This document shows positions 1-64,000 of a stretch of DNA of 64,000 nucleotides, piece after piece. Position numbers and translations under genes: made by a program. This stretch comes from Schmidtea polychroa (lineage: Eukaryota), in NCBI GenBank assembly GCA_044892525.1, contig CM097887.1, forward strand, positions 35,526,001 to 35,590,000. Direction: 5' to 3'. The notes under the pieces are model-generated. The model was given only the letters and a program-made list of their open reading frames with translations, did not search any database and was not told where the DNA came from. Each line of letters opens with the position of its first letter. The first letter of the stretch is position 1.

Positions 1-1874
1 TTGGTGATCTCTGCTTATGTTCCATCACTAATTTCCGATCCCGAAATCCATCGGGAAACAAGTTCAACTATTGTTTACCGGCCTCACTCGAACTTCTTTC
101 GCTGACAACCAGGAGTAGGTCTAACTATTTATTTATTGCTTGCCGTATGTATCATTTACTGTATATTGTAAGCATTTTATCAATCATTATTAGAATTGCA
201 CATCAAATTGTTTAAATAAAATGGAAAAAATTGATCAAAATTATTATACTAGAAACTTTAATTACATTCACCAAATTAAGATTAAAGTATTAAAAACTAA
301 ATAAACTTATCCCCATTCAATGCCTGTTGATATCGCTGCTTCGAAATGTCACCTTATTTACCATGGAAAGATCTAATTCTACTATCGTAAATTCGATTCT
401 CCTTCCTTGACATATTATTTATCTCATAATCTGATTATCCTAAGAACGATCTCTCGGCTACATATCTCCTTTCCCAATTAAGTTAGCCTGTTTTATAACT
501 GAACCTCAATTTATATTTTTATTTATGATGAAATCGGGATGGCTGAACATCTTTTGTTTCAGGATCTAAAAGTTGCTCTAAAGTTGCTAAAACTTGAAAA
601 TTTATCAATTTTACAAATATATATAATACTCAATAAAGGTTAAAATTTATTGGCATTGTATGAAAATAATTACAAAGAAATTAATTTATTAATGGTGATT
701 TTTGTGGGGGTTGGTAAGAAAACCAAAAAAATTTTATATATAAAAGGAAGGCATAACAAATATTGGTAAAGTCAATAGAAGTGAAAAATTAATTAAAAGT
801 TACTAAAAATCAAAAATCAACTATCGAGTTTGTTTGAACGCCAAATTGATAAACGAGTTCAGAAATTATAATGAAAATTTGATAAGGAGTTCACATAGAA
901 AGTTAATGGGGAAAAACAAATTAATTAATCTGTAATGGAAATCCCGAGCCAATGGGAAATCCGAAGCGCAGTGAGACCAGATCGATCAGATAATAGAGTG
1001 AATATTCCGAGCATCAATCTAGAACAAAAAATTAAAATAATTTGGAAACCTCAAATGTTTATCTAGGATTCCCGGGAGACAATTAATTGCAATTCTGTAG
1101 ATACATTTAACCATAGAGTCAATGCCAAATCTACAAGCAGCCCTACAATATTTAAATGACACCCTCTTTAGACGACATTTCAATTTATTCCAATTCCTCA
1201 GATTTGAGCATTTTTCCATTTCGTGTCTGATTGTAACCTTTTATAGCTGTTTTCGTCATCTTTCTTTGCTTGACCGCCCTTCTCTTTCGTTCAATTTCGG
1301 TTTCATAGTAGTCTATAAACTCGTGTATCCAGCATTTTAGCGACGAGTATACAGCTGATTGGCACAGTACCAAAGTGTAACCCAAGGATCAATATTATGC
1401 GCATCAGCAAAGTAAGTTATGGTTTTTAGATGTCAAGTCTAACTAACTGATACAAAGTATATGCACCAATGGAATGCAACAAAATTTCTGAAGGTCAAAA
1501 GAATAAAAACTTTAAAATTCATTTTAAATTATGCCATTAAAATAAGTTATCTATTTCGAACAATTTAATAATTAAAATAATCTTTTATGTAAGAGGGAGA
1601 GCTGTAATAACATCAAACGCTATTCAACATTTATTAAACCATTTTTAGTTATTAGACATAAAATAATTTCGAAATTCAGTAAAACTGGGAAAGCTATTTA
1701 CATGATCAAAATCCTCATAAAAAAACTTGAACAAATGAATTTTTATTTTCTCGATATTCAATCCAATTCAAAACCAAAATAGATAACTTAAACAATCAAC
1801 GCATAAAAAAGCTAAATAAGAATTCTGATATTTGATAAAAAAAATAACTAATTTGGTTTTTATTTTACTACAAG

Positions 1875-2278
1875 TTATTTTTTCGTAAGAAAATTATTTA
1901 AGAAGTCGCTACTAATCTTGGTTTCGTCTTTGCTAAAATAATGCATAACATGAGTTCGTTGTTTCCATATTAGTGCTGTTTCTCGTAGTTCATTCTGACC
2001 CTTGAAATCATTTTATTATAAAAATTTTTTATTAAAATTTGTACCCGAAAAATTAATAAATCAATTATTCTAATATCTTTTACATTTTTTTGTTTCAGAA
2101 ATTCATCTCTTATTTTATCATAAAACATTTTCTCGGTAGCGGGAATATCATATTCCTTAATTATATATGGAACTTGGCGATACCAAGCTTTATAAAGAAG
2201 GAGAACTTTATGTCTAGCTTCTTCAAACGTTCTGGAAAGAATAGGTCGAACAGTTTTCAATTTCCCGATTTGACTCAT
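1875..2278 (-). CDS. NDUFA6: NADH dehydrogenase (complex I) alpha subcomplex subunit 6, LYR family; 2 coding exons (2278-2045, 2000-1875), 44-nt GT-AG intron, about 119 aa
   Basis: Exon 1 MSQIGK..VRPILSRTFEEARHKVLLLYKAWYRQVP..DKIRDEF..DIRIIDLLIFR. A GT at 2044 and tttcaAG at 2001 splice in frame to GQNELRETALIWKQRTHVMHYFSKDETKISSDFLNNFLTKK*. LYxAWYR and WKQRTHVM match the NDUFA6 family. Confidence 0.93.
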
Positions 2279-2684
2279 TCTAAATAACAATAAATATTCC
2301 TTAAATAAATCATATTATATATAAAATACTAATATTGCTAAATTATTAATATATTAATTATAAATAATTAAGAATATAGTTTAATTTTAAATGATATTAA
2401 TAAAATGTTTAGCAAATTTATTTAATAAAACAATATTACAAAATATAGTGGATTTAAATATATTTTAATTCAATCATTTTATTGAACTATTTTGCAAAAT
2501 TTCAACAGAATTTAACCGAATTTTTTTCAAAATCATACTCGTAATTGGACGAAAGTTTTTCATTTCGTTTAAAATAAATTCATAAATTTTTTAGAATATT
2601 AGCAATTTGAGTTAAAGATGCGCTATAATTATAAGTTACAACTAATCAGTCTGTAAAGTCTAAAGTTTCAATGAAAAACAATTG

Positions 2685-2995
2685 AAGAATATAATGTAAT
2701 ACTTCAAGCTGTACTTACAAGAATTCAAAATGCAAGTTTTAAGATGCATCCTGAGAAATTTGAGTTTTACAGAAAGAAATTTGTTTTTCTTAGTCATACT
2801 ATAACTATGGGATTCATCCAAATGATAAAAAGATAGAAAATAATAAAAATGATATACTGAAATTCCAAAATATGCAAATCAATTAAGGTACTTTTAGGTA
2901 TGATAAATTATTATAGAAGATTCAAAAAGTATTACGCAAAGATCGCAATTCTTATTTATGCAGCGAGAACAAGATGCGAAAAAGATTACTTGGTC
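2685..2995 (+). pseudogene. Degenerate Ty3/gypsy reverse transcriptase fragment (older element)
   Basis: Frameshifted translation: LQAVLTRIQNASFKMHPEKFEF..FVFLSHTI..GIHPNDKK..FLGMINYYRRF..YAKIA, the typical RT palm/thumb region. Confidence 0.7.
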
Positions 2996-3557
2996 ATGTT
3001 GTGCTAGAATTGGTTTTGAACAGAAGTGGTTGAATCATGAATGAAAAACGTCCGGGCATAGCACACCGACATAACATCAAGTTGAGTTAAAATCAAACAC
3101 GTCCAAACATCAATTAAACCACCAAATAGAATCTACTCAACACAAAAATAATAAACAAAAAAATTAACTAAATTGAAACAAAAACAAAAAGTATTACATG
3201 AAATCCACTCAAACTCAACATAGTGTTGGGCTGAGTCGAAAATTTAATCGTTGAAAAATAGGAAAGTAAGGAAGTAGAACATTAAGAAAAATAATAATAA
3301 AATAAATAAAATCAGAAATAAAATAGAATAAGATATAAGGAAAATAATAAGTAAGACATAAGAATTAAAACAAAAAATAAAATTAAGAAAAGATTAAAAT
3401 AGAACAAGTTGACAAATAAATAAAGAGGAATTCAAGAAATAATAAGGAAATTAAGGAAATAAATAGAAAAACATATTAAAAATAAAGAAAATAAGGAAAA
3501 AACAACCTAAAAACAAGAAAATTATATTAAATTAATAGAAATAAGCGGTACTCAACT

Positions 3558-3692
3558 CTGATTGGTCCGCACAAATAAGAATTTGATATATATACAACTA
3601 CCAAAAACATTAAATTTACTGTTAACCCCGAGCATTTCATAGGTAAGAAAAATGTTTACTGTTGTTTACTGTTAACCCCGAGCATTTCATAG
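3558..3692 (+). promoter_or_regulatory. Candidate LTR promoter: inverted CCAAT (ctgATTGGt), TATA-like gatatatatac, duplicated 28-bp element and a GTAAG donor-like site
   Basis: ATTGG near 3561; TATATATA near 3586; tttactgttaaccccgagcatttcatag at 3615-3642 and 3665-3692; first copy followed by gtaag (3643). Motif pattern only. Confidence 0.35.
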
Positions 3693-6096
3693 ACATCTAC
3701 AACTCACGGAGACTTATTTCAAGGATCAGCAATACAAGTAGAGCAACAGTTAATTCGAAAAACTTCACAGCAATTCGAACTCAGTCACAGCAATCGACAT
3801 TCGACGAACTATCATCAGACTAATTTGGAACGACTAACGTTAATTTTCCGATTCAGCCTAATTCCATAGTAAGGGATTTTTATTTATGATATTGTTTTTC
3901 GAAGTTAATAGTAAATATGTATATTTAATGAGCAATTAAACTTTTAAATTTAACCAGACTCTCTTTTCATTTGGTCCTGAATAACGATTTTGATAAAGTA
4001 AATAATTTAAATGTTTAAAAGTATTTATTGGTAACAGGTGAACTCTTACATAATTTTTATGGATATTTATTTTGAAGTGATAGTTTTATGATTTCTAATA
4101 TTAACGAGAAACGTGGCGTTGAGATACTCCATGTCATGGTGTGAGGTGCCTTCGGGAGCTCAGCCGGTGGACATGGAGTATTTCAATCACGCAGCTAGAT
4201 TGGGCCGAAATGTGAAGGCTTCTTCACGGGTCCAATTGCTGAAGGACTTAAAATCTGTCGGAGTACCGAAATATAGACCGAAAGGAAACCTTCTGAAATT
4301 TTCGAAAATAGGATATGTGCTTCACAGCGACTGAGGGAGTTCTCATATTAACTCTGTATTGTCCAGAGTCGTCTTACAAGACATTCATGCCACTTCTGTC
4401 TATAAATCCGAACTTACCATGTGGGGGAAAATACCATTAAACATCCATCGCTGGCTTTTCTAACATATCGAGAAGTTGAAATTGCATTCGGTAGATTTTT
4501 GAAAAAGTAACTCTAATTTAGGTCATCTCTTTCAGATGCGACATTCAAATCCTAGCATATGATGAGGAATTTACAATAAGGGAAAAATAAAACATAAAAC
4601 CACAATAATACTGTATTCAATCACATATATTAACAAAATCTGGTAATACCCATTGAATAATTTTCATGCTGTTGCGTCGAAATATCCACTACTGAAATAT
4701 GCTTCATAGAGTCTAGTTGGCTGGTTCGTAGAGATCTTCCATCGTTCAAAAGCATCCAATATTGAGGAAATTACGAGTCGTAGTAAATAAATCCAACATC
4801 ATAAGCTCAGATGGGAATCGACACGCGATGTAACATTTGCAGTTCGCTCAGTACGGTTGATAGTTACAGATAAAATTTCCATCGAATAGGCACCCATACA
4901 TACAGACATACTGCTAACATAACTATGAGTAGCGTCATCCGGTCAGAAATATGCATGAGAAACAGCAGAATCATTCCGAATGCCTCTCACCGCAGGGAAT
5001 GCCGCCATGTGTCACCCTCTCTAGGATTCTTAGTGTGTGAGTAGTAATCAGTGGTCCTATTAGATAATGCTGACATGAGATGTGACTTCCAGATGACTGA
5101 CTCTTAAATTTCACTACTGATAAAGGCCATTCGTACCACTAAAAAGATAAGCCAAATAACCAGTAACCGACTACTAAGATAAGGGACTCTCTAAAGTGCA
5201 CTCATTAAAGATAATTTTGCTTAAATTAAATATTCTAAATAAAAATCGAAATTGTTGAAGGGGTATTTTAATTAATAATCGAAAATTCAAACCAAACTTT
5301 ATAACTAAACCATAGGAAGTTTTACCTAAGTGTTGTAGAGGTTTATCGTAATTCTAATTAGATGTTACAAATAATAGTAGTAGCCTTCGAGCCAAATTTA
5401 AATTAACTAAAGTATCTACAGGAATTTTTGGGTTATAAAATAGCTAGTAATATTGTAGTTAAATTTCTCATATTCCCTGTAAATGACGTATTGTAATAGA
5501 AAACTAAATCCGATAACAAATTATTATGTAATTACAATATTTTTACGATGCTATATTTCTACGACGATATCACCATATGGTATGGATAAGGGGTAATCCT
5601 AAAATAGTGACGTATAGTTTATACGAAATTACGAGTCGTTACTTATTCCGCTACTTGAAGTGAGGGTGCAAGTTTTTACTAGTTGCATTTGGTCCAAAAA
5701 CCTTATTTTGCATTAGAATAACAACAAATAATCAGCGAAATTTAAACGAAGTGTAGTATAGTGTATTTGTAATGAAATAGGTTTATTCACTCCGGCATGA
5801 ACCAATCCGTCAATTGCCGTTATGTGCGATAGATAGAAATCCAACTCGAACGCGACAGACGAAAATTAAAATTTTTACAAATAATTTGCATTCGTCAGGG
5901 AAGCAATCAGGGCGTTGAGGAATAATTTTTGTAAAGGATACGTAAAATATTAGTAATCAAGGGTGAAGGGAAGGACCCTGTTTCATCGACTCGTCTTGTT
6001 TTCTTCCAGCACTAAGTATCCAATAGCGAATAAACCGTATATCTGATCCGAAATTTTTGGATATAGTCATCATAGTTTTCTTCTTTAGCCATCCAT

Positions 6097-6849
6097 ATGT
6101 TATCAAACCACAAATCAGCTCTACGTCCCTGCTTCTCCTGCTCAGATAAAAATGCAGTGATTACAGATCTCCAAGCCCAGATCGGTCGATATAAACGAAA
6201 AATCGACGAGCTGGAAGGGACATGGTTTAGTCCCGCTCGGATGAAGGAGATCCAAAAGAAGCTCGATCGCAGCGAGCATTGCCGGGACGCGCTAATATCT
6301 GAGAGCCGTGCCCAAAGAAGTCTAATCAGAGAACAATCCGAGGCACTGCATAAGGTTTACGTGCAGGCGGCTACAACCCGAAAAATTGTGCAGATTCCCA
6401 TCCGAGAGGCCGATGACATCTTTCCGCCTCATCACAACCTTTCCTCGAATCCATCTCCACCGTTCAAGAGACCGTGCCGAGACTGCGTCGAAACCGAATT
6501 TTCCCCCAAGCGACCAGATGTTGTCGTCACGGGTACCAGTAAGCCCCCCACTGCTAGTCCATCTGTACCTGTCACCCTTCTGCAAGTGGCATCTTCAAGC
6601 AAACCCAAGCGCAAACAACTCTCTCGTGCAGAGCGCAAGAAGAGACAGCGCGAACGCGCCACTACAAAGCCAAACATCCCATCAATAGAGGGTTCAACCA
6701 ACGGTGGTAACTCTCACGTGTCCATCGACCTAACAACGGGACCCTCAGCACGAATCGTATCAGCCGCTGGCGTAACGTGGGAAGAGAACGCTTCCGAGTT
6801 TTTTAACCTCGACGAATTATTCGCCGACGCTGAATGGGAGAAACAATAG
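6097..6849 (+). CDS. LTR-encoded 250-aa protein (coiled coil, basic NLS-like tract, acidic/aromatic C-terminus)
   Basis: Intact in both LTRs; preceded by pyrimidine-rich ttttcttctttAG and followed by AATAAA at 6973; KPKRKQLSRAERKKRQR; ends FFNLDELFADAEWEKQ. Confidence 0.7.
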   Translation: MLSNHKSALRPCFSCSDKNAVITDLQAQIGRYKRKIDELEGTWFSPARMKEIQKKLDRSEHCRDALISESRAQRSLIREQSEALHKVYVQAATTRKIVQIPIREADDIFPPHHNLSSNPSPPFKRPCRDCVETEFSPKRPDVVVTGTSKPPTASPSVPVTLLQVASSSKPKRKQLSRAERKKRQRERATTKPNIPSIEGSTNGGNSHVSIDLTTGPSARIVSAAGVTWEENASEFFNLDELFADAEWEKQ

Positions 6850-7390
6850 AACCCCAGTGGCGGTCAGGATGAAGAACAAGGATCCGATCTATGTTGATTA
6901 TGATGTTTTCTCTTCTTTCGACAAACATTAGTAAAGTGTACAGCTGAATCCTTGTGTCATAACGTTGAAATTAATAAATCTTGTTGTCTTGCACGTTTTC
7001 GTTCATGAATAATTAGACTTTAATTAAGTGGGTTGAGTAGAGAACCCGCCAGATCTAGTGAGAAATTCCCAATTTGTATTCAGCGAATCCTGATAAGTGG
7101 TTGTGTAAGGAAATGGACGTAAGCCCTTCTAACGGCAGTCGTGAATGGGAAGTCGAGGCCTCAGCAAGGAGTAGTTTTAAGGCAGAAGCTCACCTGCTTG
7201 CTGGCGTCTCGCCTGCATAGTGCAGTACCAACGTGAAGTGATTCACGGGCACTATGTTGGAAGAAAGTTATGTGGGGTTTCACTCCAGGTTGACAAATCG
7301 GTGGCACCTTTTATTCGAGATGGACAATCAACCCTTAGACCCGTCAACATGGTAGAGTGGTCAGCCGAGGTGTAACCCCAACATGATTTT

Positions 7391-7408
7391 TGGGGGCTCA
7401 GCCGGGAT
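7391..7408 (+). promoter_or_regulatory. Primer binding site, tRNA-Pro type
   Basis: TGGGGGCTCAGCCGGGAT is 16/18 identical to the classical tRNA-Pro PBS TGGGGGCTCGTCCGGGAT; 7 nt downstream of the LTR end. Confidence 0.88.
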
Positions 7409-7725
7409 CTACAGTCGATTGAAATTTCTATCAACGAATGCGAAATTTACCGGGATTTTCATACAAAATTAAAGGGATTTATCACATCGATTTTCTGTTT
7501 TCGACCAACCATTGCTTGACGAATGCAAATTGACTATTGATTATTAAATTATATTAGGAACTAAGTAGAGAAAATCAAAATGTGGATAATAGAAAAATTA
7601 AGGATATATATAAATAAAGGAGATAAAGTAGTCAAATTAAATAATTAACAAGGGTTAAAGAAACCAATTAACGAATTAACTATTAATTTACTACATATTA
7701 TTAAAACATTACTTTTCCAACAGCT

Positions 7726-8211
7726 ATGACAGAATTCGCGAACCAAATGCAACAACTGCTCAAGTTTATCGATATAGAAAACGACTCCCTAACAACACTG
7801 ACGCATAAAAGAGAAAAAATCAACGCGATATTACTACAAGCAATCGGACAAACACCAGTCGTACCTAATCATATGATATTAGCCACAGGCCTAAGTCGCC
7901 CAGATGGAAAAATAAACCCCGAAACCGTATATCAGTGGTATCAAGAGAGATTGAACCACCCAACATTAAATCTAGATTATCAGCGTCTAAAAGACTCACT
8001 AAATACAATACCAGATGCAATCGAACAAAAAATACAGGAAAAAGTTAACCAATTACGAACTTGTATAGCCTGTAAACTCCGTCCTATTCGCGTATTATTC
8101 TTGCCGTGTGGACACCTCAGTCACTGTGAAGAGTGTGTAAAAGACCTAAAAAGATGCACGATGTGCAAATATGAAATAAAAGAGACCCATATGGTCTATT
8201 ATGGCGAATGA
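7726..8211 (+). CDS. 161-aa protein with C-terminal IAP/MDM2-type C3HC4 RING (putative E3 ligase)
   Basis: CIAC-x10-LPCGH-x3-CEEC-x6-CTMC near the C-terminus, as in IAP RINGs; acceptor-like ttttccaacAG 2 nt before the ATG; AATAAA at 8316 and 8354. Confidence 0.85.
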   Translation: MTEFANQMQQLLKFIDIENDSLTTLTHKREKINAILLQAIGQTPVVPNHMILATGLSRPDGKINPETVYQWYQERLNHPTLNLDYQRLKDSLNTIPDAIEQKIQEKVNQLRTCIACKLRPIRVLFLPCGHLSHCEECVKDLKRCTMCKYEIKETHMVYYGE

Positions 8212-8818
8212 AACGGCCGGCGATGTAACAGCAAGTATACGATGTTTGAACAAGAATGCATGAAATTGTTGAAGTAACACGTACTGTTAATGATTCAATC
8301 TTTATGTTTATGATAAATAAATTCGTCTTTAAAAAGTTGTGATGATTAGGACTAATAAAATTTGCATGACGAATGAATATTTGCGTGTTTGTTTTGTTTT
8401 ATTTTTTTTTTTCGGAATCAAATGAAGAGAGGGTGGAATAACGTGGAATTAGTCCCAATATAGACTGCAGGGGTACAAACCGAGCCACCTTCGGGCGGTA
8501 CGTCTTATTGCAAGAACCCGTTGGGAGGGGATAACTGATCAACCCAAGTAAGAAGCGTAGGGCGGGGTACCATCGCATATGATGAGAAGTTTTTGCGACA
8601 TGACTGATCACCATGCCAATGTAGAAATGGATCATCGCGATCGTCGTGCGTTTTGAGCAAGGGGGGAAAGGGGAAACACTCCCAAGCGGTAAAGATTAAG
8701 TCGACAAATTAAAGTAGACAGAGAAAATGGTAAACTAGAGTAAAAGAAGAAAAGAGAAATAGAAGCATGCAGAGCGAGGAATATTGAAGCCGAGCTGTCG
8801 AATAATCCAGCTGGTCAA

Positions 8819-9598
8819 GGAGGAAGACTGAGCTGTTGAATAGTGCCAGCCAGTCGTAAGGTCGAGTTGTGAAAAGTCCAACCGATCAGGAAGGAGGAAG
8901 ACTGAGCTGTTGAATAGTGCCAGCCAGTCGTAAGGTCGAGTTGTGAAAAGTCCAACCGATCAGGAAGGAGGAAGACTGAGCTGTTGAATAGTGCCAGCCA
9001 GTCGTAAGGTCGAGTTGTGAAAAGTCCAACCGATCAGGAAGGAGGAAGACTGAGCTGTTGAATAGTGCCAGCCAGTCGTAAGGTCGAGTTGTGAAAAGTC
9101 CAACCGATCAGGAAGGAGGAAGACTGAGCTGTTGAATAGTGCCAGCCAGTCGTAAGGTCGAGTTGTGAAAAGTCCAACCGATCAGGAAGGAGGAAGACTG
9201 AGCTGTTGAATAGTGCCAGCCAGTCGTAAGGTCGAGTTGTGAAAAGTCCAACCGATCAGGAAGGAGGAAGACTGAGCTGTTGAATAGTGCCAGCCAGTCG
9301 TAAGGTCGAGTTGTGAAAAGTCCAACCGATCAGGAAGGAGGAAGACTGAGCTGTTGAATAGTGCCAGCCAGTCGTAAGGTCGAGTTGTGAAAAGTCCAAC
9401 CGATCAGGAAGGAGGAAGATTGAGCTGTTGAATAGTGCCAGCCAGTCGTAAGGTCGAGTTGTGAAAAGTCCAACCGATCAGGAAGGAGGAAGATTGAGCT
9501 GTTGAATAGTGCCAGCCAGTCGTAAGATTGAGTTGTTGAATAGTCCAACCGATCAGAAGGAAGAAGATTGAGCTGTTGAATAGTGCCAGCCAGTCGTA
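8819..9598 (+). repeat. Tandem array of a 74-bp unit, about 10.5 copies (8 identical), in the 5' leader
   Basis: Units start at 8821, 8895, 8969, 9043, 9117, 9191, 9265, 9339, 9413 and 9487; each unit is a 34-bp plus a 40-bp related half. Confidence 0.95.
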
Positions 9599-10855
9599 AA
9601 GGCCTAGAAAAGCGAGAGATAGCAGTTAAGCTACAATGAGATAATATTTAAATTACTAGTGATATGGAATATTAAAGCTAGCTAGAACAAATTGAATGTA
9701 ATTTTGAAAATTCGAGTTTAGAGAGGAAATAAACGAGCTCGTGGAAAAGAAAATAGGATTATAATGAAAAAGGAAAGGGAAGAAGGAAACGAATTAAAGA
9801 GATAATAGAAAATAAAGAATAGATGAAACGATGATAATGAGTAAAGAGGAAAGTAACTAACTAACTAAAGGGATCCCAGTGAAGTAGAGAAACTCTACGG
9901 AATATTTTTTTTGGTTAAACCGGGAAAATGCATTTTATTGGTTCCAGAGTAGAACCGAGCGTAATAATAGTGAATATGAAAAGTAAAATAGCGACAACAG
10001 CGCAAAAGGATTAGGAAAATGAAAGGGGGGTAATAAGCAGAGACCGACAACGACCTATTTTTACTATAATTGATAACGAATAGATAATTATTACGACTTT
10101 ATAGATAATTGTTACTACCCCATATAGATAATTTAAAATCGACGGAAAATACGGGCTGATGGGATATTATAACCCGCAGAAAGGATTTCACAAAAGATAG
10201 GGGAAGCACAAACAGAAACCTAAAAGGTGTCTGTTTTTGAACGTTGTAGAAAGAATGATGAAGTCGTGTAAGCAAATGCAACACGAGATCATTTTTTCAT
10301 TTTAGATATCAAGCCAATCCAGCCAACCAAGACAATCCAGAACCTGCACAAAAGGAATTCGAAGAAATCGACAATCAACCAAGGATAAATCCATTCAGAA
10401 CCCGCACCGAGAGACACAGCAACCGGAAGACTCCCGAACGGAAGAAGTATTAGCAGCCATCTGCCAAGGATTAGAAACACAATCAGAACCGAACGCGACC
10501 AATTCAATAGCCGCTAATTACCAAGAAGCGTAAGAAAGGAATCACGGATAAACCCAATCTTAGATCTTCAAGTAAGCCAGGAGACGTATTATTTTCAGGA
10601 GACGAATTACAACAACTCAAAAGAGGACGATCCATTAAACATCAAAGAGGAATATCACAAGGATCCAGAAGAACCAATCAAGTACCCATATTTGACCAAG
10701 AAAATCTCGGATATACCCCTAGTCGATCTCGAAGTAGAGAAAGTCTGTCCGATATCACTAATAGTTTAGCAACGTCAACCGAAGAATTATCAGCCCAAAG
10801 TTTAGTCACATCGTTAGACAATTTAAAAGAAACAGACGAACCTAGAACACCAATC

Positions 10856-11761
10856 ATGACGAATGTCGTAAAAACCGACGAGTATAAAGAGAAGTTCAGA
10901 GGAGAACCGTTCAACGGAAATGCAAACAAGCTAGCAACGTTCATAACTAATTTTGAAGTTTATATCACTGTGTGTGGATGGACACCCGAAGCAATTAGTA
11001 AAAGGATGCCGTTGTTTTTGTGCGATAGTGCATTAGAGGTATATTTAGAAGCTAAAGAGAGAGACACGAAATTAGAAAAGTGGGAAGATATTAAAACATT
11101 CCTGAAGAAAACCTTCGGAGCCAGTAAGCCAATCAACCAGGCGTTGGGCGAACTAGCAAATAGGAAACAAAGAGCAAACGAATCGATAACATTATATGCC
11201 AGTGAATTGCGGAGATTAGCGAAGAAAGCAATGAATGGAAAATTACCCGAAGAAAATCTGATCGGTTATTTCATAGAGGGATTACGCCGAGAAGAAGTAA
11301 GAGCCTCAGTAGGTTGTCAAATGTGCAAAACATTAGAGGAAGCCATAGATTGGGCTACAAGATGCGAGCTCCACCTTCCAGCTCAAATGAATATTATGCA
11401 AGAGGAGGGAAGGATAGCGACAGCAATAGCGAAAGCGGATAACGGAGATAACAACAATCAAGAACCGAAAATGAATCAATTTATACCAGGAGCGCACCAA
11501 ATTTTCAAACCACCACAAGGACGATCAAACGGGAATAATGGTAATCGTAACAACCCGAATAATGAGAACAATTTCAATAATCGGCGAAATATGAACGATA
11601 ACAAGCAGTGCCGAACATGCGGTAAACCAGGACACTGGGACAGAGATTGTTATAGAAATTCAAATTGTAATCGTTGCGGACGGCGTGGACATACCGAAAA
11701 TGTATGCCAATTGAGAGGCTGTTTTAACTGTGGTCAGCCAGGTCACATCTCCAGAGATTGC
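10856..11761 (+). other. Gag domain: capsid-like region plus three CX2CX4HX4C zinc knuckles (11609-11761)
   Basis: FNGNANKLATFITNFE..WEDIKTFLKKTF..QRANESITLYASELRRLA; CRTCGKPGHWDRDC, CNRCGRRGHTENVC, CFNCGQPGHISRDC. Confidence 0.9.
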
Positions 11762-14700
11762 CGAGAAAGGGGCCAACAACAACGACCACCACAGCGAAAT
11801 AATAATTATATAGCGAATCCGCAACGACAAAGTAACCCTAACGAAGGAAAACAAATGAACGTTATGCAGGAAATTTCGCAGATGAAACAGATGATGCAAC
11901 AAATGATGAGACCAAGACAAGAATCAGCACCACAACAAACCCAGAATATACGTATGATGAGGAGTACCGAAAATCTCAACAATTATGAAGTGCATCAACA
12001 TGTACAAGAATGGCAAAGGCTACAGGCCGAGGAAGAGAGGATAAAACAAGAACGCAACCAACAACGACAAGAACAACCATTGCGAATAAATATGATGAAG
12101 TTAGTAAAAGACATGAAGAGCCAGTATTGCTACAATTACGGGAAAAGCCCAAGGGTAGTACCCATGACTGAACCAGAAAAAGTAAAGGAAATAACAACGG
12201 AAATGAAAACAGAGAATTCAACCACGATTTCAAAAGGAAACCAGAGAATTCAGAAAATATTCTGGAAAAAGATAAAGGATAAAATCGAAAAAGAACATAA
12301 TAAAGCGAAAACTGAGACAGAAGATGAAAATAACAAGAGCGAGGAACAAACCAGTCAACTAAATCACCAAATGCTACAAGAATCAGAATCAGAAGAAACA
12401 ACAATATTCGAAAGAAAGAAACTAAAGAGAGTACCAAGGATGAGAAACTTGCAAATCAATATGATGAAAAGGACAAAAGATGTAGCATCGTCAGACGAAG
12501 AAGAAGATTATGTAAGTAGTTTGGGTGGAGAAATACTACAGCCGAATGAAATAAGCGAACCCTCAAAAGGGGAAATCAAAGAGGAAGAAAGCGGAAACGA
12601 GATAACCAGCGAAAGTGAAGACGAAGATATCGAAATAAAGTTGAGAAAAGCAAGGGAGGAAGCGATAAAACAGGTAGCCGAAATACTCCCAGTAGTAGTG
12701 AGGAACCAAGAGTTCATCGACGTAATACCATTCAGGCGATTCGTGCAAAAAGTGATGAAATTGGAAAGAAACGAGAAAGACCTAATACCAAACGAGGAAA
12801 AATCAATTATAAAAAATTATATGGAAAAAATGAAGCAGGCCGATACCACGCGGTATGTAATAAAAATTGGAACGAGTAGAGGACTTGAAAGAATGTGGAT
12901 AAAAAATACAGTCACCGACGAACTTTTCGATTGGATACGAGAACATTTGGGAAGTTCGAGAAAGAAAGAATATCTGTATCAATACCAAGGAGAACAGATC
13001 AAACCAGATATGCACTTAGTAGATGCACTAATATGGCCAGGAGAAACGCAAATACTGAAGTTGCATAAAGAAAAACAACCAGCCAACCTTTACGACTGGG
13101 CTAAAGATGCCAAGGCAGAATATGATTTTAATATCAAATTGAAATTAGAACAAATAAAACAATGTACTCTGAGACGAAACCTGGATAAGCTGATCAAACA
13201 AATTCAAGAACAAGTAGAAGACAACTGGGATTTACTCATCACCAGACGAGCCCCAGCCATGTACGAACTAATGAGCCGGTTGCGAGATACAGAAATGCTC
13301 CGAATGAGTGATTGGAGAACCATAAATTTGATCCACAAATATGGAAGGTTAAAAGAAACCCAGCCACAGAGGTTGGAAATAACCATATGGTTACCGAACG
13401 AAGAAAAACGACGAATAAAAATGAGCAATCAGAGTACAGTGGATGACTTGGTATCAAAAATAAACCAAGAGATAACGGAAAAGGTACGTAGCGAAAGTAG
13501 TGATGGTATGGTGGATGATGTAGTCATGATGTACGATAAGATAATATTACGAGCGGAGGACGACACCTCGTTAAGCGAAATGGGTATGTGGGACAATCAT
13601 CAGATAATCAGGATAGTACCAATGGATGAATTCCGAACAAGAGATGTAACATATCAAAAAGAAATACGAGACCGGATGAAAACGTTGTATCAAAAATCTA
13701 CAGAAATAATTGAAATCCACCAACAATGGTTAAAAGAAAAAGAGCTACAAGGAAAAATCACGAAATTAAATACCAGATCCTGCAGACGAACCCCATGGGA
13801 AAGAGTGTGGAATGCAGAAAATAAGGAATGGGAAATCCGGAAAGGAATCTTCGTAGAAACAGACATTGGTGAGACAGAAAGTGAATCGGAGGAAGAAGAA
13901 GAGGAACCTCCAGAATATGAAGAGGAAGCAAGGGAACAGACATCAGATGACGAAAGCGAGACGGATGTCACATCAGAAAGCGAAAATGAAGCGAGACATA
14001 TTCATGCAATGAGGAAAAAGGAACGTGAATATGCTGATATGGACGGCGAGGAAGCGACGGAAGCAAGAGAACGAGAAGAGAAAGAAAGATATAAACAATT
14101 AGGCGATATCTTAGCAATGGGAGCGAAAAATCAAAAACGCCAAGTAGTAGCGTTGGCTAACATCATCTTAAAGACATCAGAGAATATCCACAATCTGAGA
14201 GGAATGGCAAAGGCAATAGAGGAATACCGGCAATATAATGAATGGTATCCAGAACAGCTAGAACAAATTATTCGAAAATGGAGAAATCAGGAATGGGCAC
14301 AAGACACTCAGGAGAGGTATCACATCCGAATCAAGTATCCGGACAAGAGCATCGAGGAACTAGAGGTGCATCCAACAACAAAGATTAGAGAATTAAAAAA
14401 GAAATTAGCATATGAAACTCCATTCCATCTGCAACTGTTCGGAAAATCACTAGACGATAATGCAGACGTCGGGATAACACCCATGAGATTGGAAGAGACA
14501 AATGTGTTAACAATGGCAGAAACGTTGGGAAAACCGTTAAAAAGGAAAAGTAAAATTATTAAACCAACAAAAGGCAGTTTGAGTACTCCAAGTCCGAACA
14601 AAGCACCAAGTAAATCTAATGAAACTGAAGAAGTTGAAGAGATAATCCTGGAAGATAGTGACGATGAACCAGGAGAAAGATCACCGCTATTAGTGAGATG

Positions 14701-17700
14701 GCCGACAGGAGCCGAAATGTGGACTAATAACCAGCCATCAACGAGTTATCAACAACCAACGAAACTGAACATCAAAGAAATCATCGACAACACTACGGAA
14801 ACCGAAACGGATGAACAATTCCAGAAGCAAAGAGAACCAACGAAAGTAACACCAGAAAGTCAAACCGACAAAATAATAGACGAATGGAATGAGTGGCTAA
14901 GAAATAACGATAGCTCATTACCCAGAACGGATAACGAAAGAAATCCGAATTACGAAAATACCAGAGAAGCCGGAACGATGATGGAAAAACGGGCAAAAGG
15001 AAGACCGAAGAAACAAGGAGAAAAGTCTGAGTTCAAAACCAAAGAACAATTAAAGCAAGAACAAGGGCAAGTTCGATTAGAAAAATTGGATAAAATAGTA
15101 TGGGATCTAAAGGAAGCCCAACCAACGATCGAAAGAGGAGAAAAATGGATACGAGAATTGTTAAAAGATATGTTAATAATAACAAACCCACAACTTAGAC
15201 GTTTGTGGCAACGGAAAGTAGCCAGTACGGAAGCTAGACAATTATGGCACACCATTTCGGGGATAATCCCAAGGTTAATCAAAGAGAAAACGAAAACCAC
15301 CAAAACGGATTGGGATGAAACAAAGAGAGTGATTGAGCAGCTCACGACAAATGCAAACGATGACGAACATCACCTAGTGGTAATCACGTATTTGATGTAT
15401 AATTTGATGGGACTAGCTGCGAGGAAAATACCAAATAAACAGTTTGCAAATCATGTGGAAATGACCGTTTCAATCATAGAGAATACTATTGAACCACATA
15501 TCATTCGTGCAGGAGGATGGAAAAGACTGATACAAGCGCCACGGAAAAATGAGCAAGAAAGGTCGATGCAAGTTAGATTGAAAAAACTATTAAATGAACT
15601 AGAATGGGAACTACCAATGAAAGATCCCGCAAGCAGAAAAGCATCAATAAATTCGTTAATGATGACTATGATGATATGGATGTTGTGCACAAGTGGAGCA
15701 ACAGGCTTCACCATCTACGATTGTGATAATATGATAATGAGAGATAAATACTCATTGAGAGACATAGAAGAATGCAGACAAGCCTCACCCAACAAATTGG
15801 ACATCGTGAGAACAAAAGTTACTTACCATGTATATCAAGAATCAGATTTCATCAGAACGCAAGCAAGGGAATGCGTAGTATCAAAAAAGGTACTCGCATA
15901 TTACTGTGGACAATATTCGTATTCGACTCTTATACTACCCGGTCTGGATAAAGAAATCGTATCAATACAACGAGAGGATTGTAAAGAGCTATTTAGAACC
16001 GGAGCGCTAAAAATGCATAACGGAGTGACAATTCACGGACAAACTGGAATGATTAAAACCGAAAGTGTTTACGTATCCGGAAAAGTAAAATCATCAGATG
16101 GGTCATGTAACGGAGGTACGTATACGATCCGAGGCGAGGTAATATCGGGAGTTGTAGTGATCGAGTCTTACACGGTCGAATTAAAAGAATACGAAGCGCA
16201 ATTTGACGCAAATAATTACCAAATGAAGACCAACCCAGCGTGTAAAGCTACAGAAAACGTATGCAGGACAGGAGTATCAACTATAATCTATGAAGCTAAT
16301 ACCCAAAAATGCCGACTCCAACTGTTAAAAAGTGCTTTGTTCAATGAAGTAAAAGGAGAAATATATGAGAACGAGAACGACGAGGATGGAAACGACAGAG
16401 TGAGAATGCGAAATGGAAAACCAATGCCACCATCTCCCAGAGAAAAGAGACTTTCAACGCAGAAGACACCAACAGCATTAATCACAGACGATCCAGATCT
16501 AGGTATGAGATTTATCAAAGAGAAAGAAACCACCAAATGTGACAGTATAGTATATAAAACCAATTACGCAGGTATCTACATGTCGAGACAAATAATCGAT
16601 AGAGCAGTGGGAAAGATAGCAACGGAGGACGTAAAACTATACTTATATGCAAATAATAAAATGGATTTTCTATTTCATCGTGGACAAACGACCTTGCAAA
16701 AAGTATATTACGATCTGATACAAAACGATTGTTCATTGAATAAAGAAATATTGAAAACAAAGCTAGCTATTGCGATAACGCACCCCGATAACACGATGCC
16801 ATCACTCCCATTACCAGATGGACACTTTGGTAGAATGGTAGGAGAAGTGATGTACACATACCAGTGTACCAAGACGTATGCACGAATGCCAGAAAAATCC
16901 ATACTACCCGAAAAGAGATGTGCAAATGAATTAGAAATTCGTTATAAAGGACAAAATCGATTCGTCCAACCAGTCACTAGAATTATGAATCCAGTGGGTT
17001 TCTACCCAAATCTCTTTAACTGTTCTAATGCATACGGACCTTTATATGAAAGGCCCGATGGGAAATGGATGATGTTACCGGGAAAAACCATATCCGAGGA
17101 GCCCAAGAAATTTGGATTAATAGAACTCGCCACAGAGCTGGATTTCAAACCTATAGACGTGTCAAACGGTGGTATGTATTCCCCAGAAGATCTAGAAACA
17201 GCACGACTTAACGTACTCTTCCCAGCCAGACGAGAATCCATTTTGTCTAATATGGTTACAATAACTGGGGGCACAAATTATCAATCAGGCCCGAATTACG
17301 AGCTGCTATTATCGCCAGACCATTTTCAACAAGCTACGTCAAACATGATGAAAGCAATGTGGGGAAGATTCTTAGTTTTTGGACAAATGATGGCCGGGAT
17401 ATTAGGGATCATACTCATAATTCAGATAGTCAGAGTAATACTAACACAAATGTTAGCTTGTTTCGATATATACAAGCGGGAAAAGAAAGTTAACTGGAAA
17501 ATGATAGTAGGCTTCCTACCATTTTTAGCTAAAACCATGGTATTACATGGTCACTCAAAAGACATTCATCGGATAAAGCGATTGATAAAAATATTAACAA
17601 AGATTAAAGGAACCGACGAAGAAGTAGGCAGACGATTCCGGAAAGTAATGTACGATGAAGCAACAAGACGACAATTGAAAAAGAATAAGCCAAAATTCTT

Positions 17701-20700
17701 GGACCGATTTAGAAGCCAATCATCTAACAGCGATAGTGACGACGATGATAACGGGAACGATAAATGTCTTTACCCAAACAGAAACCCAAACGAAAAACCA
17801 ATGGAAACGGCACCATATTGGGAAAAGGAAAAGACAAACACCTGGATCGCCAATGGAAGCTATATACCACCGGATATCGTGGGACCACAAGCAGCTTTGA
17901 CCATGACCCAAAATATGTATCCGCAATTACCGAGTCAACCCGGTATGCATTATATGCCAACACGACGTACCAAAAGTGTAGATCAAGCAGATGACGTAAG
18001 AACAATCGCAGCAATGAGTTTACCTGGAGGTCCAGCAGTAACAGTTATGATTCAAATCAATGGTAAAGAAACCAATGCTATGATAGACACCGGAGCTAAT
18101 GTATCAGCAATAGCGATTAATCAAATTCCCAGTAAACACTGGAAAGATATCGAATCAACAACAATTCACATCATAGCATGTAGTAAAGAAACAGTGGACG
18201 TGGTCGGAAGATGGTGGACTACATTGAGATACCAGGACAACGAAATTGAAACGTATTTGGCAGTAATACCAAAACTTAGCGTACCATGCATAATCGGAAC
18301 GGATTTGATGCCAGAATTGTTAAAAGAAGTCGTAATTGACTTAACAACCATGTGTTTAAAAGACAAAACCGGTAGAATATGCAAAATGAATGCAGTCATC
18401 AGATGTCCAGAAAAAATAATAGTACCAGCAAAATCGCAGATGATTTGTCAGATAAAAGTGGATACGGGTATGGAAGGAGAAGTTATCTTTGAACCAAGCA
18501 AGTCATTCGAAAAGCGACGAGAATTACCACTCGCAAGAGAAATAATCACAATAAACCAAGAAGGAGTGATACCGCTCAACATCACGAATTTCGAAGAGGA
18601 AGACAAAATCATTTATGAGAACGAAAAATTGGGAAGATTGACCCCAATGATGGACATAGAATTACCGAAAGTGACCAACGAGATGATCAAAGATGATGAA
18701 TTATGGACAATAGATAGTATGTTGTTGACGAATGATGAAAAGAAAAAATTACACCGATTGTTGGTAGAATATAAAGATATATTCGCCATCTCAGACTTAG
18801 ACTTGGGTACATGCGATGTTACCCTACATGCAATACCCCTCATAGATGAAACCCCAATTGCATTAAGACCATACAAGCTAGCAGAAATGCAAAAAGAAAT
18901 AGCCGAAGCAGAAGTACAAAAGATGCTAGACGCAAAAGTAATCGAACCAAGTTGCTCACCCTGGCAATTCCCAGTGGTCATGGTAAAAAAGAAAGATGGC
19001 ACCCAACGATTCTGTATCGATTATCGGAAGTTAAACGCAGTGACCAAGAGAGATACCTATCCATTGCCGGACATCAATGAGATGTTATTGATGTTGCAAG
19101 GGGCAGCATATTTTACTTCTCTAGATCTAAAAAGTGGATACTGGCAGATTAAAGTCAAAGATGAGGACAAAGAGAAAACAGCTTTCACGTTGGGACGAGA
19201 TCTATATCAATTCAGAAAAATGCCATTTGGACTGACTAACGCACCAGCATCATTTCAACGGTGTATGAACTTTGTCACCCATGGAATCAAACAATGTATG
19301 GTATATATTGATGATTTACTAATCTATTCAGCGACATTTGAACAACATCTAGAGGATATCCGAAACGTATTTATTAGATTAAGACAGTGGAAACTCAAAC
19401 TCAAACCATCAAAATGCGATTGGGCAAAGGAAAAAGTCACGTTTTTAGGACACATAGTGTCAGCTAAAGGAAAGGAGCCAGATCCAAGAAACATTGAGAA
19501 AATAAAAACATGTCCAGCACCGAAAACTGTCACCCAAGTGCAGGAATTTCTAGGATTATGCGGATACTATCGCAAATTTATCAAAAATTATGCAGGAATT
19601 GCAAAACCAATCCAGGAATTAGTAAAGAAGGATATTTCGTTCATTTGGGAAAAAGAACAACAACAGGCGTTCGAAACGCTGAGAGATAAACTAATCGAAG
19701 CACCTATCCTCGTACACCCAGATTTTAAGAAGCCATTTCTATTGGCAACGGATGCAAGCGGGTACGCGGCAGGCGCGATTCTGGGACAATTAGACGATGA
19801 GGGAAAAGAGAGAGTAATCGGGTATTACAGTCGAACATTCAAAAAGCACGAAAAGAACTATTCGGTAACAGAACGAGAAGCATTGGCTATAATACAAGCT
19901 ATCAAACACTTCCGATATTTACTATGGGGACATGAGATATGCATAACCACGGATCATCAACCATTAGTGTGGTTAGGGCAACATAAAGAAGCGTCCAGTA
20001 GACTGATGCGATGGGCCATGCAATTGCAAGAATACTCCCCATTTATAAAATTCAAAGCGGGAAGAGCAAATGCCAACGCCGATTGTATGTCAAGATTTAT
20101 TTTCCCAGATTTGGTGGATTCAGAAATGCAACGCATATGCTTAATAGTAGCGGAAGATTTGGATTTCTGTCAATTACGAAAGGACCAACAAGAGGACGCG
20201 GAATTAAAACAAATTATCGATTATGTAAAAACCGGAAAGACAGAGGTATATGCGAAAGACCAAAAATTAAAAGAACATATGGATAAACACCGACACCGAT
20301 ATATTATAGAGAAAGATTGGTTGCTGATAATGGATGGGGAAAAACGATTAATGTGTATACCGGAAAACCGACGAAAAGAGTTACTAACGCAATATCACGA
20401 TGGGAGATTGGGAGGACATATGTCATCGAAAAAGACGTTAGCAAGAATGAAACAGAAATATTTTTGGCCTACGTTAACTGAAGATGTAACTGAATGGGTA
20501 AAAAATTGTCTAACTTGTACAACCAGGAAGAATACTGGATCGAAATGGAAAGCACCTTTAACACCAATGCCAGTACCAATAGAACCAATGACAATGATAT
20601 CCATGGACGTAGTTGGTCCACTACCAGAGTCAGATAAAGGAAACGTTTACATTCTAGTGATCACAGACTTTCTTACGAAATTCCCAGAAGCATTCGCGAT

Positions 20701-23700
20701 GCCAGACCAAAAAGCTAAAACAATCGCAAAAATTTTGGTAGAAGAGATATGTTGCCGATATGGAACACCAAAACAAATCTTAACCGATCAGGGAACTAAT
20801 TTTATGAGTGAGATAATGAGCGAAGTAACAAATTACTTCAAAATAGCAAAACTAAGAACATCTCCATACCACCCTCAAACCAATGGGATGACGGAAAGAT
20901 TTAATGGAACACTTATACAAATGTTATCAAACTACGTTGACCGTCACCAACGAGATTGGGATGAATATATAAACCTATGTCTTATGGCGTACAGAATGTC
21001 GATTCACGCATCAACGAAAATGAGCCCATTCAAATTAATGTACGGAAGAGAATGTAATATGCCAATGGACCTGGAATACCAACCACCGATATCGCAGTAT
21101 ATGGAGATCGATGATTATGTTACGAAATTCAAGGAAAGAATGCAAGAAATTTGGGAAACTGCGGGATTAAATATCAAGTTCTACCAGGAAAGTTATAAAG
21201 ATTTACACGATCGAAAGAAAAACGTGAAGCAACATACGTTCCAAACAGGTGATTGGGTAATGATAGAAACCCCGGAATTAATTCCAGGAACCACAAAAAA
21301 GTTACAACGCAACGGAAAAGGACCATATGAGATCTTATTCGTAGGCGAAACTAATGTAAGAGTGAAATTGGTAAATAACCCCTTTACCAGACCAATATAC
21401 GTAAACGTGGCACGATGCAAATCAATTCCAAAAACAGCCACTAGTCAACCAGAAGGCCGTACATTAACCACACGTTCGCAAACCTACCGAATGAACATGA
21501 TGCAACAACTCGCGGAACCGATCACTGGACGATTAGGTATCCAACCATCAGAAGCGGAAAAGATTGTAAAAGAGGTAAAAATTAGAATACCTGGATGGGC
21601 AAAAGATCGATTAGATTTCGAAATATTAGGAGGATTATTGACGATGATCGAGAACTATGCAAATAGAGAAAGGACACACCCATTATTGCGAGTAGTCAAA
21701 AGCCAATGGCCAATATTATTTACAATAACAGATCATTACGGAGACACACCATTACACAAACTCATGAAAGTAGGTAACAACGAGCAAATACTAGAAACAA
21801 TAGAAGCATTTCACGACTGCAAGCGATCAACAGAACAAACAAACAACCAAGGTTACACACCATTAATGATAGCCGCAAACAGAGGCAAAACCAAAGACAT
21901 TATAACCGCATTACTCGATACCGGATCGAAAATAACTACACAAGACCACGAGCGGAAAAACGCTCTACATCATGCTATCGAAGGGAGAAGTACCGAGGCG
22001 TTCACGTCATTGATGGAACTACTATCATATGAGGACAATCGGGAAGTCGGAAACATGTATGATGGATTATTAACAGCGACCAAAGAAAAACTGACAACAA
22101 TTACCGGAATATTAATTACATGGAGAAATCCAATTCGAAACGATTATATGATCAACGTAAACGAAGCGTTCACGAGAGGAGAGAACACGCTGATGAGAGA
22201 AGCTATGAAAGGACATCATTTATTCGAAATTCCGAATCAATTACTAGAACGAGGGATAAAATTCACAAATCATAAAGACGAACAGTTAGCAAAAAAGCGA
22301 ATCGACACATTCGAAAAATCCCTATTCCAATTTACTAACCAAGTACGAAATAAATATTGGGAAACGGTAAGTGTGTTATATATGATGGACACAATGAATA
22401 ACATCCGCGAGAATTACCTGGATATTATCCAAATACTTACAGCAGAGGAACGAATCAATAATCCAAACGGAAAGAAAACGAAAATAAGGTATGGGAAATC
22501 AAGGGAACCAAAATTGACAACGAACCAAAAGGTCACAAATAACGTCATCGAAACAAAATCAATGAGTATAGATCAGGAGGCAATAATACGCAAAGCGAAA
22601 GAGGTATTCTTTGAGGAAATGCTAGAGCTGCCAGACGACATAATATTGTCCAAAATAATAAAAGCCGTACACACATACGCAAGAGATCAAACCACGGATT
22701 TGGATATCGGGAAAATCAAAACCTTCTTGCCTCGAGCATTTACGATGATAACGAAGGATTCCAGAACACCCCTACAACAAGCAATACTAGCAGCGAAAGA
22801 AAATAGAGCAATAACGATCGTGAGAATCCTTGGAGAGATGGGCGAGGAAACCAACACGAAAAATGAACAAGGTGAAACCGCTATGATGTATGCAGCTATA
22901 ACGAAAATACACCCAAAAACACTCCACATCCTACATCAATCAGGATCGAAACTAGACGAAAAGTCCAATGAAGGAAATTCCACCTTGGACTGGGCAACCA
23001 TACAGCCAAACTTAGAAATGATCAGATTTATTTGCAAAAATGCGACAAAAGAAGAAGTTGAAAATATGTGCAAAAACACATCTCAGTTTCAATGGAATAC
23101 GGTACGGAAAAATCTAGAAGCAATGAAATTATTATTAACCTGGAGAGTACCACAAAATAATAAATATGCGATAAATGTAAACGAATTCTACGAAAACGGA
23201 GAAAATGCGATGGTAAAGAATACCCTAACTAAGGGGGGGACGCCTAAAATTATTTTATTAGTATTAAATAGAGAAGACCTAAAATTCACGCAAAATCAGA
23301 ACGAGCAACAACGAATTGGGAAACATCGTCGTATGCAATTGAGAGAGTTAGTTAAAGAATGGAATAGAAAGAGACATGCTGCAACGGGTAGAAAAGAGTT
23401 TGAATTCGAAGCAAAATTAGCAAGAAACAGAGTGCTAACAGCATATCGCAGATTATTGAACGATATAAATGTCGAGGACGACATTTTAAACGACAGCGGG
23501 GGAGATAAACACGATGACAATAACGGAAAAGGCCGAAAGGAGGATAAAGAGAAAAGAGAACCGGAGGAGGGTAAACCGGAAAACAAGGATTCGGATACGA
23601 AAAGAGAGGGAAACAGCCCGGGAACTAAGACCAAAGAGGAGGAAAAATCGAATAATGGAAAACAGAGGGTATGCCTACCTTTCACTAACAAAGAAATAGA

Positions 23701-24709
23701 GACAAATATGATATTAATGATAATTATGCTTACCATGATAGAGTTAGTAACAGCTCATGGAGGGACGAGGACGATAAAAGAAACCAAAGAAGCGGAGAAT
23801 CAAGATAGCAAAGAGGACGAACTAAAACAAGAAAAGAAAAAGCAAGCACAAGAGCAGCAGTGGGATTTAAAGGAAGAATGGGACTTAAAGGAAAGGTGCA
23901 TACTAGGAAGATGCATGTCTAGAGCGTATCAGAAACTAGTACTGATAAATGAGGACACAGAACCAATAACAGAAGTAAGAATACAAGAAGCATACCGAAA
24001 CCGAGACGGGAAAAGAATAACGAACGTTAAAGGAAAAGAGGTACACCTAGGAAAAGGTGGCGAAGTAGTAATAACGCAGCTCCAACCAAGAAAAGAGCAC
24101 AAAGTCTGTATTTCAAGATTAGGACCGGGTGAGAGATGCCATCAATATGTGACGCAGCAGCAGCCCCCGAAGGAATATACGGTTTGTATCTGGAGAAACG
24201 AATCAAAAAGAGAATGCCGACGATACCCGGGGAAAAGAGGAAAGAAAAGGAAAAACCACGACGAAAAGGACGAAGGAGGAAAGCACAAGAAAACTGGTGA
24301 GGAAGCTCAGGACAACTATGTTTCGGAGGAAGAGATGGAAAAAATACAAAAGATGGCAAAGGAGGGTATGAACGAGGAAATAGCAAGAATACGGGAAATG
24401 ATGAAAGGAAATGGCAAAAGAGGAAACGAGAAAAGTACAGAAGCGATATCAACATTAACAAACAAGGAAAAACCAGAGAGTATAAGCGTGAAGCAGATGA
24501 TGTGGATCAGTGGGATAATAATAACAGGGGCATTCCTAATCATAACGGGGGGAACAATAAAAATAATTAAAGATAAACGACATCGCGGAGAACTAGAAAT
24601 GACCCGAATCAGAAACTTCCAACATCGAGTGAAACGACCAAGTGATATCAAACAAGGACAGTGGGTGGAGGCCTGGAACGTTCAGCGCCCTCCAAACTCA
24701 CGTATATAG
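10856..24709 (+). CDS. gag-pol: 4,617-aa Gag-accessory-Env-Pol-accessory polyprotein (single ORF)
   Basis: Uninterrupted ORF with capsid MHR-like RKQRANESITLY, 3 CCHC, protease DTG, RT YIDD, RNase H TDAS, and integrase HHCC + DDE + GPY motifs. Confidence 0.97.
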   Translation: MTNVVKTDEYKEKFRGEPFNGNANKLATFITNFEVYITVCGWTPEAISKRMPLFLCDSALEVYLEAKERDTKLEKWEDIKTFLKKTFGASKPINQALGELANRKQRANESITLYASELRRLAKKAMNGKLPEENLIGYFIEGLRREEVRASVGCQMCKTLEEAIDWATRCELHLPAQMNIMQEEGRIATAIAKADNGDNNNQEPKMNQFIPGAHQIFKPPQGRSNGNNGNRNNPNNENNFNNRRNMNDNKQCRTCGKPGHWDRDCYRNSNCNRCGRRGHTENVCQLRGCFNCGQPGHISRDCRERGQQQRPPQRNNNYIANPQRQSNPNEGKQMNVMQEISQMKQMMQQMMRPRQESAPQQTQNIRMMRSTENLNNYEVHQHVQEWQRLQAEEERIKQERNQQRQEQPLRINMMKLVKDMKSQYCYNYGKSPRVVPMTEPEKVKEITTEMKTENSTTISKGNQRIQKIFWKKIKDKIEKEHNKAKTETEDENNKSEEQTSQLNHQMLQESESEETTIFERKKLKRVPRMRNLQINMMKRTKDVASSDEEEDYVSSLGGEILQPNEISEPSKGEIKEEESGNEITSESEDEDIEIKLRKAREEAIKQVAEILPVVVRNQEFIDVIPFRRFVQKVMKLERNEKDLIPNEEKSIIKNYMEKMKQADTTRYVIKIGTSRGLERMWIKNTVTDELFDWIREHLGSSRKKEYLYQYQGEQIKPDMHLVDALIWPGETQILKLHKEKQPANLYDWAKDAKAEYDFNIKLKLEQIKQCTLRRNLDKLIKQIQEQVEDNWDLLITRRAPAMYELMSRLRDTEMLRMSDWRTINLIHKYGRLKETQPQRLEITIWLPNEEKRRIKMSNQSTVDDLVSKINQEITEKVRSESSDGMVDDVVMMYDKIILRAEDDTSLSEMGMWDNHQIIRIVPMDEFRTRDVTYQKEIRDRMKTLYQKSTEIIEIHQQWLKEKELQGKITKLNTRSCRRTPWERVWNAENKEWEIRKGIFVETDIGETESESEEEEEEPPEYEEEAREQTSDDESETDVTSESENEARHIHAMRKKEREYADMDGEEATEAREREEKERYKQLGDILAMGAKNQKRQVVALANIILKTSENIHNLRGMAKAIEEYRQYNEWYPEQLEQIIRKWRNQEWAQDTQERYHIRIKYPDKSIEELEVHPTTKIRELKKKLAYETPFHLQLFGKSLDDNADVGITPMRLEETNVLTMAETLGKPLKRKSKIIKPTKGSLSTPSPNKAPSKSNETEEVEEIILEDSDDEPGERSPLLVRWPTGAEMWTNNQPSTSYQQPTKLNIKEIIDNTTETETDEQFQKQREPTKVTPESQTDKIIDEWNEWLRNNDSSLPRTDNERNPNYENTREAGTMMEKRAKGRPKKQGEKSEFKTKEQLKQEQGQVRLEKLDKIVWDLKEAQPTIERGEKWIRELLKDMLIITNPQLRRLWQRKVASTEARQLWHTISGIIPRLIKEKTKTTKTDWDETKRVIEQLTTNANDDEHHLVVITYLMYNLMGLAARKIPNKQFANHVEMTVSIIENTIEPHIIRAGGWKRLIQAPRKNEQERSMQVRLKKLLNELEWELPMKDPASRKASINSLMMTMMIWMLCTSGATGFTIYDCDNMIMRDKYSLRDIEECRQASPNKLDIVRTKVTYHVYQESDFIRTQARECVVSKKVLAYYCGQYSYSTLILPGLDKEIVSIQREDCKELFRTGALKMHNGVTIHGQTGMIKTESVYVSGKVKSSDGSCNGGTYTIRGEVISGVVVIESYTVELKEYEAQFDANNYQMKTNPACKATENVCRTGVSTIIYEANTQKCRLQLLKSALFNEVKGEIYENENDEDGNDRVRMRNGKPMPPSPREKRLSTQKTPTALITDDPDLGMRFIKEKETTKCDSIVYKTNYAGIYMSRQIIDRAVGKIATEDVKLYLYANNKMDFLFHRGQTTLQKVYYDLIQNDCSLNKEILKTKLAIAITHPDNTMPSLPLPDGHFGRMVGEVMYTYQCTKTYARMPEKSILPEKRCANELEIRYKGQNRFVQPVTRIMNPVGFYPNLFNCSNAYGPLYERPDGKWMMLPGKTISEEPKKFGLIELATELDFKPIDVSNGGMYSPEDLETARLNVLFPARRESILSNMVTITGGTNYQSGPNYELLLSPDHFQQATSNMMKAMWGRFLVFGQMMAGILGIILIIQIVRVILTQMLACFDIYKREKKVNWKMIVGFLPFLAKTMVLHGHSKDIHRIKRLIKILTKIKGTDEEVGRRFRKVMYDEATRRQLKKNKPKFLDRFRSQSSNSDSDDDDNGNDKCLYPNRNPNEKPMETAPYWEKEKTNTWIANGSYIPPDIVGPQAALTMTQNMYPQLPSQPGMHYMPTRRTKSVDQADDVRTIAAMSLPGGPAVTVMIQINGKETNAMIDTGANVSAIAINQIPSKHWKDIESTTIHIIACSKETVDVVGRWWTTLRYQDNEIETYLAVIPKLSVPCIIGTDLMPELLKEVVIDLTTMCLKDKTGRICKMNAVIRCPEKIIVPAKSQMICQIKVDTGMEGEVIFEPSKSFEKRRELPLAREIITINQEGVIPLNITNFEEEDKIIYENEKLGRLTPMMDIELPKVTNEMIKDDELWTIDSMLLTNDEKKKLHRLLVEYKDIFAISDLDLGTCDVTLHAIPLIDETPIALRPYKLAEMQKEIAEAEVQKMLDAKVIEPSCSPWQFPVVMVKKKDGTQRFCIDYRKLNAVTKRDTYPLPDINEMLLMLQGAAYFTSLDLKSGYWQIKVKDEDKEKTAFTLGRDLYQFRKMPFGLTNAPASFQRCMNFVTHGIKQCMVYIDDLLIYSATFEQHLEDIRNVFIRLRQWKLKLKPSKCDWAKEKVTFLGHIVSAKGKEPDPRNIEKIKTCPAPKTVTQVQEFLGLCGYYRKFIKNYAGIAKPIQELVKKDISFIWEKEQQQAFETLRDKLIEAPILVHPDFKKPFLLATDASGYAAGAILGQLDDEGKERVIGYYSRTFKKHEKNYSVTEREALAIIQAIKHFRYLLWGHEICITTDHQPLVWLGQHKEASSRLMRWAMQLQEYSPFIKFKAGRANANADCMSRFIFPDLVDSEMQRICLIVAEDLDFCQLRKDQQEDAELKQIIDYVKTGKTEVYAKDQKLKEHMDKHRHRYIIEKDWLLIMDGEKRLMCIPENRRKELLTQYHDGRLGGHMSSKKTLARMKQKYFWPTLTEDVTEWVKNCLTCTTRKNTGSKWKAPLTPMPVPIEPMTMISMDVVGPLPESDKGNVYILVITDFLTKFPEAFAMPDQKAKTIAKILVEEICCRYGTPKQILTDQGTNFMSEIMSEVTNYFKIAKLRTSPYHPQTNGMTERFNGTLIQMLSNYVDRHQRDWDEYINLCLMAYRMSIHASTKMSPFKLMYGRECNMPMDLEYQPPISQYMEIDDYVTKFKERMQEIWETAGLNIKFYQESYKDLHDRKKNVKQHTFQTGDWVMIETPELIPGTTKKLQRNGKGPYEILFVGETNVRVKLVNNPFTRPIYVNVARCKSIPKTATSQPEGRTLTTRSQTYRMNMMQQLAEPITGRLGIQPSEAEKIVKEVKIRIPGWAKDRLDFEILGGLLTMIENYANRERTHPLLRVVKSQWPILFTITDHYGDTPLHKLMKVGNNEQILETIEAFHDCKRSTEQTNNQGYTPLMIAANRGKTKDIITALLDTGSKITTQDHERKNALHHAIEGRSTEAFTSLMELLSYEDNREVGNMYDGLLTATKEKLTTITGILITWRNPIRNDYMINVNEAFTRGENTLMREAMKGHHLFEIPNQLLERGIKFTNHKDEQLAKKRIDTFEKSLFQFTNQVRNKYWETVSVLYMMDTMNNIRENYLDIIQILTAEERINNPNGKKTKIRYGKSREPKLTTNQKVTNNVIETKSMSIDQEAIIRKAKEVFFEEMLELPDDIILSKIIKAVHTYARDQTTDLDIGKIKTFLPRAFTMITKDSRTPLQQAILAAKENRAITIVRILGEMGEETNTKNEQGETAMMYAAITKIHPKTLHILHQSGSKLDEKSNEGNSTLDWATIQPNLEMIRFICKNATKEEVENMCKNTSQFQWNTVRKNLEAMKLLLTWRVPQNNKYAINVNEFYENGENAMVKNTLTKGGTPKIILLVLNREDLKFTQNQNEQQRIGKHRRMQLRELVKEWNRKRHAATGRKEFEFEAKLARNRVLTAYRRLLNDINVEDDILNDSGGDKHDDNNGKGRKEDKEKREPEEGKPENKDSDTKREGNSPGTKTKEEEKSNNGKQRVCLPFTNKEIETNMILMIIMLTMIELVTAHGGTRTIKETKEAENQDSKEDELKQEKKKQAQEQQWDLKEEWDLKERCILGRCMSRAYQKLVLINEDTEPITEVRIQEAYRNRDGKRITNVKGKEVHLGKGGEVVITQLQPRKEHKVCISRLGPGERCHQYVTQQQPPKEYTVCIWRNESKRECRRYPGKRGKKRKNHDEKDEGGKHKKTGEEAQDNYVSEEEMEKIQKMAKEGMNEEIARIREMMKGNGKRGNEKSTEAISTLTNKEKPESISVKQMMWISGIIITGAFLIITGGTIKIIKDKRHRGELEMTRIRNFQHRVKRPSDIKQGQWVEAWNVQRPPNSRI
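12851..14515 (+). other. Three ubiquitin/SUMO-like beta-grasp domains within the polyprotein (12851-13063, 13370-13618, 14318-14515)
   Basis: The third copy, YHIRIKYPDKSIEELEVHPTTKIRELKKKL..LQLFGKSLDDNAD, parallels ubiquitin [41 protein letters not shown]; the other two share the pattern more weakly. Confidence 0.65.
15077..15540 (+). other. Bcl-2-like helical domain within the polyprotein
   Basis: About 150-aa helical segment ending IEPHIIRAGGWKRLI, matching the BH2 motif (WIxxxGGW); BH1 NWGR is degenerate. Confidence 0.6.
15640..17560 (+). other. Chuvirus (Jingchuvirales)-like envelope glycoprotein within the polyprotein: signal peptide, about 550-aa ectodomain, TM anchor
   Basis: Hydrophobic LMMTMMIWMLCTSGATG then FTIYDC..YSLRDIEEC..C..YCGQYSYS..REDCKELFRTG..DGSCNG..LYLYANNKMDF..YYDLIQNDCSLNKEILKTKLAIA..GEVMYTYQC..GGMYSPEDLE..LFPARRESIL..MWGRFLVFGQMMAGILGIILII. 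This is collinear with chuvirus G motifs (YDC..SLLDVxEC, HCGxxS, FAYVNSKF, CxLExxVL, GEVxxxxxC, SGIYTxxDL, MFPxE, WxxFxxFGxxSAG). Confidence 0.85.
18040..18350 (+). other. Retropepsin aspartic protease domain
   Basis: VMIQINGKETNAMIDTGANVSAI (DTG at 18086) and CIIGTDLM. Confidence 0.93.
18830..20100 (+). other. Reverse transcriptase and RNase H domains (Ty3/gypsy)
   Basis: SPWQFPVVMVKKKDG..RFCIDYRKLN..YPLP..LDLKSGYWQ..MPFGLTNAPASFQR..YIDD (19304); FLLATDASG..EREALA..TDHQPL..ADCMSR. Confidence 0.97.
20330..21420 (+). other. Integrase (HHCC, DDE core, GPY/F module)
   Basis: HDGRLGGH..CLTC; SMDVVGPL; LTDQGTNF; NGMTERFN; GKGPYEIL. Confidence 0.96.
21730..23040 (+). other. Two blocks of ankyrin repeats downstream of integrase (about 21730-22030 and 22760-23040)
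   Basis: GDTPLH, GYTPLMIAA..LLDTGS, KNALHHAI, RTPLQQAI, GETAMMYAA..LHQSGS, GNSTLDWA. Confidence 0.85.
23708..24709 (+). other. C-terminal type I membrane module: signal-like segment, FN3-like ectodomain, TM helix, basic tail
   Basis: MILMIIMLTMIELVTA (23708-23755); VVITQLQPRKEHKVCI resembles FN3 strands E-F (xITGLxPxTxYxVCV); TM MMWISGIIITGAFLIITGGTIKII (24497-24568) then KDKRHR. Confidence 0.6.
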
Positions 24710-24869
24710 AAAGGAATATGACTGTATATAATTGTAAAAAGTAAGTATATCTTATGTATATAACAGTACTATATCTTTATATAAGCGCGGTATCAATATT
24801 ATACAATAACGGGAATCATAAAATAAAATTAAATTTACATAAGAGTTGAAAAGTGTATATAAATTAGGA

Positions 24870-25229
24870 ATGGATCAAGGAAATAACGAAATGAACCACA
24901 ATACAGTAACTGAAGAATTATGGAAGCAACAATGTGCCGTATTAGCACAATTAGTGTCCAATTTGCAAGAACAAGGACTGACGATGCACAGAAACCTGAT
25001 CGAGAGTATGAACAGAGGATTTAGTTATTTGAAGATAATTGAAGACCAGAGGTTAAAAATCGAACAAATGCAAAGAGAGATAGAGAGGATAACCCAATAT
25101 AGCCGTCGACAGGAAATTGAAATAGACAGAATGATGGAGGAAGCAGAACAGACAGAAATAGAAGACTGGTCGGAATGGCTAATGAATAGAGAGGAGAGCG
25201 GACACGAAGCCGACTCTTCCGAACCCTAA
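24870..25229 (+). CDS. Small coiled-coil protein with acidic C-terminus (about 119 aa from ATG 24870)
   Basis: ORF in element orientation; heptad-like LKIEQMQREIERI; ttAG just before the ATG, TGTAAATAAA after the stop. Confidence 0.6.
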   Translation: MDQGNNEMNHNTVTEELWKQQCAVLAQLVSNLQEQGLTMHRNLIESMNRGFSYLKIIEDQRLKIEQMQREIERITQYSRRQEIEIDRMMEEAEQTEIEDWSEWLMNREESGHEADSSEP

Positions 25230-25314
25230 ACCAAACCTAGCTTAAAATGTAAATAATTGTAAATAAAATATCGAACCTGTATCGATAAGAACTATTTGTA
25301 CATATAATTATAGA

Positions 25315-26703
25315 ATGGATAAACGACAAAGAGAAGAGTTCAGAGAGATTGTCGAGCAAGTCCGAAAATCTACAACGATCAGAATACACAAACATGTTAT
25401 GTGCGGAATATGTGAAAAGTTGTTAAAGGAACCTCACCAAACGCAATGTGGATGCAGAGTATGTAAAGAATGTATCAGTGAAGCAATAAAGAATAGACCA
25501 CAAAGGTGCCCGGTGTGTAAAGAGACACTAATATCGAGTTTAGAAGATACTAACGAGGATAAAGCCGCAGTGAAAGACATGTTAAACACCAACCTGGGAT
25601 GCAAAAATGCCCCATGCGAATGGAAAGGAGTAATATGGAAGGTAGTACAACATATGGGAGCATGTATGTACAGAATTGGCCAGTGTGAAAGGTGCCATAA
25701 AACCATTCGAGCAAGCGAAGAAAAAGAGCATCAAAGGCAGTGTGAAGAGAGATTGGAAAGATGTGAACACTGTGGAGAAATAGATACGTGGATAAATCTC
25801 ACCCTCAAACATCACAATGTCCAAGAGGAGAGAGTATGTGCAGAGTTCAGTGGGGAATGCCCAAACGGATGTAACCAAGGGGAAATAATGAAGGTGGCAC
25901 AGCATCTAAGAGAATGCGAAAAGAAAAGAATGACATGCGTACTAGGTAGATGGGGTTGTCAGAAATTACTACACCGAGGTGAGTTACCACATCATTTAGT
26001 AGAAAATGCTTCAACTCACGCAGAAATGTGGTCGACTGCGTTACAAGAAAGCGAAGAGAAAGTAAAACAAATGGAGATAGAGATAACATCGTTGAAAGTG
26101 TTAGTCAAAGAACTACTAGAAGAAAGGGAAGCGTTCGAAGAAGCCCGAGCAAACATAAAGATGCAAATAAACCGAACAGAAATTAGTAATAATCAGGCCA
26201 AGGAGCTACATCAGAAAATACGGGAAATAAATCTAAATGAGATAACCCCAACAGCACCCTACATATGGAAAATAACGGGAGTAAAAGAAAGAATACGAAA
26301 AGCAAAAACCGGAGAAGAGACAAGAATAACAAGTCCTACATTCCATTCTTGGAAAAATGGGTACAAAATGAAAATGAAGATATATCCCAACGGGGACGGA
26401 ACCGGATTAGATACGCACTTTTCGATTTTCTTTCTGTTATGTAAAGGAGAATACGACGAAATATTAGAATGGCCGTCCCAGGCAAAAATCGATATTACTC
26501 TGATGAACAACCAAAGTATATATGAGCAAAGCTTCAAAACAACGGGGAATCAAATAGCTTACCAGAGGCCCCTCAACGAAGAAGGATCAGCAACAGGAGC
26601 ACCTACGTTCATCTCACAACAAAGAGTAGAAGATATGGCGAGAAATGATACCATATATATCAAGATGACCGTGAGGAAAGAGGAGAAGGGTAGAACGGAG
26701 TAA
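25315..26703 (+). CDS. Full-length intronless TRAF-family protein (RING, TRAF zinc fingers, coiled coil, MATH/TRAF-C), 462 aa
   Basis: CGIC..L.EP.QTQCGCRVCKEC..CPVC; C.N..CEWKG..H...C zinc fingers; GYKMKMKIYPNGDGTG..THFSIFF..KGEYDEILEWP..G.PTFI..NDTIYI. Confidence 0.95.
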   Translation: MDKRQREEFREIVEQVRKSTTIRIHKHVMCGICEKLLKEPHQTQCGCRVCKECISEAIKNRPQRCPVCKETLISSLEDTNEDKAAVKDMLNTNLGCKNAPCEWKGVIWKVVQHMGACMYRIGQCERCHKTIRASEEKEHQRQCEERLERCEHCGEIDTWINLTLKHHNVQEERVCAEFSGECPNGCNQGEIMKVAQHLRECEKKRMTCVLGRWGCQKLLHRGELPHHLVENASTHAEMWSTALQESEEKVKQMEIEITSLKVLVKELLEEREAFEEARANIKMQINRTEISNNQAKELHQKIREINLNEITPTAPYIWKITGVKERIRKAKTGEETRITSPTFHSWKNGYKMKMKIYPNGDGTGLDTHFSIFFLLCKGEYDEILEWPSQAKIDITLMNNQSIYEQSFKTTGNQIAYQRPLNEEGSATGAPTFISQQRVEDMARNDTIYIKMTVRKEEKGRTE

Positions 26704-26896
26704 CCAATCGAATAATGTTGTATATAATAATCTGTATATATCGGTGTATATAACCAATAAAATATTATATAATAATAGTATGAAAACCCTAAATACGAAA
26801 ACCCAAAAATGATGCGAAAATTCCCCAAGAAACAGTAAATAATGAATAAATTCCTTTTTCATAATAAAAAGATTAATCGATGTCTATGATTTAGAG

Positions 26897-27952
26897 ATGA
26901 CACAAGAGAAAATAACCGAAACTGCGATAGACCCAACCAAGGTCAACAAGACACAAATTCCCCGAGAACATAACAAAAAATGGAACAAAGTAATGTTCCA
27001 ACTAACTAATCTCACCCGAAATCACATCGAAGAAACTAGAGAAGATGAGAATGGTCAATACCAATGGTTAATACACAACTTAAGAGCGGAAGCAGAAGCA
27101 TGCAAAAGAGCATCAAAATGGGCGTCACTGGAAAATACCCGCCAAGAAGCACACAGCCACTACTTAAAGCAGCTAGTGCAGGAAGCGAGAAAGAGACTTA
27201 CCGATGAGAACACCAAGCGCGAAGCGGAAAAGCAAATAGAAGACAGGAAAATGATGCACTTAGTGGCAGAAGCGAGAAAATGGAAAAGACAAAACAGAGA
27301 AATGAAAAAAGAGATGAAAGAATTGCCCATGAGACTCGGATACGAAAGCGAACAAGGTAAATGGGAGGAGAATTTAATAATAAAGGAAGAATTGAAAAGG
27401 TTGAGAAAGGTCGCCGCCCGAAGCCAAACCTGGCAAACAAAGGCTATGGAGTTTGAGCGACATTTGGCAATGAAGTGCGACATAAGAGAGCACGAGAATG
27501 CCGCAATGGAAGAGATGATAACCCAACAAGCGGGACGGGTTGTGGAATTAGTAAATCAGGTAGAAGAGATGAAAAGAGACCTTAATGGATTACAAGGATC
27601 GCTGGAACAAAGAAACATGGTCCTAGCGGGAAAAAACAGAAAATTAGAAAACGAAAGGAAAATGTACACCGAAAATATTAAAAACTTAGAAATAGAAATT
27701 GAAAAATGGAAGGGCGACGAGAAAATCAAAGCCCTAGACAAACAGATAGAGGCGAAAGATGAAGAGACAAGGTATCTCACCTATCTGCTCGACGAGGAAT
27801 TGAATATCACTCGAGCTCTAAGAGACGAAGTTAGTGAATTGAGAGCTCAAATTCCCCAATATTACCTACCATACGACCCTATTGCGATACAGTTACATTC
27901 CGCGGTCGATAGTGATGAAGGTTATGTAGGCCAGGAGGAAACCTTCGTATGA
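26897..27952 (+). CDS. 351-aa coiled-coil protein, unknown function
   Basis: Long ORF in element orientation, E/K/R-rich helical composition. Confidence 0.7.
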   Translation: MTQEKITETAIDPTKVNKTQIPREHNKKWNKVMFQLTNLTRNHIEETREDENGQYQWLIHNLRAEAEACKRASKWASLENTRQEAHSHYLKQLVQEARKRLTDENTKREAEKQIEDRKMMHLVAEARKWKRQNREMKKEMKELPMRLGYESEQGKWEENLIIKEELKRLRKVAARSQTWQTKAMEFERHLAMKCDIREHENAAMEEMITQQAGRVVELVNQVEEMKRDLNGLQGSLEQRNMVLAGKNRKLENERKMYTENIKNLEIEIEKWKGDEKIKALDKQIEAKDEETRYLTYLLDEELNITRALRDEVSELRAQIPQYYLPYDPIAIQLHSAVDSDEGYVGQEETFV

Positions 27953-28121
27953 GGGTGGATGAAAAGATGAAAAACTAAAAACCGGGACGTATATCCCAAA
28001 CAAAAAAATTAAAGTACAGTAAAAGTATTTGAGGGACTGTAACCCTGTGTAAATAAAAACGATATAAATGTATAAGTATAAGTCGCACTGTAGCGCATGA
28101 TTAATTGTAAATATTATAGAT

Positions 28122-28820
28122 ATGAAAATCGAGGAAATGATAGAAATTATGAGCGACGTAGAAGAGGGAGAGATTGAGGCAGGAACAACAGAAACACAAA
28201 CGCTAAAGGCCGAGTTACGGGAAGAGAAATACGAAAACGGGAGATTAATAAACAAATACCTGGAGGACCGGAAAATGATAAAGGTGTTAAAGAAAGAGTG
28301 CGAAGCGTTGGGGGAAATAAAAAGAGAAACGGAAGAGGAAAATGAATGGCTACACGAACAAAGGAAGCGAGGGAAAAACTGGGAAAAGATAGCGGAAGAA
28401 CTATGGAAAGAGAGGGCAAGCTTCAAAGCAAAGGAGGTAATCCAAGACTACTGGAAAACTGAGGCGAAGGAGCGCCAAACAGCTATAAATAAATTAAAAC
28501 GACAACTAGAAGAAAACCAACGGGAAAGTAAAGAAATGAGGAAGTGGGTCCGCAAATATAGAGAAATAGAAAGAAAACATCAACAACAAAATTACCTGCA
28601 AGAAAACGAACAAGATCTCCTACAAATCGAGCTAAAAAGAAACCTTGAAAAGAAAAGGGAAGAAATTAGACGCTTGGAAAAAGAAATTAGACATCTAAAG
28701 AGAGAAGCCCGTGAAAAAGACCGACAATTGGAAATGCTGCCCGAGTTAAGACACAGGGTAATTAAAGCAGAGTCCACCTTGATGAGAATCGGCGAAAATA
28801 ATCCAAATCAGAACCATTAA
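28122..28820 (+). CDS. 232-aa coiled-coil protein, unknown function
   Basis: Long ORF, E/K/R-rich heptads. Confidence 0.7.
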   Translation: MKIEEMIEIMSDVEEGEIEAGTTETQTLKAELREEKYENGRLINKYLEDRKMIKVLKKECEALGEIKRETEEENEWLHEQRKRGKNWEKIAEELWKERASFKAKEVIQDYWKTEAKERQTAINKLKRQLEENQRESKEMRKWVRKYREIERKHQQQNYLQENEQDLLQIELKRNLEKKREEIRRLEKEIRHLKREAREKDRQLEMLPELRHRVIKAESTLMRIGENNPNQNH

Positions 28821-28860
28821 ATTAAGGGTCATTAAAACCAATTGTAAATAAACATAATGA

Positions 28861-29517
28861 ATGTATAATAGTATCATGCGAGGCGAGATGATGATAACAA
28901 TGATGGTATTGATGATTCTGATGGAGAGCAAACAAATAGACGCCCAACCGAAAATCGTACGAGATTACCGAAATCAAAATCAAGAACCTAAACAAGAATC
29001 CAGTCAATGCACATACCCGATGACCGTAAAAACCCATATCATCCAAACCATTCAATCAACCCGATCACACATCAACAACATCCAAACAATGTGTAAAAAG
29101 AATCCCATTTGTAAAATGATAAACAAACAAATCCTCGAACAAATTCAACAATTCGACCAGTTGGAACAACAAATGCAACAAGAGAATTTTGGAAATCTGG
29201 TAGAAAAGCCAAAAATACCTCCCGAAATCAATGACACCCATTATCTCATATATGTGGTGATCGCAGAAACCCTCCTCCTATGTCTACCAATATTCATGAA
29301 AATTTACGAAGTTCGAAATAGATGTAGAGTCTCGACATCAATAAGAGTAACCTCGAACCAAAATCCTCAAGAAGTGCCCCTGACAAATCTTAACCGACCT
29401 CGAACCCCGAGTAATCAACCAATCCAGCCGAAATCTAATAGTCAGACCTATCTCAACATCAATACCCAAACCAACCAACAGCCGCCAGCAGAAGCATCAA
29501 TGGTTAACAGTTCATAA
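28861..29517 (+). CDS. 218-aa putative type I membrane protein (signal peptide, helical Cys-containing ectodomain, TM, Q/N/P-rich tail)
   Basis: MMITMMVLMILMES..IDA signal-like segment; TM YLIYVVIAETLLLCLPIFM; AATAAA at 29624. Confidence 0.7.
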   Translation: MYNSIMRGEMMITMMVLMILMESKQIDAQPKIVRDYRNQNQEPKQESSQCTYPMTVKTHIIQTIQSTRSHINNIQTMCKKNPICKMINKQILEQIQQFDQLEQQMQQENFGNLVEKPKIPPEINDTHYLIYVVIAETLLLCLPIFMKIYEVRNRCRVSTSIRVTSNQNPQEVPLTNLNRPRTPSNQPIQPKSNSQTYLNINTQTNQQPPAEASMVNSS

Positions 29518-29742
29518 ACTCTAATTCAAACATTTGTGTTATTATATGTGGAAACTTTTATTGTATGTATAAACTATCACCTTAAGTGATACTTGCTTGG
29601 TCTTGCTTTGACCTTGATCTTACAATAAAATTTTTATCATTGTTGTATAATTTTCCGTGTTAGTGTTATATTTTTTTTGAATGAATGAATTAAGTTAATT
29701 ATGCAATTGCGGGACGCAATTTTGATGGGTCCCCGAGTGATT

Positions 29743-32700
29743 TGTTGGGCTGAGTCGAAAATTTAATCGTTGAAAAATAGGAAAGTAAGGAAGTAGAACA
29801 TTAAGAAAAATAATAATAAAATAAATAAAATCAGAAATAAAATAGAATAAGATATAAGGAAAATAATAAGTAAGACATAAGAATTAAAACAAAAAATAAA
29901 ATTAAGAAAAGATTAAAATAGAACAAGTTGACAAATAAATAAAGAGGAATTCAAGAAATAATAAGGAAATTAAGGAAATAAATAGAAAAACATATTAAAA
30001 ATAAAGAAAATAAGGAAAAAACAACCTAAAAACAAGAAAATTATATTAAATTAATAGAAATAAGCGGTACTCAACTCTGATTGGTCCGCACAAATAAGAA
30101 TTTGATATATATACAACTACCAAAAACATTAAATTTACTGTTAACCCCGAGCATTTCATAGGTAAGAAAAATGTTTACTGTTGTTTACTGTTAACCCCGA
30201 GCATTTCATAGACATCTACAACTCACGGAGACTTATTTCAAGGATCAGCAATACAAGTAGAGCAACAGTTAATTCGAAAAACTTCACAGCAATTCGAACT
30301 CAGTCACAGCAATCGACATTCGACGAACTATCATCAGACTAATTTGGAACGACTAACGTTAATTTTCCGATTCAGCCTAATTCCATAGTAAGGGATTTTT
30401 ATTTATGATATTGTTTTTCGAAGTTAATAGTAAATATGTATATTTAATGAGCAATTAAACTTTTAAATTTAACCAGACTCTCTTTTCATTTGGTCCTGAA
30501 TAACGATTTTGATAAAGTAAATAATTTAAATGTTTAAAAGTATTTATTGGTAACAGGTGAACTCTTACATAATTTTTATGGATATTTATTTTGAAGTGAT
30601 AGTTTTATGATTTCTAATATTAACGAGAAACGTGGCGTTGAGATACTCCATGTCATGGTGTGAGGTGCCTTCGGGAGCTCAGCCGGTGGACATGGAGTAT
30701 TTCAATCACGCAGCTAGATTGGGCCGAAATGTGAAGGCTTCTTCACGGGTCCAATTGCTGAAGGACTTAAAATCTGTCGGAGTACCGAAATATAGACCGA
30801 AAGGAAACCTTCTGAAATTTTCGAAAATAGGATATGTGCTTCACAGCGACTGAGGGAGTTCTCATATTAACTCTGTATTGTCCAGAGTCGTCTTACAAGA
30901 CATTCATGCCACTTCTGTCTATAAATCCGAACTTACCATGTGGGGGAAAATACCATTAAACATCCATCGCTGGCTTTTCTAACATATCGAGAAGTTGAAA
31001 TTGCATTCGGTAGATTTTTGAAAAAGTAACTCTAATTTAGGTCATCTCTTTCAGATGCGACATTCAAATCCTAGCATATGATGAGGAATTTACAATAAGG
31101 GAAAAATAAAACATAAAACCACAATAATACTGTATTCAATCACATATATTAACAAAATCTGGTAATACCCATTGAATAATTTTCATGCTGTTGCGTCGAA
31201 ATATCCACTACTGAAATATGCTTCATAGAGTCTAGTTGGCTGGTTCGTAGAGATCTTCCATCGTTCAAAAGCATCCAATATTGAGGAAATTACGAGTCGT
31301 AGTAAATAAATCCAACATCATAAGCTCAGATGGGAATCGACACGCGATGTAACATTTGCAGTTCGCTCAGTACGGTTGATAGTTACAGATAAAATTTCCA
31401 TCGAATAGGCACCCATACATACAGACATACTGCTAACATAACTATGAGTAGCGTCATCCGGTCAGAAATATGCATGAGAAACAGCAGAATCATTCCGAAT
31501 GCCTCTCACCGCAGGGAATGCCGCCATGTGTCACCCTCTCTAGGATTCTTAGTGTGTGAGTAGTAATCAGTGGTCCTATTAGATAATGCTGACATGAGAT
31601 GTGACTTCCAGATGACTGACTCTTAAATTTCACTACTGATAAAGGCCATTCGTACCACTAAAAAGATAAGCCAAATAACCAGTAACCGACTACTAAGATA
31701 AGGGACTCTCTAAAGTGCACTCATTAAAGATAATTTTGCTTAAATTAAATATTCTAAATAAAAATCGAAATTGTTGAAGGGGTATTTTAATTAATAATCG
31801 AAAATTCAAACCAAACTTTATAACTAAACCATAGGAAGTTTTACCTAAGTGTTGTAGAGGTTTATCGTAATTCTAATTAGATGTTACAAATAATAGTAGT
31901 AGCCTTCGAGCCAAATTTAAATTAACTAAAGTATCTACAGGAATTTTTGGGTTATAAAATAGCTAGTAATATTGTAGTTAAATTTCTCATATTCCCTGTA
32001 AATGACGTATTGTAATAGAAAACTAAATCCGATAACAAATTATTATGTAATTACAATATTTTTACGATGCTATATTTCTACGACGATATCACCGTATGGT
32101 ATGGATAAGGGGTAATCCTAAAATAGTGACGTATAGTTTATACGAAATTACGAGTCGTTACTTATTCCGCTACTTGAAGTGAGGGTGCAAGTTTTTACTA
32201 GTTGCATTTGGTCCAAAAACCTTATTTTGCATTAGAATAACAACAAATAATCAGCGAAATTTAAACGAAGTGTAGTATAGTGTATTTGTAATGAAATAGG
32301 TTTATTCACTCCGGCATGAACCAATCCGTCAATTGCCGTTATGTGCGATAGATAGAAATCCAACTCGAACGCGACAGACGAAAATTAAAATTTTTACAAA
32401 TAATTTGCATTCGTCAGGGAAGCAATCAGGGCGTTGAGGAATAATTTTTGTAAAGGATACGTAAAATATTAGTAATCAAGGGTGAAGGGAAGGACCCTGT
32501 TTCATCGACTCGTCTTGTTTTCTTCCAGTACTAAGTATCCAATAGCGAATAAACCGTATATCTGATCCGAAATTTTTGGATATAGTCATCATAGTTTTCT
32601 TCTTTAGCCATCCATATGTTATCAAACCACAAATCAGCTCTACGTCCCTGCTTCTCCTGCTCAGATAAAAATGCAGTGATTACAGATCTCCAAGCCCAGA

Positions 32701-33902
32701 TCGGTCGATATAAACGAAAAATCGACGAGCTGGAAGGGACATGGTTTAGTCCCGCTCGGATGAAGGAGATCCAAAAGAAGCTCGATCGCAGCGAGCATTG
32801 CCGGGACGCGCTAATATCTGAGAGCCGTGCCCAAAGAAGTCTAATCAGAGAACAATCCGAGGCACTGCATAAGGTTTACGTGCAGGCGGCTACAACCCGA
32901 AAAATTGTGCAGATTCCCATCCGAGAGGCCGATGACATCTTTCCGCCTCATCACAACCTTTCCTCGAATCCATCTCCACCGTTCAAGAGACCGTGCCGAG
33001 ACTGCGTCGAAACCGAATTTTCCCCCAAGCGACCAGATGTTGTCGTCACGGGTACCAGTAAGCCCCCCACTGCTAGTCCATCTGTACCTGTCACCCTTCT
33101 GCAAGTGGCATCTTCAAGCAAACCCAAGCGCAAACAACTCTCTCGTGCAGAGCGCAAGAAGAGACAGCGCGAACGCGCCACTACAAAGCCAAACATCCCA
33201 TCAATAGAGGGTTCAACCAACGGTGGTAACTCTCACGTGTCCATCGACCTAACAACGGGACCCTCAGCACGAATCGTATCAGCCGCTGGCGTAACGTGGG
33301 AAGAGAACGCTTCCGAGTTTTTTAACCTCGACGAATTATTCGCCGACGCTGAATGGGAGAAACAATAGAACCCCAGTGGCGGTCAGGATGAAGAACAAGG
33401 ATCCGATCTATGTTGATTATGATGTTTTCTCTTCTTTCGACAAACATTAGTAAAGTGTACAGCTGAATCCTTGTGTCATAACGTTGAAATTAATAAATCT
33501 TGTTGTCTTGCACGTTTTCGTTCATGAATAATTAGACTTTAATTAAGTGGGTTGAGTAGAGAACCCGCCAGATCTAGTGAGAAATTCCCAATTTGTATTC
33601 AGCGAATCCTGATAAGTGGTTGTGTAAGGAAATGGACGTAAGCCCTTCTAACGGCAGTCGTGAATGGGAAGTCGAGGCCTCAGCAAGGAGTAGTTTTAAG
33701 GCAGAAGCTCACCTGCTTGCTGGCGTCTCGCCTGCATAGTGCAGTACCAACGTGAAGTGATTCACGGGCACTATGTTGGAAGAAAGTTATGTGGGGTTTC
33801 ACTCCAGGTTGACAAATCGGTGGCACCTTTTATTCGAGATGGACAATCAACCCTTAGACCCGTCAACATGGTAGAGTGGTCAGCCGAGGTGTAACCCCAA
33901 CA
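29743..33902 (+). repeat. 3' LTR (4,160 bp)
   Basis: Direct repeat of 3224-7383; followed by TSD ATAG. Confidence 0.97.
32616..33368 (+). CDS. Second copy of the LTR-encoded 250-aa protein
   Basis: Identical translation to 6097-6849. Confidence 0.7.
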   Translation: MLSNHKSALRPCFSCSDKNAVITDLQAQIGRYKRKIDELEGTWFSPARMKEIQKKLDRSEHCRDALISESRAQRSLIREQSEALHKVYVQAATTRKIVQIPIREADDIFPPHHNLSSNPSPPFKRPCRDCVETEFSPKRPDVVVTGTSKPPTASPSVPVTLLQVASSSKPKRKQLSRAERKKRQRERATTKPNIPSIEGSTNGGNSHVSIDLTTGPSARIVSAAGVTWEENASEFFNLDELFADAEWEKQ

Positions 33903-35915
33903 ATAGATACATACCGGAAGTAAGCAAATTTGAATTATTGACGATAAGGAGAAATAGGAATGGAAATAAGAAAGACTTCCACAAAATATCATCAAAAATT
34001 GAATTAAGAATGACAATTTTAACATAAATGAACAGAAAACTAGAATATTATATAAAAATGACGAAATCTATCATGCCCACCAAGTAGCTAGTTGAAATTA
34101 ACTAAAAGGTAAAAAATTAAGAATTAAATTAGGAAAAATTAACATGAAATAACATAAGAATTAAAATAAATAGGAATTAAATCACTAAAATAGCATAGAA
34201 TATTCTAGAAAGCGCCCATATCCATCATGGCAGCGAAATCGATTAAAAATAAAATATAAAAATTAGAAAATAAAATAAATAATAAGTTACAAAAATCGCC
34301 ATCAAAATTGATTAAATTCAAAAGTATTAAAATTAAAAGAATTAAAATTTGTTTTACTGAATCAATAAAATCAAACATACTCGCAAGCCAAAATTAGAGT
34401 ATATATACCGACGCATTTCAGTCACATTTAAAAATTTTTGTGAATTTCAGTTACGATTGAGCACATTAACCGTTACCAAAGAATTTTTGGAAAGTAAGTA
34501 TTTATTTTGATTGTTTTAATGTAATATGAAATAAACGATACAACCTGAATTTTTTTGAGTTTCGGCTTTATGTTTCTTTTCTAAAATGGAAATCATTTTC
34601 TCAGCCTGATATCGCGTATTTTTTTCGGTCCACAGCCACTTCACAAGTAATTTACATGATACGTTCTGTTTATCTGGAGTAGTTTTACTGGCCGTTTACC
34701 AGTATACTTCCTGTGATCCGTGTGGACGATGAATAGTAACTGGCGTTGTCTACATTGGTTGCGCCTAAGTAGCTCCGTGCAATGCTGGCAACAGGTAATC
34801 CCAGTATCGCGTAATACCACGGCGGTTAAAATCTGCATAGGTTGATCAGTCACTACTACAATTTTGTAGTTTGTTTGTGGTTCACAGGTCTCAATATACA
34901 ACATTAAGCGTTCATCACACTAGAGTCCAGTGAGTCGTGTGGGATGAAAAATCTTTCGATTCCGTAATGTAATCAACTTTTAGTGCATAACGAACACACC
35001 CAAAAAATCTCCACATTAAAAATATAGTTATTCCATTCTTGTCACGTTCCAGTAACCACAAAAACCACACAAATTATCACAGAATGCTACACCGATCAGA
35101 GTTAAGCCAATACTGAAGAATATAATGTATGAATCATGAATTTGGGATATAGTAATTTTTATAATAATAATGATTTTTATATGAATTTCTGATTGGCTAA
35201 AGGAAGTTAACAAAATTTAACAATACAATTATAAATTTACATTTGCATACTTCTGTAATTAAATGTTAATATCAGTAAGTGCCATTAGATTGTCAACAAT
35301 AAAAGGAAACACAAATTGAATAAAAAGATAGAATTTGAAAAAAAATGGGCACCCAGTTAAGAAAGGCGACAGAAGTGAAAATAGAATTAAAATGAAACGC
35401 AAAGTGATGTACGGAATATACCGATCATTGAAACCAGAAACAGTTCTAATTCAAATATTTTCAAATTATCACTATACATTTAGAATCCTTAACTCGTTCT
35501 GTTTCCTGTCTGAATTTTAGTAACGCTGCTACTGAAATATAAATCATTTTTCATGCTTATCCCAAATACTAAAGTCAAATGTAAAATCCCGCCTTAGGAC
35601 GGTCAAAAATAAAATTCTTACTTCATTTTTAATAATTATTGCTTCCTAATTTGGTTTATAGTTCAAGCCAATAAACGGAAAGTAACACTAAAACATTATA
35701 ATTTTATTAGTAACTTGAAAATAAGCCCCTGAAATGGCAACTAAGTTATTAAACATTACATCAAATTTGAAAATAGAAAACTTAAAAACTAAAAATCACT
35801 GTCCTGGGAAAACAAGATTCAATTAGTCGAAGTGGTCGTAACGCTTGCCAAATCCTCCCAAGTTAGTGTTGGTGGTCTGTTAATAAATAAAAGGAAATTT
35901 TACATTTTAAAAATT

Positions 35916-36572
35916 CTACTTGATTTGATAATTTATTAAATTGGATTTCGGGTCACAGATTTTCGATAAGCTTGGATTTTCACAGGTCTTGGAAGCAAAA
36001 CTGTTATTAATAATGTAGCTATTTTGGCTATTTGTAACCTCTGGCGAATCTGGACAGTCGACATTGATATTTATACCGCTATTGGACGAATTGGTTGAAT
36101 TTAAACTGCAATTGACCAATCTGTTCGTCGAAGTGTTATTCAAAAATCCAAACATGCTTGAAGGTAATTGAGCAAATTCAGAATCATTTGCCTGGAGGAT
36201 TTGAGTGTTCGTTAATTGGTTGGTATAAGCATTGTTAAAACTGTAGAAGGAGTTGTTCGATGTTGCTAGAGAATGATTTAGTAACTGGGAAACATTGGGT
36301 TGTTGCGACTGATATTGCGTATGAAGCCCTACTATGGTATTCGGGGTAAAGATTTGGGGATCTGAATTCGATGAGAATAGTTGATTTTGTATTGGAAACT
36401 GATTTGTCGAACTATTGCCTTGAAATACGACATTTATTTCTGGTGTAATAGGCCATGCTCGATGAGTTTGTTGAAATTTATAACGATTTTTGGAATGATG
36501 TTGTTGAAGTTTCAGTTGCATAGAAATGGTCTGCTGAATTTCCTCTTTAAAATATTTAAATTTAAATTTCAT
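35916..36572 (-). other. 218-codon Q/N/S-rich open frame, possible host exon
   Basis: Long ORF for such AT-rich DNA, but low-complexity and with no recognisable domain. Confidence 0.3.
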
Positions 36573-38279
36573 TAAGAAATTTCAAAAATATTTGTATTCT
36601 AAATTTATTTTGTATTATGAATAATGTTCGGCAGAAGACCAGTAATTAAAAATATAATAAAAAGTATCAGCATCACTGTAGCATAGTAGCAGAGATAGAT
36701 TGTTGCAATAATAATTCTTGTGGTCAACTCATCCACCTACCCACGTCACTTTTTCAAGGAAATCACACACCCACCCTCGAGCGTGACGTAATTATGTAAT
36801 GCCCCTAAGCATATATACCGCAAAGTATATTTAAAATAATATAAAATACATTAAGTAAACATTTAATTAAGCAGACACTTAATTAAAAAATAAAACAAAA
36901 ATAATTAAAATTAATGAAAAGCAAGAAGTTGCAAAAAGAAACACATTGAAAAGCAGAAAATAAAAATAACATGCAATAATAAATAAAAATTTCTCACAAA
37001 ATCTAATTTAAATAAATTAAATAAAACTAAATTATTAATTATTAATTTTTTAATCGAATAAAATAAAATAATTAGAACTCGGCCAGCAGCTAATCAGATT
37101 ATGCCCTCACCTTATTGGACAGAGAAAAATATATATAAACTGTTCCAACAGCCATAAAAACACACTTTTTTATAACTTGTGAACTATTACTCTTAACTTT
37201 GAATCAATTTTTGGAAAGGTAAAATTTTATGATTAATATAATGTTAATTGTAAATTAATATGCGATCATGGCGTCGTTTTTCTCATAATAAAATTTTGCA
37301 CGTCGATATGATTTCATTATTTTAATAAATAAATAGTTTTTGAGACAGTCCAAAATATAACAGCCAATTGATGACCAGAGGAACCTGCGGGAGCCTTATT
37401 GGTGTCTTGTCTGGGTATGGCGGGATTTGGTATTCCGATCCATTGGAAAGCTAGTGGTATATGCAGGCGGCCCTTGTGCCATGCTACGAGGTAGTTTCGA
37501 AGGGATAAAGTCGCTAAACGATAATAAGAGAACGGTCTTGAAGTTTTCTGTTCACCTGACCAGTGCAAATGGATTGACCCGTGCGGGTAGAAAACCTGGT
37601 TGACCGCCAGGTCGACCAGGCGCAGGAAACCCTATGTACGACCCCTCTCGAACATTTCCGTTCTATTGAGTGGTAGAATGAATCAAAATCGAGTAGTAAT
37701 ACAAACTAAGACAAAGAAAATCTGTCTCGGTGAACACAGTAAGCTAGAATATTTTTTTTTGTTTCAGGCCGAATCCAGCAAATTTCTTTTCAAGGTCAGA
37801 ATGTTGATAGATAGCACATCAAGGAGTATAACCACCTCAAAGAATCACATCCAAGAACATTTGTGTTAAACATTCAATGCGCAGACACACCAGTTTTGAC
37901 AAGAGTAAGGGTTAGAATAGTCGAATATGGAAGCCAAAAAAATCGTTGCCAAAGAAAAAGAGCTTTAATTGGTTTAAATCGTCCCCAATGTTGAAACCCG
38001 AAAAAATCGTCGAAAATGTAGTACAAAAAAATAGCCGACAATATTAAATCCTAAAAAATTGTTTTTCCTGTGTTCCCGATGGAATTTTAAATTGAAACTT
38101 TGCAGAGAAGTAGTCCGTCACGTTTTTACTTAGATTCCGTTGAAAAATTTACGAAAAAATATACAATTGCGGAGATACAAAAGTCTTATCTTTTATAGTA
38201 GTAGACTATCCGACAGGATATTTTGTCCCCCTAGGGGTACAGCGTCTAAGGGTATAGGTCACAAGGTATGCATCTAAGT

Positions 38280-38915
38280 TTGAATTAAAAACCACATCAA
38301 TCATTAGCAAAACTGACCATTGTCGAATTAAAGGAACTAAATTTACTGAAAATAATATCATTGAACAAATTGGAATAACTATAAATTATAATATCAAGAC
38401 AAAATTTGAACATTATTTTGAAGATGAATTATTCTTAACAACTTTATCAGAGTTGCAAGAGTATTTAATGACAATTAACCCATCTCCATTTAAAGAAATA
38501 AATCTTCAAAATCAAGAATTGGTAAAAATAACATTTGTAGATGATATTTCAAATATTACCTTCATCAAAAATTAATAAAAACTTTAGGACTAAAGAATCA
38601 AACTTATATTGAAAAGGACTTTGTAGGTGTGAAAATTCCAAAAATATTTAAAATTCATCAACAAATGTGTATTTATTCAAATATCATTGAACCAATAAAT
38701 GTTGGCGATGTAAGAGTTCATCTATTAAAATCGATATGGATTAAAAGATATGAACAGAGTGAGGTAGTACAGTCAGAAATAAAGAACCCAATGTACCTTC
38801 CAATTTCATCTTCATCTATAAACAACATCAAAATTAATATTCGTAACGATAGTTAAAAATTAATTCAATTTTCAAAAGACACCAAAACACATTTGACACT
38901 ACATTTTCGTAAAAT
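38280..38915 (+). pseudogene. Polinton/adintovirus-like minor capsid (penton) relic
   Basis: IYSNIIEPINVGDVRVHLLKSI..KNPMYLPISSSSINNIKINIRND..LTLHFRK resembles the penton C-terminal pattern (YxDxxEPxxVGD..LL..YxP..IxIxD..LHFR); stops present. Confidence 0.7.
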
Positions 38916-38917
38916 AA

Positions 38918-39290
38918 ATGAATAATCCTGATATTGTTATCTTTTATAAAAATAGTCAATCTGGCGAAGATTTACCATATTTCGTTGGTAAACAATATGG
39001 GACAGGTTTATTAAAAAAATAGGTCGATTTACTTTACCAATTCTTAGACGCATAGGTAATTTTGGTATGAAAATTGCACATGATGTAATAAATAACAATT
39101 CCAAATTTCTACTTGCTTTAAAATCAAATATTTTATCTGAAATTAAACATTCACTGCCTGATGTATTAATAATGTAATTAATAATGTAATTAATAATGTA
39201 TCTGATGTTTTTAATAAGCAAGAGAATGAACAAAAAGGTGGAATGATTAAACGCAGAAAAAATTTAAAGAAACATATAAACAAAAGAATG
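38918..39290 (+). pseudogene. Polinton/adintovirus core (pVII-like) protein relic
   Basis: FYKNSQSGEDLPYFVGKQYGTGL resembles the YxxQxG..LPxFxG..QxGxG motif of the ORF between penton and hexon; disrupted. Confidence 0.5.
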
Positions 39291-39316
39291 AAAGGCTTTG
39301 GAACTTTATTCGAAAA

Positions 39317-40500
39317 ATGATTAGCGTAAAATCTGAATTATGTATTTTTGAAAGACCATCACCTCAAGCAGTAATCGAACATGGTTCATTTGAAGATATT
39401 TATCAAACAAATTCAATTACTGATGCCGGTACCTCTTCAATTCAATTTTACATTAATGGATCTCAAACCGAATATTTAGATTTGAATGATACTTTACTTT
39501 ATCTTCAATTGAAAATTGTAAATAATATAGGTGAAAATATTTCTGATGATTCTGTTGTAACTGCAAACAATTTCTTTTTCCAAACTCTTTTTAAAGAAGC
39601 TGAATAAATTTTTAATTCTATTAAAGTTGAAGGAGGAAATGATACATTTGCTCGTAAAGCATTAATCGAAACCATATTAAATTACAATCGTGATACAAAA
39701 CGTACATGTTTAGAAAAGGTATGGTTACAGTGAAGATGATAATATTAGAAAAACGTTGATTTCATTATGTTCACCAATACAATTTGATTTTATGAATCAA
39801 CCAAAATATTTATTACTTGGTGTTAGTGTCCAAATTAAATTGACGAGATCAAGTCCATCACATAATTTAACATACACAAAAATGGAACCTAAAATTGAAT
39901 TATTAGATGCAAAATTAATGGTAAGAAGAATTCGAGAAGAATTCTTGGACTTGCTTCAAGAAATGCAATTTATCCTATGATAAGCAAGGAAGTTGTCGAA
40001 TTTTCGTTATCTACTGGATCTTCTTCCTTTTATAAGGAACAAATCTTAAGTGATCAACGATTACCAAATTTTATTCTTGTAACATTTCAAAGAAATAAAA
40101 GAAATAATGGATCACTAACAAATTCTTATTCAATGTACGACCACAATAATATAAAATCAATAACTTTATTGAAAGGAAGTGACTATCGTGAAAAATATAG
40201 TCAATATTTTGAAAATGATAATTATAGTACAAGTTATATGCAGTCAATAATTAGAAACATGGGTTACCTTAATAAGAATATTAATTGTGGAATCAGTATG
40301 TCTGACTTTAAAAATAAGTATCCATTCTTTACATTTGTATTGGCTCCTGACTTTGATCTTAATCAAAGTCAATTACCACAACAAGGAAATTTAATACTTG
40401 ATATTAAATTTGGAACACCACTAACTGAATCAATTTCTGTAAATCTATGGAGTTTTTGAAAGAGATTCAAATTACATCCAATCGTACAGTGCTAGTGTAA
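39317..40500 (+). pseudogene. Polinton/adintovirus major capsid (hexon-like double jelly roll) relic
   Basis: KSELCIFERPSPQAVIEHG..IQFYINGSQTEYLDLNDTLLYLQLKIV..FDFMNQPKYLL.GVSVQIKLTRS..LPNFILVTF..FTFVLAPDF..GNLILDIKFGTPL, with stops and frameshifts. Confidence 0.82.
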
Positions 40501-40607
40501 ATAAAGTTTGAAAATTATTGGCTTGAACTATAAACCAAATTAGGAAACAATAATTATTAAAAATGAAGTAAGAATTTTATTTTTAATTAATTTAATTTAT
40601 TGATTAT

Positions 40608-40800
40608 AGTTCTATTCAGATTGAATATATAGTTCAAAGATTATTCGGAGCTGAATTTCTTGGAGTTTTTCCATTAGATAAAATACCATATATTGATTTA
40701 AACAAGGCTTTAATTGTAAATACTCAATCTTGTAATCTCAAGGGAGAACATTGGCTCGCAGTTTATGTGAAACTGGAAAAAATATATGCATTTTGTAGTG
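40608..40800 (+). pseudogene. Adenain-like cysteine protease N-terminal relic
   Basis: FLGVFPLDKIP..LIVNTQSCNLKGEHWLAVY (His motif GxHW); truncated. Confidence 0.75.
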
Positions 40801-42367
40801 AGCTGCTAGATGGTCTCATCGTAATCGATGTAAATCTTATATTCAAAAACGGAACGTCGCATTTTATTAACGAAAATTGGGATCCTGTGATTCAACAGAA
40901 CACGATTTTTATTATGATGAATTTAGTTAATGCTTCCAATTGTTCTCAGAATTCAGAAAATATGTCAAATCATGCACAAACAGATATTGAAAATTCCTTA
41001 AACACTAGCCTAAATTGGCGATCATTAACGAATAATGATCAACTAGAGCACAGTTGTGGCCAATTGAATGTCACGTATAACAGCATATTAGTTGGAACAT
41101 CTCAGTCTACTCTAACTCATTCCAAGAGTCAATCAAAATTCAAGCAATCAGTTAATACTTCTTATTATCAATCATGCTCTATAAATCAATCTCAGGCGAG
41201 AAAAGCAAATTCGATGCCATGTTATTATTATCAAGATTAACTGTATTCGGCTCCTAATAGTGTTAGAGTTAGCTCTCATAGACCAACACCTTCATCCATT
41301 CCCTATTCACAATCACCACAATTTCATATGGGAAATACACAGTCAAATTTAGTACAGCAAAGTAATTCTGTTTCAGAAGTAATTAAACCAAGTAGTGTAG
41401 AATTTTGCAGTGGAATTCATGAACATGTAAATTGCCAAAAATCCATCCAATTGAGCCAAGATGTTGAAATGGTTCTGTATTTTCAAAGATTTCCATATGC
41501 TTATAATTCGCGAAATAATATAATAAATCCAACCAGTACATAAATCAAATATGGACCCAAGAAATAATACAATAACATTATTTGAAGGTTATCTCATTTA
41601 TTTTGAAGACAAATGAGCTGTTATTATTTTATATATACAACAAAAAACTCCATGTGATTTTATTGGTAAAAACTAATTTACTTTAAATATCTTGTTCGAA
41701 TTTTAAAAGTAATTGTTATAAAAAAGTTTGTAAGAAAAATTTTGTTATTACTTTTTTCTTTTGTAAATTGTAAATGTAATTTCTTTTTGTTTAAATAATG
41801 GTAAATTCGAGAGAGCTATATTAAAATTTGTAATTCAAAATAAATATTTTCTTTTGCTTATTGTTATGTTTGCAATTATAATCATGAAATTTATAAACAC
41901 CACACATTTGATCCCATGGGGTTTTATTATCCTCCTTAACTTCAATCGTTGTTAATGCCAATCGAATATAATAAAATTTGCTATCAAAGTCCATTGACAA
42001 AGACATGTGGGCAACATTGTTTAGCGTGGTTAAAGTCAATGAAAGATCTTTGAATATAAGAAAATTTGATCAAATAAATATTATGTTGTACTCATTCTTG
42101 TTAGTTTGAACTTTCTGTGTCATTCTACTAGTAAGTATAATTTAATGGTAAATTATTGCGTGTTTGTTTTCTTGAATTTTATTGGTTGATATTTTATTGA
42201 ATCATTGTTGTGTAATGTGTAGTATATAAATGAAAACAATTCATTTAAAAGTCACTTTTATCAATACCCAAACTTTCGTAAGTTTTGTGTAATAATTTAT
42301 TAATTCTCTTATAATGTTTTCTAGATAATGAATTGCAACAACAACAATTACAACAACAACTTTAATA

Positions 42368-45300
42368 CAGGCCCGTACCGTCGGGGGGGGCAGGAGGGCC
42401 CGGCCCCCCCAAACGCAAGTCTGCCCCCCCCCCAAATAAAAAAACGGACATGAATAAAAAATTACATTCAATATGTTTGATAAAAGAAAAATTGCTATCG
42501 TGCACACATGCATTGAGTTGCACATGTAGAGGTTTATGTAGTGTGGACGGGGGTAGGATGTTCCATCTATCTGCCTCACTGGAAGAGACTGGCATGTGAA
42601 GTCGGTGGCGTGGGTAGGGTGCGTGCTGTCTGTCTTTCCTGCCTCACAGGCAGTAACAACGCATGGAGGCATGATTGAGTGTCAGAGCACGGAGTGGGTG
42701 CATTGTGGTCTTCATACGATGGTAGAGAGATAGGCCAATGAGAGCACATCACATGTCATTATACTCAACTCACTCCTATGGCAGAGTGACATGTTAATTG
42801 ATCATATTTTGTAACATTATTTTCATCGTATTAGATTCTAATATTATTAGAATAATATTATTAGAATTATATTATTAAATCTTATATTTTTTTCACTCTA
42901 TGTTTAGAAAATTTTTAAAAATGAAAATTTAAGTTTAAAAGTTAAGAGACTTCCTGATAGAAAAAACAAAATATATAAACATGATTTAAGAAAATATTGC
43001 TAAATTGAAAAATAACTTTGAAAAATATATACTTTTTAGTAAAAAAAAAGTAGTATTTGAACGGTGGATATTTTATCATTTTATTTTGTTTAAATATTAT
43101 CTATTTTTAAGATCATTCCAAATTCAGTAATTTTATTAATTTTTAATACATTTTCATATATTTCTTCTGTATTTATTTAGTCTACAATTAAAATCTTTTT
43201 TATTTTCATCTTTTTTATTTTATTATTATTTATTTTATTTTTAAGATATTTTAAGATAATAAATAATAAGATAATAAATAATAAGATAATAATAATTAGA
43301 ACATGTCGACAGAAAAGAGTATCATGAATTTCTTCCAAGTCATTCCAAAGAATTCTGTGACTTCAGTCACTTCATCCAGTGATAGTATCTCTGCTACTAT
43401 GTCCTCAACTTGTGCTAGTCCTTCATCTGTACCTGCTATTTCATGTATCCGTGACAGTGCAGTGATGTCCTCATCTACTAAATGTGATCTGGGTGAAGAA
43501 ATGCCACGCCAGCCAACTGCTGTAAATTTCCCAAAGACTTCGTTTGGTTCAAGGGAACGCTCATTTTCGTCTGTGTGGTATAATGGAAGACCATATTTGG
43601 AGTACTCTATTGAGAAAGATGCAGTCTTCTGCTTTTGCTGTAGAAAATTTTCATTGCCCGGCTCTGCTGGCGAAAGTGCTTTCATAACAGGAGGATTCCA
43701 AAATTGGAAATCGGCTTTAGAAAAAGGAAAAGGTTTTCAAAAGCATGAATCTTCTGTTGGCCACATCCATGCCATGGAACGCTGGAAAGAGAAACAGCTG
43801 AGATGTGAAAAAGGTGAGGAAGTTTGCACTTTGATTAATGAAACACAGCTGAAGAACAACCGTTATTATGTCAACGAAATCGTTGACGTTGTAAAGTTTC
43901 TTGTGACAAATGAATTAGCCTTTCGTGGTGACAGTTTCAGTAGAGATGATATTGATGAGGATGATAAGCTTCCGTGTGGTCTATTTTTACGTCTCTTCGA
44001 ATACACTGTTAAGAAAAATCCTGAGCTGGCTCGAATCATTAAAACGATTCCCAAAATTGCCACGTACACATCACCTCGAATTCAAAATGAAATTATCGCG
44101 TTAATGGCATCAATAGTGCAAGAGTCAATTGTTAAGAAGTGCAAGTCTGCGGATGTTGAATATTTTACTCTGAAGGTGGATGGTACCAAAGATCGAACAG
44201 GGACTGAGAATGTGTCGATTGCCATAAGGTTTGTCTCAGCAGGACAACCTCAGGAGCACTTAATCTGCATTTCCCGAACAATTGCTCTCAATGCAAAGGC
44301 CTTCACAGATGTAATTTTGACAACCTTGAAAGAGGCTCACTTGGATCCTAAAAATATAATTTCCCAATGCTATGATGGAGCCGCTGTTATGTCTGGACAG
44401 CATGGTGGGGTGCAGGCCTTGCTTCAGGAGCGTCTACAAAAAGAAATTCCGTATGTGCATTGCTTCAACCACAAGTTGCATTTGGTTGTTGTGTGTGCCG
44501 TTTCTGAGTGCCAAAAACTGCGGGACTTCTTCGACATATGCAGAAACTTATACACATTTTTGTCATATCCTAAGGTTGCGGTCATATATCAAGGCGATAA
44601 ATTGACAAGGCTCATGGAAAATCGTTGGACAGGACACTTGCAGACGACTCAGACAATAACAACTAATTATGATATAATTGTGAATTTGCTTGAGATGTGT
44701 TCTAGTAGACATTCTCACTTTTCAATTGATATTCAATTGGAAGCTACTGGACTCTTGCATCGAGTCAATGAAGTGGAGTTTCAGTTCATTGCACACATGG
44801 TGCTCTCATTGCTGACTATCCTTGAAACAGCCAACAATAGCTTGCAGGGTCAAGCAATGGACCTTTCTTCAGCATGTGATGTTATGGATGCCGCCATAGA
44901 GCGCATTCGCAGCCTACGCAATGAAGAGGAATTCCAAGTTCTTTTTGGGAAATTCGAAGGTCAAATGGATATGGAACAGACACCAAAAAGAAGAACTCAG
45001 ATGAACTCAAAATTAGACAACTTCATTGTGTTCGGATCTGTGGGACAGCCAGAACACCAGGCCTTGCCTATCAGATGCGCATATCGCCAGATGTATTACG
45101 AAGTCGTTGATAGGACTCTGCAGGAACTAACAAAACGCTTCGGTGTCACCAACAGAAGCCTTTATAAGTCTCTTGCATGTTTCAAGACTGATCACGCAAA
45201 CTTTTTGAATATTGAGGATCTAAAGACTTTAGCGACACTGTGTGGCGTGGACCTAAGCGAAACCCAACATGAATTTGAAACTGCAAAGGTTTTCCTATTG

Positions 45301-46014
45301 AAGAGAGCCAGTACTGTGACAAACGTTCATCAGTTAGTGCAAGAACTGTACTCATACCGAGATGCTTTTCCATCTGTCTATCGTCTTGCAGCTTCTGCAC
45401 TGACAATCGGTGCTTCAACTGCCACATGTGAGGCGACTTTCAGTACTTTATCTCGTGTCTTAACTCCCTTTCGTACGTCAATGAGCCATTCTCGTAAAGC
45501 CAACCTTGTATTGCTCTCATTTGAAAGTAACATCAGTAATAACATCAAATCTGATGAGTTTCTTCGGCGGTTTCATGAAATGAAAAATCGTCGACTGCAG
45601 CTATTTTGAGTCATGTCGATATCTCACATACGTAATTTCTTTTTTCTGGATCTAGTTCCTGTGTAATTTCTATTGCACTCACCTTTAGTTTTCAAATCTG
45701 TGTGACTGTGTGTGCTGTCTTTGTATGTCCAATTGTCCGTCGTGCAAATACATGCAGCTATTTGTTTTTTGTGTTTGTTCCTAAAAAATGTGCGAAAATC
45801 ATTTACTATATACTAGTATATGCAATAATGTAGCAAAATAATGCTCAGACAAAATGTCGATTTTGCTTTCCTTTTTTTTAAATTGAACATTTCGGAGTGC
45901 AAAGTGTGAGTAGTGACTAGTCTGTTTTCATAAAATACTTAGTTTACACGAGAATTACTGCCCCCCCAAACGCAAGTCTGGCCCCCCGTCAAAAGGTGTC
46001 ACGGTACGGGGCTG
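42368..46014 (+). mobile_element. Intact autonomous hAT DNA transposon, 3,647 bp
   Basis: TIRs CAGGCCCGTACCGT / ACGGTACGGGGCTG (13/14); 8-bp TSD CTTTAATA at 42360-42367 and 46015-46022; subterminal CCCCCCCAAACGCAAGTCTG near both ends. Confidence 0.95.
43303..45609 (+). CDS. hAT transposase, 768 aa (TTF-type zinc finger, DUF4371, DDE, dimerisation domain; ZMYM1-like)
   Basis: FCFCCRKF..F...GFQNWK..H..S..H; KVDGT; QCYDGA; HCFNHKLHL; NRW; TCEATFS. Confidence 0.94.
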   Translation: MSTEKSIMNFFQVIPKNSVTSVTSSSDSISATMSSTCASPSSVPAISCIRDSAVMSSSTKCDLGEEMPRQPTAVNFPKTSFGSRERSFSSVWYNGRPYLEYSIEKDAVFCFCCRKFSLPGSAGESAFITGGFQNWKSALEKGKGFQKHESSVGHIHAMERWKEKQLRCEKGEEVCTLINETQLKNNRYYVNEIVDVVKFLVTNELAFRGDSFSRDDIDEDDKLPCGLFLRLFEYTVKKNPELARIIKTIPKIATYTSPRIQNEIIALMASIVQESIVKKCKSADVEYFTLKVDGTKDRTGTENVSIAIRFVSAGQPQEHLICISRTIALNAKAFTDVILTTLKEAHLDPKNIISQCYDGAAVMSGQHGGVQALLQERLQKEIPYVHCFNHKLHLVVVCAVSECQKLRDFFDICRNLYTFLSYPKVAVIYQGDKLTRLMENRWTGHLQTTQTITTNYDIIVNLLEMCSSRHSHFSIDIQLEATGLLHRVNEVEFQFIAHMVLSLLTILETANNSLQGQAMDLSSACDVMDAAIERIRSLRNEEEFQVLFGKFEGQMDMEQTPKRRTQMNSKLDNFIVFGSVGQPEHQALPIRCAYRQMYYEVVDRTLQELTKRFGVTNRSLYKSLACFKTDHANFLNIEDLKTLATLCGVDLSETQHEFETAKVFLLKRASTVTNVHQLVQELYSYRDAFPSVYRLAASALTIGASTATCEATFSTLSRVLTPFRTSMSHSRKANLVLLSFESNISNNIKSDEFLRRFHEMKNRRLQLF

Positions 46015-47149
46015 CTTTAATAACAAGAATTTCAACAAGAACTTAAACAGCAACAACGATAAAATGGTTCGAAATAATTCCAAGAAAATTAATGTAAGCA
46101 CGATAAAATGTAAGTATATATAAATATATTATAAGTATATTTTTTTCAGTATTTATCTTTATACTTTAATTAAATTAATATTAATTTAAATATTATAATT
46201 AATTTTACTTTATATTTTGATAATAATTATTTTCAAAAATTAAATTTTAATTTATTTTATAAATTTGAATTTAATTTAATTTACTCAAAGTAAAAATTAA
46301 AACAATTTATGAAAATAAATTCCGATTTGTGAGATAATAATAATTAATGATTTTATTTAAATTTAATTATTTTATTAAATCAATTTAAATTTAATAATAA
46401 AAAATATTTAAATGTATTATTTTTAATGAAATTATGATGTAAACGATAACATAAGAAACAAATGAATAAAATGAATCTTTAAAACCTTGAATTTGAATTT
46501 TTATCATAAAATGTGAATTTTCATTTTCATTGTTAATGTTTTCTAAAGCATAATCTTTATCACAATTCATAAATGTAAAGTTTCCATTGAATTGAATATT
46601 TTAATTGATAACCAACAATATTTCTAAGATATTTTTCCATCGATATCTACTTGTAAAATCTGTTTAAAAGTTACAGGTTCCTAATAAAAATTTAATTAAT
46701 ATTTGATTAAACTATATAAATATATTTACTTTAAACGAATAAGTTATTGGATATTTTAAATATTCCATAGAATATTGTAGGAACTGAACAGGAGATTTTC
46801 TAATAAGATTAACTGTCGATGTTGAATTTTCCTCAAGAATTAACTTGATTACATCTGAATTTACTTGTTTCACCATCTTTTTACTGAAGTTTCTAGAATA
46901 ATGATTAAGCAATACTAGATAATGATAATAAAATTACTTTAATATTTTTAAAATACCAAACAATTTTTCAATTAATAAAAGAAAATCTGATTTGCTTATA
47001 AGTAACCCTCGTCCATCTAAAATTAAAAAATTTAAATATTAATAATCACATTATTACTCTCTCGGATTCTGAAGACGATGATATTGTTTTAAATAATATG
47101 GTAACTCTTCCTGATTTGGAAAATGATATGGATATAGTTTTTCTGACTC

Positions 47150-50100
47150 TCAAAATGATATTGATATAGTAACTCTTTCCGACTCTGATGATGAAATAAT
47201 TAATGATAGTAAAATCCAATATGATGGATCACTAGAACCGGTTGTAAATGATGATTTACGTAAATCACATGCCATAGTTAAAATGATAGTTGAAAATTTA
47301 AATCTAAATTCTTTAACCATACCCACACCCTCAATTAATAAATTTAATAATGTTACCAGAGAAATGGGCTCTTTAAAGATACAATTTTGTATCAAAGTGA
47401 GATTTGAAAAAGACGGAGAATTTCAATCTTTCGTCATTTCAAATTCTGCAAGACCCATGAGCGATACCTTTTTAGATGAAGGTATTGCTATTCTTAATGA
47501 GATAATTACTTTAATTAATGTAAAGGGAAGTAATTGGATTATTAATAAAATAAAAGAAATACATTTTGTTATTACAAAATTTTCTCAAATAAATAGATTG
47601 AGTGGAGGGGGTTCTCTTCCACCTCCTTCATCATTATTAAAGAAACATTGCGTAAAAAATATCAACAATACAAATGATTTGTGTTTCATCTATAGCATTT
47701 TAGCTATTTTGAAATACAATGACGTTGATAGTAATCATAGAAATCGAATTAGTAATTATAATCTGTCTGATCTAGTCTTTGATCCTTCTGACTTTGCGTC
47801 TCTGTAACATACCCAAATTTGAAGTTAAAAGTCCGGGGCTTTCGATTAATGTTCTTGCATACGATGAGGATGTTTTAGTGGATATTTTAAATAATTCTGA
47901 AGTATTAAAACATCCTTATGTTGACATCATACATAGATATAAAGTTGTAGGGGGAATACCGATTAATTTAATTTTGTTGGAAAGCAGTGATTCTTTTCAT
48001 TATATATGAGTCACTAATCTCGATAGACTTTTAAATTGTCGTAATTCTGCTGTTACTAGTACTTGAATTCAAGGTCTGTGGTGTAATCGCTGTTTAAATG
48101 GCTTCCGTACATTTGATTTATTTAGATAAACATAAAGATTTATGTGAGAAAAATCAATTAGGAACAACTTTATATACTTTACCATTAAATAAGAATTTAT
48201 ATTTTAATTATTGGTCTAAAACAGTGGTTTACATTTTGTGGTTTACACTGACTTTGAGGCTATTTTACCTACTGATAATAGATACTTTCAAAGGCACTTG
48301 CCGATTTCTGCAGGTCTTTGGCTAATAAATAATATAATAAATAAATAATATACAAAATTATATAAAAGTTTTTTAGGGTTAGATTATATTGTTAGTTTCC
48401 TTAATGAAATTGAAATCATTGGTATGAAAACAGTTTTACCTTATTTTTATATAAATACGAAAAAGAAAATAATTCTTACAGATGCTGACCTTATTTATTT
48501 TTCTTCCGCAGTTATGTGCTATCTTTGCAAGAAAACTTTAGTAAACCCGACTAAAGATCATGATCACTTTACTGGTAAATATTTAGGAGCAGCTTGTTCA
48601 ATTTGCAATAATTCTCGTCAAATAAGATATGAATTTCCGATTGTTTTCCATAATTTGTGAGGGTATGATCTTCATCATATCCTCATATACGGATTGAGTA
48701 GCTTTTTCCACAGTAGGATTTTCCCACATAATTTTGCCACTAGTCTGAAGTGCTTCAGTCAACTCCCCAATTACAGCCAATTTTGGATGGTGTTACTGAA
48801 GATGAATATTCTATGGCTGAAATTATATGGAGGGAAACCAACTGTAATAACCTTTGTGATTATATGGTGTGTGGTTTATCTAAAACTCGATGTCTTTCTT
48901 TTAGCTGATCTTTCCAGCAGTTTCGAAATAAATCTTTAGCTCATAATCGCCTTTGAACCTTTAATCTTCTTGGGTATTCCTGGTATGTCTTGGAATTCAG
49001 CTCTGATGACTTTAGACGAACCCATCGAGTTGATTCAAGACATGGAGATGTTTAATTTCTTTGATAGTATAAGAGGGTTTGACATTTGTAAACAAACATT
49101 ATGTTAATACAAATGAAAATACTGAACTTCTATATATCGATATTAATAATTTGTACGGCTGAGCTCTTAGCCAAAAACAACCTAAGGGTAAATTTTCTTG
49201 GGTGACGGATGAGCCCGAATTAATTAATTTATTAAAAGACTGTGAATCTATTGGTCTAGATTCACTTTCATACTATGGAAGAGGATCTAGATATTCCAAC
49301 ATATATTCACGATAAACTGGATGATTTTCCGGTTGCCGCTGAAAAAATGTGTGCTCCAGGATCTAAAGTGGAGAAGTTGATGCTCACGCATTTATCCAAG
49401 AAGAACTATGTTCTTCATTGGAAACTTCTACAACTTTATCTTTCTCTTGGAGTAAAGGCTACTCAAATTCATATGGCTATCAAATTTCATCAGTCTACCA
49501 TATTCAAAAATTATATTGACGCAAACACTCAACTTCGGGTTATGTCAACAAATACTATTGATAAAAACTATTTTAAACTTCTTAACAATAGTTTATATAG
49601 AAAGACCGTCGAAAATTTGAAGAAGAGATTGAATTTGAGATTATGTAACTTAGCTTCTAAACTGATTACTTATTCCTCTAAATCCACATTTAAAAAAACT
49701 TATAAAATAGATCATGGCTTAATAGCCTTTCTATTAAATAAGGATTCAGTGTGTTTAGATAGACCTAGTTACATTGGTAAATTTGTACTGGATCTATCCA
49801 AATTTCGTATGTATCAGTTGCAATATATTGATTTACAAAAATAATGAGATAAATTTAGCTAAAAAATCAATACTATTGCAGGTGACACTGATTACTTCTT
49901 TCTTAGAGATTAAAGGATGCAAATTAGATGTGCTTTTACCAGCTATGGTAAGAGATAACATGCTGAATACATCTCATGAATTATATTCAAGAGCTCTTGA
50001 TTCTGTCATTGGTAAATTCAAAGATGAGAGTAAAGGAAGTAGATATAAGAAATGGGTGTTCTTAAAGCCTAAATGCTACAGCTTTTTGGGTGATAAAGAG

Positions 50101-50330
50101 AGCAACAAGACTAAGGGAATAACATTGAAGGCTACCGACTTAAAAAGTTAATCATATCTTGATTGTTATCATAATAATTCAATGATTTCAGTACCACAAT
50201 CTCGAATAGAAAGTAAAAATCATCAGTTATTTACAATAAAAAATATAAAATTAGCCCTAACAAATAATAATGATAAGAAGCATTGGGTAAATAAAAATTA
50301 AAGTTTAGCCTATGGTCGTTATAAAATAGT
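47150..50330 (+). pseudogene. Polinton-type protein-primed DNA polymerase B relic with embedded endonuclease VII-like domain
   Basis: GSNW..INNTNDLCFIYSILA; CYLC..KDHDHFTGKYLGAACSICN; FHNL.GYD; DVFLLAD; YIDINNLYG; KKNYVLHWK; FKLLNNSLY.KT.EN; RPSYIGKFVLDLSK; GDTD; GKFKDE..LKPKCYS; many stops and frameshifts. Confidence 0.9.
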
Positions 50331-50618
50331 TAACACGGTTATGGGTAATAGCAACAATGCTGAAGTTAATGATCAGGACGAAGATAATGATAAATTTGTT
50401 CATCCACATTATCCAGATGATGATTATGGTCACCCACACTTTCCATATGAAAGGGAACATCAATATATACTTCAATGAATTTTGAATTCAAATAAAATTT
50501 ATTTAATATAATTGTTGTTTTAGTTCTTACCTGTATCATTTTCATTTTACGTTTTTATTATTAAAGTATCTTTTAGACTATTTTATTGTGAAATATTCAA
50601 AGTTATTATTGTCGTGAA

Positions 50619-50747
50619 NNNNNNNNNNNNNNNNNNNNNNNNNNNNNNNNNNNNNNNNNNNNNNNNNNNNNNNNNNNNNNNNNNNNNNNNNNNNNNNNNN
50701 NNNNNNNNNNNNNNNNNNNNNNNNNNNNNNNNNNNNNNNNNNNNNNN
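50619..50747. other. Assembly gap (129 N)
   Basis: Run of N. Confidence 1.
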
Positions 50748-51589
50748 TCACATTCATTGGCATCATTATAGTACTCGTGTTCAAATACCTTTATGTGTGA
50801 CTTTTTCTTAAAAATTTAAATTTTCATAGAAATCTGTCAAGAATTTCTTAAGAAAATTTGATAAGATTCATCGAATAAGCTACTAATAAAATAGTTAGTA
50901 AAGAAACTTAATAAGTGTTTTAATTTTACTATTTAGATCATCTGGTGGTTATTTTATTTTATTTTACGCTTGGATTAGTAAGACATAGGAACTAACAAAG
51001 TAGAAATAGTAATAGTACCGTTACGCCTGTGTATTTCAGTGTGCTATAAATTCATAAGTATTTGTGATTATGTGTGTGTTGATGTGTGGTTACTATTAAA
51101 AATTTACAATTTGGCAATTAGATAGCAGTTGGTCATATGTCAAAGGTCAAGAATGACATAAAAGGTCAAAGCTCATTTATTATATAATAGATGAAAGGTC
51201 AATTATTACATAAGAGGACAAATATCAACTATTATATAAGATGTGAAATGTCTATTATATGTAAAAAAGTCAATTATTACAGAAAATGTATTATTACATC
51301 ATCATATATAAATTACATAACTTTATAGAATTATGTAACGCCATACACCTAGGGTACCCATATAAATATTACATAACACTGTAAATCCTGGGATATTTGG
51401 CTTGGTTTATACTCCTCACTTGTCACTACTATTGTAATATAAATAATTATTCATTTCTTTTATTGTTTGGTCAACAAATATAACAGTAACTCATTTTATG
51501 AAAAAATAATTGGAAATGAGTCTTGAAATATTCCCCATTTGTGATAGTATATGAAAGGAAAATAACATTACATGCAAATTCTAGAACTT

Positions 51590-51790
51590 AGAATGAAATG
51601 AATTCTAAAAAAGATGTTCAAAAGACGAGGGAATTTGATGACAAAAAAGAAGAAAAGGGAATTTTAAAGTGGGTGAGGAAGTTCTAGTACGCAGAAAACC
51701 ACATAGAAGAAACAAAAATGATACTCATGACCTATATAAAATTCTTAGATTTGTGCCAGATCGTCAAGTAAATTTGAATATCCAAACTCA
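51590..51790 (+). pseudogene. Possible LTR-retrotransposon integrase C-terminal remnant
   Basis: KRRKGNFKVGEEVLVRRK..YKIL resembles the F.VGD.VL..GPY region. Confidence 0.4.
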
Positions 51791-51851
51791 AAACGGCAAC
51801 GACGAATTGAATGGTTAAAGAGATTAAGAAGGATACAGTTATTATATATTG

Positions 51852-52938
51852 CAAGGGTGGGCACGCATCGGTTCAATAAGAGCCATTTTCCGAAAATTTA
51901 TTTTTTACAGAGCCACCATAGTAAAGTACATATTTTTTTTTATTTCATTAATTTGATTAAAGAGACTTAAACGCTATTAAAAAAAAACAAAATAATTATT
52001 TCAAACATTAAGTAACAAACATAAAAATCTATTAATAAAAAGTAATAAAATTTCTTGAATTAACGAAGACTTTTGGTCAAATCTTTGAAATTTGGTGTAT
52101 ACTTTGTTAAAGCTGTTCGCAGCAATTCTGTAAGATGCTGATTGGTCAACTGTGAACGATATTTCGACTTTACGAACTTCATTGTGGAGTACAAAGATTC
52201 ACAACAATATGTTGTACCAAAAATTGAAATTAGACGGCAAGCAGCTTGTTTTAAGTGTGGATATTTTGCCTCTGGTACGAGTTTCCAAAATTCAACTATA
52301 GAAGTAGATTTATGGTGCATTTGCAAAGCCTGGTCCTCTTTCATATCTAATAACTCCAATTCCCCAACCGCTTTTTAAACAAGTATTACTTCAGAAATTG
52401 GAAATCCATCTTCAATAATATCACAAATAAATGGGTTCACAAAAAATGCAAATGTAGATTTATAACTTTTCAAATCTTCAAACCTACATTTGAAATCCGC
52501 TTGCAATTCTTCCAATTTTTCACTGTATTCGTTTACTTTTTCTTCTGTAATATCAATTATATTAGCTTTTATTCGTGGAAAATGATTAAATATTTTCGAC
52601 CTAAGATCGTTCACAAAAAGCCGAAGTTTAGCTTCAAAACTAAATAATGGCTAATTGTGGAACATCCTGAATGTCAGTAGACTCGTCGAGAGCTAAACTG
52701 AATGCTGCCTACTACAAAATAATTTTAAAAAGCAGTAAAATGTGAAAAACAATGTTTCGTTAATTTTTGACATTTATGAAAATACAATTGCAACAAAAAA
52801 TTTTTTCTCAAAACATTTAGTGAAAAATTTCAAAATAAAAAATCGAATTCGATTATCAAGAATTCAATTATCAATGAGCCGCAGTTTACTCAACGAAGAG
52901 CCGCATGCGGCTCTAAGAGCCGCATTTGCCCACCGTTG
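51852..52938 (-). mobile_element. Internally deleted Buster/Charlie-type hAT element (about 1.1 kb)
   Basis: TIR CAA(G/C)GGTGGGCA; subterminal GAGCCGCATGCGGCTC; FSLALDESTD joined directly to FEAKL..EFW..YPHLKQAA..FGTTYCCESLYSTMK..KYRSQL; imperfect TSD atatattg/atacattt. Confidence 0.82.
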
Positions 52939-55900
52939 ATACATTTGGTTTTTGACATTTGATGCAATATATTATATTGCATCAAATGTCAAAAACCAAA
53001 TGTCAATCAATTTTATGTGGGTATCTAATCCAATTCGTTAATCATTACACAAGGTCTACTATTTAAAGAGTTGTACAAATATTACAAGAACTTTATGCAC
53101 ATATGATTTCTTTTCAATTGGCAAAGCTTTAGAAGAAAGAATCAGTAAATATATCGATATTTTTTGATATTCACGAATTTTCGGTAATGCCTTTTCCAAG
53201 TGTACAATTAGGTTAATGAATTAATAAATCTTAAGATGAACTCAAGTATTCTAACTAAAATTATTTTATAGGTGACTTATTATATGTAATAATTATTATT
53301 TTAGATTAATAAGTTCTTATAAAATCCAAACGTAAATGAATAAAGCAATAAAAACTTTGGCCTAACCTATATTATTTTTATATGAAAGCTATAGACAAAT
53401 ATGTACATAAAATATTGCAATGTGAAGTCATTTTTCATTCATAATGTGGGTTTAGCTATTTATAGTAAAAAAAAAACTGTTCAACAAATGCTAATTTGCA
53501 CTCCGTGAATTAAAACAATAAATTACACATTGAAATTTAGAGATATTTTATATTTAAAATAAGTATGCCTATTTTTTCGTATAAAAATCAACATTTTGGT
53601 CATTTTGTTGATTTAAAAATAATTCTCAGTACTAAATTATTTATTAACAAAATCTTTTATCTTTTGCATCACTATTGACAAATTACAATTTCTTATTTTT
53701 TTCAAATTTTCGGCCTAACGCTTTTCAAGTGTTTGCTTACTAATCTTTATTTACTTGATAAATAGATGATTTTTTATATTTTGATCTAAATTTATTTGAT
53801 AACATCTTAATTTTTCAAAAAATATGAAAATAGATATTTTAATTCCATGGAAGAGGTTTGAGAGGTTGTTGCTAGAAGTTCTTATTAAATCTGTCTTTTA
53901 AATATTGGCATTTTGTATTGTGAACGGAAGTCCACAATGTTTTTTCCCATTGTAGTAATTCTGATTTTGTTTTCGCTGTGTTCATTTATTCACAAAAATT
54001 ACAGCTACTTTTTGCAAAGAAATAAAAAATCACTCAATAAAATTAATTTAAAATATAAATTATAATTTTACTTCATCCATATTTATCTTTTGGTTTCACT
54101 TTTGATATATTTTTTAATTCAATAATTTTCATATTAATATTTGTAAGACTATAGATCAAAACAATATAGTATACCTTATAAATTGTTTTGATCTATCATT
54201 TTAAAAATATTAATATGAAAATTTTACTTCTATAAATCGGATTGCAACATTTCGATCATATTGCGGTAAGGATGTAATATAATAAAGTATTAATGGATAA
54301 AACAATGATGAAACAATTTGCATTTCATCTTTCCATTAATGATTATTGCTGAATTCTGTTAAAATATTTCTTGGTCATATTTTGTTATTTAGCCAATAAA
54401 GCGCCCAGCATACCAGTTAAAAACGGCTGCAATTTCAAACCGGCATAAATAAAAAATAATTACCTATGTCTTTTTCGGGCTGCGGTGGCAATTTTGTACG
54501 GTGGAGACCTATAGTATCTCCCGCTCCATGCATGGAAAATAATTCATTTACATTAGAATTAATCTTATTTTGTGTAAAGATATGATTTCGAAAATTATTT
54601 TTGTTATCTGAAACGTTAACAGAATTTGTACCAGGTGAAATCATTGTAATATTGTCAGGGTTAAGTTGGTTACAAATCTGAGACCAATTACTTCCATTTA
54701 GAGTTTGTTGTAAAGGGAAATATATTTTACTTTGTAAATACGAATTCTGTCCCAAATCATATTCTATGAAGCAAATTTAAACAATCAATTAACATCCGTT
54801 AAACTTTACCGCTATTTTGGACCTTAGAGAGATCTTGAAAAGACAGTCCACTGATCGAGTTGAAGGTTGGAAATATTTGGACTAAAACTTCTTTGTAACA
54901 CTTCCAAAGCGCATCTGAGTCTCCAGAATTAGAGAACGAACTTTCTGAGGTCACTTGTAATTCATTCACAAATGGATTCTTTTCTAAATAGTTTTCATTT
55001 TGTCGAATGAACGATATCATGGAATTTATTTCATTAAAAATTCCATTATTTTCCTCGGAAATTTTTTGTCTTAAAATTATAAGATCGTTTTGTATTTGAT
55101 TGAAAGCATTTCTCAATTCGATCATCCCTTTCAAATCCATATTTAATAAATTGAATTTAAATTTATCCATAATTTAAATAATTAATAAAATCCCATACCA
55201 ATGTGGATGTCATTTAACTTCGAAATAAAACACGGCTGACATTGGGCACCTGTCTAATCCAACATATTATTTAAAGATTTTTTTGTTTTAAACTACTTCA
55301 TTTAACACTATATGGGGCTGTATTTTTAATGTATATTTAAAAGGTGGACAAATATCTGCGCTGAGTTCACAAAGATTTGTCTCTTATTAGTTAGAGGCTG
55401 TAATTTATAGGCCTACTTCAAAACGCTAAAGAAGCAGTATTATTATTGAAAAGGAAAAATCGTACATTATCTATGGTAACTAATCTTTAGACTAATTAGT
55501 ACGTGTTAGAAAATTAAGTTCCCTGGCCCGAGTGTAATTTTTCAGCACTAGTAAAATAAACGTCGAATAACAAATATTTCAAAATTTCTATACACTAACG
55601 TCCCCTTTGTACCATTGACCTTGTCGAGGATAAGTAAATAATGAAATCTAATAATTATTAAATGAATAAAATGATCATGGAAAAAATGTATGAAATGGCG
55701 ATAGGTTGTTCCAAAATCCTGAGAAAAAAAAGTAAGAAAAAAAAATTGAAAATGAGAAAAAATAACGAAGTCAATAAAATTTAAACAATGAAATGCGACA
55801 AGGTCGTTCTTAATTAACAAATACAAAGTGAAGAAGGAAAAACAAAAACAAAATGGAAATTAAATTTTCATATCTTGATAGCCTGTTCGAGATAAAGAAA

Positions 55901-57363
55901 AGGGATCACCAAGAAAGTCGAGAGATAGCGTCTTTTAAAAATTATGGATCTTGAAAGGTAATAAAGAGATAATAAATAAACTGAAGATGACTGAAGGGAA
56001 AGTACTGAAGGAAGACATTTAAACTCAAGTCAATATTACTAAGTGCCATTAGATTGCAGACTATACAAGGAAACACAACTTGAATCAAGAGACAGAATTT
56101 GAAAAGGAAAATGGGCACGCAATTTAGAAAGTAGACAGAAAAGAAAATAGAATTAAAACGAAACGCAAAGTGAAGTACGTAATTTCCAGAAAAAACATTG
56201 TCGGATCGAAGAAGCAATCTAAAACAAATTAAAGTTATTAATCGTAAGTATCAAGTAATTTCAAACGTGCTATTCTTACCGAAGGGCATTCAAGTCATCG
56301 TTGTAATATTAAAATACTGGTATCGCTGTAAATTGGTAATCACTTGTGTTAATCATTAAGAGTATATATTGCCTGGAATTCGTCGCTGTTGTTACCAGAT
56401 AAAACATGCTTGGAGTAAGATCAATAATTGGTAATATTTAATTTCACCGACAACCTCAACAGCTTTCTAGAGACTAAACTACAGACAGCTAACCTTCTCT
56501 TATTGTAAAATTGAATAATTACTTTGATTCAGGATTTTTTTAAATAAATACATCTAAACGACTAAAAAACAATAAAGAGAATCAGCTTCAATTATTATCT
56601 ATATATGTCACATTTTATGTACAAATAATGAAAAATTCAATTACTTGTAAGCATAATTGTTTCTCTCATTGCTAATGTGGAAACTGAAACCTCTTTCTTG
56701 AAATTCAATTCAAGCTATCAAAAGAGCTGGAACTGATGTCCAAGCATAGATAGACATCTCTTATTTTATTCAAAAACACACGCATGAATTATTTTCACAA
56801 AAAAAGATTTTGCGTAAATTTGAATTTCTCTTTTTTTCTCCATCCTTACTATTTAGACTGGCTTTATAAACGAAGCCTTTAGCGGGTCAGAATCTACAGA
56901 CAACGGATAGTGTAAGGTTTAGTGGATGCAGAAGCCAAATTAAATTTGTTTTTATGCAACATGTGTAAAGTTGTTTACATAAATTTCTGAGAAATTAATT
57001 GACTAATTATATTAATTTTATAATAATTCTTAATATAAATATCAAACAAATAAACGTGAAAATTAATTATTGGAATAAATTATAATAGTTTGGGAAATGT
57101 ACAGCGATCTTTGTTTATCTAAATGACAAGAATAGAATTTTTTAGAATTGAAAAATAAATAATAATTACCAAATTATTTGTTTTAAACATGCGAAACGAT
57201 GTTACGCTTTCTTGTTGGAAATGTACATTTTCAATTTTAGTTTTGCTTAACTGTGTCATGGATGAATATTAAATTTTTTTTACACTATCGCTTGAAATTA
57301 ATAATTTTAAAAAGAAATGTAATGTTGTAATGGTGTATTTTTTTACGGATGTCTAACATTAAA

Positions 57364-57670
57364 ATAATATAAACATTACAAGCTTTGTGATACCCAGTGC
57401 AAATCCCAATAGTAAATTAGTTTCGAGGTTTTGGCTCTCATCAGTGCTATGCAGGAGACGCGAAGATTTCTCTTCGCGCCAGGTAAGTATACAATATTGC
57501 TGATTCAACTCTATTGCATACTTTCCCTGCTACACTGGAAATCACATCACTTGCAAATTAGCTAAATCACAGAAACAAATATCTGTAAACTTGTAAACAT
57601 GGCGAATGAAAAATCATTTTTGCTTCTGGAGTATCACATTTGCACTGGGTATCACAAAGCTTGTAATGTT

Positions 57671-57678
<8 letters not shown>
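57364..57678. mobile_element. MITE-like element with 41-bp perfect terminal inverted repeats, followed by (TA)n
   Basis: ataatataaacattacaagctttgtgatacccagtgcaaat (57364-57404) is the reverse complement of 57638-57678. Confidence 0.8.
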
Positions 57679-57703
<25 letters not shown>

Positions 57704-59776
57704 ATGTTGTTACGCTGAGTTGCAATGGATAAAATCCGCAATAAATTATGTTGTCATCTCTATCAGTTGATCATTTTTATTTGCTTTTATTGTTATAAAA
57801 TATATAAAATGTCAAAACACCTAAAAGTGAATAGCAAAAACTGAAAAGAAAAGGTGAAAAGGACAGATCAATTGAAGAAGTGGAAAAATGTGAAACCATT
57901 AAATTCATATTTTAGTAAAAATGATATTACTAAAAATCAAGATAAAGGAAAATCAGAATCTGATAAAATGGAAGAATGCATTAAATCAAACAATGAGAAT
58001 GGGAATTTGGAATTAAATATTCCATAAACAGCGATTTTTTCTATTGTTGAGCTCAAAACGTTTGACATTACAGATTTTATGAATAAACATTGGATGAAAT
58101 AATGAAAGTAATGGAAACAGATATTAATTGAATTTGCTAAAGATGTTACTCAAGATTGGAGAATGTTTTCCAAAAGGTTATTATAAATGAGGACAGAAAC
58201 GAAGAGAATGAATATGCTACTTATTGAAATTACATATTGTTATTTATCGACCGTGCCTATTATATTTACAATCAAAAAGCCACCAGGAACCCTGGTTGCA
58301 ACTTGCAAGACATGAGAAACTGGGGAAAGATCACGGAAAAATTTCTAAACATAATTAATTAAAAGATTATATGTTAACTGTTCTTTCTCAATCACAGTTC
58401 CTTGAACAAACTAGTTAAGCCATTGATCAAAATTACTCAAAAAGTTAAAGTGAGTTCGTTAATTTGATAATCAAGGACACGAGTCAACCAATCCAATAAA
58501 GAATTTACTGGCCCAAAAAAATTAAAACTCTAAATATTACGTATGCTAAAAATTCACATTTTCATACCTATCCCCTTGTTACACACCGTACATTTTAGGA
58601 CCCCTCCCTACAAACTTGAAAAGTAGATTTAGCCAATCAGAAGACATAATATTTATCATTTCGCTTATGTTTAATAGTTTAATATCATCTTTGCTCACTG
58701 AAGAAAGATTTAAAATTTTTTGTTTGATTTGTACACTATTTAAAAATAAAAGCGAAAGCGAAGACTTCATCCATCACCACGTCTATCATCATTTCATATT
58801 TTATGTTATTTTAAGTGTCCTGAAACCATTCATTGTTGTAGGCTCTTTTATGTAATTTAAATTACCTCAATTCATACCATATTTTTCTTAAAGTTCACCG
58901 TTAATATCTATCCTTAAAAAATAAAAAATAAAAATTAATCATTAACTAAAGTCCATCCGTATATTACATACCCACTGATGTTTTGGTTGGCTATTTATGA
59001 ACTGTTAGAATTTCAAAGTTGCAGAATGTGTTCACATTCTATCATGAGCCCTTCGCCCTTCCCCATACGAAAATTCTCCTAAATCCAACCACTCCCCTCC
59101 CCTCAGTGCATACATAATATATGAATGGGCCCTAATGAGCCAATTACGACGCACCAGTGTCCAAAATAAAAGAACAAGACAAAGGGAACATTTATTCAAA
59201 ATATCAATTCAATTGTGCCGAAAAGTTGGAATGCGAAATTGCCCATCTTGAAAAGAATTAAATAACCAATCAGACCGTATTTGTGAACTCCCGAAATAAT
59301 TTTTATTGTATAAAAAGACGAGGATTGAAATGTTACAAAATTCTATTTTTAAATAACTCAAAATGGCAGAGATTTGTATTTGGAATTCAAAATTTATTTT
59401 CAAATTACATTTGCTTTGCATTTATATTTTTCTAATCCTCTATTAAAAATATCTCTTTTTCTCATTTGAAAAATACATTGTCTGTGGATTTTATTGTTGA
59501 TATTGACGTTTTCTACGTCCAATTCGTCGCACTGATCGACGCCAGTGAACGAATGAATGGATTTGCAGTCATTTATAGCATAGCTCTCATTGGCTGAATA
59601 ATCATCGTTTTGGCGCAGATCAAGTTCTATCTAAAATACAAAAAAAATACACCAGGCCATTTACAAAAAAACGACAATTATCAACAGCCAAAAATTATTT
59701 CAGCATTCAACTTGGAAAAAAGAAATAATCAATTTTTATTATTTTTTGATTTTCAAATTTTAAATTATGTCAAATT

Positions 59777-60547
59777 TAAAGTGACCAGATATTTTTTGTT
59801 GGAATGCGGGACATTTTCAAATTAAAACCGTATAATCCGGGATGTCTGGCCACTTTATACTAAACCTATACACGAATACACACTAATAACGTGTGTATTA
59901 TTGAATACTATGACAAGAACACTATTTTTTATTTCTTCGTTAGAATAATGTGTATATTTCATATTTAAATTGTATAAAGACTGTATACTGATTATTTAAC
60001 CCAGCTGATCAAATTGTACACAACTTACAATGTATAATATTTTATTATATAACTATACATTTTTTGGGAAAAAAGACGAATAAAGAAAAAAATAGAAGAA
60101 ACAGATGCAAAAAGAAGCAAAATAAAAATATTTTAATTTTTTTGATATTCAGGAATTTTCGGCAGCCTTTTTTAAGTGATATATATGAATAATAAATTAA
60201 ACTGATTTAAAAAATAGAATTAAACTTTGCACTTTTGTTTTTGTACACCTAAACTTTTTAAACTGAAATAGCAATTATAGAAATAGATTTTTTAAATACT
60301 TAAGCAATGTGAATTCGCTAAAAACTCATGTCATACTTGAATTGAAACATTTGAATTTTTGAATTTAGATAATTGTTACCAGTTAAACCAAAGCAGTGTT
60401 ATTTAATTGGAAAAGTTACTTTACATATAGATAACAATAATAAGGTAAGATGTACAATACGGGAGATTTCCGGGACAATTTTCAATGCAGGACATACGAT
60501 TTAAATCCGTGAAAGTCCTGAATAATCGGGAACGTCTGGTCACTTTA
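59777..60547. mobile_element. Non-autonomous hAT element, 771 bp
   Basis: 13-bp TIR TAAAGTGACCAGA / TCTGGTCACTTTA; 8-bp TSD GTCAAATT at 59769-59776 and 60548-60555; CGGGAC-type subterminal motifs. Confidence 0.88.
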
Positions 60548-61029
60548 GTCAAATTCAGTCTAAATGCAATCTGTATTTTTAAAAGAAAACAAAAGCATAT
60601 TGGACATTTCAGCTAATTTCTACAGTAGGTTGAAAAGGATAAGTTAATAATAGTGTTTAGAAATTGGTATTTTTACTTTTTATAGCTTTGTTTAAAATTG
60701 AGGAAATTTTTATTGTAATAAATATTTTTGAAAGTGTGTTTTATTAAGATTTAGGTAAAGTAATATTGATGATGCACGCGAAGAGAATATATTAATGACT
60801 TTGTGCCTAAAGTTAAGGAAAAAGTTCTTAGTGAAATCAAACTGGAGATTGCGATTTAAATTAAAATCAAAACGAAGAAAATAAAATGTATGATAATGAT
60901 CTCCAGAAACATGTTCATGAAATGGCTGAAAACTTCGAGTCCGATGATATATCAAATGATGATGATATAAATCCTACTTCTAATGAAGTTATGAATGAAA
61001 ATTGAATCAAATATGGTATAAGATGAGCA

Positions 61030-62460
61030 AATATCAAATGGTGTAGTAACTACACAAATAAGTCGTTTTCATATCTTTTAAAATCTTGGAAACGCCTTTC
61101 AAATTCGTTTAGCAATATTTCAAAAGTATCACTATACTTTTTTGACTTTAAAATAGTTTTGGGTTCATAAATCTCATCTGAAAGGATCTTAGAAGCTGGA
61201 AAATGAAATAAATTTCCTTCTTCAAGTTGATGTTTTATCAATATTAATTTTCTCTCTGTTGCTTTGACATGTTTATACAAAATAGATGCAAATTTGCTCT
61301 TTCTCTGCAATTTTAAATTTAAATCATAAAGAACACCTGTAATATCAACTAAAAACCCTAAATCGCAAAACCAATTAATATCACATAATTCAGAAATCTA
61401 CATTCCCTTTTCAGTAAAAAAACTAGAATCTCTCTTCTCAGAAAAAAAATCTTTTCAAAGTAGAATGAGTGCTAAGCCACCTAACAGATGAAAAATAAAT
61501 CAAATCTCCAAATTCTGCTTCCGATTCTTTTAAAAATAACTGAAATCGGTGGTGTAATGCTCTATTTTTAATAAAATTTACTGTCTTTATAACTATGTCC
61601 ATAACATGATCCATTTGTAAAACACGCCCGGCAAGAGCTTCTTGGTGTATTATACAGTGATAATGAATAAGTTTATTTCCTGTACAATCAAAAGCTTTCT
61701 CTTTCAAAAGAGCAACCATTCCTGATTTATAACCCATCATACTAGGAGTCCCATCGGTAGAAATTCCAAACAACAAATTAATATTTATTTTATTTTCATC
61801 AAGTGAACTACACAGGGCTTCAAAAATGTCAATTCCTCTTGTGGTTCGTTCTTCAACCACATTAAAATCTTGTGTGACACATCGAATAAATATTAGAAGC
61901 TGAGCAGTATCAGTGATATCAGTGCGTTCATCAAGTGCAAGTGAAAAAGCCAAAAACTTTTTTGAATTTTTTTGCAACTGTTCTTTAATTTTATCTCCAA
62001 TATCATCAATTCTACGAGCGATTGTCATATTTGATAAACTAATTTCATTGAACAATGATTTTTTATCAGGACAAACTATTTTTACTACTTTCAATATGCA
62101 TTGCTTTATAAATTCACCATCACTAAATGATTTATTTTTTTAGCTATTTCTTGTGCTATTAGCTAGATAATACTGACGTTTCATTCTGTTCAAAGATTTT
62201 TTAAAGATTTTTTGCTGAGTACATTTTTGATTCTGAAGCTTTTCCAATTTTTCCTTTGTTATTTCTCCACTTAAATTTATCATGAGCTGTGATTGGTATT
62301 ATAGTGGTGTTTGATATTGTATTCCTTTTTAACATCCGCAACATGATTACATATTAAACATATAATCTTATCTTCATTTTCAATTACAAAATAATCCAAC
62401 ATCCATTTATTTTGAAACTTTCGATTTTCATCTTTTAACTTTCGCTTTTTCTCATTCATA
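61030..62460 (-). pseudogene. Buster/SPIN (GTF2IRD2-like) hAT transposase relic
   Basis: MNEKKRKL..RKFQNKW..CLIC..NIKHHY..H; LSNMTIARRI; FSLALDERTD..AQL; STDGTPSM; HCIIHQEAL; VRWLS; frameshifts and deletions. Confidence 0.88.
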
Positions 62461-62980
62461 ACTGTCTCAAATTTAATTTTTTTTTAAATTAATCAAATAA
62501 AATAAAAATTTTAAATCAAGTTTTGTAGCGCCTATTAAAAACTATATTAAATAAACAATGTAAATATGATTAAATAATAAAAATGAGAGTTATGAAGATA
62601 ATTATGTAATTAGATATATTTTTTGATTAATGAAGATTATTTTTTAAATGACTTATTAAAGAAAATTTTTAATAATTGCTTTTTTTAATATAAAAATTTA
62701 TTTTTGAGGTTTTCTACAAAGACAAAATTATTTAAATTGCCAAAAAAATTTCAAAAGCAACATTGATCAATAAAAAATTATGATTTTAAAACTTAGTAAA
62801 AAAATATTCAGCACTTTGTTAACCCCTGGTGTAGTTGATCTAGTAAATGCACACATAACTATGCTTATCTTATGATAAAACAATAATCGATGATAAAATT
62901 GAGGAAAATACATTTAAATTTTCAAATATTGATGAAAATGTTTTAACCTATATTCGTAAAGAATAAAGGCGTTAACTTAA

Positions 62981-63212
62981 CCCTTTCGCCCCTATTGGGA
63001 CAATACGTCCCAGAAACTTTCATCGTGATCCTACTGGGATATTTTCAAAGCAATTTGCGGTGTTATCCCAGGTTATTATCCCAGGACTTTCTAGGATATT
63101 CAGAAGCGCCACGATTACAAAAATGAGAATATTTCATATTTAAGTCAATATTAACAAGTTCCAATATATAAATTTAGCATAGTGTCATTAGCGGAAAGTC
63201 GGTGCGAAAGAG
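62981..63212. mobile_element. piggyBac-type MITE, 232 bp
   Basis: TTAA on both sides (62977-62980, 63213-63216); ends CCCTTTCGC / GCGAAAGAG. Confidence 0.75.
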
Positions 63213-64000
63213 TTAAAATCCCTTTCCTCACGCGAGTATTGTCCTTACAACAATATCTTTCATTTTGCTGATAAAAGCAAGAAAATATATAACAAACATT
63301 TGAAAATGCTTTTCGTTTTAATAAAAATTAAAAAAAAACAAATGTATGTCATATTATTTTGCTTACTGTATACACCAGTGCTCCGCAACAGGTGTGCCGC
63401 GGTAAAATTCAATGTATTGGCATTTTAAAATTTAAATATATGTTGAAATTTTTAAATTTATAAATAAATCTAAATTATAATTAATTTTGGGATTTTATTT
63501 AACTTTATAAGTTTTCGTTAAATTTTCATCTAAAATAAAAATGTATTTAAAATTGTTTTAACCCCTTCAGACCTGAATTAAAAAACTGTCACAGTGAAAC
63601 TGATCACTAATTGTATTGTTGCCAAAAATTGGTGGTATGATTTTAAAACAATCAAAATGGGTGAGTGGAGAGATGGCGATGAAGTAAAATATATTAAATA
63701 AGGAATCTATAAGGTTTTAAATGTTATGTGCATAATTCTGCACACGGAGTCTGAATGGATTAAAATTTATATTTATTTTTGAGGCGGTTTATACCTTCAC
63801 ATTTTTAGCTTAATCTTTATGACGAACTACAAATTCAAGTTATTGCCGAAGTTTTATTTAAACGGCGGTTAGCAATAATAGCAGAGATGGTTTTGGAATT
63901 CGAGTTGGAAATAACGATTACATGTGTAAGGTCAGAAATCAATAAATCTGATATACTAGAATTAACAAAAAATGATTGAAAGTTCTTACAGAAATGACAT

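Follow-up and report, generated by a model that had tools for sequence, protein, structure and literature searches.

A young Burro-type Ty3/gypsy element of Schmidtea polychroa with an in-frame envelope and cell-death-related modules under purifying selection

Giant planarian retroelements that join an envelope to domains of cell-death and ubiquitin signalling have been described before. The Burro elements of Schmidtea mediterranea (Burro1/GYPSM1 and Burro-2 to -4) are described as exceeding 30 kb, with long LTRs, tandem repeats and a giant ORF1 that bears Gag (three CCHC), Ubi/SUMO-like, BCL2-like and ankyrin domains, an env in frame between gag and pol, and accessory ORFs, MATH/TRAF and BIR domains being listed as well (PMC6431247, 2019). 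The same source proposed that Burro is a provirus, integrated in the genome, that interferes with apoptosis and ubiquitination, and BURRO1 transcription is reported from S. mediterranea after release from PIWI silencing (PMC8532177). Six Schmidtea GAG-ENV-POL elements with a gB-type env, Smed_errantivirus_1-6, were catalogued in 2026 (PMC13524379). Anakin, a BEL/Pao element of mosquitoes, is described as carrying a chuvirus glycoprotein. Accessory genes and multiple splicing are features of the complex retroviruses, such as HIV, the foamy viruses and walleye dermal sarcoma virus.

Here we analysed an element in a 64,000-nt window of the S. polychroa genome (GCA_044892525.1, contig CM097887.1, 35,526,001 to 35,590,000, forward strand), in whose coordinates all positions are given; every feature lies on the + strand. 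It had been predicted to be an infectious or cell-to-cell transmitted gypsy retrovirus armed against apoptosis and NF-kB signalling and related to Burro. The link to Burro proved correct, as the cargo domains and the in-frame env already appear in PMC6431247. The headline, a giant env-carrying element with apoptosis cargo, is known because PMC6431247 and, for gB-type elements, PMC13524379 published it, so that neither the cargo list nor the in-frame env nor the provirus/apoptosis idea is new. What is new is the number of reverse transcriptase (RT) copies that keep the full frame (56 of 150 scored), the spacer grammar and the selection on each module; the published provirus idea rested on domain lists, whereas selection is now measured on every module.

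Boundaries and class of the element

The element is 30,679 nt long, with exact LTR-to-LTR edges, and is flanked by a 4-nt target-site duplication, ATAG (3220..3223 and 33903..33906). Its 4,160-nt LTRs (3224..7383, TGTTGGG...CCCAACA, and 29743..33902) have TG...CA termini and differ by 2 mismatches. It is thus a young, intact, recently copied element, as anticipated at about 30.7 kb, and its coding content (one 4,617-aa ORF1 and seven smaller ORFs) is entirely in sense orientation, also as predicted. Ahead of ORF1 lies a tandem repeat of 74 nt x 10.6 (8817..9599). A primer-binding-site-like 18-mer starting with TGG (7391..7408), presumably tRNA-Pro-like, begins 7 nt downstream of the 5' LTR; exact genomic matches to the 15-nt core of this 18-mer number 2,679, against 0 for a control, and a matching tRNA gene was absent from 10/10 fetched loci. 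By inspection, no canonical polypurine tract was seen upstream of the 3' LTR, and LTR pairs are near-identical despite this.

Protease, RT, RNase H and integrase (18044..21445) follow the Ty3/gypsy order, and the best structure match of the RT was Ty3 RT (E=8e-94, versus E=3e-33 for the best retroviral RT). The LTR ends, this domain order and the Ty3-like RT uphold the designation 'gypsy'. The designation 'retrovirus' fell, and membership of the Retroviridae was rejected, since the RT is Ty3-like and there is no separate class I env after pol. ORF1 contains no BEL-specific Pfam domain, which sets the element apart from Anakin, with which it shares a chuvirus-like glycoprotein. Judged by its sequence, we class it as a Burro-type Ty3/gypsy (metavirus-type) element. 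It has the size of Burro elements (>30 kb, ORF1 >4,500 aa) and their layout, with env after the BCL2-like and Ubi-like segments and before pol, together with ankyrin repeats and a TRAF gene. Compared by description rather than by consensus sequence, its ORF1 of 4,617 aa stands against 4,873 aa in the published account of Burro (PMC6431247). Identity with Burro1/GYPSM1 was rejected, as this is described with a MATH domain in ORF1 and a BIR domain and the window element has neither, its TRAF being separate. The layout described for Burro1 is matched instead by a diverged second family of the same genome (family B; the window element's family is family A), in which MATH lies within ORF1 and a BIR+RING ORF is present. 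Smed_errantivirus_1-6 share with the window element a Ty3/gypsy pol, a gB-type env before pol and multiple copies, but are clearly not identical in sequence, and their table rows give no LTR or PBS (PMC13524379). In the printed segments, compared by eye, the env nearest to that of the window element belongs to Smed_errantivirus_5, and the one nearest to family B belongs to _6.

The ORF1 polyprotein and its envelope

ORF1 (10856..24709) reads Gag-(UBL)-Bcl-2-like-signal-G-TM-PR-RT-RH-IN-ankyrin-signal-ectodomain-TM. It is preceded by an open, in-frame, ATG-less extension of 115 codons (10511..10855) with third-position-biased changes, which brings the full frame to 4,732 codons. A Retrotrans_gag domain with three CCHC knuckles occupies 11009..11764. 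The predicted ubiquitin-like module held for one of three candidate segments (14276..14560), and there with a weak ubiquitin match (E=0.005); the other two (12821-13660) had no ubiquitin match. The predicted Bcl-2-like domain (15032..15586) has a BH2-type GGW motif and lacks the NWGR BH1 motif. In the window copy alone it is weak (Pfam E=0.03-0.04, under the curated cut-off), but it is supported by its relatives: PF00452 is matched by 4/5 of those aligned (best 1.5e-5), and the family profile matches the BH2 stretch of Bcl-xL (E=7e-4). Generic ankyrin repeats (21533..23275; Ank_2 E=1.5e-17), likewise foreseen, are fused behind the integrase.

The envelope-like protein G (15710..17455), in frame between Gag and protease, was identified as a Monjiviricetes/chuvirus-like, gB-related glycoprotein (PF24664, E=1.9e-70), in agreement with the original prediction. 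It has the features of gB/chuvirus-type envelopes: a signal, a Cys-rich ectodomain (14 Cys) and a TM anchor (aa ~2178-2196). The signal-peptide-like segment upstream of G (15641..15709) was read by eye in the window element and exceeds the hydropathy threshold in family B and in a sister family, and a hydrophobic segment was seen by eye ahead of G in 16/16 related polyproteins. The ectodomain keeps cysteines in common with stand-alone, virus-type G proteins of ~650 aa. In a PDB search with a 60-sequence G profile, herpesvirus gB made up 33/34 matches, although these were weak (E=0.006-0.39 over 74 positions) and huntingtin ranked top; G probably belongs to the class III fusogens. A second signal-like segment with a ~250-aa ectodomain and a C-terminal TM, to which no family was assigned, closes the polyprotein (23708..24568), and the layout signal-G-TM...signal-TM is common to the window family, family B and the sister family.

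Accessory ORFs, copies and selection

Upstream of ORF1 lies a RING ORF (7726..8211, 161 aa), 10/13 of whose PDB matches are IAP RINGs (best E=2.4e-10). The predicted IAP-type RING is thus right as to RING type, but the Pfam domain search found no BIR in the window element, so that a full IAP (BIR + C-terminal RING) is seen in family B and not here. A 250-aa ORF within the LTR (6097..6849; copy in the 3' LTR at 32616-33368) has no Pfam family above cut-off, and its frame is preserved in a subfamily of LTRs with only ~66% identity. Downstream of ORF1 follow ORF2 (24870..25229, 119 aa, no family); the predicted TRAF gene, a complete RING-zinc finger-coiled coil-MATH ORF (25315..26703, 462 aa); the charged, coiled-coil-like ORF4 (26897..27952, 351 aa) and ORF5 (28122..28820, 232 aa); and ORF6 (28861..29517, 218 aa), a predicted type I membrane protein with a signal-like start and one TM. 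By analogy with complex retroviruses, which also have accessory genes, multiple splicing is likely in the window element, one of whose accessory genes lies in the LTR; it differs from them in its Ty3-like RT and in a putatively class III-type env inside Gag-Pol. Every module named in the original prediction is therefore present, Bcl-2-like and ubiquitin-like on weak or family-level evidence, and its interpretation is supported in part.

The element is multi-copy, and it is actively expanding in the genome. All 150 RT matches scored are >=98% identical and 56 keep the same 4,732-codon frame; all 92 TRAF matches scored are >=94% identical, 91 without a stop. In six other copies the LTR pairs are 98.8-100% identical over 1.4-1.7 kb. 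Across seven copies, pN/pS was 0.03 each for the G ectodomain, RT-RH and IN, 0.14 for the Bcl-2-like domain, 0.16 for ankyrin and RING, 0.17 for TRAF, 0.13 for ORF2, 0.14 for ORF4, 0.15 for ORF5 and 0.27 for the LTR ORF, the overall range being 0.02–0.27 for all modules except ORF6 (0.5). All seven were chosen for their open frames, a bias that affects intactness but leaves the synonymous excess untouched. Every module is thus under purifying selection, ORF6 weakly, and the envelope is constrained as strongly as reverse transcriptase. Decay of the other copies (dN/dS near 1, frequent stops), raised with the original prediction as an objection to it, fails given this selection on envelope and accessory ORFs. 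It is next to impossible that the accessory modules were captured as cargo of neutral effect: ORF6 is indeed interrupted by a stop in 1/7 copies, but the remaining modules contradict such a reading, and family B retains a homologous ORF order at ~30% identity. The sister family (Gag-Bcl-2-like-G-Pol) has amplified and lacks the accessory array in 2/2 copies examined, so the array is dispensable for transposition.

Spacer signals and competing readings

All 12 sense UGUAHAUA motifs of the window element fall within five spacers of 40–193 nt: three each at 24710..24869, 25230..25314 and 26704..26896, two at 27953..28121 and one at 28821..28860. Shuffles gave 0.54 on average, and 0/5,000 reached 12; family B spacers hold 7 versus 0.67. 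Changes are rarer at fixed motif positions than elsewhere in the spacers (0.071 vs 0.171, P=0.01 in family A; 0.041 vs 0.309, P=6e-6 in family B), the two families' spacers being homologous and hence not independent tests. All six changes at position 5 remain A/C/T. We take UGUAHAUA to be the Pumilio response element consensus; sense orientation, conservation and the free fifth base agree with a Pumilio-type element, and PUF binding is putative. An AG stands 0–3 nt upstream of the ATG in 10/11 spacers (background 0.198), in the window element at 2, 1, 0 and 2 nt in spacers 1 to 4, the fifth being the sole exception, and the AG 2 nt before the RING ORF ATG is kept in 5/5 copies inspected. For ORF1, a pyrimidine tract with AG (10290..10305) resembles a splice acceptor and is followed by 550 nt without ATG, as far as the start of ORF1; such an ATG-free leader occurs in the window element, 6/6 subfamily copies and family B, and is weakly significant in family A (81/1,000 dinucleotide shuffles). 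A candidate major donor, GAC|GTAAG (7116..7124), is present in both LTR subfamilies, and the last AATAAA of the LTR (6973..6978; 33492-33497 in the 3' LTR) is a candidate poly(A) signal. We found no published description of this combination of UGUAHAUA and AG before ATG. It points to one mRNA per ORF, probably by cis-splicing rather than spliced-leader trans-splicing, and gives exact candidate sites for the expression of seven internal ORFs. Against such splicing, pyrimidine tracts at the acceptors of the accessory ORFs are poor, and the fifth spacer has no acceptor-like AG.

Transcription would start in the 5' LTR, and the donor near the LTR end would be cis-spliced to the acceptor before each ORF, so that each ORF would have its own mRNA in the manner of complex retroviruses, and a PUF/Pumilio protein bound to the UGUAHAUA clusters after each stop could set translation or stability. 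It is unlikely that the array is instead a eukaryotic operon, with a spliced leader added at each AG and the leader AUG starting the Gag extension. Flatworm spliced-leader operons, though made of host genes, likewise place ORFs on one strand at intervals of ~100 nt, each start being preceded by an acceptor: intercistronic distances have a median of 99 nt in S. mansoni (PMC12582326) and peak at ~100 nt in M. lignano (PMC8629364), comparable to our spacers (40-193 nt in family A, 76-160 nt in family B), which stay within the <=300 nt of such operons and mostly carry an acceptor AG. The leaders of flatworms terminate in AUG, the coding ATG-less extension (103-115 codons) starts right after a TAG in both families, and an AUG before the cis donor has no conserved phase. 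However, A[AT]TAAA shows no enrichment in spacers (the observed count is equalled in 191 and 555 of 1,000 shuffles), an AUG brought by the leader would miss the reading frame at 7/12 acceptors, a conserved cis donor lies upstream, a TAG-bounded frame is common by chance and has a purine-rich context in family B, and near-cognate starts account equally well for the extension. The broader notion that Burro-type elements are still-infectious enveloped metaviruses with operon-run accessory genes, a spliced-leader-supplied Gag AUG and Pumilio-tied stem-cell expression is quite unlikely; if true, a mobile element would be organised around the trans-splicing and PUF regulation of its host. It is highly improbable that the motif is a DNA signal, a Forkhead site or TATA-like box of an internal promoter for each ORF. 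GTAAA[CT]A shows enrichment as well (6 and 7 vs ~1) and UGUAHAUA is frequently found 10-100 nt upstream of an ATG, but the freedom of position 5 breaks the Forkhead core, all motifs are sense, TATA[AT]A is not enriched, and the first motif sits a near-fixed 14-23 nt after the preceding stop in 9/11 spacers.

We consider it fairly probable that this expanding Burro-type element, with its selected envelope and death-signalling modules, passes from cell to cell in enveloped particles and damps the death of producer cells. Two internal signal peptides would thread the polyprotein through the ER membrane, leaving Gag, Bcl-2-like, PR-RT-IN and ankyrin on the cytosol side and G and the second ectodomain in the lumen, and signal peptidase and the element protease would cut it. 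G, as a class III-type fusogen, could deliver particles to neighbouring cells, including germ-line-bearing stem cells, while the Bcl-2-like, TRAF and RING proteins would have cell-death and ubiquitin signalling as their targets, and not NF-kB in particular. There is a lesser possibility, still a doubtful one, that the element is an intracellular retrotransposon whose G and second membrane protein anchor or bud at internal membranes, with cargo serving assembly, trafficking or silencing escape. Env is fused 1:1 into Gag-Pol, unlike retroviral stoichiometry, G has a single N-glycosylation sequon, its furin-like site is missing in family B and the sister family, and the Bcl-2-like domain lacks BH1; yet the G ectodomain is as constrained as RT and keeps virus-type cysteines, and family B bears a BIR+RING IAP. 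The predicted IkB-like, NF-kB-interfering function of the ankyrin and TRAF proteins is very unlikely. Pox and polydnavirus proteins offer a precedent by analogy for such interference, and both the full-length TRAF and the ankyrin repeats are under selection. Against it, 0/56 PDB matches of the ankyrin region were IkB or p105/p100, the repeats sit fused downstream of integrase, and Rel-homology genes of S. mediterranea are described as divergent, with no clear NF-kB homologues reported there (PMC13563047).

Dozens of full-frame copies lie in a single genome, and an RNAi-tractable animal opens the putative soma-to-stem-cell movement and the putative holding-off of cell death to test. The genome contains at least 92 + 112 element-borne TRAF ORFs, which suggests that retroelement cargo accounts for some of the TRAF expansion reported in planarians (PMC6109357).

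Structure, copy number and selection

The Burro-type element under study (family A; 30,679 nt in total, window 3224-33902) is bounded by two + strand LTRs of 4,160 nt, at 3224-7383 and 29743-33902, each with a TG start and a CA end. The pair differs at 2 positions across 4,160 nt, and ATAG flanks the element on both sides; by these ends and flanks, the coordinates of the original prediction proved exact. An 18-mer resembling a primer-binding site starts 7 nt past the 5' LTR. Ahead of the 3' LTR there was no canonical polypurine tract, and a search for the primer tRNA of the element was negative. The + strand carries an ORF within the LTR (250 aa), a RING ORF (161 aa), a 74-nt tandem array, ORF1 (4,617 aa) and, downstream of it, ORF2-6 (119, 462, 351, 232 and 218 aa). 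Pfam orders ORF1 as Gag, a Monjiviricetes-type fusion glycoprotein (E=1.9e-70; the envelope glycoprotein G), protease, RT, RNase H, integrase and ankyrin, and finds RING and MATH in the TRAF-like 462-aa ORF. The nearest match of RT-RH is the Ty3 RT (E=8e-94), the best retroviral RT reaching 3e-33.

All 150 RT matches scored in the same genome (of 10,040 candidates) were at least 98% identical; 56 of these copies share the same 4,732-codon frame, and 63 have a frame of at least 4,700 codons. Likewise, of 1,911 TRAF candidates, 92 were scored; all were at least 94% identical, and one had a stop. In six further copies the two LTRs of each pair were compared over 1.4-1.7 kb and were 98.8-100% identical. 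We conclude that the element is real, intact and recently active, and that it is a further element of the Burro kind, forming a sister family to family B, a related family of this genome that fits Burro1/GYPSM1.

Selection was measured as the per-site ratio of distinct non-synonymous to synonymous changes in seven copies picked for divergence, mostly from those with open frames. The G ectodomain, RT-RH and IN each had a ratio of 0.03; it was 0.14 for the Bcl-2-like domain, 0.16 for ankyrin and RING, 0.17 for TRAF and 0.13-0.15 for ORF2/4/5. It rose to 0.27 in the LTR ORF, where synonymous sites are near saturation, and to 0.5 in ORF6. Two stops were found among the seven copies: the G tail is interrupted in one of them and ORF6 in a different one. 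The accessory ORFs therefore do not show the decay, with dN/dS near 1, that had been named as evidence against an enveloped retrovirus with functional cargo.

Domain content and predicted membrane topology

Burro elements of S. mediterranea have been described as carrying MATH/TRAF, BIR, ankyrin, BCL2-like and Ubi/SUMO-like domains and an in-frame env that follows gag and precedes pol; they have been proposed to be integrated proviruses that interfere with apoptosis and ubiquitination (PMC6431247). An expansion of planarian TRAF has also been reported (PMC6109357), and BURRO1 transcripts rise on SMEDWI-2 depletion (PMC8532177). The headline of the original prediction, an envelope combined with cell-death cargo, was already published in 2019; the present analysis adds measurements of selection, a predicted membrane layout and a proposed code of expression that can be tested. 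The further claim of the prediction, that the cargo interferes with NF-kB, is a weak reading: the ankyrin region matches generic repeats, with IkB accounting for 0 of 56 matches, and no clear NF-kB homologue was found in S. mediterranea (PMC13563047). A Rel-homology search of the genome gave no matches, but neither did its controls, so this negative carries no weight.

The labels of the individual domains differ in strength. The RING ORF is of the IAP type by 10 of 13 PDB matches, and Pfam finds no BIR domain in it. The Bcl-2-like domain by itself scores below the cut-off (E=0.03-0.04), has no PDB sequence match and no usable ESM Atlas match, and lacks the BH1 NWGR motif; four of its five aligned relatives match PF00452 (best 1.5e-5), and a profile of these relatives matches Bcl-xL over its BH2 stretch. 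Of the three ubiquitin-like candidates, one gave a weak score, and the dUTPase-like region named for Burro (PMC6431247) had no Pfam match in the element. A G profile built from 60 sequences matched herpesvirus gB in 33 of 34 PDB matches, all weak, the top match being huntingtin over anchor/tail positions. Flatworm GAG-ENV-POL elements have been classed as HSV/gB-type, with six listed from S. mediterranea (PMC13524379); by eye, the G of our element is nearest to number 5 of these and that of family B to number 6. The resemblance to these elements and to Burro suggests a dugesiid host. A furin-like site in G was not conserved and was discarded.

By hydropathy, three families of this genome share the same layout, in which signal peptide, G and transmembrane segment follow the Bcl-2-like domain and a second signal-ectodomain-transmembrane unit ends the polyprotein, so that all enzymatic modules would remain cytosolic. 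The C-terminal ectodomain had no PDB sequence match in the element or in another related family, here called the sister family, and no usable match in the ESM Atlas; its appearance is fibronectin-III-like by eye, unconfirmed.

Spacer motifs and a proposed mode of expression

The element holds 12 sense copies of TGTA[ACT]ATA, all within the five spacers (647 nt) that precede ORF2-6, compared with 0.54 expected from shuffles, of which 0 of 5,000 reached 12. The six spacers of family B hold 7 (0.67 expected). Fixed motif positions were changed in 6 of 84 cases vs 93 of 543 other spacer bases in family A, and in 2 of 49 vs 194 of 627 in family B, and the 6 changes at motif position 5 all stayed within A, C and T. 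Since the two families are homologous, these patterns are two related cases and not independent ones. Judged against the Pumilio consensus, the pattern is that of a predicted Pumilio element, not of a Forkhead site. The reported absence of UGUA ahead of planarian poly(A) signals (PMC5068929) speaks against reading UGUA as a CFIm-type 3'-end signal. We found no description of these spacers in the literature on Burro and planarian elements; Burro transcripts may be described in Jurka 2007 or in Grohme 2018 and its supplements, which may also bear on the name of the family.

Splice-like signals accompany the motifs. AG stands 0-3 nt before the ATG at the end of 10 of 11 spacers (background 0.198), and likewise just before the ATG of the RING ORF in 5/5 copies. 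ORF1 sits 3.5 kb past the LTR with one whole ORF between; a pyrimidine tract and AG at 10305 are followed by 550 nt free of ATG, as also in 6/6 subfamily copies and in family B. Dinucleotide shuffles of the leader were ATG-free in 81 of 1,000 (A) and 3 of 1,000 (B). Window 10511-10855 is an ATG-less, coding-like N-terminal extension of ORF1 in which third-position changes dominate; it spans 115 codons in family A and 103 in family B. Homology between the two extensions was not significant (308/1,000 shuffles). Read-through of the TAG before the extension was rejected: family B has further in-frame stops upstream of it, and in our element the frame closes at 10510.

Most likely, each ORF would be expressed from its own mRNA by cis-splicing from the LTR leader, a PUF protein acting through the motifs after the stop codons. 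A membrane-stitched Gag-Env-Pol would be cut by signal peptidase and protease, G would carry the element from cell to cell, and the Bcl-2-like, TRAF and RING proteins would act on death and ubiquitin signalling. That the accessory array is instead a spliced-leader operon seems unlikely to us. Spacer lengths do match those of flatworm operons (PMC12582326, PMC8629364), flatworm leaders terminate in AUG, and in both families the coding ATG-less extension of ORF1 begins directly after TAG, all as an operon would have it. However, a donor-like GAC|GTAAG near the LTR end, kept in both LTR types, offers a donor in cis, the spacers show no enrichment of A[AT]TAAA, and a leader AUG would be out of frame at 7 of 12 acceptors. 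Contigs assembled from one run, guessed to be RNA, covered 30/30 bins of 14200-29742, mostly 90-95% alike, and those of two other runs 14 and 2 bins. Such contigs cannot reveal strand, ends or expression, and the only joint that links spacer 1 to TRAF was also present in the DNA-type run; the contigs were counted neither for nor against any mode of expression.

Related families and neighbouring elements

Family B, present in the same genome (112 of 112 scored TRAF matches), has MATH within ORF1 and a BIR+RING IAP downstream, and its homologues of ORF2, TRAF, ORF4 and ORF5 are 24-33% identical. The sister family, with many copies, has a 3,334-codon frame (Gag-Bcl-2-like-G-Pol-membrane protein); the accessory array was absent in 2/2 copies examined, and no cluster of the spacer motif was found.

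In bins of 100 aa, families A and B are 71-91% identical over RT-RH and 89% over the G membrane anchor, vs 28-68% elsewhere, and from RT to integrase a single family B copy reaches 81% identity to ORF1, a mosaic that suggests recombination between families. Copies with an ORF1 at 97-98% identity to that of the element have LTRs of just 66-77% identity; the internal region is thus combined with two types of LTR, which suggests LTR swapping. Locus L013 (G000 C52), with a G + protease ORF, no RT similarity in that stretch and then a 475-aa ORF without identification, is possibly a non-autonomous env-carrying element. Polyproteins with G before Pol (G identity 26-44%) also occur in metagenome-type sources (P0001-P0021); a BH2-like GGW motif precedes the signal peptide in 4 of 16, and several have extra aspartic-protease domains.

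Elsewhere in the window, a 768-aa hAT-type transposase ORF (DUF4371 and dimerisation domain) lies at 43303-45609 and, by eye, a transposase-like fragment at 61438-62028. Polinton-like fragments at 39977-40459, 47283-47807 and 49275-49844 show a weak double-jelly-roll match (E=0.004) and, by eye, polymerase-like pieces; a 70-nt inverted repeat (35605-35674 / 40515-40584) brackets the first. Locus L016:265-8194 combines an ORF for a protein-primed DNA polymerase B with a TRAF-like gene 3 kb away, and Polinton-type elements of this genome may therefore carry TRAF too. Tandem tRNA-gene arrays with a spacing of a few hundred nt occur on contigs C4 (~76.66 Mb), C140, C333 and C474 of the genome (G000).

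Follow-up and report, generated by a model that had tools for sequence, protein, structure and literature searches.

The window analysed here, 64,000 nt of Schmidtea polychroa contig CM097887.1, contains a giant LTR retroelement of 30,679 bp (positions 3224-33902; all features given below are on the plus strand) with multi-kb LTRs, longer than the 30 kb that Burro-type elements exceed. The 5' LTR (3224-7383; 4,160 bp, TG...CA) differs by two mismatches from the 3' LTR with which it pairs (29743-33902), and the flanks read as a 4-bp target duplication, ATAG. An 18-mer at 7391-7408 resembles a primer-binding site, putatively of the tRNA-Pro type. Each LTR includes a 250-aa ORF with a basic stretch and no Pfam match (6097-6849; second copy at 32616-33368). 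The 5' LTR is followed by a RING-finger ORF of 161 aa (7726-8211; PF13920, E 3e-11) and a 4,617-aa polyprotein (10856-24709) with Gag, CCHC, fusion glycoprotein, PR, RT, RNase H, IN and ankyrin regions; its order is Gag-env-PR-RT-RH-IN, with Pfam matches at positions 52-145, 1868-2207, 2397-2488, 2710-2868, 2956-3060 and 3243-3340. A 3' cassette of five ORFs lies downstream: a 119-aa ORF without a Pfam match (24870-25229), a TRAF-like ORF of 462 aa with RING and MATH domains (25315-26703; PF22486, E 4e-26), ORFs of 351 aa (26897-27952) and 232 aa (28122-28820), neither with a Pfam match above the cut-off, and a 213-aa ORF (28876-29517) that is far more variable among copies than the neighbouring ORFs. 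The cargo recognised by Pfam in this copy is ankyrin, MATH and RING; no BIR domain was matched in this copy. From its length, domain order and cargo, we assign the element to the Burro-type giant Ty3/gypsy elements. Burro elements are abundant in planarian genomes, carry regulators of apoptosis and ubiquitin, and are derepressed by piwi knock-down.

The LTR includes a splice donor that the original prediction did not mention. A TATA box, presumably that of the LTR promoter (3587-3594), precedes an ATG-free leader exon of 28 nt (3615-3642), the start of which we infer from the TATA spacing and the length of a leader copy; the leader ends at the donor AG/GTAAG at 3643 (the slash marks the exon-intron boundary). 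The donor opens a first intron of 50 nt (3643-3692) that ends in a proximal acceptor, and the intron tail (3665-3692) repeats the leader exactly. This is the sole AG/GTAAG on the plus strand of positions 3474-29742; it is not uniquely strong, since four sites score higher by a crude U1 score, and donor-like sites within the ORFs show no clear depletion (16 against 23.3 +/- 4.3 expected). The TATA-leader-donor unit is kept in 18 of 20 diverged LTRs that are just 72-77% alike around it, with the TATA box 55-57 nt upstream of the donor. Each of these 18 LTRs has its own leader duplicated in the intron tail, the copy beginning about 30 nt after the TATA box, and four of the 18 leaders begin with an ATG.

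Genomic copies of the element also carry AG-bounded losses that are consistent with splicing of the leader. Two elements have lost exactly the first intron from both LTRs. In addition, a 31-nt segment directly behind the leader copy (3693-3723, ending in AAG) is missing from a group of close copies, namely nine of 16 hand-picked close LTRs, and from both LTRs where this was checked; these losses are probably descendants of few events. The 31-nt loss may represent an alternative acceptor (AAG) fixed in DNA, or it could have arisen by a template switch. Exact intron loss can likewise arise by deletion between the two leader copies, and there may be one such case, in which the LTR at L031 lacks the intron while the upstream LTR in L051 retains it. 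All of these traces involve acceptors no more than 81 nt from the donor, and genome pattern searches for the leader joined to a distant exon gave none among the matches listed (for one search, 100 of 242).

Candidate acceptors for the leader precede all three 5' genes. A pyrimidine tract and YAG (6074-6088) stand 5-10 nt before the ATG of the LTR ORF in all 13 LTRs that could be mapped among 20 fetched; a T-tract and TAG (7709-7723) end 2 nt before the ATG of the RING ORF, and this acceptor is kept in 15 of 15 true mappings, also of 20 fetched. The strongest of all the acceptors (10292-10305), which was absent from the list in the original prediction, lies upstream of the polyprotein and is present in 14 of 20 fetched 5' regions. 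The 550 nt between this acceptor and the polyprotein (10306-10855), which would form the 5' UTR of the polyprotein mRNA, are free of ATG; indeed, 14 of 15 sequences have zero ATGs here, against 6.9-9.0 expected.

For the accessory genes, the original prediction had listed seven AG-to-ATG pairs, all of which are present, and had claimed a YAG 1-8 nt before every accessory ATG. This is true of 7 of 7 ORFs in the window, but in other copies the 119-aa ORF usually has AAG. A YAG at this distance precedes 134 of the 604 plus-strand ATGs of the element (0.22), and the product of per-ORF shuffle probabilities, 3e-6, is optimistic because the 1-8 nt window was picked after the fact and because the second in-frame ATG was used for the last ORF (the first, at 28861, has no YAG; the second, at 28876, does). 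Conservation across copies is a better test, although among the 21 copies compared (the window and 20 others at 80-93% DNA identity) the near copies are related, such that counts are not independent. YAG is found in 21 of 21 copies at the TRAF-like, 351-, 232- and 213-aa ORFs, with TAG and CAG exchanging and a spacing of 1-4; at the 119-aa ORF, YAG is found in only 3 of 21, and AG, mostly as AAG, in all 21. In a far relative with 22-36% accessory-protein identity, five YAGs and one AAG precede the six cassette ATGs. YAG is retained where flanking bases and proteins diverge, and the acceptor signal is confirmed as real. Leader-type and cassette acceptors are alike poor in pyrimidines (mean 0.44, and 0.36-0.64, respectively). 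At the four YAG genes, 14, 17, 7 and 15 of the 21 copies have out-of-frame ATGs in the 60 nt ahead of the ORF start, which fits leader splicing. The host NDUFA6-like gene does have tttAG 1 nt before its ATG, as had been noted.

The predicted intergenic gaps of 40-190 bp describe the 3' cassette (55-193 nt) but not the intervals between the LTR and RING ORFs (876 bp) or between the RING ORF and polyprotein (2,644 bp). Gap 1 (24710-24869) has UGUAHAUA at 24723, 24755 and 24854, AATAAA at 24822 and AG at 24866-24867 (AAG in most copies), together with its own donor-like AAA/GTAAGT at 24741, the GTAAGT of which is kept in 20 of 21 copies, and TATATAAG at 24778, kept in 19 of 21. In each of the other gaps the TAG position is a YAG in all 21 copies: gap 2 (25230-25314) has UGUAHAUA at 25248, 25258 and 25297, AATAAA at 25262 and TAG at 25311-25313; gap 3 (26704-26896) has UGUAHAUA at 26719, 26733 and 26745, AATAAA at 26756, 26845 and 26863, and TAG at 26892-26894; gap 4 (27953-28121) has UGUAHAUA at 28048 and 28106, AATAAA at 28052 and TAG at 28117-28119; and gap 5 (28821-28875) has UGUAHAUA at 28843, AATAAA at 28847, the upstream in-frame ATG at 28861 and TAG at 28869-28871. 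Conservation of AATAAA, proposed as a check alongside that of YAG, is lower, at 14 of 21 copies in gap 4 and 13 of 21 in gap 5.

The cassette gaps are enriched for UGUAHAUA on the sense strand, with 12 instances against 0.58 expected and none on the minus strand; two relatives have eight each against 0.6 expected. Across 220 instances from the 21 related copies the fifth base is always A, C or U (G is absent), and the clusters lie mostly 14-23 nt behind stop codons. UGUAHAUA is the Pumilio response element (PMC4995099); here the exact same 8-mer is found on the sense strand only, as predicted sites that, unlike those described, are clustered between the genes of a retroelement. A Pumilio-type protein is the likely binder of the clusters (alternatively CFIm, via UGUA), and such binding would tune stability, translation or 3'-end choice of the cassette RNAs.

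The eight AATAAA hexamers of the original prediction are all present, as is TGTAAATAAA, three times (25258, 28048 and 28843). The proposed role of AATAAA as a poly(A) site after each ORF convinces at three sites, but in the A-rich cassette gaps the hexamer is about as frequent as chance predicts. By dinucleotide shuffling, each of the five cassette gaps would contain an AATAAA with a probability of 0.44-0.87, compared with 0.08-0.30 for the remaining three sites; the polyprotein ORF itself has 17 against 18.8 +/- 3.3 expected. A U/GU-rich stretch follows only at 6973, 8354 and 29624, with T fractions of 0.42, 0.62 and 0.58 against 0.18-0.36 elsewhere. The hexamer at 6973-6978 is likely the LTR poly(A) site (R/U5 border); the others are the pair at 8316 and 8354 (8316-8415) and that at 29624 (29624-29680), 119 nt before the 3' LTR. 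The far relative has no AATAAA in one of its six cassette gaps.

We propose that every gene, including the Gag-Env-Pol polyprotein, is probably expressed by cis-splicing of the single 28-nt LTR leader to a chosen acceptor. Joining of one leader to each gene in turn is likely because conserved acceptors stand before the genes and many copies bear DNA traces consistent with splicing of the leader exon; what we observe is the promoter-leader-donor geometry (one promoter and a short leader ending in a donor), a conserved acceptor before each ORF, the ATG-free polyprotein UTR and the AG-bounded losses in copies. The original prediction offered two routes and put a spliced leader (SL) operon first; the sequence favours its second, LTR-leader route. 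The three 5' genes make a strong case for leader use; for the five cassette genes, 21-25 kb from the donor, the case is moderate. Transcription would start near 3615. Joining of the donor to the acceptor 50 nt away would use up the donor and leave a near-genome-length RNA for packaging; a jump to 6088, 7723, 10305 or a cassette AG would instead give each gene an mRNA of its own, with an ATG 1-8 nt behind the joint (550 nt for the polyprotein) and a 3' end likely at 6973, 8316/8354 or 29624, or perhaps in a cassette gap. A donor in cis is said to out-compete the SL (PMC4558846). Nonetheless, for the cassette genes splicing from the donor would have to bypass strong acceptors as well as poly(A) sites along 21-25 kb, and gap 1 keeps a TATATAAG and GTAAGT of its own.

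In a rival reading, the 5' genes use the LTR leader while the 3' cassette is an SL-resolved operon, its RNA either cleaved behind the polyprotein or started at the TATA at 24778, with the host SL joined at the YAGs; we consider this less likely, though plausible. The cassette genes are on one strand with gaps well under about 300 bp. These gaps (55-193 nt, the AATAAA preceding the AG by 23-66 nt) are operon-like; in Macrostomum, operon gaps most often measure about 100 bp (PMC8629364). If the RNA were cleaved internally, acceptors farther downstream would have no donor in cis. The first cassette gene is alone in having no conserved YAG and a TATA upstream. SL RNAs are present in Schmidtea species (PMC10899757), flatworm cis and trans splicing use common acceptors (PMC12582326), and the gypsy element Cer1 produces an SL1-spliced mRNA (PMC3315495). 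Against this, the UUNYAG motif, derived from parasitic flatworms (PMC12582326), fits only two of seven acceptors, and an AUG at the end of the SL would fall out of frame at all 8 acceptors in the window copy, and would be in frame in only 2 of 84 copy-by-gene cases for the four YAG genes. The cassette AATAAA hexamers have no U/GU stretches downstream, survive in just 13 or 14 of the 21 copies in two of the gaps and are missing from one of six far-relative gaps, and the TATATAAG of gap 1 was not found in the far relative. Moreover, donors at 3643 and 24741 lie in cis upstream of cassette acceptors, although internal poly(A) cleavage could uncouple both.

Small promoters and poly(A) sites for each cassette gene, in the style of compact DNA viruses, would make the AG a start-codon context and UGUAHAUA a DNA promoter motif. 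TATA-like words do occur in gap 1 (19 of 21 copies) and gap 4 (21 of 21), TATATAAGC at 24778 is identical to the LTR TATA of relatives, and in the window copy no ATG intervenes between this TATA and the 119-aa ORF. We nonetheless find such promoters very unlikely: a TATA at a workable distance is found in 0 of 21 copies in gaps 2 and 5 and 3 of 21 in gap 3, many copies have out-of-frame ATGs 11-25 nt ahead of ORF starts, 8 of 19 copies carry ATGs in what would be the UTR of the 119-aa ORF, and for the 5' genes neither the acceptors nor the UTR without ATG would be explained. Least probable of all is that the motifs are chance products of AT-rich DNA. The chance frequency of AATAAA in the cassette gaps and the relatedness of near copies would fit a chance origin, but this is contradicted for YAG by its persistence amid diverged flanks and proteins and for UGUAHAUA by its enrichment in the window and in each of two relatives, and the polyprotein UTR is devoid of ATG.

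If leader splicing from the LTR is correct, a retrotransposon lineage has arrived at the same expression logic as adenoviruses and complex retroviruses, with a common leader and internal poly(A) sites, and the scheme would suggest how full-length RNA escapes its own acceptors. It specifies exact junctions for planarian RNA-seq, and the predicted Pumilio clusters are a specific, testable tie of the element to a post-transcriptional regulator. More tentatively, and with some doubt, we suggest a programme in the style of adenovirus late genes. One 28-nt leader would be joined to eight acceptors as far as 25 kb away, while use of the donor by a self-copying decoy intron would spare the genomic RNA. 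The mRNAs would end at internal poly(A) sites, and the dozen Pumilio elements of the cassette would subject the element to Pumilio, a stem-cell regulator of the host, or allow it to titrate this regulator.

The element resembles Burro / GYPSM1 in its length of more than 30 kb, its single very large polyprotein, in which env lies in frame after gag and before protease, its ankyrin, MATH/TRAF and RING cargo, and its separate accessory ORFs; it differs in that TRAF has its own ORF, which follows the polyprotein within a five-gene 3' cassette (PMC6431247). The Burro section of that paper describes domains and has nothing on expression of accessory ORFs (PMC6431247), and we found no description in the literature reached of how the extra genes of Burro are read. 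Similarities to flatworm SL operons and Cer1 include short same-strand gaps, an acceptor just 5' of the ATG and, for Cer1, an LTR element able to use the host SL (PMC12582326, PMC8629364, PMC3315495), whereas here there is a strong cis donor upstream and most acceptors depart from UUNYAG. The scheme proposed for the element resembles the adenovirus major late unit, where a single promoter drives a primary transcript of about 28 kb, a common leader lacking AUG is spliced to many mRNA bodies, and several poly(A) sites are present (PMC7851563). A DNA virus, however, never needs to keep or reverse-transcribe a full-length RNA, and the leader proposed here is one 28-nt exon in the LTR with predicted junctions. 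Foamy and other complex retroviruses make spliced pol and accessory mRNAs and use the LTR poly(A) site. As proposed for the element, their genes are expressed from spliced subgenomic RNAs, and the major splice donor lies upstream of the poly(A) signal within the LTR (PMC3694450). Unlike these viruses, the element has good-looking internal poly(A) sites (8316/8354 and 29624) and a first intron with a leader copy, and even its Gag appears to need a spliced mRNA.

The giant LTR retroelement in the window spans 3224-33902, with 4,160-bp LTRs that differ from each other by 2 mismatches and a target duplication of ATAG. Its polyprotein (4,617 aa) has the order Gag, zinc knuckles, viral fusion glycoprotein, protease, reverse transcriptase, RNase H, integrase and ankyrin repeats, and one of its accessory ORFs encodes a RING protein, another a TRAF-like one. 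The published description of planarian Burro/GYPSM1 elements fits this element (PMC6431247), which points to a planarian host; it is a Burro member on all features tested here. It belongs to a large, young family, in which 67 of 150 scored matches to the MATH region, out of 1,455 candidates, are at least 97% identical. A fusion-protein profile search for further cassette-bearing families turned up a compact family that has no multi-gene cassette. To the right of the element, by eye, are fragments of Polinton-type capsid-like and DNA polymerase B-like ORFs (39317-40459 and 47283-49844) and a 768-aa hAT-type transposase that looks intact (43303-45609), with more hAT-like fragments on the minus strand (52060-52344 and 61438-62028). 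The window contains no tRNA genes.

Within the LTR, downstream of a TATA sequence at 3587, come 28 nt without an ATG (3615-3642; the leader) and then a donor (3643) that is the sole AG|GTAAG between 3474 and 29742 on the plus strand; the 50-nt intron behind the leader repeats those 28 nt exactly at its tail. Of 20 diverged LTRs, 18 place the donor 55-57 nt from the TATA and have an intron of 46-54 nt. Each of these 18 repeats its own leader at the end of the intron, beginning where a TATA-directed start would fall, and in 17 of them the copy is exact over 24-32 nt. The leader has an ATG at its extreme 5' end in 4 of the 18. By a crude U1 score four sites rank above the LTR donor, and donor-like sites in ORFs show no clear depletion. 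More pyrimidine-tract acceptors lie within the LTR at 4535 (with an ATG directly behind), 4995, 5024 and 6009 (79 nt upstream of the LTR-ORF acceptor), and the LTR may hold additional exons. If transcription starts at about 3615 and priming occurs at 7391, the minus-strand strong-stop DNA and R would come to ~3.8 kb and ~3.4 kb, both unusually long, with the LTR ORF inside R. Before the 3' LTR, 29715-29742 is conserved across all copies seen without being purine-rich; the plus-strand primer is therefore no typical polypurine tract.

Traces consistent with splicing are found in the DNA of related copies. Two elements among the close copies are missing precisely the intron from both of their LTRs, a pattern that points to its removal during reverse transcription; a further intron-less case may be a one-sided deletion between repeats (L031 compared with L051, two fetched copies). 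In addition, a 31-nt segment behind the leader copy, ending in AAG (window 3693-3723), is absent from 9 of 16 hand-picked close LTRs, and was lost rather than gained, because other copies carry two diverged forms of it. The nine LTRs lacking the segment probably share ancestry. An alternative is that a template switch removed it; the simplest reading is that the leader was spliced to an alternative AAG acceptor and the product then fixed in DNA, in which case AAG would be usable as an acceptor, a point that bears on the 119-aa gene. Other small AG-bounded differences directly behind the leader copy, of 6 nt in L040 and L041 and of 4 nt in L071, suggest repeated shifts of the proximal acceptor. 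Among the matches listed in genome pattern searches (100 of 242 in one search), no copy had the leader joined to a distant gene, and the single match to a leader-plus-distant-exon pattern is an intron-less LTR. Such copies are not expected by the LTR route, since the corresponding RNAs would have no primer-binding site.

Acceptors precede the element's genes on both sides of the polyprotein. The LTR ORF and the RING ORF have pyrimidine-tract acceptors kept in 13/13 mappable LTRs and 15/15 true mappings, respectively (20 sequences fetched for each). A third 5' acceptor, missing from the original prediction, lies at 10305 ahead of the polyprotein and was found in 14 of 20 fetched regions. The 550-687 nt behind it contain no ATG in 14 of 15 sequences, where 6.9-9.0 would be expected, and an equal length upstream contains 9-17; the polyprotein is therefore likely to be made from a spliced mRNA. 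An array of ~11 copies of a 74-bp unit (8817-9560) lies between the RING gene and this acceptor. For the accessory genes, the original prediction was of a YAG before each ATG. Its coordinates were all correct on re-check, and a YAG stands 1-8 nt before 7/7 accessory ATGs here, against 134 of the element's 604 ATGs, with one of the seven ATGs and the 1-8 nt range having been chosen after the fact. In 20 copies sampled across the 82-91% range of the MATH-region matches (80-93% DNA identity to the window; n = 21 with the window), four cassette genes keep the YAG in 21/21, with exchange of TAG and CAG and a spacing of 1-4 nt; at the 119-aa gene only 3/21 have a YAG while all 21 keep the AG. A far relative (22-36% accessory-protein identity) has five YAGs and one AAG before six ATGs, and an element at intermediate distance has four and one before five. 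The acceptor-like signals before the genes are real. The far relative also carries, inserted in its cassette, an additional 393-aa gene with a RING match and a TAG directly before its ATG (L087:1102-2283); its TRAF and polyprotein frames are broken. The last cassette ORF (213 aa, 28876-29517) is hypervariable, with local protein identity to the window falling from ~90% to <30% in copies whose TRAF ORFs are 85-95% identical (L011-L030), and by eye begins with a hydrophobic, signal-peptide-like stretch.

At the four YAG genes, the last 60 nt before the ORF start contain out-of-frame ATGs in 14, 17, 7 and 15 of 21 copies, which argues for removal of that sequence and against unspliced mRNAs from local promoters. 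The upstream sequence would be replaced by either the LTR leader or the host spliced leader (SL). The cassette acceptors are pyrimidine-poor (0.36-0.64) and resemble the leader-type acceptor (mean 0.44). The alternative, that the host SL is joined at these acceptors, draws on the operon-like spacing of the gaps (PMC8629364), on the SL RNAs of Schmidtea (PMC10899757) on the precedent of Cer1 (PMC3315495) and on a conserved TATATAAG in gap 1, ahead of the sole gene without a stable YAG. It has to contend with a conserved donor upstream in cis and with the statement that cis donors out-compete the SL (PMC4558846); moreover, UUNYAG (a motif from PMC12582326) is present at only 2/7 sites, and an SL-terminal AUG would be out of frame at 8/8 acceptors. 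The host NDUFA6-like LYR gene (1970-2278, minus strand; 945 bp from the element's 5' end) has tttAG 1 nt before its ATG, and could serve as an internal control for splicing of the SL or of a 5' intron. Four contig-assembled runs, two of them putatively RNA and two of undefined type, were compared with 23500-29740. GT..AG ends are absent from all 15 joints listed (of 17), and the five cassette AGs coincide with no loose end among the 24 listed (of 279); rare forms are lost in contigs, and which runs are RNA is a guess. In a run of undefined type one joint ends at 25314, but its start is TG, and it was read as a diverged copy. In gap 2, most copies keep the DRE-like word TATCGATA (25272-25279).

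AATAAA follows the stop codons at the predicted places; the signals look complete at 6973, 8316/8354 and 29624, with U/GU-rich sequence downstream, and are near chance in the cassette gaps (0.44-0.87 per gap). From the first gap to the fifth, AATAAA is kept in 19, 20, 21, 14 and 13 of 21 copies; the far relative lacks it in one gap and in the last UTR, and its frequency within the polyprotein ORF shows no depletion. GTAAGT at 24741 (kept in 20/21), 81 nt upstream of the polyprotein's AATAAA, is absent from the far relative; we speculate that it is a second donor or a cleavage-damping U1 site, the latter as at the foamy virus LTR (PMC3694450).

The cassette gaps are also rich in UGUAHAUA, of which the TGTAAATAAA of the original prediction is one instance. 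The five gaps (662 nt) contain 12, where shuffling gives 0.58 (never more than 4 in 2,000 shuffles), and there are none on their minus strand or in 6,368 nt of the element's other non-coding sequence; the ORFs contain 0 versus 1.2 expected, which shows no depletion. At the fifth position, the 21 related copies together have A in 75 instances, C in 19, T in 126 and G in 0, and at 4/5 gaps the first motif comes 14-23 nt after the stop codon. Two distant relatives have 8 each versus ~0.6 expected, and a genome pattern of paired motifs before YAG-ATG gave 29 matches versus 99 in a reversed control. CFIm recognises UGUA, and its recognition of the clusters is an alternative to binding by a PUF protein. 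UGUAHAUA is the Pumilio response element (PMC4995099), and we predict that a PUF protein binds the clusters.

Among the papers listed in our literature search on Burro, on SL trans-splicing and retrotransposons, and on Pumilio and retrotransposons, none dealt with expression of Burro accessory ORFs. Grohme et al. 2018 and its supplements may already describe Burro transcripts. The accessible text of PMC8532177 lacks 'splic', and that of PMC11410931 lacks 'trans-splic'. The additions from this window are an ATG-free UTR before the polyprotein, a DNA trace ending in AAG, and clusters of predicted Pumilio motifs.

We propose a common-leader mechanism as the likely route of expression. A single LTR promoter would give a long RNA. 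Joining the leader to the proximal acceptor, at a distance of 50 nt, would spend the donor and leave RNA close to genomic length; reverse transcription could restore the intron from the copy of the leader at its end, consistent with the leader copies in intron tails and the DNA loss traces. Choice of an acceptor farther away would instead yield one mRNA per gene. Genomic RNA would still have to read through 6973, 8316/8354 and 29624. Expression of the element would work like the adenovirus major late unit (PMC7851563), with the junctions here being predicted from DNA.

Follow-up and report, generated by a model that had tools for sequence, protein, structure and literature searches.

The giant gypsy-like LTR elements Burro and GYPSM1 of planarians exceed 30 kb and carry one ORF of 4600-5100 aa, in which Gag and CCHC knuckles are accompanied by ubiquitin-like and Bcl-2-like domains, ankyrin repeats and MATH/TRAF cargo; an env in frame between Bcl-2 and the protease of Burro was reported in 2019 (PMC6431247, in part). 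GAG-ENV-POL errantiviruses with an HSV/gB-type env have been described from nematodes, bryozoans and flatworms, with six planarian elements among them (PMC13524379, in part). The in-frame Gag-Env-Pol layout is already known from these parts of the literature (PMC6431247, PMC13524379), and since it has been published, the surprise of meeting it again is limited. The Burro account in section 7 of PMC6431247 makes no mention of signal peptides, of how the protein is threaded through membranes, or of a further membrane protein downstream of the ankyrins. In the main text of PMC13524379 the words "polyprotein", "fibronectin" and "ankyrin" have no occurrences, and the parts of that paper compared here contain neither a second ectodomain nor a topology for Pol. 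Among belpaoviruses, Atlas virus has a single Gag-Pol-Env polyprotein with internal TMs, predicted host cleavage sites and two glycoproteins (PMC9094657, in part). Our literature search returned no paper on a four-pass topology with Pol between two anchors, although TM segments may be described in other accounts or their supplements; it also found neither a second conserved surface protein after the ankyrins nor the separation of Gag and Pol in print.

The window, by which we mean the whole 64,000-nucleotide stretch of Schmidtea polychroa DNA analysed, contains a complete Burro-type gypsy element of 30.7 kb (3224-33902), which is a young provirus (Table 1). Like Burro, it is longer than 30 kb, with multi-kb LTRs (here 4160 nt), an in-frame env and one giant ORF that runs from Gag/CCHC to PR-RT-RH-IN and ankyrins. 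Unlike in the part of the Burro account that covers the ORF (PMC6431247), MATH/TRAF is found here in a downstream accessory ORF (25315-26703), which is TRAF-like and consists of a RING, Cys/His-rich segments, a coiled coil and a MATH domain (E 4e-26). Inspection by eye of 29716-29742, before the 3' LTR, and of 7384-7410 revealed no obvious polypurine tract or primer site; the tRNA type is given as "none" for the six planarian elements in the relevant part of PMC13524379. Three smaller features accompany the coding region: between the 5' LTR and gag, a short ORF encodes a RING finger (7705-8211, E 4e-11); a 74-nt unit is repeated in tandem in the 5' leader (8669-9708); and each LTR contains a 257-codon open frame of no clear family (6076-6849 and 32595-33368).

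Table 1. Features of the element and its polyprotein, in nucleotide positions of the window.
Feature	Position	Strand	Basis or remark
5' LTR	3224..7383	+	4160 nt; TG...CA ends; 4-nt target-site duplication ATAG
Single polyprotein ORF	10856..24709	+	4617 aa
N-terminal part, predicted cytosolic	10856..15634	+	Gag, CCHC knuckles, weak ubiquitin-like and Bcl-2-like matches
Internal signal 1	15635..15706	+	h-region 15656-15688; matrix rank 2 in window
G ectodomain, predicted lumenal	15707..17368	+	PF24664 E 4e-72; chuvirus-like / gB-type (Monjiviricetes-type) fusion glycoprotein
G transmembrane anchor (TM-a)	17387..17443	+	KD19 2.53; weighted Hessa -0.4
Second hydrophobic stretch (stretch b), MIVGFLPFLAKTMVL	17495..17545	+	predicted on the cytosolic membrane surface, not across
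YPQL, YPx-hydrophobic motif in G tail	17918..17929	+	sequence
Pol: PR, RT, RNase H, integrase	18044..21055	+	Pfam; predicted cytosolic
Ankyrin-repeat region	21653..23305 (approximate limits)	+	Ank_2 E 2e-20
Internal signal 2	23708..23755	+	matrix rank 1 in window; predicted cut after aa 4300 (V-T-A)
Second ectodomain	23756..24499	+	beta-sandwich core 23888-24166; FN3-like in relatives
Second transmembrane anchor (TM2)	24500..24559	+	hydrophobicity; K+R richer on C-side in 6/6 lineages
Short basic cytosolic tail	24560..24706	+	sequence
3' LTR	29743..33902	+	99.95% identity with 5' LTR

Pfam places Gag (E 9e-10), zf-CCHC (E 5e-11), G, PR, RT, RH, IN and ANK in this order in the ORF. This agrees with the original prediction, except that the ubiquitin-like and Bcl-2 domains it had also named are represented solely by weak matches in the expected places, both under the cut-off (E 0.0067 and 0.032, respectively). 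The Bcl-2-like region gave no match to PDB sequences; a GGW motif, which we take to be BH2-like, lies at 15512. PF24664 covers aa 1617-2210 and PR starts at aa 2397, so that env lies in frame between the Bcl-2-like domain and the protease. No Pfam match to a dUTPase-like domain was obtained between PR and RT (18302-18601). In the element, a chuvirus/gB-type env precedes a Pol whose domains follow the gypsy order. By eye, its G is nearest to that of Smed_errantivirus_5 and is identical to none of the six planarian elements. As in the GAG-ENV-POL errantiviruses, env precedes Pol, is of class III type, and has an ectodomain bounded by a signal or TM on one side and a TM on the other (PMC13524379, in part). 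In belpaoviruses, Env is C-terminal and phlebovirus-like (class II), and Gag-Pol forms one cytosolic chain (PMC9094657, in part), whereas the fusogen of the window lies between Gag and Pol. A fusion Env after the integrase, the trait of Belpaoviridae, was not found, as the fusogen precedes PR, and, unlike in belpaoviruses, the two ectodomains flank Pol.

In order to locate membrane segments, we ran a 13-residue scan over the polyprotein on the Hessa scale. Exactly four segments exceed the threshold (aa 1600, 2180, 4286 and 4551), and the two C-terminal ones fall at 23708 and 24500, within one codon of the positions first proposed (23708 and 24497). The hydrophobic helix at aa 1507-1521 is not counted as spanning the membrane: its weighted Hessa value is +3.2, and it falls within the Bcl-2-like match. 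The order signal-G-TM-Pol-signal-ectodomain is present in all seven lineages for which the C-terminus of the polyprotein is available, at 27-40% identity to the G of the window, and six of these have a clear last TM.

A signal matrix, trained on the residues before the cut in 70 stand-alone G signals, was applied to 13 sequences, six of them complete polyproteins. In five of these six (window, P0001, P0003, P0007 and P0014), signals 1 and 2 take the first two ranks; in the sixth, P0155, which has a third signal, they are among the top three. The expected signal is ranked first in 6/7 partial sequences, signal 1 of P0005 being third. By themselves, the scores of the window signals (10.3 and 9.3) are not above what 100 shuffles can produce (mean of the best scores 8.5, maximum 13.3), and it is register and conservation between lineages that carry the case. 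The positive-inside rule is followed at 14/24 flanks overall, a weak tendency, with TM2 obeying it in 6/6 lineages and TM-a in 1/6. N-glycosylation sequons number 3.3 per 1000 aa in G, 4.8 in Pol and 8.4 in ectodomain 2, without enrichment in G, and sequon depletion was not seen in the tails of stand-alone G proteins. The original prediction had the chain pass from a cytosolic N-terminus through signal 1, lumenal G, a TM, cytosolic Pol and ankyrins, signal 2, a second lumenal domain and a TM into a cytosolic tail. The comparison between lineages supports this path well; the positive-inside rule and sequon density add little or nothing. We consider it quite probable that the four segments, in their conserved order, make four ER crossings. 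In P0155, an extra signal and an extra TM, which enclose some 15 lumenal residues, lie between G and RT (aa 2094-2142); as the extra segments are even in number, parity is kept and Pol would be on the same side.

The glycoprotein G has 1057 relatives at E<=0.001, and these indicate how signal 1 is to be read. A [YF]DC motif occurs within the first 120 residues of 84/96 relatives of stand-alone size, and in 76 of these 84 it lies at most 40 residues from the start, behind a classical N-terminal signal peptide. By eye, the h-region is in the register of these stand-alone signals in all 17 polyproteins compared, 13 of which pass the hydrophobicity threshold at this site (P0002, P0011, P0015 and P0017 fail). 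The cut is predicted after aa 1617 if placed by register or after aa 1615 if placed by the matrix, and the residues before the predicted mature start of G in the window are A-T-G. GGW precedes the [YF]DC motif by 48-82 residues in 8/17 polyproteins, a spacing at which the remnant of the cut signal could anchor the Bcl-2-like domain; since the other nine lack GGW, signal 1 is independent of the Bcl-2-like cargo. Such an arrangement resembles HCV core-E1, where the capsid protein ends in the signal of the envelope protein (PMC5402940, in part).

The topology could be right and signal 1 nevertheless be an uncleaved signal-anchor, in which case Gag, G and Pol would stay one chain until the protease acts, and Pol would be packaged via Gag. 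Two kinds of border are reported for gB-type ectodomains, a signal peptide with a TM in one kind and a pair of TMs in the other (PMC13524379, in part), and HCV buds without the core-E1 cut (PMC5402940, in part), so that cutting at signal 1 could also be late. We give this reading little credence, as the small residues at -3/-1 of signal 1 are positioned just as they are in the signals of stand-alone G proteins, and the h-region is short for a stable anchor (about 11 residues; KD19 1.15).

The G ectodomain is under purifying selection, with a dN/dS of 0.05 against an 88%-identical subfamily copy, a comparison in which synonymous sites are near saturation. An REKR, presumably a furin-type site, is located in a loop of this ectodomain (16439-16450), and in one relative (P0142) immunoglobulin domains precede the PF24664 glycoprotein.

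Whether Pol is cytosolic depends on the part of G that follows its anchor. TM-a has a KD19 of at least 1.6 in 22/22 polyproteins. Stretch b, found in the window at aa 2216-2230, is a family-wide feature that stand-alone G proteins also possess. Its KD19 of 1.31 and weighted Hessa value of +4.1 place it well under the four segments, and it is worse than the protein's own TM-a in 22/22 polyproteins and in 92/96 G proteins of stand-alone size. The original prediction had named a non-spanning stretch b as the critical requirement for a cytosolic Pol, and the sequence comparisons bear this out: stretch b reaches a KD19 of 1.6 in 0/22 polyproteins and 3/96 stand-alone-size G proteins, and its core contains a central Pro in 21/22 and K/R in 20/22 polyproteins, which include close relatives and are therefore not 22 independent tests. 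D/E is found in the core in 41/96 G proteins of stand-alone size.

A reading in which stretch b does cross the membrane would have G end in a helical hairpin and Pol enter the lumen, so that functional Pol would need another route. It could draw on a 15-residue Kyte-Doolittle scan, where stretch b (1.93) comes next after TM-a and the two C-terminal segments, on the strong conservation of the stretch (TM-a and stretch b together are 98.6% identical in the subfamily copy), and on the lack of a positive-inside bias at TM-a in 5/6 lineages. The hydrophobicity counts and core residues given above argue against it, as does the window itself, where no further TM occurs before PR in an element that is multiplying, and KREKK in the linker before stretch b excludes a three-pass reading. 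We regard a spanning stretch b as highly improbable; it looks as though the stretch stays on the cytosolic side.

The tail that follows points the same way. Downstream of stretch b, the window has a YPQL, which we take to be an ALIX-type late domain or a tyrosine sorting signal. YPx-hydrophobic motifs follow stretch b in 11/22 polyproteins (shuffles: mean 1.9, maximum 6) and occur, often as LYPxL, in the tails of 49/96 stand-alone-size G proteins (mean 4.3, maximum 10). As the motif was spotted in the first 45 stand-alone-size G proteins listed, the other 51 were held out, and 25 of these contain it (mean 2.5, maximum 9). Its density per 1000 residues is 7.4 in tails versus 0.26 in ectodomains. 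Both ALIX late domains and tyrosine sorting signals work in the cytosol, which fits a non-spanning stretch b, and the motif appears to be conserved in the predicted cytosolic tails of chuvirus-like G proteins generally. A literature search on a YPx-hydrophobic tail motif in chuvirus-like G proteins found no paper.

The C-terminal pair of segments encloses a second candidate surface protein. Signal 2 follows the integrase in 7/7 lineages with a C-terminus; it is 60% identical in the subfamily copy, and the changes in its h-region replace hydrophobic residues by hydrophobic ones. The final TM is clear and followed by a short tail in 6/7 lineages (that of P0001 is under the threshold and was seen by eye, and P0014 is without a clear one). 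The ectodomain between them is likewise under purifying selection, with a dN/dS of 0.05-0.06 against the subfamily copy (0.05 for the core).

The fold of this ectodomain was approached by several searches. The domain of the window has no match in Pfam, PDB or Atlas, and its core, used as a query, found a homologue in 0/25 candidates; a profile search recovered only P0157, which is closely related to P0155, besides a phosphatase at E 0.57. Against PDB sequences, three single queries were blank and a two-sequence profile gave chance-level matches only. A profile of 10 ectodomain-2 segments, in turn, has 16 PDB matches at E<=10 (best E 0.0022), all presumably FN3-bearing proteins, and is supportive without being independent, because an FN3-like motif guided the choice of segments. 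For the 3334-aa family, the top Atlas matches are fn3 (0.92, with a low recognition score). Leave-one-out profiles place their best match correctly for the five other aligned lineages, with a clear score for P0003 only, and miss the window. A structural model of the window domain has low confidence (pLDDT 56; 47.5, which is poor, for single-sequence AlphaFold) and forms an Ig-like beta-sandwich, whose best VIA rows are Ig V-set at Z 8.2 (rmsd 3.2, 84 aligned), slightly ahead of the FN3 rows at Z 6.1-6.2; Foldseek returned no match to it at E<=0.001. The FN3-like label given originally is supported for the relatives, by profile and Atlas. It finds no confirmation in the domain of the window, for which the evidence reaches no further than an Ig-like beta-sandwich that is probably derived from FN3.

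An L-x-P-x-T-x-Y-like motif is present in 6/7 ectodomains and once in 20,866 aa outside them; it was tuned after the sequences had been seen, and its shuffle control is therefore biased. Four relatives have a Ser/Thr-rich stalk (22-28%), whereas that of the window is charged. Within the window domain, the last Cys-linked hairpin seems, by eye, to be repeated at about 24060-24235 (KEHKVC...C, then KEYTVC...C). Elsewhere in the relatives, P0001, P0003, P0005, P0015 and P0155 contain two or three aspartic-protease-like domains, one of them sometimes after the integrase. The second surface protein would most likely serve the fusogen as a partner in attachment or adhesion.

From this arrangement we infer a mechanism of insertion, cleavage, tethering and particle assembly. 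Translation would begin in the cytosol, signal 1 would open the translocon and G would pass into the lumen until TM-a halts transfer; stretch b would rest on the cytosolic face of the membrane and synthesis of Pol and the ankyrins would proceed in the cytosol, after which signal 2 would restart transfer and TM2 halt it again. Host signal peptidase would likely cut at the two internal signals, which would leave three membrane-bound pieces. The first would be Gag with the possible ubiquitin-like and Bcl-2-like domains, cytosolic and hanging by the remnant of signal 1 in the manner of HCV core. The second would be G with the entire Pol-ankyrin chain as its cytosolic tail, tied to the membrane at both ends, through the G anchor and through the remnant of signal 2, and the third a surface protein of type I whose head is Ig/FN3-like. 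The element's own protease would free the enzymes after assembly, and Pol would reach particles by way of the envelope protein on the membrane and not as a Gag-Pol fusion, the form employed by orthoretroviruses.

In flavi- and alphavirus polyproteins, host signal peptidase acts together with the viral protease, and the replicase is not packaged. The original prediction had called the present layout a flavi/alphavirus strategy and not a retroviral one. As a description of how the polyprotein would work this is fair. These are RdRp viruses without homology to the element, in which Pol must enter the particle; the trait of Flaviviridae and Togaviridae, an RdRp and no integrase, was not found, since the window has RT, RNase H, integrase and LTRs. 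Nor is the contrast with the retroviral strategy unprecedented, because belpaoviruses, which are LTR elements, already show single polyproteins with internal TMs and two glycoproteins (PMC9094657, in part), and Burro is on record with an env in frame (PMC6431247, in part). Foamy viruses resemble the proposed system in packaging Pol otherwise than as a Gag-Pol fusion, and their particle release needs Env; foamy Pol is made from a spliced RNA and recruited via the genome RNA (PMC7828637, in part), whereas here it is the predicted covalent tail of a fusion protein.

If the topology is true, the usual entry of Pol into the particle as a fusion with Gag is ruled out, because the host cut at signal 1 would part the two while translation is under way. 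In that case, reverse transcription would be bound up with assembly on a membrane and with the envelope protein, which would argue for replication of these very abundant elements in enveloped particles, with the conserved second surface protein as a candidate attachment factor. We put forward, tentatively, a widespread lineage of enveloped retroelements that may produce a class III fusogen and a fast-evolving FN3/Ig-like attachment protein from one four-pass polyprotein; signal peptidase would sever Gag from Pol, and packaging of Pol as the tail of the fusogen would be a third route beside the Gag-Pol fusion and the foamy RNA route.

The genomic copies bear on this proposal and on its main competitor. 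The 150 best genome matches to the N-terminus of G are 90-100% identical, and by hand count 59 of these 150 keep a stop-free frame of 4732 codons, which implies that Pol works in this layout; the same genome has a second G-bearing family with a frame of 3334 codons. It is conceivable that the single ORF is only the genomic form, with spliced or internally started RNAs giving G and the second surface protein N-terminal signals and an env-skipping RNA giving a cytosolic Gag-Pol; such RNAs may coexist with the membrane-threaded polyprotein. Both window signals are Met-rich at their start, and a single ORF implies equal output of Gag and Pol, which is unusual for gypsy elements. We nevertheless consider this explanation unlikely. 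Of 150 matches to the Bcl-2 region, 130 could be paired with a protease match (the 20 unpaired were left out), and none of the 130 pairs lacks env, 128 being spaced 2737-2790 nt and two longer, an indirect test since a spliced RNA need not be packaged. P0001 and P0007 have no Met in the 30 residues before the signal 1 h-region. One copy (L021, G000:C3:113374300-113380600) has lost RT, RNase H, integrase and the first ankyrins in a 3.8-kb in-frame deletion, the only large one examined; it was rejected as a spliced copy, since the deletion has 10-nt microhomology and no splice ends. Joints to four contig sets of unknown or guessed kind have GT..AG ends in 0/15 of those listed and are uninformative on splicing or expression.

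P0007, a full env-pol polyprotein of the present kind, is recorded under a Flavobacteriaceae MAG as a hypothetical protein and is probably animal DNA in a bacterial bin. Outside the element, the window also contains a hAT-family transposase ORF (43300-45609) and a separate pair of 70-nt inverted repeats (35605-35674 and 40515-40584).
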